From Paramecium tetraurelia (Eukaryota): a DNA stretch of 64,000 nucleotides. The translations under genes were made by a program, and so were the position numbers. The stretch covers positions 62,001-126,000 of the forward strand of contig CT868022.1 in the NCBI GenBank assembly GCA_000165425.1, in the 5' to 3' direction. Below, one piece after another: positions 1 through 64,000 of the stretch (position 1 is its first letter; each line of letters starts with the position of its first letter). The notes under the pieces are model-generated. The model worked only from the letters and a program-made list of their open reading frames with translations, searched no databases and was not told where the DNA came from.

Positions 1-1262
1 CCTCCAACTTAAATTGTTTTCTTTTTTTCAGCCATTTTCTCTTATAAGATATTAGAAATAACTAGAAAATAAAAAGATTACCTCTAAGAATTAGTCATGT
101 ATTATTTCAATTCTATGTAACCTAGCTGTGTTTTTTTGCAGGTGTGAATGACATACATGATTTTGTATAATTGTAGATTCTCCATAACAACCCAATCTTT
201 GGTTTTAATTTGCTCAATTACTAAATTCATGAGATTCAACACAGTTTATTGGATTTTTGAAAAGAGATTGTCATTTTCTATCCAAATATTATGTTTGAAT
301 TTAATATGACATAATATGGAATACAATTAGATTGGACTCATTTTAGTTTAATTCAAAATATCCACAACGGTAAGCATCTTTTCTTGAGTCATAGGGGAAT
401 TATATATTTAGTTGTTCATCTATCGGTTATACAATGATGTAATTATGGCAACTGATAATGTTGAGAGCAAGAGTATGAAGTAAAATACTTCTGTTTGTGA
501 AATTTCAAAGGACGTTAGTTTTATAAGAGAAACAAATAACATTAACGCAGTTGCACTCACATATTTTGTGTTTATTTAGTTACTGTAGGGTTAGATTAGA
601 ACAGCGTCGATGAGAAAGAGTAAATTCATCATCACCAATATGATGGATGAAATAAGTTCGCTCACCATTGACTTCGTAATCATGAACACAATATCAACAA
701 TTATTAACACAAAATTAAAATAGGAATATCTTCTTAAGAATTTGTTTCTCTGAGGTAAAAAGTAGTTCCTATTCACCAGGAAATAAAGAATGTAGCATAT
801 GAAAATGGCGAAAATGATAATGAAACCAATAATAAAATCTTCTTCCTTTAACATTTAATTGTTTAAGTGTTGAATTATTGGTATGAGCACCAATAATTGG
901 TAGTAAGTAAAGAAGCTTTTTAATGTATATTTTAACTTAAACGTTGTAAATATGTTGATGATGATCAACCATAAATACACGCAAATAATGTAAGATAAAA
1001 CTTTGTTTAAGTTCGTCCTACCAATTAATTAGATTGGAGTTTGTAATGTGAACCAATTAAATACTTGTTGCAGAATTTGCAATTTAAAATCGATATATGG
1101 TTTATCGGCAAAATAATCGTGATCAAATAATAAACTAATCCTCTGAAATGAAAACATGATCATAATCAAAGTGCTATTTACTTCTGTTTAACTCTCATTC
1201 ATAAACTCAATAAAATCTCTTGATCTCTCTTTGAAATATTCGATGAAAGATAAGCAGTACAT
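1..1262 (-). CDS. Multi-pass transmembrane protein, 3' end beyond window start (ciliate-type N-terminal TM bundle; family uncertain)
   Basis: ATG at 1262 (MYCLSFIEYFKERSRDFIEFMNESQTEVNSTLIMIMFSFQRISLLF...). Open under code 6 with several hydrophobic helices (VLSYIICVYLWLIIINIF; FIIGFIIIFAIFICYILYFLV; FNFVLIIVDIVFMI). A 20-nt GT..AG intron lies near 62-81 and the frame runs off the window edge. Confidence 0.75.
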
Positions 1263-1286
1263 ATATTATTAATTATTATATCATAA

Positions 1287-4200
1287 TCATAAATTTTATA
1301 TTGGCCCCCTAATTAAATCTGCAAAATTAGCAAGGATATTGATCTTACTATCACTTAGTACTCTAACAAACGTGTTTAACCTTATTCTAAATGACATATC
1401 TCTCTCAGCCAATGATTAAAATTCTACTTTCCTTGTTCTATTTCCTAAAGAACTATAACTAATAGAAGCAGCATAGTAAACTAATAAAAAGTTCAATTGA
1501 TTTTATAGGTTATAGTTCTCCAAGAAGGTATCCAAATTAGGATCAATTAATAGGAAGATATCATTTACCATCACTGCTGAATTAGGCAATGCTATTTTAT
1601 TATTGTTCTATTCACCTCTAAATCTGCAAGTGATGTTCTCAAAACAAATTATTAAGAATATTAATTTAAACTAGTAATCACTAAGTTCCAATTACTCCCA
1701 GAAGAACATGTCTTCTAAATGTTAATAGGATTAATTCTTCCTCACTTGATCCCAAGTGTATTTGATGTTTATGAATTTACTCTATAATTGAAGGTTTTAT
1801 ATTGTCTCATTATTGCAATCTATCTATTCCATTGAAGACAACATTCCATAGATCTATTTACTGATATCAAATGACAATTAAATACTCTTGTCTCTAATTG
1901 TAATATCATTATCACAATTTATGAATTTCTTGATCATAAGAAACAGAGTCCTAATCTGAACTTATTGTAACTTGCTGTTCATCAATATTTCGGCTGATCC
2001 ATTTAATGAAAAGGTATGCTTCTTACCAATTAGTATTTTTGTTAACAATAATCCAATATCATCAGATAATTAATAAAATGCCTCTTCATTCGGAGCTATA
2101 TTTTTATAATGTTGAATTTTCTAATAGATTTCTTCAGTTAAACTAACTATAGCATCCAAAGAGTATTTTTACAATGAAGTATTAGCATTTATCTTATCGA
2201 TTTATTCCTCTATACTCTACAAGACTTCAAATATAAAATTAGGTCCTTAAGATTCAATCAAATTGACAATGATGTTGAAACAAAAGATTTTAGTTTATTT
2301 CTTTCTCTTTAGCATATTCTCAAATATAAATTATATACATGGTTAACTTTGTAATTCATCATGGAATTTTATCAAAAATGAAGTATAACTTAAAAATATG
2401 CTTATATGTTTAAGAAAACTCTACAACTAATTAATAGCTGTCTTTAAGTCTTCTGATTACTATTCTTTATTTTCAAAAAAGTTAAGTAATTCTTAAATCA
2501 GCAATCCACATTAAACTGTTGAACTTAGCAATTCCAAATCTAAAATTTTCTCTTAAAAGGATGTGAATGAAACTAGAATTGTCAATATTTCTATTGACAT
2601 AGTGAAATTCTACTATTGAAGTGTCTTTTAATATTCAGTAATGCTCTTGTCTCCCATCTCTAACTAAGCTTTAATGTTTGCAGATTGTTTCTAAATGTAA
2701 TCCAGTAAAAAGTCTATTGATTCCGAAATAGTTTCTTCTAACTCTTATGATTCAGAAGGATCTACTTCAGCAATGAGTTTTTTAAGGAACATTTAGAACA
2801 ACAATTAAGTTTCATGTTCTCTAAAAGTTGTCTGATTGATGTTCATTATTTACAATACACTATTAGCCAAATTACACGGTTTATCCTATTAACAATCCTT
2901 AAACTTAAAGAGTACACATAATCGCAAAAAGTTTTAATAAATTTCTGAATTCATGAATCGAAACTCTGATCCTTACCAATGTTATATAAATAATACTAGT
3001 ATCTCCTCAATGGGACCTGATATTTCAACACCAAACTTTTCAAATAATTTGATTGAAATGTTAACAACATTGCTATAAAAAAGTGTTTTATCATCTACTT
3101 GAGTTTTAAGTGTTCTCTTTAATATTTCAATCAGAAATTTTAATGTACCAACCCCATTTGAGTCCATTCTGGTTAGAATCAGTGCTATTTGATTTAATAC
3201 TTCAACGACAATTAAGATATTATTCTAGTTTTAATAGGTTTCTTCTGAGACCAAGATTTTCTCAATGATTAAAAAGGGAACATAGAATGATATCTTCAGG
3301 GCTTCGCTGTCATTTATTCTAATGATGTCTGTGGATACTTTCTCATTTTTCTATGAATAAATCAATTTCTAAATTGGAGGCTATAGTTTCAAGTTCACAT
3401 CATTCTTAAAGATCTTTTCAATACTGGACAGGACAATAGAAAACAATTGGAATTATTTTAAGACATTTTTATGTTTTTCTTGATACTCTGCTTGAGTATT
3501 GTAACTTAGACATTGATCAAATTAAGAAGAAGTAAAGTAACTTAATTTTGATTTGAGTAAAGAAAAGTACCCATATTTAACTAGATAATTTAAACATTCT
3601 TTGGAAGTAATCAAGAAATTATAAATGTTCCATATTCTCCAATATTTATCAAACTTTTTATCGTTTGTTAAATCTTAGGTTTCCAAGGTTTTCTAGAACT
3701 TCTGGAATAAGGATTCAATTTTTGCAATTTTCTAAAAGGATATTAATAATAATGATTACATATTTTAGTTTTTGTATTTTGAGTAATCTTTCAAGAAATG
3801 CCAAAAATAAATCCATATGATCTGATTCAAATGTAACATAGGACAGAACCTCATTAACCATAAAATCCAACGTGAATTCTACAAGATGCTAATTCTCATC
3901 ATTCTCTGTGCTGTATTCAAACATCTGCATGAAGATACTACTACTATATTAAATGACTAATGGTTTGGACACTTGATTCAATTTAACCACATATTTGTAC
4001 ACTTCTTCAGCTTGAATACGCAAGAAGAACTCTTTATTGGTGCTTATGTTGATAAACGCTGTCAATGCATGCACATAACCATCAGCCTAGATATTTTCTT
4101 TCTGACATATGTAAGTGAACAAATATTCAGGTAATTTCGTTGAGAATAGAAATTTAAAATTCTCTTGATGATAAGCAATATTGGTCAAACATTGCAATAA

Positions 4201-7200
4201 TAATGGGGGAGCAGATTAATAGGTGGGGGGATGACCTTTCTTTAACACATACAACAAAACAGAGATGATCAAACTCATATCCTTATTAACGGGATACTCA
4301 CTGTCTTATGATCGTATACTAATGAAGGTTTGTTATGAAGATACTCTCTTTTGAAAGAAATTATTGGTTTACTATTGTTGAATTGAATAGAGAGCATTAT
4401 TTTTTTAGTATGATTGGATTGAATCATTAAGATCACCAATGTCTTGTTTTCCATCCTCAAATAATAGATACTTCTTATTTTTCATGACTCCTACTATTAC
4501 TCCAATTAAAAAGGTTTGATAGAGAGGATGTTATTTGATTTGTTATTTGTAATTTTTAGCTATGATTTCGAAGACTTATTAATAATTCCTACTGTCTATT
4601 TGAAAGATATTTGCATAGGTGGCTAGGGATTGTAATATGAGATTGGGTGCTTATTAATGGGAAAATTAACATATTTCTAAGAGATGATCTTCAACTTCTT
4701 TTTTTTACATGAACTATTGTAATCCTGGTTATGTTTTTTGAGCAAAGGCTACGTTAGATAAGAGTCTGAGAAATTGATTGACCAATTGTTCATATTTGGA
4801 TATTAGAAGAGGTTCAACTTGTTGTTTCTGTTTGACTTGTTGTATCAATTCTTTTAAATTATTCAAGGAGCTTTGATTGAAAATAAATAGATTTTCGATA
4901 TGAATTTGCATAGATTAGAAATCAAGAATAAGAGGGATTCGATCTGCCAATTCACATAGGTGACTGTAATAGTTGCATTTAACTTCTAGCATATCAAAGA
5001 ATATTATTATAGTGATAAAGTTGCCAATCAATACCTCCTTGTTGAAAATGGTTTTGTTTATTAATTCAGTTGATAGAATCATTTGCCATAAGGGATCGAT
5101 TTTACATACTAAAAATTTGGATTTGCTCTCCAGCAAAATGTTGATACTGACGATAATATAATGTAGGATTTCCTTTTTGTTTTGTAAATTTTAACTGGAG
5201 TTATCAATTACGTATTCTAAGGAAGACTTTAACAATCTGATTTACAAAGGTTTCTCGCATTCCTCCAAGAGAGAGAGCTGATTGACCATACTAATTTGAT
5301 TCTCAATGAGTGCATAAGTTCTTGGATTGAGTCCCAAATTGACAAGTGAAACTACCTATTAATGCGAAGTATCTTGTTACATTGATTCCTTTTTATTAAC
5401 AATTTATTCAAATATTCTGATGGCTTCGTTATTAATAAGTATTTCATGAACTTCCTCAGTAAAAGTTGTGTTGGCCAATAAAATTTAAATCTACTCCTAC
5501 AACACTTTGGATGTACCACTTTCAAAGAATAGTTTGTACAATCTTTTAAGAATATCTTAACTGGCAATCCATGTGTGCAAATCCTGATTTAAGGATAAGT
5601 TGGCAAGTAATTACACAATCCTTTTAGTAGTAGATTCATCATGTTCAGACAAAAATATCTCTTTGATCAATTAAAGGGTTTTCTCATATTTGGGCATAAT
5701 CAATTGAATTTCTTTGATGTATGTTAGATTCACTAAGATGGTTAATAACAATTCTCTATCAGGTGCTTAAGTGAGGTTGAGGTAAGCAGTTCTATATTTG
5801 ATCATGAAATCTTCTATATTGAGAAAGGTTTCAAAAAAGTCAAAGGAGTGTTCATGATAAGCCAGATTTGCTAGTAACAACAGTAATGATGATCTGAATC
5901 TCTGTTCCTGTTATTCCAATTTTTCATAGTTGTGATGCAAGAGATCGAATATCTTAATCATAACTGGATAATTAGACTTGAAGGTTTGTAGTGTTTTCTA
6001 TGATTCTACCATGACACAGAAAATTGATAGGATAAGTCCTAAGATCTCTTGGGATGTAAATTTGATGAACATCTTCTAAATGTCCTGCAAACATTCAATC
6101 ATAATTAGATTGTCTTCAATCTCCGAATAATGTTGCAGAACCATATTGTGCATGACTTTGAGAAATGAAACTACGACGTAATCTGGTTATGCTGGATCAA
6201 GTTAATCTTCATTCTCCTAAATGGTTTACCTTAACTGATTCACCAAGGAAGGGATGTCTTGCTCTTTCTTGAGAATATCAGGGTCAATTAACATATTGGA
6301 AAGAGTAAGAAAGCATAAGATAGTGATATGTTGTGGTCCTTTTTATTCTTTGATGTACACCTTAACAAAATTCAAAATGTCACTTCTAGCTATGGCTTTG
6401 ATTAATCCATAATCTGATTTGGTCATATTGAGTATGCAAATCAAAACTGGGTAACAAATCTGAGGATCCTATTTCTCTGAGAAAGTGACTTATTGGAGAT
6501 GATCAAAGATGTTGGCATAGATTTCATCACTAAATATCTTTGGTTTGAATGAGGGATGCGAACTTAAATGTGCCAATAGACGGATGATATCGGTCAACTT
6601 AATATTATGTTTCTATTGACGCAATTTAAAGATAGATGTAAGAATCTAGGCTTCAAAAATCTGATTCAGAATTTCATTTTCTTTTGAAATATTTGCTAAT
6701 AATGAACAGAAATATTAGGAGATGTTTAAGAATGAAAGATCTTATTGCATTTTCTCACTTAAAAATGGTACAATCTTAGATTACTTGAAGTACTCAAGGG
6801 AATGAGGATTGTAAGACATCCTATTTAACACATATACTCTCAATGGTAATGACTCCTCATCTTCTATCTCATAATCAGGATCAGCCAATTTAACAATCAC
6901 ATTCAGAATATCAGATGGATATTTGTCAGACATAGAAATCAGAATGTTGATGCTCTCTAACAAACTCCTAAAGAAATAGCTCTTATTAGATAGAATCAAT
7001 TCCTAAATGATCTACGTAGCTCCCTATTTGAAGATTTCTGGTAGTTTCTCCTACAGGTTAGTAATCTTTAGTAATTAACGGATGAAGGTAAAGAGATAAG
7101 TGCGGAAATCGAATTCAGGGTCTTTTTCTGGGTTCTTTGTTAACATAACACAGATATCCCTCATAACTTTAATGTACTTTAAATTCAGGAGTTTTTCTAG

Positions 7201-9678
7201 ATTGTTTAAATTTAATGACAAATTCATTATAGCAATACTTAAAAAGGTTGCATTTTATGGATTTAAGTCATTAGTATTATTACTTTTGAATACTTTATTA
7301 GCGATAGTCTAGAGTAGATGATCATGTGCCATAACAGTTTCATGATAGATTTGTTACTCTGATAACAACATGAAAGCGAACATTCCTAATTATTGGGCAT
7401 CTTATTCATCACCTTTCAACACTTCATGTGCAAGATAACATAGATGAGTAATGATGAAAGCCTTGGGACGTTTGTGTATGATAATGTTGACAAAGAATCG
7501 CAGACCCTCTTTCATGATCCTTCTCTCCCTTGTTAAAGAATATTTAGCCACACTATCACAAATAGATTTTCTAGCCACTTGTGATAACGAGGATTCCATT
7601 CTACTTATCAACACAAAACTCTTAGCAGCTATGTAGGCATGAAAGTTGTCACTTTAGGACATCAAATACAACAAACATTCAGTTCCTTATTCATTGATGA
7701 ATTGCTTTTGGAATTCCTCATTTATTGATAACATCATCATTATTGATAACAGTATCATTCTCTTCGTTTCTCTATTTGATTTATATATGGAATTCACTAA
7801 AGATTTCATGAATCCTTTCTGCAAAATCAGCTTCTTGCATTCTGGAACCACTGACAAAGCACTCAAACAACGAGATAGATATCCTCTTAATTCCTCGTAG
7901 TCTTTCTAATACAAAAGAAAGAGACAATTCAAAATATCTTATTAAGCTAAATCAGTTATGAGATTGCTGTTGGTGCTTATGTTGGTAAATATAATGATGA
8001 TTGATTTAATTAGAATGATATCAGTTGCAGAGTAGATCAACTTTAGAATGATTGTTTTTTCTGGATCTTTTAGAAAGTTCTATTAGTAAGTGTGATCAAT
8101 AGAAATGTTGGCTAGTGTATTTGCAGCTGCTCTCAAGACTGCGTGATTAGAAGGATCTGATAATTCCAATATGTGTATTAATAATTTGATGTTGATGTTG
8201 CCTATGTATTTATGAAAATTTTATGAGCATGAAAGATTACTAAGGGAAAGAATACTATAAATCTTACATGCTTTTTCATCCGAGTTCAATGAATTAACTA
8301 ATAAATCAATCATACCCATATTAATTAAATTCTGTAGATACTTTGGATTCAAGGAGATACAAGAAATGATTTTGAATGCCTATTGCTTAATCTTTTAGTC
8401 CTTGCAATCCTTCAGTATTTGATACATCAACTCAAGAATCTTCTTTTCAACCAACTTGTCATGGGATTCAACCAATTCACTCATATATGCTAAACATGAA
8501 ATGCCATAGTAGTTGAGTTCGTAGACATTGGTATCGAACATCTGCAAACACAACACGTAGTAACTGTCCATTACCAGTTGCTATTGAAAGTCCTTGATTT
8601 TTAATAGATTCTCCAGAGTTTGCATAATGGCTCTATAGTGATGACATGCAATTATACTTGGTAATCTTGATGGAATTCTCATGTCCTTGGAATAACTTGT
8701 AAGTCAAGAGCAACTTCGGAGGCAGTTTCAATTTCAGCAGTCTTTTTAAATTCTTATTGTTATTGCTGTCAATCTAAGGAGAACTCTCGAAATTCTCCTG
8801 ATTCTTGTTTTCAATACTCTGTTGTATATCTTAATTCTTATTGTTGTTTTCGATATTCTGTTGTCTATCTAAACTCTTACTGTTGATGATCAATTAACTA
8901 TTTGAATAAGGGTTTTAAGTACTTGATGATTAGAATGGCTTAGGTAGCAACATCAACATCAGCAGAAACAATGCTATGGATGATTTTTTTGATGAATCTC
9001 TTCTTCAACATCATCTTGCACATCTGATTGATATAGGTGTGTTATTGAGATGTCATTTCGTATATGATCTGTAAAACATACAATTCTGATTGATTGGGCA
9101 AGACTTAATCTATAACTGAGAGATTCTCCTTTATGTTCTATTCAGGATTCTTGTTATCGGAGTTCTCAGGGTTCTTGTTTTTAGAGATATTGGTTTCGAA
9201 GATGTTGCACTCCAAGATCTTACGAAAATTAGCAGCGACCTTTGCAAGATTGGCTATTGTTTGCAGTGCATATTTTGTGATTTCGAAATGCAATCTCTTC
9301 TTTGTCAGGGTTGTGAGACTTTGGAGACATTCACTCTTGATGATTCTTTTATGAGTTTCCTAATTCTCACTTAAACATGCAATAATAATGGTCCCGCTCT
9401 TGATTGTATCAATTGGATTTTCACTATGCAGCAATGGAACAATGGTTGTCATTAGGAATGCCTTCTCACAAACTCTTATTTGGAATCGTTCTAATCATAC
9501 TTTTAAAAATCAAATTACAATCACAACAATATTATATTATTAGATCCAAAACACATTTCTCCTTCTTCAAATACATGTATTGTATTTCTCTGATCATAGC
9601 TAACTCTGTTAAAGACAATGGTTTATCTGGTTGTCTTTTTCGAATTTCATTAACAATCTCTTCACTTTATTTTTTCAT
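1287..9678 (-). CDS. Very large armadillo/ARM-repeat alpha-solenoid protein (~2,700 aa)
   Basis: ATG 9678 (MKKQSEEIVNEIRKRQPDK...), TGA at 1287 (...ADLIRGPIQNL*). Tiny introns restore the frame (GTACTTAAAACCCTTATTCAAATAG; GTATAATTGCATGTCATCACTATAG; GTAATCATTATTATTAATATCCTTTTAG). Recurrent ARM helix-3 signatures: YALQTIANLAK, LRAAANTLANISID, IIIIFTNISTN, LLLLANLAYH, LLQCLTNIAYH, ALTAFINISTN. Not every junction was checked, so it could be two genes. Confidence 0.72.
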
Positions 9679-9695
9679 ATAATTTATTATTAATA

Positions 9696-11500
9696 ATGAA
9701 CAATCTCGATCATTCTAAATGATTAATCAACTCCAAACTATAATTAACAGTATTCCAAACATAAAACTATCGAAATCATTAATTAAATTTCTACTATCCA
9801 AAGAATTAGCCAACTTTCACTTTCAAGGATGGATGGATGGCAATTTCTATCATCCATATCAAAACTATAAAGGAAGAATACCTAACAAATCTCTACTCTC
9901 TTACTCGAGAATCTAAAAAGATGAAACTCCTTACTGAATATTATAAAGTAAGATTATATCATCAGGGGCGTTTCAATTCGATATTATCTTATATTTTCAA
10001 TTACCAATATCTACTACAATAAATAAATACTACAACAAACAGTGTATAATTGAAAGACCTATTGTCAAATTATGGATAAAGAAAATAGCAAAAAATACAA
10101 TTAGACGAAATACAGGTAACTTTCACAAAATAATAAACAAACACTTTAAATTAATGATAATTATATATTATTTCTTTATTAAAAAAAGTTTAATCTGTTC
10201 TAAATTCTGTTTATTAATGATTAAGGCGATATCAATTTAATATTTGAGTATCTTTTGCTCAAAATCAAAGACTAAAATTTAGATGTTTTATATTATTATT
10301 AGATAATGCTTTAATGAATAGAAGTCATTTGCTATTGATTATCTAATGATCCGCTCTATTAAAGTAGATTTATTATCTATTCTCAAGTTCAATACTTTAT
10401 AATGCACCATATATAGATATTTGATTAAAAGATGTCAATAATTAAAGCCTCTAAAATAATACTTTCAGAATTTATTAAGAGTTTTAACAATTCAAATAGT
10501 AGCTCTCAAATATAATATAATTTACTTCAATAAAAAACACAAATAATAATTTAAAAGATTAATCCTTACAAAATTTAATGGCAAACCTATTTTAAAAAGC
10601 TACTAAATTCAAGTTATGATGCTTAACATTGTGATAGAATTACAATTAAGATTTGAAATCTAAAATACACTAAAGACATGGATGCTGAGGATGAAGATGC
10701 AATTGAACTACTTCTGTTGTAAAAATTAACAATTATAATATTATAGAAAAGGTTTATTGGAATTTCTAAATATTAAATATTATCCTGACTATTTATTCCC
10801 TTAAATATTTATAGTAGATAAATAAATAATGCAAACTGCCAACAAAACTTAGTTAAAAATAAATTCAAAATGTATTATATATGTTTGATACTTTATCCAT
10901 CTGAATTAATACAAAATTATAAATAACTTTAACTATTAAAGCAAAAATATATTTGATGAGGAGAAAAATAATTGATATGATTTTTATTTTTCTTAAAATT
11001 AAAAGCATTTTTATCTGATATTTGTTAAAGTATAAGCTCATAAGATAGAATTATTCAATATTTTAGTTTATTACTTTAAGAGATTCAAAAACATACATTA
11101 TAGTAGATTAACCAATCGTTTCAAAAATTTTTTTTTGATAGGTTGATTATGAAAGAAAGTAATTATAAAAGTTAAAAAAATAATAAAATCCAATTTGACT
11201 TTTGCATCGTTCAAGCTGCCAAAAACTTACTTATGTAAATTAGACAATATAATAAATTTGATATAAATGTAGAGCTTTATTAATAGTACTAAAAAAATGT
11301 TGAATTAGGAAATAACTTGATAATCTGAATTTTTGATGAGAAATCATGAAATTCTTTTAAGGATAATTCTACAAATTTTATAATTCATAATAATAATTAT
11401 GTTTGATATTTTATTTTTTTGAATGCAGAAAGTAAAACCATCAAATTAATTTAATTAATATTATTTATTTATATTATTTTCACTTAATTTATTACAATGA
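9696..11500 (+). pseudogene. Possible decayed gene (coding-like fragments in shifting frames)
   Basis: Protein-like stretches (ELANFHFQGWMDGNFYHPYQNYKG; MDAEDEDAIELLLL; RKGLLEFLNIKYYPDYLFPQ) are interrupted by TGA stops and frame changes that I could not resolve with standard tiny introns. Confidence 0.3.
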
Positions 11501-11737
11501 ATAATAATTGATTCATTTTGATATAACTTAGAATATTTAATAAAGACATTCTGTTATTTTTTTGCTTATTCGTCTTAAGAATTTCGACCGAATATTGCTG
11601 AATTCAAAAATATTTCAGACATAATACAAGCCATTAATATTTTAATTAATTTATTCCTTGCTTATTTACATATATTAGTTAATTAAAACTTATAAAGAAT
11701 CTTATGTTCTGGAACCTGATATTTGATTTATTATTAA

Positions 11738-13364
11738 ATGATAAAAAATAATATTAGACCGAGAGCTTCAAGTGAAAGGCTTGATAAATTGGCTATTCTT
11801 GAAAATCAAACCAAACTTGATTGGATAATGAAAAATTCGCAGATGAAGGAATTAAAATCTGATATTAAGATGATTCCTAAAGAATCTTTGTCTCTCAATA
11901 TACATGTTCCAGAGCACGAAGGAATAGCAACGATATGGGCGGATAATTGGTTTGGACAAAAAAAGATTTCACAGTTCAGAGGACTATTGATTTATGATAA
12001 TCAATTTTGCCTAGTTTTAAATGATTGTTTTATCGAAAAAAAGAAATATTAATCATCGCATTAAAGAGCCTACTTTTTGAAACTCATAAATCCAACTGGA
12101 CAATTAGTATTAATATTTTCTCACCCGTTGTCACTAAAATAGTGGAATACTTGTATTAAGAAATATTGCAAAAGAAATAATTTTAATAAAAAATTCAAAG
12201 TAGTAGAGCTGATTTGTTAAGACTTTTATGCAATTCAGCACAAAAAACAAAAATAATTATTTACTTCATAGGTGATTAATTTAACTAGAATTCAAAATTA
12301 TGACCAGGCAGAATTACTTGACAATTATTTAAAAATCTTAAGAAATTCATCTATTAGTAATTATATTTAAACTATTGGCGTTTTTGAAGATAAATAAATG
12401 CTATTTATAGTTTGTAAATATTTTAAAGGTAATTCTCTTGATTAATTTTATAATTAATCAAAAAAATCATACTTGAATTAATAATAAATAGCAACAATAT
12501 GTGTATCGATATTAGTAGCCCTGAGATCACTCGCAGATGAAGAATTATTTCATGGAAAAATTTCCTTTGAAAACATTATTTGTTACTGCAATCGAAAAAC
12601 TTAATTTGGAACTTATTTGGTTAATTCGCAATATAAAGTATATTAAATTATCATTTTAGTTTTACGACTAGAATACCCTCTTTAAGTATATACATTAGAC
12701 TCCAAATTATTTGATTGCCCCTGAGATCCACGAGGGAGCATGTCCATCATCATCAACGGATATTTATTAATTAGGAGTGATATTAGGGTTGATCACATTT
12801 TTCAATTACACTTAACCATTCAAAATGAATTACTATTAAAGTTATGCAGAAAACTTGATGGAACTAATAATAGAATAAGAAAATTTGATAACTAAATAAA
12901 AATTTTCACAAGAGTATCCATAGCTATTTAGCATAAGTTAATTGGATCTAATAAAGAAAATGATATAACCTAATCCTAATCTTAGAATAAGCATAAATGA
13001 TGCATTAAAACATGTTTGGCTAATAAACAATAAAGAAAAAAAAATGTAAAAATTGATGGCTAAATAAATGGCACTTCCTAGTTTAAGAACTATTATAGAA
13101 ATCAAAGATAGTGAGTGTGATTTAAAAAAAACTACGAATAACTTTTCTGAGGAGAATATTCCACACATTTAATAGGTGTAAGATCCAAATTCACTTTTTA
13201 TGTTATTAAAGTAAAAGAAGAAGATCAGTTCAGAGACTTTCGTAGATTCAAACGATGAGGATGAAAATGTGCTAAATGATAAAATAGAAAAATTAAATTA
13301 GCAAAATAATTTGGTGCCTTCATTTAATGATCATTGTTTTATGTATCCATCGAAATTTCTTTGA
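11738..13364 (+). CDS. PH-like domain + protein kinase-fold protein, probable pseudokinase
   Basis: ATG 11738 to TGA 13364 with a 22-nt intron (gtatattaaattatcattttag). PH-like C-terminal helix (LVLIFSHPLSLKQWNTCIKK). Kinase subdomains: FEDKQMLFIVCKYFKGNSL, LFHGKISFENI (catalytic loop), YLIAPEI, STDIYQLGVIL. Confidence 0.8.
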
Positions 13365-13647
13365 TTAATATAAAATTTAATAATTTTTATAATTATTTTT
13401 TATAATACTATTATTCACTAAGTTTTTTAAATAATATAGATCCTATTTATATGAATCCCTGGTCTGATCAACATCTAAAAACAAGCATTTGATATTAGGT
13501 AAGGCGACTTAGACAATACGGAAATGAGTGTTTTATGAATTGATTGGTTGATTAAAATATACTTTAAATTAAATTTAGTATTTAAGGGAAGAAACTTTAT
13601 ATAATTCATAAATATTTTTTTTTTAGATTACTCTCGATATTGCTCTG

Positions 13648-14040
13648 ATGAAATCAAAAATTGATTAACCCAATCAAAATTTTGAAATACTTAAGCTTTC
13701 AAATGCAAATTATGATAGTCCTATGAATATAAGAGAATTGAATGACTCTATAGAAATATAATTAAATACTGAAGAAAAGAAGACCGAAATAACGATAGTG
13801 AAATACCTTCACAATTTGGGAATATAAACAAAAACAGACCCTCTATCAAAGGAACAAGAATATTGGAGAACGAAAAGAATGGAAACTTAGAAAAAGATGT
13901 TATCAATTTTGTGTTTAACTGAGTCAACCTAATCTCTCACACTGAACGGCTATGCATCTAAATTACTACATCAGAGAGTGTCTTAATCCTTATTAGAAAC
14001 ACGATTGATCAATAATACTTCTACTATGATTATAGAATGA
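13648..14040 (+). CDS. Hypothetical protein (~130 aa; may have an upstream exon)
   Basis: Open code-6 frame MKSKIDQPNQNFEILKLS...TSTMIIE*; no recognisable domain. Confidence 0.45.
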
Positions 14041-14419
14041 CTTTTTTTATTTTCACTTTCATTGTGTCTTGATCAATTAATTAGATTTTGTGTTTTACTA
14101 AACATTTACATTTAAATTATATTAACAATTAATATATCTTTATTATTCCTTCTATTTCTTAGAGTCAACGATAATTGAACTTACAATACTTGTAGCTAAT
14201 TATTAACCCAATTTCTTAAACTAATGTTCATCACATTTTGTGAAATTACCGATGTGTGCACCCATTCAAACTGATTAACTCTGTATGTACTTGAAATTTT
14301 GATGGAAATACTTCAAATAAAACCAAAATAAGAATTTCTTAAAAAGTGTAATTCTAAATTGATGAGAAATTTTATGATACGATGAAAAACATAATATGAA
14401 TATATAAATTTATTAAAAC

Positions 14420-16032
14420 ATGATGAAATATGAGTTAGAGAGCTCAACTACTACTCCAGATTTGATGGGCAGATAAAAAATGCATTAATAGATTCTACCC
14501 AAACTTAAAAGTTTGGTTGATCATATACCTTATTAGGATCAAGAAGTCCCAATAAATGATTCATATATATTAGAACTATTAGCTGTTTTAGTTAAGATAT
14601 TTAATAGCGGATTGGATATGTTAGTATAGAATTTAGAAATCTCTAGCAAATCTAAAGTCCATAACTTTCAGAAGTTCACAGCGGATTCTTCAGTCATCTC
14701 TATCCAATCATCGAGAATAGAAAGTCAACCAAATTCATCTAGAAATGCCTCAAATTCGTTAAAGTAGACAGACTCAAGGCACCTATTTGGATCTTATTAG
14801 AGTTGAATTCAAACACTCTTTTGGAATTCATATTATCCAATGAGACCAAAGAGAAATATTAAAATAATGCATGCATTCGACAAGGGGAATTGGTTGACAT
14901 CCTCGATAGTTATTATTGCAAACATATAACTTTGATAGGCGATAAGATTTACGATCTGCCAACTCCTTTATATAGAGAATAAAATAACACTAAAACATTC
15001 TTTCCACAACCACCCAATATATCAAACAATATGCAAGGTGACCTCTTCGAGAGATTCCAACAATTTGAAGACATCCAACCAATTAAACATGTGTTCTCTT
15101 TAGATTGTGATGACTCAGCCACTCATGCACCTACACATAGAAAATAAGACATGGAAACTCCAGACCTAAATTTTGGCAGTCCTATGATGGAGTAAGATTC
15201 CATTAAAGGAGATGAATCTGATGAGGAGTAACACAAGGCCTTGCCTCAATATATTTCATTTCAATGCAAAAAATCCACTAAACTATTGAGAGAATTAAGA
15301 GATAAACAAATTGAAGAATATTGGAATTGCCAATAAACACCAATTAGCAAGTTTACAGGATAATGTCATGCATGTTAAACCTAAATTCAGAAGAACTCTT
15401 ATTTCTTTTTTCAAGGAACAGCATATTATTGTCATTATAGTGGCTTGTTCTTTTGTCGTCAATGCATCAGCAATGAGTTAAGTGTTATTCCTCATCTAAT
15501 TCTTAATAAATTTGATTTTAACAAATATTAAGTAAGCAAAGAAGCCTTTGAAACCATTTAAAAGAATATGAAGAAAATCATCTTTCAAATCAACTACTTT
15601 GATAATGTTGTTTATTAGAATCAAATTTTATATGACTTTCTAATTAAAAAACGATCTCTGAGATTGATGTATGATTTACTATGCCAAGACTTTAATTTTG
15701 ATTTTATTTTCACCTAAAACTACTCTCATTTACTATTGCCAATTAACCTATTCAGTTTATAAAATTTCATCGACATTAATAATAAATCTTTATTTAAAAT
15801 TGCTACTAATGCCTATGAATATGGCTTAGAACACATCTCTAAATGTCCATAATGTCAAAAATTAAGTGTTAAATGTGCTGAATGTCTAAAAGGTAATATT
15901 TACATCTTTGATATTATTGGAACATAGTACTGCAGAAAATGCAAGAAAATATTTCATAGGACTTGTTTCTATGACAAATGTACAAAGTGTGGACAAAACC
16001 AATATATTAACAGAAGCAAATTAGACCGATGA
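14420..16032 (+). CDS. RUN-like + Rubicon-homology (DUF4206/zf-RING_9) protein, Rubicon/PLEKHM1/DEF8-like
   Basis: One 23-nt intron (gtatagaatttagaaatctctag). C-terminal CHAC...YYCHYSGLFFCRQC...VIPHLILNKFDFNKYQVSKEA...HISKCPQC...KCAEC...CRKCKKIFHRTC...CTKC matches the Rubicon-homology pattern. N-terminal LVKIFNSGL and APIWILLELNSNTL resemble RUN blocks. Start could be 14396. Confidence 0.82.
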
Positions 16033-17146
16033 TTATTATAAATTATATATAAACAATAAGAATCATTCAGTATTTTAATCTAGGAAAGTAATAATTAAAT
16101 TCCAATTTTGGAAATATCTTAAATTATGTATCTTCTTGGGAATATACTTTAAGTGTTTCTGAAATATACATGAATGGAAAGAGAGACTACTCAAAGCACA
16201 TTTTATTACAACATAAGATGTTATTGAATAACTTTAATCTTTTACCAATGTTGTCAAAGATGAGTTTATAATAATTATATAAAATTCTAGATAGAAATCC
16301 CATTCGTCTAAGAAATAAGATTTATAGTTGTGAATAGTTTCAATGATTAGTATGTGATATATTAGTGAATTGATTCAATTTAAAAATGACTAATATTATA
16401 TCAATTTTATTTCTGTTGACAAAATAAATTTTATTTTTAACAGCATTAATTTAAAGTCTATTCTGATCTAAAAACCAAAGTATGAGTTAAAGATATAATA
16501 AAAGAAATCTTTTTCAATTATCTTGACAATTGTATAATTCTTATCAAGAACGTGATCTCATTTATGAATTAAAAAATGCTTAGATCTATAAACCTTTTAT
16601 AAGGTTAGTACAAAATTTAAAAGAGATTCATTAACCTAAATTGGTTTTGATTTTCTATTATAAGTAATTTTCAATTCTGTATGATTTTCATTTATGAATA
16701 TAGATATATAATAATATATCAAAGTGCCTAAGTTTAAGAACTCACTTTGATTTTTATCATGCATTATTATTTAAATACTCTACATTTAAATAAATTGATT
16801 CCTCAAGAGTACTATTTTATAATACAGGTATCTTAGATATAATTTAGTAATTTTGAGGATGATTGAGAGATGATGAAAATGGCTATAGACAAATATTATG
16901 ATCAAAACTAAATACACATCAAATTCTAGATCTAAGGAAACTCAATTTGAGAATAAAGTGTTGATTTTATCTGTTTTAAATCGTATTTTTGATTTGCAAT
17001 TATATTCAATCATAAAGTGATATATTATTAATTAAAGCTAATTATTTGATGATTATTTACGCACTTTTGGTACGTTAATACATACTAAAATATAAAAATA
17101 TATATAAAGCTAAGGAAATTAAGATTTCATATTAAATTTAAATATC

Positions 17147-19541
17147 ATGGAATTTGTGACTGCTTTGGTGTTTATTTTCATAGCTTGTGCTTGTGGTATA
17201 GTTTGGGCTATCTTTAATTGGATGGCAGTTCACAAAATAGAGATTCATCACAAACATGAGGGATTGACAGAGCTTTTGTAAGGAGCAGAATAGGAGAAAA
17301 TAGAGACACTATTGGAGATAGGAGAACATATATAAGATGTAAATTTTGATAATAATTAAAAAAGGGAGCTCAAGCCTTTTTAAGAGAGGAATACACAGAT
17401 TGCAGTGTATTTTTAGCAATCATGGCTGTTTTATTAATAGTAAACCAAATTCATATATGATCTAGTTTATTTCTCCATGGTCTTCACTGGCATTTGTATT
17501 GGGAGCAGCAACTTCAATGCTTTGCGGTTATTTGGGTATGGCTATAGCAACAGCAGCAAATTACAGAACAGCATTTTCAGCAATTACATCATTAGCAAAT
17601 GCATTTTAAGTATGTGAAGTATTTAAGCTATGAAAGATGGCCTATAGAGGTGGTTGTGTAATGGGATTTTTATTGGTTTCAATCTCACTCTCAATTTTAA
17701 CATTAATAATAATAATCTATAATGCAATAATAGTAAAGAGTGATGAGAACAATTTTGAAGATTTGGTCACAATGTTCGATTACGTAGCAGCCTATGGTTT
17801 AGGAGGATCAACATTTGCATTATTCGGCAGAGTTGGTGGAGGTATATACACAAAGGCAGCAGATGTGGGAGCAGATCTAGTAGGAAAAGTAGAGAAGAAC
17901 TTACCAGAAGACAGTCCTAAAGTACTACTATTATATATATCTCAATAGAATCCAGCAACAATAGCAGACAACGTAGGTGATAATGTAGGTGATATTGCTG
18001 GTATGGGAGCTGATTTATTTGGTTCTTTTGCAGAATCTACATGTGCAGCATTGGTTGTTTCATCTACATAATTGAGAGTGCTATCAGAAGATACTTATGT
18101 GATTGAAATCGGTTAACTAATGTATCCATTGATGGTTTCAGCATTTGGAATTGGAATTTGTATTTTGGTATCAGCTTATGCTGTTTATATTTCAAAAGTA
18201 AACCACATAAATAAGATTGAATCCACTTTGAAATTCCAATTGTTGTTATCGACAGTTGCTTTGTCTCCAATTATCATCGGTATTGCATATTGGTGTTTAC
18301 CTGCTGATTATGTTATGATGGCTGCAGATGGCTCTATTTAATTGGCAGATCTTAAACCATGGCATGCTTTCTTGTGCTCCTTAATGGGATTATGGTCAGG
18401 ATTATTGATTGGATATTTCACAGAATACATGACATCTCATTCTTATACTCCAGTCAGAGAAGTCGCCAAGTCTTGTGGAACTGGTGCAGCTACCAATATC
18501 ATTTATGGTTTGGCTTTGGGATATTTATCAACCATTGTTCCCATTGTTGCAATTGCAATAACAGCCTTAATGTCAATGAAGATGCTTTCATTTTATGGAG
18601 TTGCTTTGGCTGCTCTAGGAATGCTTTCAAATCTTACCATCGGATTAGCAATTGATGCCTATGGACCTATTTCTGATAATGCAGGTGGTATTGCAGAAAT
18701 GAGTGAATTGGGTGAAAATGTAAGAGAATCCACAGATGCTTTGGATGCAGCTGGTAATACAACTGCCGCCATTGGAAAAGGATTTGCAATTGGATCTGCT
18801 GCTTTAGTCTCATTATCACTTTATGGCGGATATTTAACAAGAATATAGACTTACAAGGTTGGTGATCAATTTCCATATGCTGAAGGTGCCAAAATTGACG
18901 ATCCCATTATATTTGCTATGTTATTGGTTGGTGCAATGTTGCCTTACGCTTTCTCTGCATTCACTATGAAATCAGTTGGAAAAGCTGCTCTTCAAATGGT
19001 CGAAGAAGTTCGTAGATAATTACATGAACATCCAGGTATCTATGCAGGAACAGAAGAACCAGATTTCAGAGCATGTATTGCTATTTCAACAAAGGCTTCA
19101 TTAAAGGAGATGATTCCTCCTGGTTTATTGGTATTTATGTTAAATTAACAAATCATAGGTCATTGTAACTCCAACTGCAGTCGGATTGTTCTTTGGACCA
19201 TATGCTGTGGCTGGTCTATTGCCAGGTGCATTAGTTAGTGGTGTCTAAATGGCTATTTCTGCATCTAATACAGGAGGAGCGTGGGATAATGCTAAGAAAT
19301 ACATTGAGGCTGGATTTTATAGAAATGAGGCTGGAGAAGTGAAGAAGAAGGGATCAGATGAACACAAGGCTGCTGTTATTGGTATCAATTTGAATTTAGT
19401 TTTATAGGTGATACTGTTGGTGATCCTCTTAAAGATACTTCAGGACCATCTTTAAATATCCTGATTAAATTGATGGCTATTTTATCATTGGTCTTGGCTG
19501 GAGCTTTTTGTAGAACTGGATGGTTGTATAAACCAGAGTGA
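17147..19541 (+). CDS. VP1: Vacuolar-type H+-translocating inorganic pyrophosphatase, K+-dependent (VP1/AVP1) type
   Basis: Hallmark motifs [73 protein letters not shown] (Ala form = K+-dependent), [26 protein letters not shown]. About six tiny introns. Confidence 0.97.
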
Positions 19542-19604
19542 TTTTATTATGCAAATGTTAAATTAAATTCATAATTATTATACTTTTTATATATGCTTAT
19601 AAAA

Positions 19605-20013
19605 TCACTTCTCTATTTTCTAAAAGAATGGTTCAATTTCTTCATTTAGTTATAAATACACTTTCTTAAAATCCTTCTCTCTATAACGACCTCCTTTGGG
19701 TGATCTCTTAATTGCTCCCATATAATTAATAGTGTTCACTTTATCAACATTCAATCCGTACACTTTCTTATCATTAGATCACATTACATTGCATAAAATA
19801 TTGCTTTATTTCAGGTTTATTCAATGAATATTTGTATGGTTGTAATTTGAATGCAACAACATTTTTCTCTAATTGCTTCTCTGCTCTATGCAATACTACA
19901 GATTAATCGAATAGTCGCTCAATAGGTGTTGCTCTCTTGAAATTAGAAGTAGGCACAATCTTGATTCCTTTTGGATTTAAAAAGTATTCCCTAAAATTGA
20001 GTATTTTTTGCAT
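19605..20013 (-). CDS. MRPL23: Mitochondrial ribosomal protein uL23m
   Basis: MQKILNFREYF...NVVAFKLQPYKYSLNKPEIKQYFMQLYGLNVDKVNTINYMGAIKR...KDFKKVYLQL after removing a 25-nt intron; matches the L23 family pattern (K.EIK...LY...V.KVNT, KKAY/KKVY). Confidence 0.85.
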
Positions 20014-20102
20014 ATATATATAAATTTATTATATTTTATATTGCTTATTTATTCGTTCTCAAGCATTAATATTTTAATAACTTGTCTCTCCAAATATTTA
20101 AT

Positions 20103-21250
20103 ATGCCAACGCACTCTTAAAAGATGAAATTATTGTCTTAGATTTATGTAATATTAACATTGAGTATTCCAGAAAATGAAGTGTCATAAAAATACCTTTC
20201 TCATATATTAATATTATCCTATTATTTAACTAAAAATATAATGACTTACAATAATCGCATTCTAACCTCTTTCTTCTCTTCTAAAGACCCTCTAGATATT
20301 AAAGAAGTGAGTCCAAAATCCTATACTATTATTGAATATGTAATTTGCATTATCTAGGTCAAAGTGTAATTATCTTATCAATTATTTAATATCTAAGAAA
20401 ATATTTTTGACGTTAGCTTTAGTTCATCCTACAATCAGGTCCAAAGATGAATTCTTTTATTCATTCCGATATTCTAATTTTCTCATATTAGAGAGTGGTA
20501 TTTCTTTAATTCCTTATTAAATTTATTACTATATAATGTTTTATATTAACAGAAGTATCTATCCTTTTTTAATATATAAGATCATTATAGAAATCAAAAG
20601 TGTTATATTTATTATAGTAATTGTGAATAATACCTATAACCTGAAATATTATTATATTATCTGATAAACTAGAAACTTATTCTTAATATATTTAAACAAT
20701 TAATTTCATCTCAGGATAATCAATACTTGGATTACAAGACTCTGTATCTCTAATGAGTAATTAGCTTAACAAAATGAAAAATGACAATCTACAGATGCCA
20801 TACAAGTACATTCTCCAATATTTTGTAAGTCGAATATCATTTATCAATAACAGAAGGAAGCCTTATTGAAAGGTTAGAGAGTCGAATTACCAATAATAAG
20901 GATTTGGCGTCCTTACATGGATATTTGTAAATTAGATCTGTGTTAATGATGAACAGTTTATAAATTATAAGAACATTGATAAAATCGATTATTCCATTTG
21001 AGGAACAAAGGATTTAGATAGAATGTTAAGGAATAATTATCGAAATAACTTCCTTCCATGACACGTATTAAATATTCTAAGGGTAAAATTTCATGTTGTT
21101 TCAAATAATAAAATTATATAGCAAAATCCTAAATTAACAAACAAAATTAACCAGTCAGATTTTAACATATAATTCCCTAGACTGTGGGAAAGAATAATGA
21201 GATTCCCTGTAGAAACAATTATTTGACATAAATGTTCGATGGATCACATT
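20103..21250 (+). pseudogene. Possible decayed or unresolved gene
   Basis: Coding-like fragments occur in different frames with TGA stops; one intron-like element (gtaagtcgaatatcatttatcaataacag); no coherent spliced ORF found by eye. Confidence 0.25.
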
Positions 21251-21349
21251 TAATTAATTTTAATTAAAGGTAGTATGATTAAGATTTAGATTACATATGC
21301 TGTGTGACAATATTTTTAAATAACATTTTAATTTAAAAAATATATTTCA

Positions 21350-21637
21350 ATGGGATCTTGCTCCTCATAAAAAATTCACATACCCTTTTCTCCATCAAAA
21401 TAATGCTAAATTGCTGAAGTTCAAGCTTTTCCGAGAATGCCATGGATTAATAAATATCTGCAGTAACCTTTACAAAGAATAATTCTGCCCTACAATCCTA
21501 ACAGTACCTATTTGATACTTATATAAGGTCATGAATACCAATACAATGTCGAAGTTGAAGGTGTAATATTTGACGAAATAGCTCCACCTGACTTTCTTGA
21601 TGATGATATTTTAGAACCCATAGAAGGCGATGATTGA
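21350..21637 (+). CDS. Small hypothetical protein (95 aa) with N-terminal myristoylation/palmitoylation motif and acidic tail
   Basis: Intronless MGSCSSQKIHIPFSPSKQ...DEIAPPDFLDDDILEPIEGDD*, flanked by AT-rich DNA. Confidence 0.7.
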
Positions 21638-23642
21638 TTAAAATAGTTCGTAATGACAACCAATATTGTTATTCATATATCATATTAACATAATTAACAT
21701 ATTCCCCCAAAGAGACAGAACAAAAGAGCCTGTCTGGATATATACAAAGTTACTTCAACTTTGTATAAATTTCCTAAAAATACACTAAAATACTCCGTTA
21801 GTGAATGATAAATTCGGATCTCTTTAATGAAAATATACCTCATTTCGTTAGCCCTTTTCTAAACTTATTGAGAATTTTTCTTCTTTACACTCCAAAATTA
21901 ACTATGTTCTCCATTTTCCAAATATAAATTAAACACAAACTAATAACGCATAAGGTCATTAAGACTTAAAAGTACTATAACATTATTAAATATGGCAGAG
22001 TTCAACCAGGATCATTAGACTCAAGTAAAATCAAAACTGGATTAATCAGAATATTCTGAATAAAGACATATCATGGCAATATAAAGTTTAATCTAAATTT
22101 AGAAAAACCACTCTATTTTGCTTAATTCAATAGAGAGTCAAAATATTCAAGTGTCTAGTTATAAAGAAATGAACAGTACTTTACTTTAAAGAGCAATTCC
22201 AAAGTTAATTTTCATTTTCAGAATGTAGATTTAAATATTGAGTATACTAATTATTAAAATGTACTCTAATATTAATATCAATTAAGTACAATTATAAAGT
22301 AAATCTTAAATTACATTATCAAGCAAATAGAATGACATTTCAAGTTTTTAAAAAACCCTTTTTTTTTGAGATAATTATATATTTGCTATGGAATTCTCAT
22401 TATAACATCTTATATCTAAATAACTATTTAGTTTTAAAGAATTATTATATCTTCATATTAATTTTTATCAAGAAAATAGACATATTATAATTAATAAAAA
22501 AATTAATTAAAAATAATTAATTTTATTGAATTATGTTTAATCAGTTCTGTTTCAACATTATATAATTTAAGAATTAGGATCTAATTTAATTTATATTTTT
22601 CAATCACAATTTATGACCTTACTTAAACTACTGAGTGTGATTCCTCTTATGTAGCATATGTGAGACATTTTCTTAATTAAATTTAGTGTTCATATCTGCA
22701 ATAATTTTACATTTCTTGCAACTTTATTGAACGCAATCAAATATTTAAGAAAATCCCGTTTCTTTAATACACATATTAATTCTTAACTTATTTATCATTT
22801 GTTCTAGGAATGATATGATTTTATTTACAAATTTATTTAAATACCATTTTTAATTATTATATCAATATCATTATTGATTTTTGGTACACATGTAAGCAAT
22901 TACATCTTAATGATTATTATATTAAACGAAAGATCATTATTTGATAATTAACAATTCTGAATGATAACACCTAAGGTAGTTTCTTAAAAAATTAGTTATT
23001 ATATTAAAAATACTTTCAAACTTTACAAATATGATTAACAAATTGTAAAATCCATCCTAATAGCCTTTTAACAAGTAAAAATATTATAAAAAAGATCATC
23101 AAAATTTGTTCAAATTTCTTAAACATTTTATTTTGCAATACCTCTTTAATTGAATAATTCTTGCATTTTTATTTTAGTTTAATAAAGGATTTCATTCTGA
23201 TAATCTGTGTTCTTAAAAGTTGAACCCTTTGTGAATTTCACAAATCATCCTTTTCCTAATATTAACGGGAGCGTTTTCAATCAAATTATTATTATTAGAG
23301 TACTCCTTAAATGTTTGAGTTATAGGTATTTACTAAAAATTATAGTAATTTAAATAATTAGTTAGAAACAGAGAAATCATCATTGAAAGGTTCTTTATAA
23401 TTATTAATTACAACTTTAGGATATTTTTTAGAAATTTTTATTTTCAATTCTTCTGTTTGTTGGTTTTAAAGAATTTTTCAGGATTCTGTTATTATTAAGT
23501 TTTAGAAGATATTTAATTATTACTTGAAATTGTATAAAGTTTAATTATTCACATATTCTCTTTTTGACTGATTGGCAGACAACAAATTATTTAGAGATAA
23601 CTATATATAGCAGATAATAATAGTTAAAATAATTAAGAAAAT

Positions 23643-24733
23643 TCAGAATTTATCCTTCCATTAGATTCGTATGCCTTCACACCAAATTCCTGGTCTTGCA
23701 ATTTCCTTAACAACAAGCAGTCCATCCCCATGTTATTTTCCATTCTTCCAACTACCCTTATACTTTGTGTTTTCATCTATGATAAACTCTCCCTCTCCAT
23801 CCTTCAAATCATGTTTATAATCTCCTTTATACGACCTTCCATCTGGCCATTTAAATTCCCCGTATCCATGCATTTGATTGTTTTCCCAGGCCCCTTCATA
23901 TTCTTTTCCATCACTCCAAACAAACTTGCCTTAGCCATGTATAAAATTGTACTAGAATTCCCCTTTGTAACTAAATAGTAATAATTAATGTACTAATTTT
24001 TATTGGAATAAAAGCATTCTCCATATCCGTGTTTCATTGAATTGAGAAATTGACCTTTGTAAATAGTGCCATCTGGATATTCTTCAATGCCATCTCCTTC
24101 TTGTTTGTCCTCAACCCAATTACCCTTATAGATTGTGCCATCACTATGCGTATAGACACCAAAACCATGACATTTATCATCTAACCAATCTCCTATGTAA
24201 ACATCTCCATTTTAATGAATTAATCTGCCTATACCACATGCTTTATTATTTTGCCAGAATCCTTCATAAACTGAACCATCTGGCCAAATTTATTTTCCTT
24301 TTCCCCATTTCATTCCATTTTTCCATTAACCTATGTAGATGGCTCCATCAATTAGTCTGTGTGGTTCTAAAAAGGGTAGCTTTTTGTCTTCTTCTTTGAA
24401 TTAGAAATTCGTAGATCTTTTTTGTGGATCATCTGAGTTAATATAATCATTATAACGAAATGGTCCAAGTTTATATAAGGCTTTTTAGACAGTTAAAGCA
24501 TAATCGGTGGGAGTTTGACTTAGTTTTTAAGCAATCTCTGGTTTTGGATGGTGAACAACAGGAGATTCTTCAGTTTTAATCCTCATTTTATGATATAATT
24601 TTCTGGCTTTGTATCCTTTATAGTGTTTTTAAATTTTAAGAGCAAATTGGTCATACTTAATATCTTCTTTGATAAGTTCTGGAGTAATAGGGTTCTCTAA
24701 TTTTTGATGTGGATGAGTGCAACAAACTCCCAT
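23643..24733 (-). CDS. MORN-repeat protein with IQ motif and N-terminal acylation signal
   Basis: MGVCCT start; IQ motif IQKHYKGYKARK; tandem 23-aa MORN units (YIGQWKNGMKWGKGKQIWPDGSV, YEGFWQNNKACGIGRLIHQNGDV, YIGDWLDDKCHGFGVYTHSDGTI...); one tiny intron near 23970-23995. Confidence 0.92.
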
Positions 24734-24791
24734 ATAAATGTTTAAATTTTAATTATTACTATATATATTTGATAAAGTTTATGTCAATTTA

Positions 24792-25172
24792 TCATATAAT
24801 CTAGGTTTGTGCTTTGATCATATTAATTTCATTTTCATTTATTTATATTTATTATTTCAATAATTCTACTCTCTTCAACCTCTGTTATCCAACAAAAAAT
24901 AGTTAATTCATCTTCTCCTTCATTAAATTCATTGATTTATAAAGGCACTCCATCTCCTCCTACTCACTCTCATGAATGTCTGCACAAGCCTCACAGATCT
25001 CCACCTAAGTTTACCTGAAAACACTGGACATCTGGCAAACAGGACACAAGGCCTCAAAATCCTGTCCTCCGAACTATTTGAAACATTCTTCGCACAACCC
25101 TTATGTACACTTAACACAAACCAAAACATTTTCATCGTTCTCACACTACTAGCAACATTATTATTTATTCAT
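24792..25172 (-). CDS. Small Cys-rich zinc-finger (RING-like) + coiled-coil protein (126 aa)
   Basis: MNKQQCCQQCENDENVLVCVKCTQGLCEECFKQFGGQDFEALCPVCQ...ICEACADIH..., several CxxC pairs; intact code-6 ORF. Confidence 0.75.
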
Positions 25173-25231
25173 TTAACTTATTAATAATCATTTTGTAAAT
25201 ATTGATCTTTTCTGATCTTATAATTTTATCT

Positions 25232-26270
25232 AATGCACTGTTTCCTCATCCAAGCCCCAAATCTCAAATTCTTGAATTTGAAAATTATCTTCACTCTATA
25301 ACCCTTCATTATCGAAAGTTTCACTCGGATCAGATAGATAACCTCTTACTAAATGAACTGCTTATAAATAAACCATATCTACATTCTATTATCAATCACT
25401 TATTTGTCTTCTGCTCCAATGCTGAATCCAGTCTCATCAGCCATCTAAAAACACCTATTTTTTTGGCTCCCCTTTAATATCCTTGTGTGATTATATAGAC
25501 AGATAAAAAAAAATTATTCTCTCAATCCAAAAAATTCATTCTTAGATAGTCTCCATGAACTCAATAAGAATCCATCAAACACCTTCTTACCAGAATCCTT
25601 TATCAGAATAAGACGAGGGCCAGCGTATTTGGCTCTCCTCAAAAATTCTTAATAAGAACTACTTACATATTAACACTCTTTTACCATGTCTATTTATCAA
25701 ATATAATAGGAACCATGGCTTACTTTCACTGACTTGGTTTCTCCCATTATAGTCTTTTATTCAATGAGTAGTTTCTTTTGATTCTCAGGTACTCTGTTAC
25801 ATTCAATTAAATTTCATGACTTTTTCAGAATTGGCTAATAATGAATCAAAATCAAGTTTTTTGTACCACAAATACCCCATATAACGATTTAAATTAATTC
25901 AGCGATAGGATAGAAAATTATTTTATAAATCTCTTCTACATAAATAGAAAATTTAAATGATCTTCCTTACATTTATGCTCTTTGCTCAATTACTTTGAAT
26001 TGACCATGAAAAATCAAATAATCATAGCATATTTATACATTCCCGTATATGTGGTCTCTATCCCACATGTAGAGAATAAGGATTGAAATGTTTAAAGATT
26101 TTAATAACTCTCGTTATAAAATACACTTATTGTCATATTACAATTGCACTTATTAACCAGGAATCAAGTGGCAATGATCCAATTTATTTACTTTTTTGAG
26201 TCTCCAGACATTGCAATTATTGAGAATAGCTAGATCTTTTAATGTTTAACCTGATTAAGCGAAACATTTT
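25232..26270 (+). pseudogene. Possible decayed gene
   Basis: Protein-like runs (LFPHPSPKSQILEFENYLHSITLHYRKF...; LDSLHELNKNPSNTFLPESFIRIRRGPAYL...) lie in different frames, broken by TGA and lacking a clear ATG. Confidence 0.35.
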
Positions 26271-26304
26271 TAACTACATTGCAATTTTTATTTTTATTTA
26301 TAAT

Positions 26305-27147
26305 ATGGATCCATTAACTAGGTACAAAATGAAATTAGAAAAAGATAAATAACATTTATAAGAGTACGAGAGAATTCAGAAGGAAAAAGAATACTAGAAT
26401 GAAATGAAATTAAGACAGAAAAATGACAAATATAATAATATTTAACAAAAACAAGATAGATAAAAAGAAATAGGCAGACTCAAGGCAGAATTAAGGAAAA
26501 ATCATATAGATCGCACCTTATTTCAAAGTTAATAAATTGAATAAGAGAAGTTGAATGTATTAATTATAATTTAGATTGTATAGGGATATTAAAAGAAAAT
26601 TGCTAAGACTCTGGATTCCATAGAGAAATATGAAAATGGATATCATAAAGATTACTTAACATCTTTGCACAGAAAACTGTCAAATCATTCACATTAGATT
26701 GAATGTGTGTAATAATAAAATGAAACCATCTTGGAAAATAAGATTAATAAAATCAATTAATCCCTAGAACTTCGATTCAAAAAGTCTGAGGATGTATTTA
26801 TACGTCTATAATACAGGTCTTATCAAATCTTTCTAAACAAAATAGTGATCGAAAAAAAAGTGAAAAAATTAAAGTTGAAACTTATCAACAGCTGGTTTAG
26901 AAACATTAAGAGAGACTACAACAATTAAGAGATCACAAGGCTTAATAATTCGATGAAAAATTGAATAAAGTGGATTAACTTTAGAAAATGAAAGAACAAT
27001 AACAACGAGAGAAACAATTATTGAGATTGGAAGCAGATAAATTAAAAGAGAAAATGAGCAAAGAATTCGAATAAGAATTAGCAGTAAATAAGAGATTATA
27101 TATTTTAGAAAATGAAATCGAAGTAAATTAAACTAATACAAAATTGA
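26305..27147 (+). CDS. Coiled-coil hypothetical protein
   Basis: MDPLTRYKMKLEKDKQHLQEYERIQKEKEYQNEMK..., E/K/Q/R-rich; three plausible 23-27-nt introns; TGA 27145-27147. Confidence 0.75.
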
Positions 27148-27365
27148 TAATGAATTTGTCATTCAAAAAATTTAATACTTATCCTTAATCAAATTTTCTT
27201 GTTTTGCTGTGTTCTTAATGTTAATTCACTTCTTGTAGTTTCTAATTGTAACATTTGTTTATTTAATGGAGTATTAATTATTATTTCCGACACCCAAAAA
27301 TATTGTTTGTATTTTTAAATATTGTGAATAATAGTAAATTATTTAATTAACAGACAAATATTACA

Positions 27366-29189
27366 ATGGATCAAAAATAAAAGGTGTAATCATTAATGAG
27401 CAATTATGTAAAGAAGGAAATCAATAGATCAGGAGTGGTGAATGTAAAAGTCTACTTGAACAATGAATTATTACATTCAATCTAATTTCCAACTTTAAAT
27501 CAAACCACATTAAATTTAGTTAATCATTTAAAAGGTTTGTTAAATTAGCCATTAGTTATCGGATTTTAAACATTAGATTAAAACATTCCTTTGGATTTCT
27601 ATTTGACGTAGAATTAAGATTTAGGATTTCTAACCAATTAGACAATTTAATTAAAGCCCTTACATTCAATACAATAAGCTCTGATATCATTGGACTCATT
27701 CTATTTTTTGTAATGCATAGGTGTTGGAGGATTTTCAAGAGTCTATTTGGTCAGATGCAAATCGAATGGTTAATTTATGGCATTGAAAATGATTTCAAAA
27801 CAATTCATTTAAGAACATGACAAATTCTAAATCATCTAGAATGAAAGAAATATCATGGTTGCTTTAGCAGAATAGAGCAATTCACATCCATTTCTATGTA
27901 AATTATTAAGTGTATTTGAAACAAAAAGTTGGGTTTGTTTTGCATTAGAATACTGCCCAGGAGGAGAATTGTTTTAACAATTGAAGAGGGTGAAGAGGAT
28001 GGATGAACAATAAGCAAAGTTTTATTTTAGTTAAGTTTGTTTGGCTATTCATCATCTACATGAGAATGGAATTATCTATAGGGATATCAAACCAGAGAAT
28101 ATTCTGATAGATTAGGATGGCAACATAAAATTGGCTGACTTTGGCTTGGCCAGACCAAATATGAAGGATGATTTATTGGCCTTTTCATTTTGTGGGTCTC
28201 CAGAATACATGGCACCTGAAATGTTACTAAAATCAGGACATAACTATTAGATTGATCATTATTGTTTGGGAGCTCTACTTTATGAATTATTAACTGGTTT
28301 GCCTCCCTATTATTCAAATAATCCAGAATAGATCTATAAAAATATCCTATAGCATGATTTAACATTACCAAACAAAAATTGCAGTGCAGAATCTAGAGAT
28401 CTTATGTAGAAGCTGTTACAAAAGGATGTTTTTAATCGTTTGGGAAAGGAATATGGGATTTATGAAATTCTAAAACATCCTTGGTTGTAAGATAAATCAC
28501 TTTACAAAATTCTTAATAGATAATATGAACCACCGTTCAAGCCAGATCTTATGAAGATGAATTTTGATTAAAATGAAATAACTAAAGGGGAGAATAATTT
28601 TTAGAGGGATCTCTAAAAATCATTGAATTCAGATAATGAAAATGTCTTCACTCCGTTTTTCTCTAATTTTTACTTTTCTTCAATTATTCAAAAGACTTAA
28701 GCAAGATCAGCCTCAATAACCTAAATAAGTTCATCCAATATTGATGATAAGATTAACAACTTATTAATAAGTAGTAAGGTTAAGAATGTGTTGCAAACTC
28801 ATACAGCATCTCAGCCTAATATACATTGTTAGTTAAAATAGAAAAAAGTGTCTTAGGAAAGAAATTAAGATAATAACAAGGAAAATATCATGAAAAACTT
28901 TAGTTCCCTTATTACAAAGACATGTAAGAAACATAAGAAGAATAATTAAAGCATGCCTGATTAAAGTTGTGGAATCTCTTCTGAAATGAGATCGCTATCA
29001 ACTTAGAAAATAATAGAGTCACAAAAAGTGCCATCAACATTTAATACAACTCTATTAAAATCTTAATTCACAGAAACTGATGACGATTCAAGTGTTAATA
29101 AAACACATAAAACTCTTTTTGGAGAAACCAAAAGTTTGAATAAAAACTTCACTAATTAATGCACATTATTGAGATTTTTCAAATAATGA
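27366..29189 (+). CDS. AGC-family Ser/Thr protein kinase (607 aa, intronless)
   Basis: IGVGGFSRVYLV, MALKMISK, LEYCPGGELF, IIYRDIKPENILID, IKLADFGLA, SFCGSPEYMAPE, LLTGLPPY and C-tail PPFKP. Confidence 0.95.
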
Positions 29190-29247
29190 AATATTTCTAT
29201 TTAAAAAAGCATAATTATTAAATTATAATTTTATAATAATGATAATT

Positions 29248-31028
29248 TCAATTTTTCTTTCTCTTTGCCATTAGTTGCTTTAAAGATTCTCCCTAATTTT
29301 TTTATTTGGCTAAATTCTTATTTTCAGCTGTCTTTATTTTATCAGGAAATAAAGTCTTTTAAATGTGTTTGGTGTCAGCATCTTCAGCTAGTACCTTAAT
29401 GAATACTTTAAAATAAAATATACTATCCAATCCTATTTTTCTTCCTCATCATTTTAACTTCCATCAGATTCCTCTTCTTAATAATCAGAATCCTCTTCAT
29501 TAGCTTATTATTAAATATTAGAAACATTATTTTCCTACAATTACAAATATTTATACTCCCTCTTTATTATCAATAATAGATTGATCGTTCTTCTCATCCT
29601 CTTTCTTTCTTTACTAAGATTCAAGTTTCTTTCTCTCCTCTTCTCTTTATTCCTCTTCAATCGTCTATTACTTTTTCAAATTTTCTTCCCATTCATATCT
29701 CTTTCTTCTGTACACATCTTCTACTTCCAAATTAACCTTTAATTCTTTAGAAAGTCCAGCATTTCTTTAGACTTCAATTTGAGCAAACAATTAATCATTT
29801 GTATTCATTTTTTCTTTAACAAAATCAGCAATCTTAGTTGATGTTACTTACAATGTTGAGAATGTGGTTTTGAGATTCATCAACCTTTTTTCTTTTCCAG
29901 CAAAGTAATTCTTTTGTTTTTACATCATTTAAATCTCCACCTCCTTTTATCTCATATTCTATTCAATCTATTCAGCCTCTTATGCCTTTATTTTATTCTA
30001 TTGACCTTCTTAATTGTCTTTCAAGAGAAACAACACAATTTCATTAATTTCGATTATCACTCTAACCTAATCCTTGATATCAATATCAAATATTGCTTTG
30101 ATTATCTCTTTCTTCTCTGAAACAATCTCTTCTATCAACATTATCTGAAAGGGTTCCAACTTTTCGAAATCCTAAGTGAATGTGGTAACCTTCTCTTAGA
30201 ATTTGAATTCCTATGAAAAAACATACTACTTTATTGCTTTCCATGCCAATAAATTTTCATAGTATCTCTACTCTTCTTCTGGTAATGCTGCTCTTTTTAA
30301 GGGCCTTGAATTTGAGAGTGGCTTCCTTCCACCACATGCAAATATGCCTCCACTTTAAGGAGGAGCAGGTTAATTGATTATAGAATCAGGTTAAAGTTGT
30401 ACTTTCTCCACTTTCAATTTAAGTTATTCTGCCAATTGCACAGGACCTTTCTTTGCTTTTATTAAACATCCAGCAATCCAATTGAAAATGATACAACTCT
30501 TGTTCTCAGGCTCTGGCAACTCTAATTTATCTTTATAATTTATGTTATTCAATTCTTACTTAAAATTGATAATTGTATCTCTTCTATTAATTTAATTAAC
30601 TTTGCTTTTTATTTCTATTTTTCAGATGCACCCCATTTCTTTTTATCCTCCTACTATTTAATTTATAATTCCAATTATTTATACTCCTTTTAGTATGCTG
30701 ATAACTCCTAATCTAAATGAGTTGGCAGTTTGAATTACTAAAATAATGGTTGATCAACATCATATTACTTCGAATATTTTTGTGCAGTTCAGTGCCTATG
30801 AATGTAACTCTTCACTTTTGACTTGAATTTCTCTGTAATATGGATCCTGCATATAATTTGCATAGTTACTTCGCCATCTACATAATTCTTTATTTTTTAG
30901 TTTAAGTTGACATTCACAGTGTCGATTTCATTTTTCCTCTTAATACAAAAATTAATTGCATCCTCGAACTTGTGTACATCATCGGTATTTTCTATGAATC
31001 TGAAATCAGGTATTTCAATTTATTGCAT
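29248..31028 (-). CDS. Hypothetical coiled-coil/charged protein, multi-intron
   Basis: ATG 31028 (MQQIEIPDFRFIENTDDVHKFEDAINFC...). Frame is kept by several 23-31-nt introns. E/K-rich central helix and acidic patch; ends ...LKQLMAKRKKN*. Confidence 0.7.
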
Positions 31029-31519
31029 TTCTTATTATAATTAATTTAAATACTATTTTATTCTTAACAGATTATTATATTCTCATAATTTATCCATTAA
31101 AAATAAAATACCAAGGGTATCTCGTATGTTAATCACACTATTTATGGAAAAGAATAGATATATTAAATATAGCACTTAACATTATGATTATTAAATATAA
31201 CTATTTAGATTTATTACGAAAACTTACTTGAGTAAAATAAATTAATTTGATTTTATAATTTGCCAATTAAATTAATTTAATAATTATAAACAGTTATAAC
31301 ATCAATAATGCTATTAATTAAGAAGAGATTGCAATGATCAATTATATTATTGGTTCACAATGTGAAATGTAAGTAATTGAATAAATAAGGCTAATCAATA
31401 TTCAATTAATTTTATTTAAATGTATTTAAGAGATAAATAATTACAAAAATATGACTATTAATGAATTTAGTAATGTTTTTTGCAAATAAATGCAAATTAA
31501 GACTGATATAAAAATTCAC

Positions 31520-32353
31520 TCACAAATCGACTTCTTATTGCATAACTTCTTAGGATGAAGATTGCTCTTCGGATAAAGGAGGCAATCCTTGAACTTCTAG
31601 TTCCCCATTTGGTAACACAATTACTGACTTATCAGCAGTGCAATATAAGATATCCTTGATTCCTCTTTACATTTATTCCTAAGTCAATTGGGAAGCCCCT
31701 TCAATAAAGTTGTCTAACTCCTTGAATTTTAAGAAATAAAATTCTCTTTCTTATTTCAGAGTTTCTATTTGAATAAGTAGATCCTAAATGGAAGGTTACT
31801 TTTTTTGATATGGTTCAATATGGGCAAAAGAATTGGTCTTTGGGATGCTGGTTGATTATATCTGATTGGGACTGCCAAAGGTGTCTCTTCTTACACTAGT
31901 TCTTGATCTTTCTGGATTTCTTTTTGGTATAATAACTGGTTAATCATCTAGATCTACATTTCCTCTTTTGGCTTAAGGGTCGTAGTCTTTGGGTACAACA
32001 TGTTAATCCATGTATTTCTTTAACCATTAGAGAAACTCCAGATTATCTTGATATTTGCATTTCGTTAACTTTTCTATTTCGATAGGTTTTTGGATTCCGA
32101 GTTTGGAGAATGCTACTTGGAGAACTTTGAAATTATTAACAAACTCGTATTCTTGTTTAGCCTTCCAATTAATCTTACCAAGGGCAACTATAATGTTGAT
32201 AGGGAATAAATACTAACCTTTTCCAGGGTGAACGGCATCGACTAATTGGCAATAGACTGCTCCTGTTCCCAGTTGCTCAATCTTTTGGAGGGAGAGTTTC
32301 AATGTGTCATTAACCCATTATAATAGTTCTGCTCTTGAAATTTCTGTATTCAT
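31520..32353 (-). CDS. EB1: EB1/MAPRE microtubule plus-end-binding protein
   Basis: CH domain [31 protein letters not shown]...[11 protein letters not shown]...[18 protein letters not shown] region [13 protein letters not shown]...IKDILY; 30-nt intron. Confidence 0.95.
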
Positions 32354-32357
32354 ATTA

Positions 32358-33406
32358 ATGGGAAATAAAATCTAAATCCAACTCAATTCAAAATTCTATT
32401 TTCCGAACTAAACTGTACAAGGTATGTGTCAGATCTATTAGAGGAATGGTGATTATAGAGGATTCTTAAGATACTTTGAAAGAGTTTTCTAAACTGTATA
32501 TTCATCTACAAGGTGAGGAGGCTTGGGATAAAGGCTTTGAGTGTCTTGAATCAAATGATTTTAATATCTTCCATTCTCAATTTAAGTTGCTTAAAGACAT
32601 CAATGAGGAACGAAACCCAGAGGATTTGAAATTGAAGATCTAAAAAACGATCGCAATTCCATTCACTTATGCATTACCTGACAACATCCCTGGTACAATG
32701 AAAAGAGATAAGGGTTATAAACTAAAGATCGATTACTCAATGTCTTTGATTGCTGAGACGTTCTAATTGGATAGGATTGTCTTGAAAAAATTGCCAATCA
32801 TTATAAACCAATATGCAGTGAGGCAAAATATCAGTCGAAGCATATCTAATAGTCATGCCATGCGAGGATTTTGGCATACTTATCAAGGAGTATTATTTAG
32901 AATCGATATTAGATTTCTAAATTGGAATGCAAATATAGCGGTGAAGAATTTTCGATTGGTGATTCAATCCACTTGGAATTGTCGGTTGATCTAAGGGAAA
33001 GCAAGCAATACATATAGGAGATCGTGATTTCATTGAATAAGAGGACCACTATCAATGATAGAGAACCCAAGGTTATCATAGAATAAATTTCCAAACATCA
33101 TTTGCCTGGGATTGTCTAAGGGATCGTTTAGACAATCAAAAAATCTATTGTGCTCTTTGATTTCAACAACAAAATAGAACTATCAACCACTGGATAATTA
33201 ATTAAGGTGGATTATTTAATTAGGATACAAGCCTATTCAACATTATTCAACCTCAATAATAATGACTTAAGAATAGATATTCCTATCAATTTATTCCAAA
33301 GGAGAATCAAATAAAACGATTTAAAGTTTGAAACCAACCAGATTTAAGATCTATTCCATCTATATGATGTAAATATTTTAATAGTTGTTAGGTCGTAAAA
33401 CTATGA
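32358..33406 (+). CDS. Arrestin-fold (alpha-arrestin-like, Arrestin_N + Arrestin_C) protein 1
   Basis: MGNKIQIQLNSKFYFPNQTVQG, LYIHLQGEE, IPFTYALPDNIPGT, KIDY, FSIGDSIHLELSVD, STTGQLIKVDYLIRI, DIPINL; three 22-23-nt introns. Confidence 0.82.
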
Positions 33407-33462
33407 ACAATTGCACAATATTAATATAAACAATATTATTTACATTATAAATTAAATATCTT

Positions 33463-34547
33463 ATGGGGAATAGCTAGTCTGGTGTCTAGATTACCATAGA
33501 TAGGTTTTATTATGCAGAAGAATTGCTGTCTGGCAAGATTTTAATTGCTAAATCTAAAATCAATGCTATTCAGAATCTCATCATTCGTATTTATGGGGAA
33601 GTCTCTTTGGAAATAGAGGGAGAGTCTGTCTAAAGGGAATTCTGCATTTACGAAAGTAAGCTTGATGAAAAAGACTTGGCAACAATTAGAAATAAGACAG
33701 GAGTTATTGAGTTTGAATTGTAGCTGACCAATAATCTTCCACCTTCTGTGTATTACCAATCAATTAAATCGAAGGGAGGGTTGTAGTATCATTTAGAAGT
33801 GGAATTGAACCCTGATGGCCTATTTGATTTAGAAATAATTAGAAAAGACTTAGAGATAAGATAATCAATGCCGAAGGTTTAGGATTTCTGTCTTGTCAAG
33901 GAACTAAAATTGGAAACAGTATTCAGCAACTATGGAGTATTTTTATGCCTTTATCAATCAATAGACTCTTAGTATGGATGTGAATGTCAACGAATAATAA
34001 TTTCATGTTGGTTAAACTGCCGAAGTTACTGTGTTTGCAGATAACACCCTTGGATAAGTGGACATTGATTACATCACCGTTGAACACGTTTAAGAAATAT
34101 CAATAAAACCAGCACACATATGGATCTCAGAAGTTCAGCTCATTAACTCATAGGCTATAACGGGTGTTAAGGCCTTTCAGAAGTATCAGAGTCCAATCAA
34201 GGTATTCTTGACCATAACTGATCCAAATCAAAAGCTTAAACCGAATTTACAATTGGGGTTCTTGAAAATCCAGAATTATATCAGGATATCAACGCCCTTT
34301 AGTGTCTTTTAAATAAATCCTAGATTTCCATTGATTCCTATTGAGATTTGTAAATTGGAAAGTAAATGCTTGTATTAAAATGTTAACATGATTGATTAAG
34401 TTAAGTTACCGAATGTAAGATATGCGATTAACATAGAAATTTGTATTGAAACCAGTGCTTCTGAAACTAGATGATTTACACAAGGACTTTATGGAATTCA
34501 AAACTTTAAGAGATCTTAAAAATTTGTTAAATCAAGTACGCAAATGA
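33463..34547 (+). CDS. Arrestin-fold protein 2
   Basis: MGNSQS..., FYYAEELLSGKI, LIIRIYGEV, IEFELQLTNNLPPS, LQYHLEV, FHVGQTAEVTVFADN, LKIQNYIRI, IPIEI; two introns (28 and 22 nt). Confidence 0.8.
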
Positions 34548-34604
34548 ATATTTTATTCTCATTAAATAATAAATATATATAAAATTAAATACGTCAGATC
34601 TACA

Positions 34605-35384
34605 ATGCAATATGACAGATCTTTGCTAACTGAAGATATTATTGGAGCCCAACCAAAACATAGGAATATCTACTTGAACAGATTGTTGCCCAATCAATTG
34701 ACTTAAGAAGAATAGATAAGATTATAGTATTACAAATAATCTATATAGGAAATAAATGCCTCTTCAAGACATTCGATTTGGTAGAAGAAGATATGAAAAT
34801 GATGTTCATCACTTTTGTAATATATATTTGCCTTCAGAAAACTAATACTTCGATAAAAGAAATAAAAAAAATAATGAATTTGCAAAAGGAGATCTGAAAC
34901 AGCATATGGCCTTTGGAAATTATCAAGATTAATCTAAGTAAAAGCTGGTTTTTGATAAGGGCAACTTTGGTGTGACAGACTATTAAATACAAAGGATATT
35001 GACGGAGCAGTTCCTGGGAGTTTACAGAGTTAAGCAGTTCGAAACCAAGAGATCGCTAGAAAGTTGCGATCTGAAAGAGACAGACAAAATAAATCATGCA
35101 ATCCTACTTAAATTGAGGAGAATACCAAAGAGGAGAGTTAATTATACTCAGGAAGAGATCGATCGCATACATTTTAGACAAATTCTTGTCAAAGTAAACA
35201 TATAGTTTTATTACTTTTAGGAAATTCAGATAAATCACCTTAATTGCCACCAATCCCAGAGAGAATTTCAGATACGGTGGATCATATAGCTAATAAACTT
35301 CAATTGCGATAGCCTCGTAAAAGCTGTTAATTCGAAGACTTCAGATAAAAAAACAAATAAGCATTGTTAAGATTATATGTTTGA
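34605..35384 (+). CDS. Hypothetical protein with two L-x-T-x-DI-x-GA-x-P motifs
   Basis: MQYDRSLLTEDIIGAQPKH... and ...LLNTKDIDGAVPGSL; several tiny introns; the middle splice junction (~34938-34978) is uncertain. Confidence 0.6.
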
Positions 35385-35449
35385 CTCCATTATTTTGTCA
35401 TTAATTTTACATTTATTTATGTTTCAAGATTTATATCAATAATTATACT

Positions 35450-37483
35450 TCAACAGGTGAGTAGATCTTGAAGAATATTTTGAGCGTCAAGAACTGTTTG
35501 TTCAGATTCCTTCATTCCTTAAACAACATCAAATTATAAGAATCCATGAGGCATCCATTTATACTCAGTAATTTTAATGTCTTTTCCTAATTTCAGTAAT
35601 TTATTGGCTAATCTAAAACTCTCATCATGCAATGGGTCATTAGTACCTAAGACAATTCTAGTTTTAGGAAATCTTGAAAGAATTTCATCACTTGCAATTG
35701 ATGGTGACATCAAGGGATCTGATGCTGCATCAAATTGTTATGGAACATAAGATGATATACACAGTTTCAATACAGTATGGTGCAATAATGGGTCATTTAA
35801 TGAAATCAGTAAACTGGGAGTAAATTGCTTGATATCCAAACATAATGCAGGATATGCCATTAAAATGCCATCGGGGATTCTTGCCCCAGATTTAATGATT
35901 TAAACCGTCAAAGCAGCCACTAAATTACCACCAGCACTATCACCAACTAAGACAACCTTCTTTGGCTTAACATTGAAATACTTATCAATGTAGTTCATTA
36001 TGAACATATAGGCCTACCAGCAATCATCTAAACCAAAGGGATAAGGACTCTCTGGAGCCTTTCTGTAGTCGATCGAAAATATTGGCACTTATAAATTTTT
36101 AGCCCATTTTCTAGTGTATGTTTAATGTGATCTGGATGACATACTCACAAATCCTCCTCCATGGATATGAATAATTATCCTGTCAAATACTTTTTACCCT
36201 TGTATCAGCTTTAGAGAGTGCTATACAAAACTGTCAGTTTGGATCTCTTGTAGATTATAATGACATAAGATTCTAACAGGTATTCTTTCCTTATTTTTAG
36301 TAAATAACTCTGGACTCTTTGGTAAGTTTGTATTTACACATTCTCCACAATCATTTTAAATGTGATTAATGTTGTTTTCCTTGTATTATCGAAGTATGTT
36401 GTCTTCTACTAACCTTTTAAAGAGTTATGGGATATAAATCTTTTTGTTATAAGTAATCATGGGAAAGAGAAGTGGTAATAATTTACTAAGAAAACCGCTT
36501 TCTCCCAAATTCCAAGCTTTAAATGCCAGATTCTTATTTGGTTCAGCCATAAAATGATCAGCCTTCAATTTGGCATCCTTTTTGGCTACCAAATAATACA
36601 ATGCTCCAAATCCTTACATCACATTCTTAGCAGCCTCATTACTAAACTCAGATCCCTTTGAAATCATGGCATTGGCCAACAATATACCTTCAGCCACTTT
36701 CCCATAAGATTTTGATATTTATTCTCTTGAACCCAATAGGACTTCCTGAGTAATACTATTTAAACTTTACCATCTATAGTGTCCTCTATCGAAGCAAAAT
36801 ATATCATTGATATCCAAATTTGCAGCTCCTGGCAATTGTTCAAGACAGGTTTGCAATTTAGATAAGTAAATTACTAATTGTCTTAACTCTTATTTCTCTC
36901 TTCTCACTTCGATGGTTTCAAACAATACTAAAATTTATGATAGAATATGAGTGATTGCGAATTCCAACAATATGCACACAGACTTTTCATTGAATTTCTT
37001 TTTATTCACATTTATGTTATATTCTTCATTGATTGATTTACTCATGATGTCCTTATCATTTGTGATAAGTCCAATTTGTTCTAATTATAAGATTCCAATA
37101 AATGTGATCTTTATAGCTTAGAAAAATCTGGGAAGGAAATTGGCTACGGCATTAAATTTTTTGGTCAAATCAATAGCCTTCAAGTGAAGTTTATTTAAAA
37201 GATCATAGGTTTCACTTAGGTTTTGATATAGTTCTTTAGTTATGGCTGCCGAATTAAAAATGGGGCAATTCCAGACTTGCTCCTAGATCTGATTGATATC
37301 TTGCTATTAAAGTTATTATTGATTTTGTTTAAATTCCCCTTGATCCTAATTCCATTCTTATTGCATTTAGATTTATTATTCTGCTGATTCTGATTACTCT
37401 TCTGTACGTAATTCTAGTGTAATGTCCTGCGTTAGATTCCCCATAGACATACAAGATTTTATTTGATCTTCAATTGACTACAT
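35450..37483 (-). CDS. Hormone-sensitive-lipase-family alpha/beta hydrolase
   Basis: IIIHIHGGGFV oxyanion motif, SIDYRKAPESPYP, LVGDSAGGNL nucleophile elbow, GTNDPLHD and MPHGF (Ser-Asp-His triad); long N-terminal extension. Confidence 0.92.
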
Positions 37484-37531
37484 TTAAATTGTTTTTTTTA
37501 TATTATATTATTATCGATTGTATTTGTCAAT

Positions 37532-37852
37532 TCATTTATTGAGATTAGGTAACGATTCGTATAAAACTAGAGATTTTGTGGAACAAATTTGAACAAGGCT
37601 TCTTCCATTTCCAACCTTTCTTTGTGGTCTACTCAAATTCTGTATCCGATATTTTTTTTCGATTAATTGTACATATTCATGGAAATTGGGAGGATTTGTG
37701 ATTCTCTTTAGAGTTTCTTTAGACTCTGTTTAGGCTCGTTATTGTTGGAATCTCAAAGTAGATTAGGTATGTTGTAATTCCTGTAACTTCTTTTGTCTAC
37801 TGAAACTCCAATCACTTGATTGCCAAGTAACTCTCAATTTTTGTTTGTCCAT
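37532..37852 (-). CDS. Small hypothetical basic protein (106 aa)
   Basis: Intact code-6 ORF MDKQKLRVTWQSSDWSFSRQKK...ESLPNLNK* between AT-rich spacers. Confidence 0.6.
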
Positions 37853-38441
37853 TATAAAATTAAATATAATAAATCATATATAACATGATTTTAAATAAAA
37901 CTTTAATAAACATTTTCTAAATTTAGATACATAACTATTTAGCTAAACTCTCACAACGATTAAATCATTCATCATTCTAAAATTAGATCAAATCTTTCCT
38001 GATTGTAAATTTAATTTAATTACATCCTTCAAATCCAATATTTGCTATCCGAACACTTCAGAACATCAATCATCACAAATTAACAACAATATTTCCATTT
38101 AAATCTTTAATGATTTAATTACAAATAAAAGCAATCCATTAATATTTAAATAGTATTGCCATAAATTAGAATTACGTAATTAAGTGAATATCTCCTGATC
38201 ATAGTCATTCAATTACATTTAAATTTTATGTATCTCTACGATATTTAGTGTTTTCTTAAATTTTGAATTATAACTATCTAATCATCTTTATGGTATCGTA
38301 ATGAAACTAATCAAAAATGAATAGGACCCCCTCTTTAATTCAAATAGAGATCAATTTTAGTATAATAGACAATCTTGTTCTTTCCTGTTCTGATCTTTAC
38401 ATGGTATAATTTAATAATATTTAGTTTGATATTATATTTTA

Positions 38442-38864
38442 ATGTTTTTACCAATCAATACTCAAAGTACTCAATTGTCAGAATATTAGGAACATACTTG
38501 AATGTGAATGACTGTTTGGATGGGTTGAAGGGACAGAAATTGCATGACATTTCACTTCAGATTACTTAAACTAGAAATGAGATTTTAAAATAGATGCAAT
38601 AGTCAACGAATCGAAAGAGAGTATTGGCTGAAGAGATGAGTTAGAATGTTGATGAGTTTTTAGACGCTGTAAGATTTATCCAAAATATGAGTTTAGAAAC
38701 ATTCAATAAGCAAGCGTTTTCAGAAACAAGTCTTTAATTTGATTGACTCAAAGAAGATTGAACAAGAGTGCGAACAATACAAGATTGAGTGTGTCGAAAC
38801 AAATGAAGTTAAAGACGACTTTAAGTAATTGCACGATTTGATTAAATCCACATTTTGTAAGTGA
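38442..38864 (+). CDS. Small hypothetical helical protein (~123 aa)
   Basis: MFLPINTQRTYLNVNDCLDGLKGQKL...LHDLIKSTFCK* after removing 23- and 28-nt GT..AG introns. Confidence 0.6.
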
Positions 38865-38919
38865 TTATCCATTCTAATGGCATTATTATATTATTTTAAT
38901 ATTTTAATACATTTTTCTT

Positions 38920-41900
38920 ATGAGAAAAGTAGAGTCATTCAAATACATTGAAGATGACAACAACCAGAAATAGATAGCATAGAGTCAAGTGGATAACAAT
39001 CAGTTATTTTATTTATTTATGGTAGCCATCATCCAAATGTGCATGAAACACCAGAAAAATTCAAGAACTCAAGTTTTGACAGAGGTTACAAATAACGATA
39101 GGGTTCTTTTGAATAATTTAATCGAATTCAATTTCACGAGTAAAATAAGTATTGATTGTGTAGGGAAACATTCCCATAGGACACCAATTATGAGAGGAAT
39201 TTTGATAATTCAAAAATGTCTGAATATTCACTCCAAAGCATCGAAAGAGATGATATGGTTGAAGACAGAGTTAATAATCACACACTTCATAAATCAATCC
39301 ATGTCTATTCCAAATTTATATCTTCAGCCTCCCATCAACTCAATATGCAATAAAAACCAGAGCCAGATCCTGAAAAACCAGGAATTGCTATGGATCTTCT
39401 AAATGCATTAGATCACTAATAAGAGGTAGAACCTGAACATTTTAATGATATCGAATACGAGAAAATCACACGTAGGCATAAAAAACTAATACAAAGGAAC
39501 ACCATGAAAGACCCATACTATGTTAGATTGGTGAAATTATCGGATCTTCAAAGATTAAATTATGAGTTGCAAGTAATTTTTTTCATTTATTTAGAAATAT
39601 AATGACAATTTACTATTCTTAAATCTCCGAAAGAGCTTTATATATCTCATATACAGTATTCCAATTATGGCAAGAAAAATAGTTAACAATTTTTTATTTA
39701 AAATTTTGATGACTTTCCTCATCTTATTTAATGTGGTATTGTATATTGTTGTAAAAACAAACGGAAGAACAGATACTGATAACATAGAGGAAGTAGTTAT
39801 GATACTATTTATTTCTGAAATAGGCTTAAGAATTATAGCAAGTGGAGTGTTTTTTAATGATTATGCATTTTTTAGAAATATGGAAAACATCTATGATTTT
39901 GTACTGATATTCTTCACTGCCATGAATCTTTACTACCCTGAAGTCATCATTATCGATATATCACCTCTAAGATTGGTAACATTATTGATGTATCTTACAA
40001 ATATATTCCAGGGATTGAATGTAATGATGACTGCCCTGAAATAATCATTTAGATACTTGGTCGAAGCATTGATGATAGTGATACTATTTTCATTGATATT
40101 TGCATCAATGGGTATATTTCTATTCCAAGGTTTGTTCAATTACAGATGCCAATATGAGAATGGCGATGAAACTGAAGGTTGGATATAATGCAATTAAGGT
40201 CAGTGTCCCTCCGATATGCATTGTATGTATAGCGATTACACTCCCAAAATGCCAACATCTTTCAATAATTTGATTGGTTCTTTAGGATAAATTCTACGGA
40301 CCATTACTATGGATGATTGGAGTTGGGTGATGTTTTTTACAATGAGGATATTTCATCCCTGGGTTTGGCTCTATTATTTGTTGATAATCTTTATTGGAGG
40401 GTTCTTTGGATTCAACATAGTTATTGCAGTGTTGAAGGTTCATTATTCAGAGGCAACGGAAGAAAATAAGAAAAGAGAAGAGGTGAAGGAAATTTAGAAG
40501 AGATTGAAGGAGGAAGAGGAATATCCAGAGAGAAATTTAATAGAAATACTGGATGTTGCACATTTGAGAGAAATTGGTATCTATAAGGTGATCAAGAAAT
40601 ACAGAGCCAATTTAAATGAAGCATCCTTTGTCAAATATTCTATTGAAGACCCTTCTAGCTTTAAGAAGTCATATCAAACTGAAAGAACGTTGTCAGCCAA
40701 ATAAAAACAAATGGAAAGTGGCATCGTTAAGTTACCTTTTATTGAATATATAACCAGTTTCACTTGGAAGAGATTCCTACTACCAAAATTTGATTTCTTA
40801 GATGCTTTAACTAAGAAAATCAAAATAATCAATTATACTGATAATGAATTTAATATGAAGGTTATTGAAAGGTTAAAAACCATAAAATTTTCCAGATTAT
40901 AACCCTAAGTGAATAAGGATGTCAAGCAGAATTTTAGTTCTTAGAATGAAGTCTTACTGAGATTTATGTAATTATTGTTCTATTTATATATAGTGATTAA
41001 TAGGATTTAATTCAAAAGGAAAAGCATTTTAATCTAGAAAAGATAAGATCCACAAAATTCAAGATGGTTTATCATCAGGTGAAAATTGAAAAGGAAAAAC
41101 TGTATGGCAAGACTCAATTTGCAAGGTCAAGTTTTCCTACAAAGAGCAAGGCCTCATCTCCCTTTCTAAGCATCTATCAAAAGAAAGCTGAGTAGAGCAC
41201 AGATTCAATTATTAATTTTGAGAAGGTTGAGCAGAAATTGTTTAATAAAATGAAAGCCTCTTAGATTATAGAAACGTAATATAAAGAATTCTCCATTTTC
41301 AAAAATGGATAACCTTGTATATTTGTATAGGGATATTACTTAAATTACAAAAGAGTTAAAGAAAAAATTAATTAAAAAATCCCCTTAGTAGTTCACGATC
41401 AGGTGTCAAACAAATTCAAATATTAAGGTATGAGAATGAAGGAGTACTAAAACCACAAAACTATTACCAAACATAATTGGTCTGGTAAAGATGTACTTGA
41501 AATCAATAAAAAGAGATTGCTGTATTTTCATATAGTTTTATCATTGCTTAACAAAGTAGACATAATTATTTGGATTAATGGAGTAAAAGGACTGTATATA
41601 ATGTCATAAAAATATGCATACATAATAGCTACTAGCAGATTTAGTTAATTCTTTTTTGATTTAGTAATTCTTAACAATTTTACATTTCTATCACTCTAAG
41701 GAATTGTTGATATCAATATAATATCAACAGTGGAAGATATCTCGACGATATTTTTATGCTTTGAACTGGTGATGAGATTTTTGGGTTTTAGATTCAAAGA
41801 TCTTTTAAGGTCTCCTGATTTAATATTATAATCTGTTATTGTGATCATCAACTTTTTTGAATTGACTATCAGTGATTATATGACAACTTATTTAAGTGAG

Positions 41901-44900
41901 TAGAATTTGAGATTGATTAGAGGCACCAAATGTTTGCTGTTCTATAGATGTCTTAAATATAACAAGATGGCAATCACAATTGGTCATATTGCTTCTATGA
42001 CATTCGATTAATACATCTATTTGGCTTTCCTCATGTTTTTAGTGATATTCATGTATGCTCTGACTGGAATGGAAATGTATGTAGGGGAATTCGATTAAAA
42101 TGATTCCCTTGGATAATTACATTCTTATGAGAATATCTTTAAATCCTTTATGACAATCTTCAATATTATGACAAATGATGATTGGTATGGTGTTTACGTA
42201 ATTGGAAGTGACATTGATTTTACATTCTCCATCATCTACTCATTTTCTATGGTTCTAATTTTAAATTATCTAACTTATGGTTTGGTTATGGCCGTCTTAT
42301 TGGATGGATTTGGAAAGTATTTAGATCAACCGGTGGAGGAAATCCAAAATGAAATGCAGAAGAACATTAATGAATAATTGTAGCATATTACACAGAACTC
42401 TGATGAGATACAAATGTAATTAGTTGAGACTGTTCAGGAATCCATATATACGAATAAAAATATGACCAACGAGGAACTCAATAAATCTAAACCCAATTTA
42501 ATCTACAACTTAATTAAGTCAATAAGTAAATATTACACTCTAGTTATTTTTAGAATAAATTAATAGAAGACTGTTATCAAGAACACCAAAATTATATGAG
42601 GGTATTGAATGTGAATCATCCCTGTTCTTATTTGAGAAAGACAACCTATTTCGTATTGTATTGACTCACATTACTACATCCATGATCTATGTCTACCTAA
42701 TGGACATCGTTACATATCTGTCTATCATTGCTTTCATCCTTAAAACCTATAATGATTACGAAACAGATAGCGAATCATATCCAGACACTCTGTAATTCTC
42801 ATGCAATATAATTCAATTGGCAGATACAATATTTAATGTAATTGCAAAGGGATTGTTCATGGACAAAGGATCCTACTTGGTATCCACATTCTAAGTTTTT
42901 GATTTTATTTATCAGGTTTCGAATATCATAGCATTTGGTAGTAACCCTGAAGATTTCAAACCAATTCTCAAAATCCTACTCTATTTAGGCTATTTCAGAC
43001 CGATGAAATTGATGTATAGATTGAGTTGGCTAACAAATTTAAGAGAAGCCATTGGAAGATCCTTATTTGATATTTTCAATGTCTTGATTACTCTATTGTC
43101 AGTGTGGATAATGTTTGGAGTGTATGGCATAATACTGTACGAACAATAATTTGGGTATTGCGAAGATAAAATGCTTTTTGAAGTGAATAAAGAAACCTGT
43201 CTAAGCGAAGGTAAAATCTGGGTGAATTACAAACATAATTTCGATAACATTACTATTGCCATTCCCACTTTATATGTCACAGCCTCTTTGGATGGATGGG
43301 GGGAAATCTATTAAATTGCAGAGAATAGTTAAGTAGCTTCAATAGGTCCTTAAGGATTTAATTCATATGTGGTTACTTACATCTTCTTCCTACTTTTTGT
43401 GTTCATAGGTTCGATGTTCTTCTTGAGTCTTTTCACAGGAGTGCTTTACACAAATCTCAAGAAAAATCAGAAGGAAATTGAAAACACTGAAGTCACACAA
43501 TCACAAAAGGAATTTAAAGAAATTTCATCCATGTTAATAAAGGACTTTCCAGAATTCTCAACTCCACCCACTAGTGGAATAAGAAAGATATCTTCTGATA
43601 TTACAAGTAGTGCAACAATTTAGAAATGTTTGTTTCTACTTCTGTGGGTCGATTTCATTATCCTATTGATGTTCACATCAGACATGAGTGATGAGTACTT
43701 TAGAACTATAAATGATTTCCATAATGCATTAAGTGGGATCTATCTAGTTTGGGTAATCCTATTGTTTTTGGCATTGGGAATGAATAGATTTTTTGATAAT
43801 TCTTGGAGAAGATTTTATTTCTTCTTAATAGTGATTGCAGTCATAGATTTCATTGCAGATTATTCAGTGGATTGGATAATGATCTATTACAAGTCAACTC
43901 CTAATGATAGTGGGTACTAATTGCTTCGATTGTTTTTCTCCTTAAGAAGTCTAAGAATTATATTGATATTCTAAGGATTTATCAATTTACAAAGATTGAT
44001 AAATGTTATTCTATTTGCTTTGCCTTATTTGGGCAAGATCTTTTCTATTTTGATAATCACTATGCTAGTATTTGCTTTATTTGGTTGTCAGCTATTTGGT
44101 ACAATAGATAAAGGATAGGTGTTGGATGACTAACTTAATTTTATGACAGCTGCTAGTGCTATGATAACACTCTTCAAATGTGCATCAGGTGATGATTGGA
44201 GGACAGTTATGACAGACACAATGCATTACAACCCATTATGTTGGGAAGATCCTAAATATTGTGGATCATTTGCTAGTCAAATCTACTTCTTCTTATTCAT
44301 GTTCTTTTCCACTTATGTTCTGTTAACACTCTTTTTGTTAAGTTTGGTAGAACAGTTTGAATCCTTTTTCCAATTATAAGACTCACCCATTCAATCATAT
44401 GTAGAAAATATTGATAAAATTAAAACTATTTGGTGCAAGTACTCCTCTGAAACACAAGGATAAACCATGCATTATAAATTCTTATGCAAATTCCTATTAG
44501 ATATTGGCAAACCTCTTGGCGGAGGAGAGGAAGAGAATCTTTGGGATGTTGCTAAGATTGCATCATCATTTAAATTAAAATGGTAATTAGTTTAGATTTA
44601 TTTATAGTGATCTTCATGGTTACATTCAATACAATCAATTGATTTATGAATTGTTCAGAGTGAAATTCCATGCTGACGTGTTCAAGGAAGGTAGTCACGA
44701 TTCTATCAAATAAATTAAGTAGTTCAACAAAGAAATGCAATTACGTTTGATGTATTACAGGAAAAACAGACATATCGAAAGATCGAACATCAGTTCGGCA
44801 CTTTAATTAAAAGCTAATTTCAATATTCTCCATGATTATCTTACTGTTTTGATTCTCTTTAAAACTTGGGAATCATATAGCAGGATCCTCATAAGAAAGC

Positions 44901-45223
44901 TATCAAACAAATAGAATCAATTTTCAGACGACGCTATATCTAGACATACTGAACTAGAATAGAAGTAACTATTCCAATATTTTATTATTAGTGATAAGAA
45001 CAATGTAAATGACCTAATGGAACCAGAAGTGTTGGAGCCATCATGTGAAGAGGCGACTGTCAATTATAATTTTGATAACAAAAAACATCATCACACTAAT
45101 GAAAGTTAAAATTAATCAAATATTGAATTGCCAATCTATCAAGGAGCTTCGCCCTTCTCCATTCAAGAAGAAGATGTCAAAATAATCCTCTCTGCAGTGG
45201 GTGAAAAGTAGCCCATTTTGTGA
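38920..45223 (+). CDS. Four-domain (4x6TM) Cav/Nav/NALCN-superfamily cation channel alpha subunit, paralog A
   Basis: Four Ion_trans repeats with P-loops RTITMDDW (40312), IMTNDDW (42177), TASLDGW (43291) and CASGDDW (44191). S6 motifs such as GGFFGFNIVIAVL. DIII-IV linker TQSQKEF and EF-hand-like C-tail IKTIWCKY...DIGKPLG; several tiny introns. Confidence 0.93.
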
Positions 45224-45900
45224 TTCTTTATTTGTGTATTTTTTATTGACAATAGCATATTCATGTTTATTAAGACAATGGATTCATAGAAGTTGACTCA
45301 TATTATAAAGAAATAGGTGGATGTATGTTTTATAAGCATTAAATAAAATTAGGATAAATTGGATGTTATTATTCTCAAAGGAAATTGCAAGACAAAATAG
45401 TTAAATAAGCAAAAATTAATTTAGAAAGGGTAATAATGGAGAAAATAAACTGAATTAAAAAAAATAGATAACTTGTTAAAACCACTAATTCCTTTTACTT
45501 CTTTTATTATAAGTAACTTATTTATGATTGTTGATGAATAAATTAACAAAAATATTTATTAACATTTTAAACATTAAAAAATAAAGTAAAGCTAGTAAAA
45601 AGAAAGTTCTATAATTAAATAAAGTGAATACTCCATTCTTGTCTAATTTAGTCTCAACTCCAAATTTAAAATCTTAGGTTTTTAGAAATTTTAATTATTT
45701 TTATAATGTTTGAAAATATGAAAAAGTAAAATTGGATAATACAATAATTTTGAGATTCAACCATCTTTGTTATACGAAAGGGTTTCGAAGATTTGTTAGC
45801 TGATTAATTGAAATAAACATATATAAAATTAGCTATTGAATATAAATATGTATGAGATTGACTTTGTAACAGAAATATGATATCATTAAATAATAATAAA

Positions 45901-48900
45901 ATGAATACAGAATGTTCAGTATTATTTCATGTGACTGTAAGAACAACTCTTTCTTAGGTTGTCGGAGTAATTGGTAACTAAGAAGAATTGGGGAGTTGGA
46001 ATGAGAAATGCTTGTGCATTCTAAAAACAGATCCTTAAATATTTCCAAAATGGGTGGCTGAAAAACCAATAGCATTTAAGCAAGGTAAGGTGTTGTGATT
46101 GATTTAGGGACTAAGTTGGAATTTAAATTTGTGATTTTAGATAATGGGACAGCAATTTGGGAAGAATTACCTCAGAATCGAAAGTACAGGTGCAGATACT
46201 GGAAAGTAATATTGACGGCCGATTGGAATAATTACGAAGGGAAGGAATATATTGAAAAGAGATTCAAGTCGAGTGTGTGTTTGGATCAGGAGATATTGAG
46301 TTAATATACTAAGCCAAGATTGAGTGATCAATTTGATCCATTCAATTAGGCCAATGACGATTCGGAGGATTCCGTGGATGGGTTTGATAGTTTTGCAAAG
46401 GAGATAGCAAACAGAAACGATTCAGAAAGCTCGGAATCGGAGGAGGACAAAAAGAAACCAACTGTGGAGCTAAATAAGGATAGCGAATTTTCATCGCTTT
46501 ATTAGTTGTATACGGAGAATCCCAAATTCAGACAGCTGAAGAATTTTAGTTAAAATGACATTTTATATGAAATAAATGATGACCCTTTGATTGGACTTAG
46601 TGACGAGGATTCATTACTAATATCAACATATTATCTACCTATTGTTATAATTAAATAAACTGATGGATCTTACTAAAGAAGTAATTTCCAGCACTCATTT
46701 AGTTTGCATTTGCTATTTGGAGTTCAATAATTTAAAAGAATTTGGTTTGGATTGCCTATCGTTTTGAATGAATTAGGAGAGAAGATTACTGATCAAAGTG
46801 TGGAATTAAAGAACTATTTAAAACAGTTTGGATTTGTTCCTGTGTTTGTCAATCAGGAATGTTTGGATTATTTCAACAAAGAATTCTGTAGTAAACTATA
46901 TTAAGCCATTATGAACAATGATGTCAGTATCACAAAACTAGCAGCCCTTGAGTATTCAGATTACATGCAAGAATGCTTTAAAAAACTGAATGATGAATTT
47001 TTTCAAGAAATTAAACCTCACATCAATCAACATTCAATTGCATTGATAGCCGATTATAGATTGTTATATTTGAGTCAAATCTTTGTGAATCACAAATTTA
47101 CTAGATTGCCTTTAGTGATCTTTTACAATAGATTGTTCCCTCATTTAGATAATTTGAAATTGATTCCATTTTTCCATGAAATCATAAACTCATTTCTACA
47201 TGCCAATGTCATTTGTTTTAGCAATTATAAAACTGCAAATGAATTCTTAACTGTTATGAAGGATATCTACAAGGTTGAGTATCACTCATTCAAAGGCAAT
47301 TTAGCATTCCACTATTATGGAAGAGAAATCTTGGTGAAACTACAAAATCCAGGCATAGAACTCACAGCTTGTGGAGAAAAACGCTACGAAATAGGTGAAC
47401 TTCATTATGACAAGGTAGAAAATGATAACGAAATAAAAATAGTGGGAGTTGATACATATGGACACCAATCAGGAGTTGAATTGAAATTTAGACATCTTCT
47501 CAAATTCATTAAGGAAACTGATATCATCTAGAAGAATCCTCATATCAAATACATACAGATTCTCTTGAAGGCCTTTGAAGATCACGACATTAATGAGCAA
47601 AGAGTCTCATTGCTCAATCAGATCGAGCAAATCAATTCTTATCTGTACCCCAATAGAGACAACTACTTTGTCAAATTGATCGAAGAAGAAATGGATTCTA
47701 AACATCGTTTTAAAGTATTTGAAAAGGCTAAGATATATCTGCAATGTAAATATAGTGGTAGACACGACTTTTATTTATCAGAGTATATTCATTTAAACAA
47801 AATGCCTATTGCTTTGATTAGTGATTCAAGTTGTTATCATCGTGGATTTCAATCCATTGTAACATTCAATGTGTTTTCACATATTGATTTTAAAGAGAAG
47901 TTTGCAGATTTATTAATAAAAGTAATTAACAAACAATATTAATTCACTTAATTGCACAAACTTAAAGTAGAGAAAGATTAATTGATAATTCGACAAAACT
48001 AAACATCTTAATGGATAGAAAACATTTTTATTGATGCCAAGAAGGCTGTTTCAATGCTCAAATTTGCTTAGATTAGTCTACGTTTTCAAGATGGATTGAT
48101 GATTAAAGTGGCACATAATTTGAAATTTCAGCATCTGGATATCTAGTCTGTAGCAAAAGCATATTAGCAATCAACTAAGCCAATCATCATAATAGAGTTT
48201 GAAACTATTGTTACAGATTAATACTTTATTGATTACAAACCCAAGCATTTTCTTTAGCAGAGTCCTCATTTGAAGGGGAATGAGGAAGCAGTTATGATTA
48301 GATAAGTCGAATAAGAATTATTGAATAGGATTAAGGAATTGTCAAAAACGAATAAAGTGTATATTGTATCAGGTGGATTATTTAATGAATTGTCTTCTAT
48401 TTTTAGTGGCTACAATATAAGCTTATTTGCAGAAAACGGGTTTTTGTATAAATCAGACTAATTGCAATGGAATGCCCTATTTAATTTGGATTATTAATGT
48501 CTGATTCAGGTAAGGAAGATATTCAATTAATATGCCATGAAAACAGAAGGAGCCTTGATTGAATCCAAAGAAAGTTCAATAAGCTTGAAACTTATGAATT
48601 CAGATGAATACGTTTAATAGCTGATATAGGATCTAGTTGAAAATGTCTAAATGATAGTGGATAGATACCCCACATTCTAATTAATAATAGGATCTCATTC
48701 AGTAGAGGTAAGTCCTAAAAATCTAAATAAAGGAATGATTTTGGAAATCATTATGCAGAAGGAGAATTTATAAAGAGGCAAATTGGATTTTGCTCTTATT
48801 ATAGCAAGAGGGATACAAAACGAGGATATCTTCTCTCACTTTAAGGTTATTACTTAGAGTAGAAAGTATTTTAGTGAAGTACATTTATTATGGTATCTAA

Positions 48901-49005
48901 TAGAATGCTAGTCTATTTTCAGTTTCCCAGGGACTTATGCCATCCTATGCAAATTATTATCTAAATAATCAACAAGAACTTATTTAATTATTTAAGACTA
49001 TTTGA
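45901..49005 (+). CDS. CBM20 + trehalose-6-phosphate synthase-like (GT20) + trehalose-phosphatase-like (HAD) fusion, degenerate active sites
   Basis: CBM20: VGVIGNQEELGSWN, FPKW, LEFKFV, WEE..NR. GT20-like: STYYLP, WFGLP, LIADYRL, FLHANVICF, IVGVD. TPP-like: VYIVSG, LFAENG, TEGALIESKESS, VEVSPKNLNKG. Confidence 0.85.
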
Positions 49006-49530
49006 ATATATAAATATATTAATTAATTTAAATAATAATTATAAGAATTCAATAGATTAATCAATTAAGTATTTTTTCTATCATCATGAAATTGGTAAAT
49101 TTTAATTTCTAAGATAAAATCAAGCACTTAATAATCATTGCATAATTGAAGAGATCATTTTAAGCCAAAGAATCAAATTTTAATAGTTAATTCCTCTAAT
49201 TAAACATATTCTCTCTATATATATCATAAGTTAATTTACAAGATATTTATAATCAAATCATTAAAATTTAGTGTAAACATTTTACCTTTAGTAATCAACT
49301 TTATGAAATATATAGATCACGGTGTAAATAGATCGTCAACATTAATTTTTAGGAATGTCTAAATTTTATTTGCTTATAAATCTTTTTGTGATTAATATAG
49401 TTAGTAATAAGTGAATGATCATTCATTTAAATTCTTCAATTTTGGGTTTGATGTAATTTATGGCTATTCCACATATTTTTATGAGGACTCTTATTTTTAT
49501 ATTCTATAACATTGTTCAATTAATTAAATA

Positions 49531-50219
49531 ATGAATCGTGAAGTTAAGGTCGTATTGTTAGGAGATTCAGGAGTAGGCAAGAGTTCGATTGTGCTTAGAT
49601 TCTGTTCAGATATATTTAAAGTCACTCACGAATCCACTTTGGGGGCAGCTTTCATGGCTAGAACGATAGAAGTCAATGGAATCAATTTTAAATTTCAGAT
49701 TTGGGACACTGCTGGATAAGAAAAGTACAAGTCACTCACTCCTTTGTACTATAGAGGTTTTGTGCTCATTTATTTTTAGAGGCTCAAGTTGCATTGATAG
49801 TTTATGATATTACACATAAGGATTCCTTTGATGTGCTGAAATCATGGGTCAACGAATTAAAAGCACATGGCCCTAAAAAGATAAGTATGATCTCCTATTA
49901 CACTTTTAGTCCAAGTTCTAGTTGGAAATAAAAATGATTTGATTGAAGACGAGAAAGTGTCATATGATGAAGCAAACAATTATGCCTAAGTAATTAGAAA
50001 TGCTTATTCTAGCAAATTGGGGCTTCTCTCAAGCTCACCAGTTGCAAGGAGAACAAGGGAATCTAAGAATTGTTTGTCTCGATTGCTGAGCAGATCTTAT
50101 ATGAAGAACAAAACAAATTAGTTGAAGGTAAGAAAACAGAAAAGCCATAAAATCCTAGTGTCAAAGTTACTGTAGAAGACTAAAATAAAAAAAAGAAAAA
50201 AGAAGGAGGATGCTGTTGA
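49531..50219 (+). CDS. Rab GTPase, Rab5/Rab22 group
   Basis: GDSGVGKS, STLGAAF, WDTAGQE (Q=TAA), YKSLTPLYYR, WVNELKAHGP, GNKND and C-terminal GGCC prenylation site; introns 49757-49779, 49885-49909, 49990-50012. Confidence 0.95.
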
Positions 50220-50258
50220 ATTCAATATTGTTCTAAAATTATAAATGTCTATTCTTCC

Positions 50259-50750
50259 TCAAATCATATGTTTCATCATCAATATCATAACATATCCAAT
50301 AACTGCACATACTAAAAATAAAACTCCAAATTCCAGAAAGTGTTTCTCAACTTGCTCACTGCCTTTTGCAAATTAATTCAATTCCTTCTTTTCCGACAGA
50401 TTCCAAGTCAACAGTATTTTTATAGCTCTCTATTTCCATTCCTCTTCAGGCAATTCAGTAAGCAAATGCAACTATATGTGATCTTCTATTCCTTTTAATG
50501 TTTAACTCGCTTGATTCATTGTTGATGGTTACAATACCAATATATAATCAGGACTTTACTCTAATCTATGCAAAAATAGAGATTGAGCTTTGTTTCTCTT
50601 TCTCTCGTATTCCTATTCATTTCTCAAAAACTCCATTATGTCATTATCGTCTATTGAAGCTAAGCTTACCTTCTTCAATATTCTTCTCTCTTAATCCTTC
50701 TTCTCAAAATGAATGAGTCCAATAAAAACTAAATACGCTGAAGTAGACAT
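50259..50750 (-). CDS. Hypothetical tail-anchored membrane protein (~163 aa)
   Basis: MSTSAYLVFIGLIHFEKKDQERR...FLEFGVLFLVCAVIGYVMILMMKHMI*; single C-terminal hydrophobic helix; an alternative in-frame ATG lies at 50789. Confidence 0.6.
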
Positions 50751-51872
50751 CGAAAATTATTAAGATTAATGTAATTTCCAAAGTATCATATATTTTGGGG
50801 TAAAATCTAAGACTGTCCCTACTGATCATGTACAATAAGATATGATTAACAATGTTGACTATCTTCTACAGTGAAAATGAACAAATAATTTACGAATTTT
50901 CTTATTTAAATTAAATATCAAGATCATTGATCTTTTTAAAGACTAATTAGAACAATATTGTCTTAATGCAAAAGAATGAATAATTTTTTTTAAATACGTA
51001 TTAATGGGGGGTGGATATTTTGGCTATTTACTAGTTGCTGCATTGAAATTCAACAATGTTCATATACAGAAAACCAATAGTAAGACTGCATCTATTAATG
51101 AAGTTTGCAATTCTTTTTTAATATTTCTTAAAGAGTTTATCATTATTATTTATTTTAATATTTGGTTTCATTTATCATAGGTAATTAGTAAACTTTATAT
51201 TCTGTGAATCTTGATGATAGTGCTACATAATTATAGTATTACATTATACACAGAAATTAAGGAAATGATACCAAGTGGGTTTAATTATTTGAGAATGATT
51301 TATTTGTTTACTTTAATTAAATTCAGAACTTTAGTAAAATCTGGGTAGTTCTAAAATAATTCCAAAATAACTTATTTTAACAAACTCCTATCTTAATAAT
51401 AATATCATTATATTTCTACATAGAATTGTAGTCCTAAAATTCAAATTTTTGTTTAAGGATACTGTTAAGAATTAAAATTAAAAATACATATGATTTGTTG
51501 AAATGCACCTAAAAACCTGGCAATAAATTTGGGATAATAAATATTTTTCATATATTGATTCAATGAATAAATAAAAATAACATAAATATCACTAGCTTTG
51601 TAAATTATTTATTTATTTAATATTAATTTTAAAGGTGATTTATATATAATTATTGAGTAGATTCGATAGAGATTTACAGATTGAGAATGATGTAATTTAT
51701 TTATCCTTGATTTTGTGGAGGTAAAATGTTATAATAATAAATTTCTATTAGGCAGAAGTGAAATTTGATAATTTTTAATTTTCATTTCTTCTGAATAAGC
51801 ATTTTCATTTAGTGATAATTCATATCTAAAAAAGATTTGTCAATATAGAAATTATGTATATAAAATAAAATA

Positions 51873-54800
51873 ATGAAAAAAAAGGAGAGTCCGCTCTTTG
51901 GCATAGATAATCCTCTCTATAGTTAGAATATCTCGTCTCCTCGATCTTAGGAACTACTACCAATTTACTCTAATGAAAATGAGCATGAGCAGCCAATGGA
52001 TGAAGCATTGAAAGAAAAGAGAAACATTTTCGAAAGAAATAATTTTAGGGCATTGAAAGACGGGCAAAAATAAGAAAGTTCTGAGGAAGATCTTTATTTG
52101 AGTAGCGTCAGGTAAATTATTAATCGGATCATTTAAGTGATAACAGATTTGATTAAGAATCTGTAAAATCAAGAACAAATTCCTTAATTCGCCACTAGAG
52201 AAGTGTTAGTATTTAGAAAAATCAAAAGGGAATTTTCAGCCCTTTGTAAAAAGTGAATACTGGATTAATAATTGATTCAACATACAATTTATAAGTTTAA
52301 GGAGTAAAATCAAGTTCCAAAATTGATAAATACTAGAGTTTTGTACAATAATTTGAATTGGAAGAAGACAAAATGAGAAAGAATAAGGAATTAATCTAGC
52401 AAAAGAGTAATCAAACTAACGAGCTTTCATCCAAAAAGGAATAGCGGAATAAATAAAGGGAAAATTGGGTAAAAATTATAGTGATTTACAGATTTAATGA
52501 ATGTATGGGCAGCGAAGGGGTTTATAATAATACGATTAGTATCCAGATTTATCTAATAGCTTAAGACAAAAACCGAAACCATAAAGTTTAGACTGCTAAC
52601 AAGGAAAATATTTTCCGTCATTGGAGATGTGTCTAGTAATTTTGAATTTATCTTAATTTCTCGTTAAATTAAGTAATAGCCTAGTTTAGTATTAAAAATC
52701 TAATTTGTTAGTTTTTAATTTTGAAATATAATTTTCAGAAAAGAGCGACGAGACTACTACATTGTTTGGAAAATTGTTAAGATTTCTTAAGCAGGAATAT
52801 CATTGTAATAAGACCAGATAGCAAATTCAAAATAATTTGGGATATTTTGTTATTGCTTTTCATTGTGATGAACATATTTTACATCCCCATAAACATCAGT
52901 TTCAATATTTCAACCTCAGGTGTGTTTGAATACTTATTTGATTTGCTGCCATCATGGATTTTTGTTGCTGAAATCATTATTAATTTTAATACTGCTTATT
53001 ATGATAAGGGATTAATGCATGAAGATAGAAAGTCAATAGTGAAACATTATTTAAAAGACAATTTCTTTTGGGATTTAATTGTAGTAATACCATTTTTAAT
53101 GTCTAATTTGGATATACCATTCGTTAGATATACCTTATTACTTAGATTGACGAGGTTGGCACCATTAATGGAAAGCATTGAAGAAATGTTGAATTTGGAG
53201 GTATGAATAAATAAATATGATGAGGAAAATATACAAATTGTTGTTGATCTTTTAAAACTTATCTTTTTTCTTGTTTTGACAGGTCACTTCTGTGGATGTG
53301 CATGGCATTTTGTTGCCTTAACAGAATATGAATCATTTGGTATTACAGATAATTGGCTAACTCATTATGACCGATAGGCCTTTGATTATCATTGGTTTGA
53401 CAGATATATCATATCTCTTTATTGGAGTGTAATCACAACAGTTACAGTTGGCTATGGAGATATAGTACCTGTCACAACGTTTGAAAGGATATTTGTAATC
53501 ATTGTAACGCTATTGCTTTGTGGAGTGTTCGGTTATTCAATTTCAAATATTGGCAACATTTTTAAATAGATGTCCGATAAGAAGACTATCTACAAATTTA
53601 AACTACGCCAAATTCATTCGCATATTAGAAAAAGAGGTCTCAATTTAAATCTATCATTAAAGGTAAGAGCTTCTTTAATGTCCTAGGTGAAGAAGTATTT
53701 TGAGTACTTTTTCCAACTGGAACAAGAAGAAGACAGCCACGCAGAAATATTCATCAGTCAATTAACCAAACATTTAAGAGAGGAAGTGTTGACTGATTTA
53801 TATTGCAATACGCTTAAGAAGTCAAGATTCCTTAGAGAAAACTTTAAAGAAATAACCATCAATAATTTATGTCAATATGTTAAGGAGAAGAAAGTGTTGC
53901 CTGAAGAGGTTTTGTATTCTCGATTCGATCAACCTAGGAAAGTTTGGTTTATACTTTCAGGAGCCTTGGAATTTGTAGCAGATCACAAGAGTAATTTAAA
54001 TATATGAATTTTACTAGATGAAAATGATTATTATGAAGCCACTGAAACTTTTCTCAAGAAGGTCAGTTCTGGGTAATGCATATGTATCTAATTTTAGAGC
54101 AGTATTAGGAGAGAGAGAGTTCATCACACAGCAGCCATATGAATACAAAGTAAGGGCTTTAAAATTCACATAAATGGCATATATTGAGTACTTATTTATT
54201 TGAAGTTTTCAATAGTTATGAGGATTTCATTAATGTAATTAGCGAGAATGATACAGAATATGAAATATTTTGTATGAAGAGAGATAGATTGTTGTTTAAT
54301 CCTTAATTTAAAGGATCTGGAAATGTATGCGAAATTTGTGAATGGACTCATAACTTCATTTAGTAATTATCTAAAATTAATTGGATTAGATGCCCATTTG
54401 TATTCTTGTAACCTAACTTCAATAAAATATCCAGTCGTTTCACTTCAGTTAGATTAAATAATAGAATCAAATTTCCATATCGTAATACAACGAAATCAAG
54501 AACGAAAGAGTGTTTGAATAGTATATAAGAAGGAGCACTAAAAATAATCGTTGGCAATTTATCTGAAGAGTAAATCAATTAAGTTATAATAGAGAATATA
54601 CGGACGAATATTTAATATCTTTAGGATTTTAATTGACTTAGAATATGGAAATTGATTCTTAAAATGATGATGAATCATCCAAAAATTTAAATGATTCTCA
54701 ATCACCCACAATTACCGAAAAGCAAAGGTTATTTTAGAAGAAATGTGCAAAAACAATGTCTGGAGTTGCTACTATGGATTTTAAAGATGTTAAAGAAACA

Positions 54801-55715
54801 CATGATTTGAAAAAAAGTATCATAAATTTCCAAAGGATTCAATTTGGAAAGGAAAAATAAAAAGGATTCTAAGTTCATAAGAAGGAATAAAATGAAAATG
54901 GAATAGAAGTATTAGAGCAATCATAGTTACTTGTTCTTCCAAATGCAACTAATGCTAGATACTTTTCAAAGTAATTTTAAGGTACTCCTCGTCGTTCATC
55001 AAATTTTGATGAGTTTGGTAGTCTTCAATTATCTCAAAAGTCAGGGAATTTTACAAGTCTATTAGAATAAGAATAGAACAAATTACTCATAAAACAAATC
55101 AGCAAAAATAGTGAATCAAGTGAAATGCAAGAATCTTTGATACGGAAATAGATTGAAAACCAAGAAAGGAGATTATAAGGTGGAGGGGAGTAGAGAAGGA
55201 AGAAAAGGAAAACAACGATTCAATTGGGATAGAAGCCTTAACGTAAGTCTTATTAACATTAATAATCAAATTTAAGTCCAGTTCTCTAATAATAATTTTA
55301 GAAGTAATAGCTGCCGGCAGTTTTGGATCAGAAATTAAAAAGATAAAGTATTGGAGAATCTAGGAAATAAATGTAAACAAATTAGATCACGAGTGTTGGT
55401 CAAATTGAAATGGATGGTGAATATGGTGAAAATATATAAGACGATTCATTGTAACAGAAGATTTTAGATATAGTTCATTCTAATGAAAATTATCAGGTGG
55501 ATTGTTGTAAACCTGCACTTATGTATTTCCCTGAGTTTAACATAGAGGTAATTCTAAAGAAAATCGAATACTACTATTTATTTGTGAAAGGAGTAGAAAA
55601 GAAAATGTACAAAAGAAGCAAATCTAGTAGAAACTTATTTGAAAGAATCAAACCCTCAAAAAATGCTACTATTAAAAGCTATTAGAACAACTCTAGATCG
55701 TAAGGAGAAGTATGA
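51873..55715 (+). CDS. Six-TM K+ channel with cyclic-nucleotide-binding(-homology) domain (eag/KCNH-HCN-like ciliate family)
   Basis: IRPDSKFKIIWDI, INFNTAYY..G, HFCGCAW, pore YWSVITTVTVGYGDIVP, C-linker KVKKYFEY/LTKHLREEV and CNBD (WFILSG, LGEREF); long low-complexity N- and C-termini; many tiny introns. Confidence 0.93.
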
Positions 55716-55788
55716 AAATTAACTTGATCTCAATTCAATTTAGTTTAATTCAATTCAAATTTATACTTTAGTATTAATAATAATAAAT

Positions 55789-58700
55789 TCATTTCATCTT
55801 TTAAATTCTGTGCGAATGATAAATCTTCTAAACATCGCCCTCTTCAATTCCAGAACTACTAGTTTTATACAATGCAGGCTTAGGCTAATAATAGAAAGAT
55901 ATCAAATACATTAATATAATCTCCTGCCAAATAATCATTTACCTAACCTTATAATTGAACTCTCTTATTTCTCCCTAACCCTCTTTTTTAATATATAGGA
56001 GGATTGTCATTCAATTATATTTTAGATTCCTAACTATCGATGCTTTTCTGTGTTACTGAATGTTTGATTGGTTCAGTATCCCTAACTGTACGTTGTGAAA
56101 AATGTTGTTATTAAGTGATGATGTTGCCAATTATTTAACGAGCGTAAGACTTCCACAATTTGAAAGTAATTAATGTTATCAATAGAATATGCAAAATGTT
56201 GCCATTTCCATCTAATCTAAGTTATGGTCCAATGTTAGTCCTTCTCTGTCTTAATCCGCCTCTTCTATAATAGGCTAATCTAAATTGAACTGTCTTATGA
56301 AATTAATTCATCTTTCTTGCAGCCATTACAGAGCATTACTCAAAGATTTGTTGCTCATATCTATGATAGAAAATCTCATATAATAATTGATTGTAGGATA
56401 TGTTATCTTGCATATCGCAAAACAGATTGAATTGTAAACTTAGTTTAGCAGCATCCCACAAATTATCATAGGGTTTACATCCTAGAGGTTCTTTAATTTC
56501 AATCAATAAATGAGGCAAATATCTAATACTCAACACCTGCCCATTTTAACTAGAAAACTTGAACCATGCCTTTCTAAAAGAATCAATATTTTCTACGTAT
56601 GTTTAAAGGACGGAGTCTTAATTGTTGAAAAAGAATTCAAATTGCTCAATCATGGCCAAAATAAATAAATTCAAAAATGTGTAATTAGATATCAGCATAA
56701 AAGAGATAAAATAGATTTGGGCATAGGGTGAACCACAATATTTAGGGTCTTCTGAACAATAGGGGTTGTGATGCATACAATCATTCATTATGGAACGAAA
56801 GTCATCACCACTAACACATTTGAAGAGGGTCAACATGGCTGACCAAAAGTTTGAAAAGTTAATCAAATCATTAATTACCTCTCCCTTGTCTATGTTTCCA
56901 TATAACATAATTCCATAAAATGCATATACAATCATTATTAAGAGAAGTATGAAAAGAATCTTCAACATAAATGGAAATGCAAAGTACATAACTCTTACCA
57001 ATCTTTAGAGATTCTACATTTTTTGAAATATGATGATAACTCTTAAATTTCTAAGAGTGTACAAAACTCTTAACAATTAATAGTGCTATGTTAATTGAGT
57101 TGAATTGCTATATACGTGAAACCAATTGTATTCGTAGTCAAGAATCAAGTCTACAACCCCCAAAACAATTACAAAGGAAGTATACAGTCTCCATAAATTA
57201 TCTTTGAATCTATTGATCCCCAAAATCAAACATTGAAGCAGCAATTAGCCAGCAAAAACCGAAGAACAAATGTGATGAATTGTATTTATTTAATCATTAA
57301 AATCATGCTCACCTGTATGATGAATCATCATTATAGCAATGCAATTCACTAGCAGAACACAAAATATGAATGCATCAAAATATTTGTTCATGACGAGAAT
57401 ATTTAATAACCTTCTAAATTAAGATTTAGGAATTTAAGCTCTGATAGGATGATCGCGTAGAATGATTTCTGACACCTATATATAATCCAATTGAGCCTAA
57501 GTTAATTATTGGTTTTCAATTTGCTTAGAATTAGCTTTTAAATTGATAAATAATACACCCGTAAATAACTGTAAGAAAAACATGGCTCCAATTGTACAAA
57601 ATGCAAAATAAAAAAGATATGCTGGAATTTAGCTGAAATACAGTTGCGGACCATCTGAAGCCATTCTGCTATTCTAAGACACCCATAAAATTGAACTCCA
57701 TCCATCAAAAGTTGAAATAATGAACAAAGTAGGCATTGCAGTAGTAATATTATCAAAATTATGTTTATAAACTCTCCATTCTTTTCCTAATCTTGTACAC
57801 TCACCCTAACCAACATCATAATTGGTTTATTCCTCACAAAATCCCATTTTATCTGAAAACAGCATCATCGAAAATACAGCGAACATCAACCATACAAGAA
57901 GTAATACTACGAATACGTTGATGATATCAAATAATGATTAAGTTATAGCAGCCCTTACTCTGACCACCCATTTTATCCTATAAAGTAATTTCAAAGGTCT
58001 AAAAAATAGAAAAGTCTCTATCACCATAAAAATAGGAAGATGAACAATCTAGAATATTTCAATATAATAAACCAATATGTACACCAAATCAACCACCTTC
58101 CAAGTATACTATTAGATAAAAATTTATAAATACGTTGAGGTATGATCCATTATCCATGAATGCTCCAAAAGCGATTGATTTGATTACAAATTCAATAAAA
58201 ATTACTGAATTCAAAATAAATAATGCAGTAACAAACTATGGTTGTTGCTAAATATCTTATGGGAGTGTTAAATAAATAGTAGTGAGGAATAATGTTAAAT
58301 CAATAAAATATTTTGTATAGTTGCTCAAACTAATTCTATAGAAGAACTATCTCAAAGAATTTGATTTACTAAAATAATAGAAGGATTAAACGCAATCAAC
58401 TCCTTAGTACATCTTTAAATTATGTTTAAACATTTTTTTGGAGATTTGTTCAACCTTCTCTTTTAGATATTTTATAGTTTTTGATTCTGAACTTTTCAAT
58501 CTATGCATATTAGTTTTGCTCTTTAACCTACTGAAATCCTCTTTGATTTTCTTTCTCTCTTCATCATTTGGGTCGAATCTTTTAGTTATAGCTGAATGAA
58601 ATAGTTACTAATCAAAATAGTTATCTCTTTTGATTTATACTAAAATATTGTTTGCAGATGCTTGAACATTGTCGTTGGATTCGCTTTCCTATAATCTCTT

Positions 58701-61700
58701 ATTGAGAAATTGTGGTTAATATTAATATTATTTAACAGATGAAGAAGAGGAGTTTGAATCAGATTCGGATTCTGAATCATTTTCCGAAAGTTCTGAATCT
58801 AATTTTTTGTTTAATTTATTTTTTTATTTGATCTTTTCTATCATAAATTCATTCTGTTCGTTTGTAGATTCTCTTTCTAAGTATTGACTAAATCCATCCA
58901 ATAATATTGCCATCATGATGCCAAATATAAAATAGTTAAGTGTAAACACTAATGCTATAGAGTAAGTGATCGATAATTCTGTCTGCACTTCTGTCCCAAC
59001 TTTATAAACTCCAAACCAATCATCATTTGTCATTATATTAAATACAGTCATAAATGCTATTATTGGATCATCGAATGAATGCATGTAACCATTTTCATGG
59101 TACTTATCCAATTTGTTACCATACAACTCCATTCCAATCAAACCAAATGTCAAAATCATAAAGAACATCAAAAATGCCAAGTAAATATAGGATTTGTAAG
59201 TAATTTATGCAATTGCCCCAATTATTCTAGCCATCTAGATATAAGCTATGCATCTATAGAATAATAGACACTTTGTAGATCTCATCAATTTTAAGTATTA
59301 TTCGCTTAGATTCAAGTAGTCACTAAACCCAAATTCAATCACACCTAAAATAACAACAAGTAGTTCTATTACAAAATATTTATTTTTGGCTATTCTTCCT
59401 AATATCACTATAATAAATTACTTGGTTTATGCACTATCAACTAAAATATAATTTCAATAGATAATAATATAGTGGCAATATCTTCTACTTGACTAATTAT
59501 CTTTCTCTTGATTATACCCTATGAAGCCAAAAAAAATGTATTAATAAGAATTGTTAAATCAAAAAATAATTTAGTTAGTTTGAAATGCATTATTTTAAAT
59601 GAGTATTTCTGTAAAGTTATAAAAATTCCACTTAAGGATATCTACCAAATTTGAATGTTTCTTTCATTTAATTGTTGAAAAATATCATCAAATTTTTTAA
59701 TTACAATTTAATTGTTTTTCAAAACATTGTTGCCAGACCAAATTTTCGATTTTATGTATTTTTTCTTAATCTCTTTTCTCACTAGCTTTTTGTATTCCTC
59801 TTAACACCTGGGTTCCTTTTGCTGTTTAAAATTAAAATTTGCATTGATTCTTTTCACTGCCTCAACATAATCTAAATATGTTCCATTTATTAGCACTTTT
59901 AACTAACCCTAATCATTTATTGTAAATGGTTAGCCTAGAGAATATTCAGGAATAACTGAGTATCCTCTCATGAAATAAGGAAACATTCTTCGTTATTTTT
60001 CAACATCTTCTTTTATATGAATTTCTCTATTGTTTTAAGAACAGGAATCTGAACTTTATTTTTTGCCATGTATCTCCGATTTGTTTTCATTCTCCTTTTT
60101 CATTCTATTTGAAGTCTTCATTGGCAATTAAGCTAGAGATTTCTAGACATTTGAAGGAGAAGTCTCTATCTCTTCTAATTTACTAGATTTTCTATATTGA
60201 CTTTAAACTAGCTATTTTTTCTTTTAAATCGGTTTGTAGTATAAGGTCTTCTTTTTCAATCTTTTAGAATTTTAAAATGGTGTTTTTCTTAAAACTTGAA
60301 AAAGAGATTTCCTTAAAACATCCAAATGGCTTGTCTATACATAATTGTATTTATAATCTATATATTTTTCCAGTAAAAATGAGGATCTACTAAATTTCTT
60401 AATTGTTTCTTAAATTTTAGGATTTGAACTAAATATCTTAATATCCAAGTTCAGAAAATATTTCTATATAATTTAAAATTTGGGTAGAAGTAGCAATTTC
60501 AAAGAAAAGTTCTTAATTTAATTCTTTATTTGTGTAAAATTACTTATGTCTATTCTATTCTCATTGATCATACTTCCTAATAAAGGTCGAAGCTGCCCAC
60601 CACTATATTGTTGTACTCCATTAATCAGAGGTTCATTTATCAAGATATCATTTGAGTTTGAAAATAGGAAAGTATTCATTTATTTTATGAAATCATACAG
60701 TCCTATTCTCTTCAAATTCGATTAGCTAATAAACTTCTCCTTTTTATCTGGTTTTACTATCTATCTAAATTACATTTCACTAAAATGAATCTTGAATACT
60801 GCAATGGGAAGATTAAATCCGAAAAAGCCTCCAACAAATATTATTAGCACATAATAAATCCAAACAATAGGATGGAATGCTCTAATTGTATATTGCATAA
60901 CCCAACTCCAATCATCCATTGTTACAGTTTTCAAAATAAGAACAAATGAATAGATAATGTTATTAAAGTTTGTTGGAATATTATAGGAATGATTTGTTGC
61001 TTGACAAGTAGTTCCATCTGGACAATGACCTTGTCTACATTATATCCAGTCTGATTCATCTGATGGTAAGCATCTTTCATTAAACAAACCCATAAACAAT
61101 GATGTTCCTAAAGATGCAAAAAATAGAACAAATAATATAACAATTGCCGTTGATTCTAACATAAATTTTAATGATTCTATTAATGCGTCTATCATTTTTT
61201 ATAATCCTTGGTATACTAAATGTAATTTACCTGCAAAAATGAATCCTAGATGTTTCAGCAATCTTGTCATTCTTAACGGAGTGATATCTAATACAGCTGA
61301 AAAATACATCAGATGATAGTAATATAGAATGATTAAAGATGCATCAATTACTCTTGAAATAAAGATGAATTTCGTACGAAACAGTCCAAAAGCTAAAAGT
61401 TATAATACTATATCAACTACGTAAAACCAGAAAAACGCTATATTCTAATTTATAATAATTACTAATATCAAATTCTGCAAATCGATTATCTTTATCGTAC
61501 ATATGCTCAAATACAAAAATTACAATGTTACTCAATGTTACTAAAGTCAAGATATATTAATATAATCTTGATCTCACTATGATTTTAGAGATCCTCCTAG
61601 TAACTAAATATAAATATAGGAAGGTTTTTCTCAATTTTAACATTTTGTACCTATCCATATAAGAGCTCTCAATTATTTCTTATTATTACATAAATCAAAT

Positions 61701-62684
61701 GATATTTTTTAAAACTTTGGAGTTTTCTATATTTTATAAATTATGAGCCATCATTACAATTTATTCTTTAACAAATTTTCTCATATTATTTGGACAAGTT
61801 TTATAACTAATCAAAAGCCTATTAATGAATTATTATTTTATTACAGCAATAGAAGATTAGGATTGCGAATTAATTGACGAAGGACCGAATCCGTCGAGTG
61901 AAAGATGTAAATCAGAGACTCTGGGGCACAAATAGGTTGACTTATTTATATTATTGGTTTACACTAATTTCAGCCATTGGAGTTTACATGGAAAACTGTG
62001 GACTAAAACAAAAGTTTTCATTTTGCTATTAAACTATTTACAGATCCTATTTCTCCTTTTATTAAGCACTTGCATTTGATTAGTTATCATCATTTTAAGG
62101 GCTCGAAAATATTTCAGATAATTCTTAATTCTTGCTATTTTTTTAATATTAATTTCTCCTTTTAATAGTCGAGTCAAACTATTCTATCTCTTAATTCAGT
62201 AAGTAGTTATTAAGCGTACCCTTATCAACCATCTTGTCAAATAATTTTTACTAAATTTCCTCCCTAAAAATCATAGGTTACATTACTACTTTTAAGTATC
62301 CTTTTGGCTTTTAGTCTATCTAATTGTTTTCGAGAATACATCTTGTGTTTATTGGTTTAGATTCCTTCTCATTCTTGAAGAAGAATGTGATTTGATTGTT
62401 TTTACAGAATTCACACTTGAATCTGAACTTCCAGATTATATTGACTTTTGGATAGAAACATCACTATCTGATTCTGAGTCAGATATGCGTTTAAGATTGG
62501 CAGGAAATTGATTAGCTTATTTAAGCTCCTGTCTCTCTAATATATTACATCTTTTGATTTATTTGCTCGTCCTTAATTATTTTGGTCTCCTTTTTGGATT
62601 ATCCTCAGATTAAAACGATGTGGTGTTGTTGTTAACAACTATTGTTTTAGAGGGATACCTCTTTCTGGGATTTAGAGATTGCAT
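55789..62684 (-). CDS. Four-domain (4x6TM) Cav/Nav/NALCN-superfamily cation channel alpha subunit, paralog B
   Basis: ATG 62684 (MQSLNPRKRYPSK...). P-loops KTVTMDDW (~60914), IMTNDDW (~59022), ISTFDGW (~57703) and CVSGDDF (~56803). Shares MHxNPxCxEDPKYCGS and GGFFGFNL with paralog A. Stop ...RIQKMK* at 55789. Confidence 0.92.
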
Positions 62685-64000
62685 AAATTAAATAATATTT
62701 AAAAACTAATTCACTCAATAAAACTTGAGAAGATACTACTTTTTACTCACAACCTACAATCTCTGCAATAACAGAAATTTCGAAACTATCATTTATTCTG
62801 TAATACTATTGATTATAAATAGTTAGATACTCTATTTTAATTTAGGGTTGCAGGGTTTTAATAATATTAATCCGCATTTTGATTTAAAGCAAATAATATG
62901 AGTTTCAATTTATTAAATTACTTTCTAAATAAAAAATCTCCAATCTCTTTTTTTGTGACTTAATAATGATAATTTAATTTTCTTGACACAATAATCTTAT
63001 AATTCAATAATCCAAGATAGATATTTTAATTTATTATTAATTAAGGTTTTCTGTTGGAATTAATCAAGTTCTAATGTTGTAAGGTTTTTTTTGTCTCATT
63101 TGATCAACTAGTGTAATTTATTTAGTTATCGAATATATATTAACTAGACTTTAATAATGGAATTTATATCTAATAAATAAATTTAATACAGAATAAATAG
63201 TTTTAATAATAGTATTATTTGATTATTCACTTTTTTTGGTTCTCCTTTTGTAAATTTACAATAGACTAATAATTATTCAATAAATTTTTGTGTTAATGGA
63301 ATTTTTATGTTATTCTGATATTGAATTAAAGTAATAAGATAACGTATAAAAAATAGCAGAATTAAGTATTTATGTTTCAATGACTATAAAAACAGTAAGA
63401 TAATGAGAACTAATCATAGCGCAAACGAATATTTCTATAATTTACTGTGTATCCGCAGTGTTGTCAAAAATACTCTTTTTGAGGAGGGAGTTGTCCATTA
63501 AAAATATCTTAAAATTCTTTATAAATACTTTTTTTGTTTTTATCATTCATTGATTAATTTGTAAAAGGAGGCACGCATGATAATCATTTCCCAAGATTGG
63601 ATTTTTTGTATTACTATCGTATATGTTATAAATAAATTTAGATATTTTTGTTTTATCCAGTTTTTATCAATTAAGAGTGATATAAATCTAATTACTATCA
63701 AAAAAGTGATCAGGAATAAATCTATATTCTGATTCTTAATTTCTTATTTTGTTATTATGATTAGGTATACAATGAAATCATTAGAGAAATAAATTAAAGA
63801 AAATGAGAGAAACTCAAATTAACATTTCCCTATGAATTTTACACTTTAAAATGATTATTATTATTTTTGATTTTATCCATATTATACAAATATTCAGTTT
63901 TAAATAATTTGTTTCTTAATTAATTCAGACTTTACTATTCTACTTTGAAATTTAAACTGATAAAAGTCTGCAATTTAGCAATAATTTTTGATATATTTAC

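What the first reader, a model, noticed from the sequence alone, without database searches (positions are those of the whole stretch)
38920..62684. Two single-chain four-domain channels with an all-aspartate (D/D/D/D) selectivity ring
Seen: the filter position is Asp in all four P-loops of both genes (A: TMDDW, TNDDW, SLDGW, SGDDW; B: TMDDW, TNDDW, TFDGW, SGDDF), with an extra Asp at +1 in domains I, II and IV. Established: Cav1/2 use EEEE, Cav3 EEDD, Nav DEKA and NALCN EEKE/EKEE/EEEE. An all-Asp T-x-D-x-W ring is characteristic of the flagellar CatSper channel, which is assembled from four separate subunits. Inference: this may be a ciliate-specific channel class with a CatSper-like pore chemistry, and a candidate for Paramecium divalent or leak currents not yet tied to a gene. 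The pattern may already be listed in broad phylogenetic surveys, but I know of no functional characterisation.
Basis: partly seen in the sequence, partly recalled or inferred. Interest (0 to 1): 0.85.

Follow-up and report, generated by a model that had tools for sequence, protein, structure and literature searches.

The report
Paramecium all-aspartate four-domain channel genes
Two neighbouring Paramecium genes encode calcium-channel-like proteins whose ion filter is built from four aspartates instead of the usual glutamates; the pattern is real and conserved, but this gene family was already catalogued in a 2018 survey and its function is still untested.

Summary
Gene A (+ strand, 38920-45223, 7 exons, 2051 aa) and gene B (- strand, 62684-55789, 9 exons, 2235 aa) are intact single-chain four-domain channels. 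Asp sits at the selectivity locus of all four P-loops, with a second Asp at +1 in domains I, II and IV. The locus was checked against solved Cav structures. It was also checked in a 182-sequence alignment that recovers EEKE/EKEE for named NALCNs and EEDD for a named T-type channel.

The genes belong to a monophyletic, Paramecium-only family. It is sister to a mostly EEEE clade whose named members are ciliates. D/D/D/D holds in 33 of 39 family rows and in 0 of 143 other rows.

The class is not new. Pozdnyakov et al. 2018 (PMC5824947) describe it as ciliate "subclade Ic": D/D/D/D filter, charge-poor S4, IQ motif, "likely voltage-insensitive". Gene B is their Paramt33, and gene A matches their Paramt24.

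Both genes are transcribed at low level on the sense strand. I found no functional study. The likeliest mechanism is a Ca2+-preferring pore with atypical gating; this is inferred, not shown.

The parts
38920..45223 (+). Gene A, four-domain channel, 2051 aa. Exons: 38920-39002, 39026-39139, 39164-39572, 39595-40967, 40994-42525, 42554-44582, 44608-45223 (stop TGA 45221-45223). Introns of 23, 24, 22, 26, 28 and 25 nt.
   Evidence: Splice model. It is colinear with the P. octaurelia protein P0002 (95.4% over 2051 aa, one gap). Intron 44583-44607 is removed in an RNA contig. Five of six introns are GTA..TAG and one is GTT..TAG.
55789..62684 (-). Gene B, four-domain channel, 2235 aa. Exons (- strand): 62684-62340, 62319-61963, 61940-61845, 61818-61690, 61667-61463, 61437-59422, 59398-58134, 58108-55910, 55884-55789 (stop TGA 55791-55789). 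Introns of 20 to 26 nt.
   Evidence: It is colinear with the P. octaurelia protein P0248 (82.9% over residues 1-2234). It differs at 3 of 1930 aligned residues, with 2 gaps, from the P. tetraurelia protein P0247 = XP_001430323.1. An RNA contig ends exactly at 55910, the last exon boundary; this is only suggestive. The 5' exons rest on the orthologue's annotation alone.
40306..40320 (+). A domain I P-loop TMDDW (filter Asp plus Asp at +1).
   Evidence: Aligned to ITLEGW of Cav3.1 DI. Invariant in 9 of 9 diverse members.
42171..42185 (+). A domain II P-loop TNDDW.
   Evidence: Aligned to LTQEDW of Cav3.1 DII. Invariant.
43285..43299 (+). A domain III P-loop SLDGW.
   Evidence: Aligned to TGEGW and TFEGW of Cav2.2 and Cav1.3 DIII. 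D-G-W is invariant.
44185..44199 (+). A domain IV P-loop SGDDW.
   Evidence: Aligned to the GEDW loop of Cav2.2 and Cav1.3. In the 182-row alignment it falls in the DIV filter column.
60908..60922 (-). B domain I P-loop TMDDW.
59016..59030 (-). B domain II P-loop TNDDW.
57698..57712 (-). B domain III P-loop TFDGW.
56798..56812 (-). B domain IV P-loop SGDDF. Phe replaces the usual Trp at +2.
   Evidence: SGDDF or SGDDL is present in 8 of 8 other B-subfamily proteins.
39961..40011 (+). A domain I S4 (SPLRLVTLLMYLTNIFQ). Only one Arg remains.
   Evidence: The string is identical to that given for Paramt23 and Paramt24 in the 2018 supplement.
41910..41957 (+). A domain II S4 (RLIRGTKCLLFYRCLK). 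By my reading of the alignment, five of six charges are in register with the EEEE relatives P0068 and P0070.
42970..43020 (+). A domain III S4 (KILLYLGYFRPMKLMYR). Two middle charges are lost.
43921..43977 (+). A domain IV S4 (three Arg). The conserved acidic partners in S2 and S3 of this domain are lost.
44846..44878 (+). A C-terminal IQ-like motif VLILFKTWESY.
   Evidence: The same string is listed as the IQ motif of Paramt23 and Paramt24. Pfam finds nothing in this exon.
61232..61282 (-). B domain I S4 (TPLRMTRLLKHLGFIFA). It keeps R, R and K.
   Evidence: Identical to the Paramt33 entry.
56144..56176 (-). B C-terminal IQ-like motif TLITFKLWKSY.
   Evidence: Identical to the Paramt33 entry.

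Best explanation
A and B are two intact, transcribed members of the Paramecium-specific D/D/D/D family of four-domain (24-TM) cation channels. This is Pozdnyakov's ciliate subclade Ic. B is Paramt33 (XP_001430323.1), and A corresponds to Paramt24. They are old paralogues lying tail to tail, not recent tandem copies.

Most likely mechanism, which is inferred and not shown: each protein folds like a Cav alpha-1 subunit. Its pore is lined by a ring of four Asp carboxylates, with three more Asp one residue further out in domains I, II and IV. Such a high-charge filter should bind divalent cations tightly. It should conduct Ca2+ in preference to monovalent ions at physiological Ca2+.

Gating is probably atypical. 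Each of the four voltage sensors shows at least one departure from the Cav pattern:
- DI S4 keeps 1 charge in A and 3 in B.
- DII has lost the S3 acid in A (B keeps Glu).
- DIII S4 lacks two middle charges.
- DIV has lost both the S2 and the S3 acidic partners.

Voltage dependence is therefore expected to be weak or unusual. An IQ-like motif suggests calmodulin control.
For: Shown:
- Four Ion_trans repeats per gene.
- Best solved relatives are Cav2.2, Cav1.3 and Cav2.3 at E 1e-63 to 1e-59.
- The filter locus is verified in all four domains.
- The loops are invariant in diverse members. D/D/D/D holds in 33 of 39 family rows and in 17 of 17 further members.
- The family is monophyletic (support 1.0), beside a mostly EEEE clade whose named members are ciliates.
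- Both reading frames are intact and colinear with the orthologues.
- Sense-strand poly(A) RNA reads were found in three runs of one study, and one intron was confirmed.
- Identity with the published data set.
- S4 and S2/S3 charge patterns.

From the literature (passages read):
[quoted passage not shown] CatSper2/3/4 have Asp plus Gly (PMC10120453).
- CatSper's DDDD pore is described as highly Ca2+ selective.
- An engineered Cav3.1 DDDD pore still conducts Ca2+ (bioRxiv 10.1101/626069).
Against: - No current, localisation or knock-down exists for any family member that I could find.
- The engineered Cav3.1 DDDD channel was more permeable to Mn2+, Cd2+ and monovalent cations than wild type. 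All-Asp therefore does not guarantee high Ca2+ selectivity.
- Selectivity also depends on the turrets (PMC5824947 Discussion).
- S4 is not empty. By my reading of the alignment, A keeps 5 of 6 charges in DII and 3 of 5 in DIV. Ordinary voltage gating is therefore not excluded.
- RNA depth is low: 0.1 to 3x, against 33 to 44x on a neighbouring gene.
- Some family members have degenerate filters: DDRD, DDND, TNNW and TNDW. Part of the family may be drifting.
Confidence: 0.62

Rival explanations
1. Voltage-insensitive background (leak-type) cation channels, working like NALCN or Cch1. They would be open or ligand- or partner-gated rather than voltage-gated. This is the published prediction for subclade Ic.
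For: - Pozdnyakov et al. call subclade Ic 'likely voltage-insensitive', because at least one S4 is poor in Arg/Lys.
- DI S4 of A has a single Arg. DIII lacks two middle charges. DIV lacks both conserved acidic partners across the family.
Against: - DII S4 keeps most charges in register with the EEEE relatives P0068 and P0070, and DIV keeps three Arg.
- B keeps R, R and K in DI.
- The family does not group with NALCN in the tree.
- The filter has no Lys, whereas named NALCNs read EEKE or EKEE.
Confidence: 0.3
2. The family carries the somatic, hyperpolarisation-activated, highly Ca2+-selective current (Ihyp) of Paramecium, or another Ca2+ entry path with no gene assigned in the papers I read, such as store-operated influx.
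For: - Ihyp is carried by Ca2+ only. It is lost with Ba2+, Co2+, Mg2+, Mn2+ or Sr2+. It is unaffected by mutations that remove the depolarisation-activated current (abstract of PMC2229130).
- It is located in the somatic membrane and has two pharmacological components. No gene is named in the passages I read (PMC8208649).
- A pore with seven carboxylates and unconventional voltage sensors is a plausible substrate.
- The basis of store-operated entry in Paramecium is stated to be unknown (PMC3194816).
Against: - There is no direct link of any kind.
- The engineered Cav3.1 DDDD pore passes Mn2+ and Cd2+ better than wild type, which is the opposite of Ihyp's strict Ca2+ preference.
- Four-domain channels opened by hyperpolarisation are not known to me (recalled).
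- Localisation is unknown.
Confidence: 0.12
3. Poorly selective cation channels that also pass Na+ or other monovalent and divalent ions. An example would be the Ca2+/calmodulin-activated Na+ conductance.
For: - The Cav3.1 DDDD mutant showed higher monovalent, Mn2+ and Cd2+ permeability and weaker Cd2+ block.
- An IQ-like motif is present.
- A calmodulin-activated Na+ channel of Paramecium appears in the reference list of PMC8208649; I saw no gene named for it.
Against: - Three Asp at HFS+1 argue for Ca2+ selectivity under the 'beacon' rule (PMC10120453).
- There is no Lys in the filter.
Confidence: 0.15
4. Decaying or non-conducting paralogues left over from whole-genome duplications, with no channel function of their own.
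For: - The family is large: 24 P. tetraurelia sequences named Paramt11-34.
- A few members have broken filters.
- B diverges faster than A: 82.9% against 95.4% identity to the P. octaurelia orthologues.
- Expression is low.
Against: - Both frames are open over more than 2000 codons, with canonical tiny introns.
- The P-loops are invariant across subfamilies that are only 35 to 57% identical.
- The Cys-rich turrets are retained, as read from the translations.
- Transcripts are sense-strand.
Confidence: 0.04

Closest known systems
Ciliate four-domain channel subclade Ic of Pozdnyakov, Matantseva and Skarlato 2018 (Sci Rep 8:3539, PMC5824947): Paramt11 to Paramt34
   Same: This is the same family, and for B the same gene.
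- B differs from XP_001430323.1 (= Paramt33) at 3 of 1930 aligned residues, with 2 gaps.
- A has the S4, IG and IQ strings listed for Paramt24 (XP_001430317.1), six accession numbers away from B.
- The D/D/D/D filter, the charge-poor S4, the IQ motif and the lack of an identified pre-IQ motif are all as published.
   Different: Nothing essential differs.
- full exon models; the deposited B protein is N-terminally short (1913 aa against 2235 aa);
- the loss of S2/S3 countercharges in DIV;
- RNA evidence;
- the family's subfamily structure across five aurelia-complex species.
CatSper1-4, the sperm flagellar Ca2+ channel
   Same: Asp at the filter locus in all four pore loops, within a T/S-x-D-x-W loop. 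CatSper1 also has Asp at +1, and CatSper2/3/4 have Gly at +1. That mirrors the DD/DD/DG/DD pattern here.
   Different: - CatSper is built from four separate one-domain subunits, whereas A and B are single chains with four domains.
- Sequence relatedness is remote: E 2e-7 to 2e-5 to CatSper chains, against 1e-63 to Cav2.2.
- The likeness is convergent pore chemistry, not membership.
Engineered all-Asp or Asp-rich pores: the Cav3.1 EEDD-to-DDDD mutant, and the Ca2+-selective NavAb and NaChBac mutants
   Same: - The Cav3.1 DDDD pore is a four-domain channel with the same ring. It gates and conducts Ca2+.
- A NavAb mutant with Asp at HFS+1 is Ca2+ selective.
- That the CavAb loop reads TLDDWSD, much like TMDDWSW here, is recalled and not checked.
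   Different: These are laboratory mutants in foreign scaffolds. The Cav3.1 DDDD mutant became less, not more, discriminating. A and B are natural proteins with their own turrets and sensors.
Animal Cav channels (Cav1/Cav2 EEEE, Cav3 EEDD)
   Same: - The closest solved structures overall.
- The DI and DII pore modules score best against Cav3.1.
- Asp at HFS+1 of domain II, as in all animal Cav channels.
- The 4-0-2-2 pattern of turret cysteines described for four-domain channels (PMC6259924) can be read in the translations.
   Different: - The filter is D/D/D/D.
- Identity is only about 25%.
- S4 charges are reduced.
- The family branches with the clade whose named members are ciliates, not inside the animal clades.
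NALCN / Cch1 voltage-insensitive clade
   Same: Reduced S4 charge content, and a predicted weak voltage dependence.
   Different: - The NALCN filter contains Lys, reading EEKE or EKEE.
- PDB E-values are far weaker, 6e-29.
- Not the same clade.

Membership tests
Four-domain voltage-gated-like cation channels (Cav/Nav/NALCN superfamily) | Four homologous 6-TM Ion_trans repeats in one polypeptide | tested here: met
   Pfam PF00520 hits cover DI, DII, DIII and DIV in both genes. E-values run from 6.5e-26 to 9.1e-57.
Four-domain voltage-gated-like cation channels (Cav/Nav/NALCN superfamily) | P-loop of the form T/S-x-[D/E/K/A]-x-W in each domain, aligned to the HFS locus | tested here: met
   B has Phe in place of Trp in DIV.
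Four-domain voltage-gated-like cation channels (Cav/Nav/NALCN superfamily) | Significant full-length similarity to solved Cav or Nav alpha subunits | tested here: met
   Cav2.2 (7mix) at E 1e-63, Cav1.3 at 9e-60 and Nav1.5 at about 1e-42, for the DIII-DIV exon.
Ciliate subclade Ic (Pozdnyakov 2018) | Dominant D/D/D/D selectivity filter | tested here: met
   The feature is defined in PMC5824947.
Ciliate subclade Ic (Pozdnyakov 2018) | At least one Arg/Lys-poor S4 | tested here: met
   A has one Arg in DI S4. Both genes have a depleted DIII S4. The strings are identical to the supplement rows for Paramt24 and Paramt33.
Ciliate subclade Ic (Pozdnyakov 2018) | IQ motif present, pre-IQ motif not identifiable | tested here: inconclusive
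   The IQ-like strings VLILFKTWESY (A) and TLITFKLWKSY (B) are present and equal the published entries. I did not test calmodulin binding or search for a pre-IQ motif.
Ciliate subclade Ic (Pozdnyakov 2018) | Placement in the clade, or identity with a listed member | tested here: met
   B = XP_001430323.1 = Paramt33. The ohnologues P0004 = Paramt23 and P0036 = Paramt13. The family is monophyletic in my tree. A = Paramt24 is inferred from its strings and from accession adjacency, not from a sequence look-up.
Characterised ciliary Cav1 channels of Paramecium (Lodh et al. 2016) | E/E/E/E filter | tested here: not met
   The filter is D/D/D/D. The E/E/E/E statement for the ciliary channels comes from PMC5824947. 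The Lodh paper itself is not held.
Characterised ciliary Cav1 channels of Paramecium (Lodh et al. 2016) | Ciliary localisation, and loss of the depolarisation-activated Ca2+ current on RNAi | not testable with these tools
   Needs experiments.
CatSper | One-domain subunits that assemble as a heterotetramer | tested here: not met
   Single chains with four repeats.
CatSper | Asp at the filter locus of all four pore loops | tested here: met
   for A and B. For CatSper the evidence is literature only; I made no alignment of my own to CatSper loops.
NALCN | Lys-containing filter (EEKE or EKEE) and membership of the opisthokont NALCN/Cch clade | tested here: not met
   There is no Lys in the filter. 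The family lies apart from the named NALCN rows in the tree.
Cav3 (T-type) | EEDD filter and placement in the LVA clade | tested here: not met
   DIII and DIV agree (both Asp), but DI and DII are Asp rather than Glu. The best pore-module scores are to Cav3.1, but the tree places the family with the clade that holds the named ciliate sequences.

The most novel reading that the evidence does not exclude
The D/D/D/D family is the missing molecular basis of a classical Paramecium conductance that has no gene assigned in the papers I read. The most attractive candidate is the somatic, hyperpolarisation-activated, strictly Ca2+-selective current (Ihyp) that speeds up ciliary beating. If so, the degenerate voltage sensors (DIV without countercharges, DI almost without gating charges) would give a four-domain channel an inverted or non-canonical voltage dependence.
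Probability: 0.1. Interest if true: 0.7.

Novelty: already known. Interest (0 to 1): 0.3.

Why it matters
The family shows that a single-chain Cav-type scaffold can carry a natural CatSper-like all-Asp filter. It has also been kept in many copies: 24 sequences are listed for P. tetraurelia in the 2018 survey. The host is an organism whose membrane currents were mapped in detail decades ago, and the papers I read name no gene for several of them.

Tying the family to one of these currents would connect classical Paramecium electrophysiology to genes. It would also give a natural test case for how Asp and Glu rings, and the +1 'beacon' residue, set Ca2+ selectivity.

As a discovery from this scan it adds little. 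The class, its filter, its S4 depletion and these genes are already in print. What is missing is experiment, not sequence analysis.

Tried and rejected
- First greedy splice models were wrong at both ends. They gave a false 50-nt intron and read-through past the stop in A, and read-through past the stop in B. I corrected them with tblastn of the orthologues.
FFT-NS-2 was used instead. The alignment is therefore coarse outside conserved segments, and the S2/S3 and S4 readings should be treated as provisional.
- The all-against-all representative search returned no close Paramecium relatives, only two fragments at 69% and 42% identity. It cannot be used to argue that the family is absent elsewhere.
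- Ten of its proteins were looked up for names. Only P0071 (Blepharisma stoltei) and P0084 (Stentor coeruleus) carry an organism name.
- A profile search with nine family members found no member outside five aurelia-complex species. There were 35 Paramecium hits at 2042 bits or more, and the next hit scored 474 bits. Proteomes of other Paramecium species may simply not be in the collection.
- Searches for functional work or for the gene identifiers found nothing.
- Lodh et al. 2016 is not held, so statements about the ciliary Cav1 channels are second-hand.
- The search of earlier findings had nothing for this genome.
- RNA reads were too short (58 nt) and too few to confirm the introns of B. 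Only one A intron and one neighbour-gene intron were confirmed, both through contigs of a fourth RNA run.
- I rejected the idea that A and B are recent tandem duplicates. They are about 35% identical to each other's lineage, and in a tree rooted arbitrarily on the NALCN rows they sit at opposite ends of the family.
- I did not run structure prediction. Sequence similarity to solved Cav channels already fixes the fold, and the full protein exceeds the size limit.


Full report
**What is there**

The window is AT-rich DNA (GC 0.25 to 0.32) that reads as long open frames only under the ciliate code.

I built gene models in three steps: a greedy search for tiny GT..AG introns, tblastn of annotated orthologues onto the window, and hand correction.

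- Gene A lies on the + strand from the ATG at 38920 to the TGA at 45221-45223. It has 7 exons and 6 introns of 22 to 28 nt, and encodes 2051 aa.
- Gene B lies on the - strand from the ATG at 62684 to the TGA at 55791-55789. It has 9 exons and 8 introns of 20 to 26 nt, and encodes 2235 aa.
- A is colinear with the P. octaurelia protein P0002 (95.4% identity over 2051 aa, one gap).
- B is colinear with the P. octaurelia protein P0248 (82.9% over residues 1-2234).
- Both of those orthologues come from a scaffold of the same length, 424,913 bp, so the neighbourhood is probably conserved.
- The genes are convergent, with about 10.5 kb between their stops.

**Is the Asp really the filter residue?**

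Each gene has four Ion_trans repeats. The DIII-DIV exon of A hits solved Cav2.2, Cav1.3 and Cav2.3 at E 1e-63 to 1e-59. It hits Nav1.5 at about 1e-42, NALCN at 6e-29 and CatSper chains only at 2e-7 to 2e-5.

- In those HMMER alignments the DIII Asp pairs with the DIII Glu of Cav2.2 and Cav1.3. The DIV Asp pairs with the Glu of a Cav GEDW loop.
- The DI pore module aligns TMDDW to ITLEGW of Cav3.1.
- The DII module aligns TNDDW to TQEDW of Cav3.1.
- In a MAFFT alignment of 182 full-length channels (A, B and 180 database proteins of at least 1400 aa), the same four columns read EEKE or EKEE in 15 of 16 named NALCNs. The 16th, P0059, has a gap in DII.
- Those columns read EEDD in the named T-type channel and TMEGW/TGEDW/TGEGW/TGEAW in HVA-like rows. 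The columns are therefore the canonical locus.
- A and B read D/D/D/D, with Asp at +1 in domains I, II and IV and Gly in III.

**Conservation and phylogeny**

A search with A's DIII-DIV exon found 37 Paramecium proteins at 42 to 97% identity. After them came a gap down to 26% or less. A search with B's exon added seven more.

- D/D/D/D holds in 33 of the 39 family rows of the alignment.
- The six exceptions are DDRD (P0029), DDND (P0035), two truncated proteins (P0031, P0038), and two with a one-residue deletion or Asn in DII (P0030 TNDW, P0034 TNNW).
- None of the 143 other rows is D/D/D/D.
- Seventeen of 17 further members checked by motif keep Asp at all four loci.
- Across nine diverse members with 50% mean column identity, TMDDW, TNDDW and the D-G-W of DIII are invariant.

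A FastTree tree was built on 1164 trimmed columns with 181 tips. One row with too few residues was dropped.

- The family is monophyletic, with support 1.0.
- Its sister is one unnamed environmental protein with S/D/D/E (P0089, support 0.998).
- Next comes a clade of 24 proteins, 14 of them E/E/E/E. It contains the named Blepharisma and Stentor proteins and two Paramecium E/S/L/L proteins.
- In that tree, rooted arbitrarily on the NALCN rows, B's subfamily branches first and A sits in a crown subfamily. A and B are thus old paralogues, not recent tandem copies.
- A profile search with nine members found 35 Paramecium aurelia-complex proteins at 2042 bits or more. The next hit scored 474 bits.

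**It is already in print**

Pozdnyakov, Matantseva and Skarlato (Sci Rep 2018, PMC5824947) define a ciliate clade, WSC I. For this paper I read passages, the whole Discussion, and part 7 plus searches of the supplement.

[quoted passage not shown] - In their supplementary tree, Ic holds only P. tetraurelia sequences (Paramt11-34). It sits beside Ia (Tetrahymena, Ichthyophthirius, Paramt4-10) and Ib (Oxytricha, Stylonychia).
- Gene B differs from P0247 = XP_001430323.1 at 3 of 1930 aligned residues with 2 gaps. That accession is their Paramt33. Its listed S4 and IQ strings equal those of B.
- Their Paramt24 (XP_001430317.1, six accession numbers earlier) has exactly A's S4, IG and IQ strings. 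I infer A = Paramt24, but could not look that sequence up.
- The window is therefore P. tetraurelia or something nearly identical to it.
- P0004 (Paramt23) and P0036 (Paramt13) are the duplicate copies on another scaffold.
- Fux et al. 2018 (PMC6259924, passages) also list DDDD among non-animal filters, citing Verret 2010.

**Voltage sensors**

These readings come from the coarse alignment, shown.

- A's DI S4 has a single Arg, while B keeps R, R and K.
- DII S4 (RLIRGTKCLLFYRCLK) keeps five of six charges in register with the long DII S4 of the EEEE relatives P0068 and P0070. This looks to me like one neutralised position rather than an insertion.
- DIII S4 lacks two middle charges.
- DIV S4 keeps three Arg.
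- The conserved S2 Glu and S3 Asp of DIV are both replaced by uncharged residues (hydrophobic, or Gln in B's S2) throughout the family.
- The S3 Asp of DII is Gln in A; B has Glu there.
- Each sensor thus departs from the Cav pattern somewhere, but none is fully stripped. 'Voltage-insensitive' is a prediction, not a finding.

**Expression**

Three stranded oligo-dT RNA runs of one study (58-nt reads) cover gene A at 0.4 to 3x and gene B at 0.1 to 1.5x. Coverage is on the strand expected for sense transcripts. A neighbouring GTPase gene is covered at 33 to 44x.

- A contig of a fourth RNA run lacks the 25 nt of A's intron 44583-44607.
- Another contig ends exactly at B's last exon boundary, 55910.
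- The other introns rest on orthologue annotation and on the GTA..TAG consensus.

**How it probably works**

The fold and the filter positions are shown. The rest is inferred.

[quoted passage not shown] CatSper2/3/4 have Asp plus Gly (PMC10120453, passages).
- A and B have DD/DD/DG/DD, so a Ca2+-preferring pore is the best guess.
- Against a simple reading, a Cav3.1 channel mutated to DDDD still gated and carried Ca2+. It was blocked less by Cd2+ and passed more Mn2+, Cd2+ and monovalent ions (bioRxiv 10.1101/626069, passages).
- Candidate physiological roles are speculative.
- The somatic hyperpolarisation-activated current is strictly Ca2+-selective and independent of the ciliary channel (abstract of PMC2229130; PMC8208649 passages).
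- The basis of store-operated Ca2+ entry in Paramecium is stated to be unknown (PMC3194816).
- I found no paper that tests any family member. Supplements of other papers, and Lodh et al. 2016 (not held), were not seen.

**Verdict**

The class is already described, down to these genes. The session adds corrected gene models, RNA support, sensor details and the family's structure across species, but no new kind of system.

Noticed in passing
window 52646-55715 (+), filter near 53207-54007: A third ion-channel gene lies between A and B. Its open frames carry Ion_trans and Ion_trans_2 hits and a K+ channel signature (TVGYGD). RNA depth on the sense strand is low. That makes three channel genes within 24 kb. 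With the very many K+ channel genes of Paramecium (recalled), this may be chance.
   Followed up: partly
window 46062-49391 (+): A gene with Glyco_transf_20 plus Trehalose_PPase domains, i.e. a trehalose-6-phosphate synthase/phosphatase-type fusion. Its 23-nt intron after 46083 is removed in an RNA contig.
   Followed up: partly
window about 49400-50150 (+): A small Ras-family GTPase gene. It is by far the most expressed gene of the stretch, at 33 to 44x. RNA reads show mixed bases at 49665 (G/C, 28 to 44 reads of 70 to 105 per run), 49725 and 49731 (G/A) in all three runs. Cross-mapping from a duplicate gene, or strain differences, seem likelier than editing. This was not resolved.
   Followed up: no
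window 58913-59119 (gene B, - strand): One contig of RNA run X13 joins 58912 to 59120. It skips 207 nt (69 codons) that include B's domain II P-loop. The ends are non-canonical (TC..AC on the + strand) and only 21 letters lie on the short side. It could be an assembly chimera between paralogues. It is not seen in the raw-read runs, whose depth there is under 1x.
   Followed up: no
genes A and B as wholes: B's lineage changes about four times faster than A's. Identity to the P. octaurelia orthologues is 82.9% for B against 95.4% for A. Identity to the duplicate copies in P. tetraurelia is 74% for B against 87% for A. The P-loops stay fixed.
   Followed up: partly
P0089 (1907 aa, unnamed environmental protein): This is the closest outgroup of the D/D/D/D family. 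It has the filter S/D/D/E (TLSLW, SLDTW, TLDNW, TREQW). It could be an intermediate on the way from E/E/E/E to D/D/D/D. Its organism is unknown.
   Followed up: no
family members P0029, P0035, P0034, P0030: Some paralogues have broken rings: DDRD, DDND, Asn instead of Asp in DII (TNNW), and a one-residue deletion (TNDW). These may be subfunctionalised or decaying copies.
   Followed up: no
P0247 (deposited P. tetraurelia protein for gene B) and P0234 (P. octaurelia): The deposited model of gene B is N-terminally short (1913 aa against 2235 aa in my model and 2225 aa in P. octaurelia). A P. octaurelia family member of 2395 aa is named 'protein kinase domain-containing'. That is probably a merge with a neighbouring gene.
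   Followed up: no

What the first reader, a model, noticed from the sequence alone, without database searches (positions are those of the whole stretch)
39950..43980. Eroded S4 voltage sensors in the DDDD channels
Seen: the paralog A S4 regions read DI ISPLRLVTLLMYLTNI (a single Arg), DII LRLIRGTKCLLFYRCLK, DIII LKILLYLGYFRPMKLMYR and DIV LLRLFFSLRSLRIILIF. Paralog B keeps R/R/K in DI (ITPLRMTRLLKHL) but is similarly gapped in DIII and DIV. Established: voltage-gated Cav/Nav S4s carry 4-7 R/K at every third residue, while NALCN has fewer. Inference: these channels may be weakly voltage-dependent or gated by ligand, mechanical force or auxiliary proteins, and the two paralogs differ in their DI sensor.
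Basis: partly seen in the sequence, partly recalled or inferred. Interest (0 to 1): 0.7.

Follow-up and report, generated by a model that had tools for sequence, protein, structure and literature searches.

The report
Charge-poor Paramecium calcium channel paralogs
These are two Paramecium four-domain ion channels whose voltage sensors have lost about 40% of their positive charges; the feature is real but was published for these same two proteins in 2018, and how the channels open has apparently never been tested.

Summary
Paralog A (38920-45223, +) is identical to XP_001430317.1 and paralog B (62684-55789, -) matches XP_001430323.1 without a mismatch. These are Paramt24 and Paramt33 of Pozdnyakov et al. 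2018 (PMC5824947), which prints all eight S4s and defines ciliate subclade Ic: charge-poor S4, D/D/D/D filter, assumed voltage-insensitive. Splicing does not rescue the charges: no intron lies within 370 nt of an S4 of A.

Added here: the losses are in-register substitutions, fixed across 62 aurelia-complex relatives. Both paralogs keep 12 of 20 gating positions (canonical channels 15-20). The erosion is uneven. DII keeps 5 of 6 charges, so it is barely eroded. Losses in S4 and in the S2/S3 charge-transfer centre are complementary: A has no sensor that is complete on both sides, while B keeps one (DI). NALCN has about as few charges and is still voltage-sensitive, so the best reading is a Ca2+-permeable channel with weak, DI/DII-derived voltage dependence, stronger in B than in A. 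I found no functional test. The family is a candidate for Paramecium's somatic Ca2+ currents, for which I found no assigned gene.

The parts
38920..45223 (+). Paralog A gene: four-domain (4 x 6TM) cation channel, 2042 aa, 7 introns (39003-39025, 39140-39163, 39573-39594, 40968-40993, 42526-42553, 44583-44607, 44965-44991); = XP_001430317.1 / GSPATT00032771001 / Paramt24
   Evidence: Model identical to P0284; accession; four Pfam Ion_trans stretches; four of the five introns inside the laid stretch seen spliced in run X4, 40968-40993 not seen
39787..39897 (+). A, DI charge-transfer centre, complete: E267, F274, E277 (S2), D303 (S3)
   Evidence: aromatic plug plus both inner acids present in 57 of 62 relatives
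39970..39999 (+). A, DI S4: 1 of 4 gating positions basic (R328; T331, M334, T337)
   Evidence: helical (model residues 123-137) in the AlphaFold2 model, pLDDT about 86
40312..40317 (+). A, DI filter Asp442, with Asp at +1
   Evidence: D and D in 62 of 62 relatives
41733..41831 (+). A, DII charge-transfer centre, incomplete: E907 and E917 kept, aromatic plug replaced (L914), S3 acid replaced (Q939)
   Evidence: aromatic in 0 of 62 relatives against 17 of 17 canonical
41910..41957 (+). A, DII S4: 5 of 6 gating positions basic, one fixed gap (L975)
   Evidence: R969, K972, L975 and R978 invariant in 62 of 62
42177..42182 (+). A, DII filter Asp1055, with Asp at +1
42793..42903 (+). A, DIII charge-transfer centre, incomplete: outer acid and aromatic plug lost (Q1251, Q1258); D1261 and D1287 kept
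42970..43008 (+). A, DIII S4: two central arginines replaced (L1313, G1316); R1319 and K1322 kept; K1310 variable in the family
43291..43293 (+). A, DIII filter Asp1417 (Gly at +1)
43720..43818 (+). A, DIV charge-transfer centre without inner countercharges: W1570 in place of the S2 Glu, Y1592 in place of the S3 Asp
   Evidence: both acids absent in 61 of 61 relatives, present in 17 of 17 canonical; Trp in 60 of 61
43927..43965 (+). A, DIV S4: 3 of 5 gating positions basic (R1629, R1635, R1638; F1632, L1641)
   Evidence: 3 of 5 in 61 of 61 relatives
44191..44196 (+). A, DIV filter Asp1717, with Asp at +1
55789..62684 (-). Paralog B gene: same architecture, 2225 aa, 9 GT-AG introns in my model; = XP_001430323.1 / GSPATT00032777001 / Paramt33 (whose public model is shorter)
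   Evidence: 0 mismatches to P0242; accession; full model 84% identical to its P. octaurelia counterpart over 2229 columns; 34-40% identical to A
61231..61288 (-). B, DI S4: R, R, K, G at the four gating positions, facing a complete charge-transfer centre
59241..59309 (-). B, DII S4: 4 of 6 gating positions basic
57968..58036 (-). B, DIII S4: 2 of 5 basic, with Glu at one arginine position (charge reversal, 11 of 62 relatives)
57017..57082 (-). B, DIV S4: 3 of 5 basic; both inner countercharges lost, as in A

Best explanation
A and B are pore-forming subunits of a Paramecium-expanded lineage of four-domain cation channels (published subclade Ic). Shown: intact 4 x 6TM architecture, transcription and splicing, an all-aspartate filter ring with extra aspartates at +1 in DI, DII and DIV, and a fixed, asymmetric remodelling of the four voltage sensors. 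Inferred: (1) the very acidic filter passes Ca2+, probably selectively; (2) sensors III and IV no longer move much charge, because III has lost two central arginines and its hydrophobic plug and IV has lost both inner countercharges; (3) what voltage dependence remains comes from DII (5 of 6 charges, loosened seal) and, in B-type channels, from DI, the only sensor in the family complete on both sides; (4) so the channels open with a shallow voltage dependence (of the order of NALCN's one elementary charge, not the steep Cav curve), B more than A, and need or are tuned by a second input that is not identified. They would serve graded Ca2+ entry rather than the ciliary action potential.
For: Identity with published Ic members. 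Register counts 12 of 20 for A and for B, against 15-20 in 17 canonical channels. Substitutions, not indels: S4 span lengths are equal in family and canonical sets in all four domains. Charge-transfer centre complete in 57/62 (DI), 0/62 (DII), 7/62 (DIII), 0/61 (DIV) relatives and in 17/17 canonical channels in each domain. Retained charges are invariant (DI R328 62/62; DII R969, K972, R978 62/62; DIII R1319 62/62; DIV R1629, R1635 61/61), which points to selection on the present design rather than decay. AlphaFold2 DI model (45 rows, mean pLDDT 79) has S4 as a helix, and its sensor overlays the Ci-VSP sensor (Z 12.5, rmsd 2.3 A, 115 aligned). Precedent: NALCN is voltage-sensitive through DI/DII charges while DIII/DIV charges are dispensable (PMC7182417 passages), apparent gating charge about 1.2 e0, with loss of the DIII aromatic plug offered as a reason (PMC7672056 passages). 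Filter: Asp at the +1 'beacon' site goes with Ca2+ selectivity in the engineered NavAb mutant and CatSper1 (PMC10120453 passages). Expression: stranded poly(A) reads on the expected strand at low depth, 0-3 for A and 0.1-1.8 for the laid part of B, in three runs of one study.
Against: No current has been measured; every gating statement is inference from sequence. Invariant S4 arginines can be kept for folding or S4-S5 coupling rather than sensing; S4 is also at or near the top of the sensor helices in the canonical control, so its conservation is not special evidence. DII's plug is Leu/Val, which may disable it or may be tolerated. In the published table two basal Ic members (Paramt11, Paramt16) have only two basic residues in the DII S4, so DII sensing is not a property of the whole subclade. 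The 62 relatives come from five sibling species and whole-genome duplicates and fall into 12 clusters at 80% identity: they are not 62 independent cases. The structural model drew on an alignment in which 26 of 45 rows are canonical channels and may lean to their fold.
Confidence: 0.55

Rival explanations
1. The channels are voltage-insensitive. All four sensors are structural only, and opening is controlled by a ligand, Ca2+/calmodulin, membrane tension or a partner protein. This is the assumption of Pozdnyakov et al. 2018 and the stronger half of the first reader's idea.
For: A has no sensor with both three or more charges and a complete charge-transfer centre. The aromatic plug is lost in DII in 62 of 62 relatives. 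The paper lists an IQ-homologous stretch for both proteins and assumes voltage insensitivity for such channels.
Against: The assumption leaned on NALCN, which was later shown to be voltage-sensitive. B-type DI is complete on both sides (13 of 62 relatives have 3 charges). The listed IQ stretch has no Ile-Gln pair. No ligand-binding or accessory domain was found by Pfam in either protein.
Confidence: 0.25
2. The channels are still properly voltage-gated, driven mainly by the DII sensor (and DI in B), as in channels where one or two sensors carry the gating (TPC-type and some Cav channels; recalled, not looked up). The other sensors are parked in a permissive state.
For: DII keeps 5 of 6 charges in 49 of 62 relatives and 4 of 6 in the other 13, has Glu at both S2 sites in 62 of 62, and is the best-conserved sensor (S4 identity 0.76 among 12 cluster representatives).
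Against: DII lacks the aromatic plug (0 of 62) and mostly the S3 acid (18 of 62), which 17 of 17 canonical channels keep; the fixed gap falls at the fourth position of the series.
Confidence: 0.15
3. The pattern is an artefact of wrong splicing, or the genes are decaying duplicates.
For: Paramecium introns are tiny and the public model of B has evident intron errors. Expression is low.
Against: No intron within 376 nt of an S4 of A; spliced contigs cross the DII and DIII S4s; full-length open frames of about 2000 aa in five species; replacement residues are fixed (L975 62/62, W1570 60/61); pore helices 0.72-0.82 identical among 12 cluster representatives.
Confidence: 0.02

Closest known systems
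Ciliate four-domain channel subclade Ic (Pozdnyakov, Matantseva, Skarlato 2018, PMC5824947); Paramt24 = XP_001430317.1, Paramt33 = XP_001430323.1
   Same: The same two proteins. S4s printed in Table S2, both placed among the 20 P. tetraurelia names at Ic in Fig. S1; subclade defined by charge-poor S4, D/D/D/D and an IQ-like motif.
   Different: The paper describes insertions separating the charges and assumes voltage insensitivity. My alignments show in-register substitutions and add the charge-transfer-centre pattern, which I did not see in parts 1-3 of 5 of the text or in the supplement parts read.
Human Cav1.2 and other HVA Cav channels; Paramecium ciliary CaV1a-c
   Same: Best solved-structure match by sequence (Cav1.2, E 7e-77 for the 95%-identical P0007); same domain order (each domain profile scores best on the same domain of the outgroups).
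   Different: Filter D/D/D/D instead of E/E/E/E; 12 of 20 gating charges; charge-transfer centres broken in three domains. Whether these genes are mentioned in Lodh et al. 2016 could not be checked (paper not held).
NALCN / fungal Cch1
   Same: Similar number of S4 charges; DIII plug lost and DIV sensor degenerate in both. Best functional analogue.
   Different: Much weaker sequence match (E 8e-32 against 7e-77 for Cav1.2); no Lys in the filter; a separate clade in the published tree. The charge loss is convergent.
CatSper1-4
   Same: Aspartate filter ring and Ca2+ selectivity (PMC10120453 passages); CatSper3 is the top row for the DI model but tied with other single-domain channels (Z 15.6, rmsd 4.3, 261 aligned, against 15.5 and 15.4). 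Charge-poor S4s in some subunits are recalled, not looked up.
   Different: CatSper subunits are single-domain and form a heterotetramer; sequence match is weak (E 4e-9). Analogy only.

Membership tests
Ciliate FVCC subclade Ic (PMC5824947) | At least one Arg/Lys-poor S4 | tested here: met
   A: DI 1 of 4; B: DIII 2 of 5
Ciliate FVCC subclade Ic (PMC5824947) | Selectivity filter D/D/D/D | tested here: met
Ciliate FVCC subclade Ic (PMC5824947) | Placement in the clade | tested here: met
   A identical to XP_001430317.1 and B without mismatch to XP_001430323.1; both named at Ic in Fig. S1; family is one clade, support 100, in my quick tree
Ciliate FVCC subclade Ic (PMC5824947) | IQ-like motif in the C-terminal tail | tested here: inconclusive
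   The stretch listed in Table S3 is present in both window proteins but lacks the Ile-Gln pair; calmodulin binding not tested
HVA Cav (Cav1/Cav2) | Four homologous 6TM domains in canonical order | tested here: met
HVA Cav (Cav1/Cav2) | E/E/E/E filter | tested here: not met
   D/D/D/D
HVA Cav (Cav1/Cav2) | Four charge-rich S4s with complete charge-transfer centres | tested here: not met
HVA Cav (Cav1/Cav2) | AID motif for the beta subunit | not tested
   The paper reports AID only in the HVA Cav clade; I did not scan for it
NALCN/Cch1 | Reduced S4 charges | tested here: met
   (NALCN-labelled rows beside the family)
NALCN/Cch1 | E/E/K/E, E/K/E/E or E/E/E/E filter | tested here: not met
   D/D/D/D
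NALCN/Cch1 | Closer in sequence to NALCN than to Cav | tested here: not met
   phmmer: Cav1.2 E 7e-77, NALCN E 8e-32; NALCN was not in my tree
NALCN/Cch1 | Dependence on UNC79/UNC80/FAM155 or Mid1 | not testable with these tools
   No whole genome held for this window; needs experiments
CatSper | Single-domain subunits forming a heterotetramer | tested here: not met
   One chain with four Ion_trans stretches
CatSper | Aspartate filter ring | tested here: met
   CatSper side from PMC10120453 passages
CatSper | Specific structural or sequence kinship | tested here: inconclusive
   Top fold row but tied within 1 Z with unrelated single-domain channels; weak sequence match

The most novel reading that the evidence does not exclude
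This family encodes one of Paramecium's classical somatic Ca2+ conductances for which I found no assigned gene, most temptingly the hyperpolarization-activated Ca2+ current of the escape reaction. That current passes Ca2+ but not Ba2+, Sr2+, Mg2+, Mn2+ or Co2+ and is untouched by mutations that remove the ciliary current (PMC2229130 abstract); it has two pharmacologically distinct somatic components (PMC8208649 passage). A seven-aspartate filter fits such strict selectivity, and A-type and B-type channels could be the two components. It would mean a Cav-derived four-domain channel whose gating polarity was inverted or rewired by sensor remodelling. Nothing here links these genes to that current; the anterior mechanoreceptor Ca2+ current is an alternative target.
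Probability: 0.12. Interest if true: 0.75.

Novelty: already known. Interest (0 to 1): 0.25.

Why it matters
As an observation it adds little: these S4 sequences, the filter and the voltage-insensitivity guess are in a 2018 paper. What remains of value is a test set. The published tree lists 20 such genes in P. tetraurelia, a large share of its four-domain channels, and my searches found no function for any of them, in an organism with RNAi, voltage clamp and Ca2+ currents lacking known genes. The complementary loss of S4 charges and countercharges gives a specific prediction (B has one complete sensor, A none) and a natural series for asking how few parts a four-domain channel needs to sense voltage.

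Tried and rejected
Mis-splicing: rejected. Insertions between charges, as worded in PMC5824947: not seen for these proteins, span lengths are canonical. Domain swapping or duplication of a single domain: rejected, each domain matches its own counterpart best. NALCN or CatSper orthology: rejected on sequence and architecture; the CatSper3 top row in the fold search is a tie.

Single-sequence fold of DIII-DIV: pLDDT 41, unusable, so there is no model for DII, DIII or DIV. The structure tools return no residue contacts, so the position of R328 against F274 was not measured. The tree is the quick one, midpoint-rooted, 29 rows, without NALCN; it shows the family as one long-branch clade with B-type sister to all single-Arg DI types, and does not resolve which canonical lineage is its sister.

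Range outside Paramecium: three word-index searches gave close relatives only from five aurelia-complex species; the representative search gave two unnamed fragments at 69% and 42% and otherwise at most 31% identity among the best 150. This is weak evidence on range. No whole genome was held, so partner genes were not sought. No indexed holder of the stretch was on record as RNA.

Literature: eight searches on this family showed no functional study; six gene ids gave 0 papers. Subscription papers and most supplements (ciliary proteomes, expression atlases) are outside that search, and Lodh et al. 2016 was not held. Earlier scan findings: none. No complex prediction was run: no partner is proposed.
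Full report
What the window is. The DNA is 22-35% G+C, has almost no long frames under the standard code and long ones under the ciliate code, with 22-28-nt GT-AG introns. It holds two four-domain cation channel genes: A on the + strand (38920-45223) and B on the - strand (62684-55789). The 7-intron model of A is identical to P0284, XP_001430317.1, GSPATT00032771001 of Paramecium tetraurelia. B matches P0242, XP_001430323.1, GSPATT00032777001 with no mismatch, differing only in intron and start calls.

Checking the observation. The proposed refutation by corrected splicing fails. The nearest intron is 376, 569, 417 and 618 nt from the DI-DIV S4s of A. In run X4, contigs lack four of A's five introns in the laid stretch (40968-40993 was not seen, in a bin of depth 2.9), and listed contigs cross the DII S4 ungapped and the DIII S4 with only the upstream 28-nt intron removed. 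Three stranded poly(A) runs of one study show reads on the expected strand for both genes, at depth 0-3 per bin, against 45-56 for the neighbouring small GTPase gene.

It is in print. Pozdnyakov, Matantseva and Skarlato 2018 (PMC5824947; I read parts 1-3 of 5 of the text, and supplement rows plus parts 3 and 7 of 7; figures and the red marking of Table S2 are not visible to me) define ciliate subclade Ic by at least one charge-poor S4, a dominant D/D/D/D filter and an IQ motif, and assume such channels are voltage-insensitive. Their Paramt24 and Paramt33 are the accessions of A and B. Table S2 prints the four S4s of each, letter for letter as in the window, and Fig. S1 lists both among 20 P. 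tetraurelia names at Ic. Eight searches showed no functional study; the library lacks subscription papers, and Lodh et al. 2016 was not held.

Counting charges in register. I aligned each domain of 62 full-length relatives (61 for DIV; five aurelia-complex species; the database twins of A and B included; 12 clusters at 80% identity) with 17 four-domain channels that I chose from the search hits as canonical controls (ciliate, stramenopile, one fish T-type and nine unnamed; 13 of 17 with E/E/E/E). Gating positions were the S4 columns where at least 60% of the controls have Arg or Lys. I added DII 966 (10 of 17) and left out three columns at or beyond the S4-S5 bend (344, 1331, 1644), giving 20 positions. 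A and B each keep 12; the 63 family rows with four domains keep 10-13; the controls 15-20. By domain, A has 1/4, 5/6, 3/5, 3/5 and B 3/4, 4/6, 2/5, 3/5. The span between first and last position has the same length in family and controls in all domains, so these are substitutions. DII is hardly eroded in S4. Human Cav1.2 was compared only through the phmmer alignment, which puts R328 on the first DI arginine.

The other half of the sensor. The charge-transfer centre (aromatic plug and acid on S2, acid on S3) is complete in 17 of 17 controls in every domain. In the family it is complete in 57/62 for DI, 0/62 for DII (plug Leu or Val), 7/62 for DIII and 0/61 for DIV (S2 acid replaced by Trp in 60, S3 acid always lost). 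The two kinds of loss are complementary. In A-type channels (49 of 62) the one domain with a complete centre has a single arginine, and the charge-rich DII has a broken centre. B-type channels (13 of 62) keep three DI charges facing a complete centre. The quick tree puts B-types sister to all single-Arg types (supports 100 and 96, midpoint root), and the basal Ic members in the published table keep two DI charges, which fits one later loss of the second arginine in the A lineage (inference). Kept charges and several replacements are invariant, and the DI model has a normal six-helix fold with a helical S4, so this is a maintained design, not decay. Against over-reading: S4 is also at or near the top of the sensor helices in the controls, and two basal members lack most DII charges.

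How it most likely works. The filter has Asp at all four sites and Asp at +1 in DI, DII and DIV (62, 60 and 54 relatives). Asp at +1 goes with Ca2+ selectivity in engineered NavAb and CatSper1 (PMC10120453 passages), so Ca2+ permeation is the likely function (inference). On gating, the 2018 assumption leaned on NALCN being voltage-insensitive. NALCN was later shown to be voltage-sensitive through DI and DII charges, with DIII and DIV dispensable (PMC7182417 passages), and an apparent gating charge near 1.2 e0 (PMC7672056 passages). The passages name 4, 3, 3 and 1 S4 charges for NALCN, about the same total as here. I therefore put 0.55 on shallow voltage dependence from DII (plus DI in B), 0.25 on no voltage dependence, 0.15 on ordinary steep gating by DII, and 0.02 on artefact. 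A second input is plausible but unidentified: Pfam finds only Ion_trans in both proteins, the IQ-like stretch lacks the Ile-Gln pair, and the paper finds the beta-subunit site only in HVA Cav channels.

Membership. They are members of subclade Ic by identity. They are not Cav1/Cav2 (filter and sensors fail), not NALCN/Cch1 (filter fails; E 8e-32 against 7e-77 for Cav1.2) and not CatSper (one four-domain chain; the fold-search top row is a tie). They may work like NALCN in gating and like CatSper in selectivity, by convergence.

Novelty and score. The feature, the family and the main inference are already known, so novelty is 'already known' and interest 0.25. The charge-transfer-centre pattern and the prediction that B senses voltage better than A are small additions that I did not see in the parts of the paper read. 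The boldest reading left open is that the family carries a somatic Ca2+ current such as the hyperpolarization-activated one, which is strictly Ca2+-selective and independent of the ciliary channel (PMC2229130 abstract; PMC8208649 passages). I give that 0.12; it would deserve 0.75 if shown, and RNAi with voltage clamp can test it. Other papers seen: PMC6259924 (passages: DDDD named among non-animal filters) and PMC8535419 (passages: ciliary CaV channels need Pawn proteins).

Noticed in passing
window 55789-62684 (-): The public model of B (XP_001430323.1, 1913 aa) looks wrong in four places: it lacks about 300 N-terminal residues, keeps a 24-nt in-frame intron (61207-61230) just after the DI S4, and drops two in-frame stretches of 10 and 11 residues in DIV that six counterparts keep. 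None touches an S4 charge.
   Followed up: partly
The pair was probably duplicated together in a whole-genome duplication.
   Followed up: no
window about 52100-55715 (+): A six-helix K+ channel gene (Pfam Ion_trans_2 and Ion_trans) lies between the two four-domain channels, tail to tail with B; the downstream part looks like a cyclic-nucleotide-binding homology domain (recalled, no call).
   Followed up: no
window 46062-48900 (+): Trehalose-phosphate synthase/phosphatase-like fusion (Pfam Glyco_transf_20 and Trehalose_PPase), directly downstream of A.
   Followed up: no
window 49665, 49725, 49731: In the Ras-family GTPase gene, three sites show a second letter in all three RNA runs (for 49665: 28 of 70, 29 of 99, 44 of 105 reads). 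Most likely reads from an ohnologue; not checked.
   Followed up: no
P0045 / P0046 (not in the window; S4s match Paramt8/9 of the published table): The converse case: P0045 has 19 of 20 S4 charges and complete charge-transfer centres but a filter that aligns as E/S/L/L. An intact sensor on an odd pore.
   Followed up: no
P0191 and P0111 (unnamed): Fragments at 42% and 69% identity to A. By eye P0191 has the DIII filter Asp and the DIV S2 Trp of this family, so the design may reach beyond the five sequenced species found.
   Followed up: no
window 35450-37531 (-): Alpha/beta-hydrolase (Pfam Abhydrolase_3) of hormone-sensitive-lipase type, upstream of A.
   Followed up: no
window about 17150-19400 (+), 23800-24800 (-), 26790-29189 (-), 31520-32428 (-): Frames that look like a membrane H+-pyrophosphatase, a MORN-repeat protein, an AGC-type kinase and an EB1-like protein; names are recalled from motifs, not from a search.
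   Followed up: no
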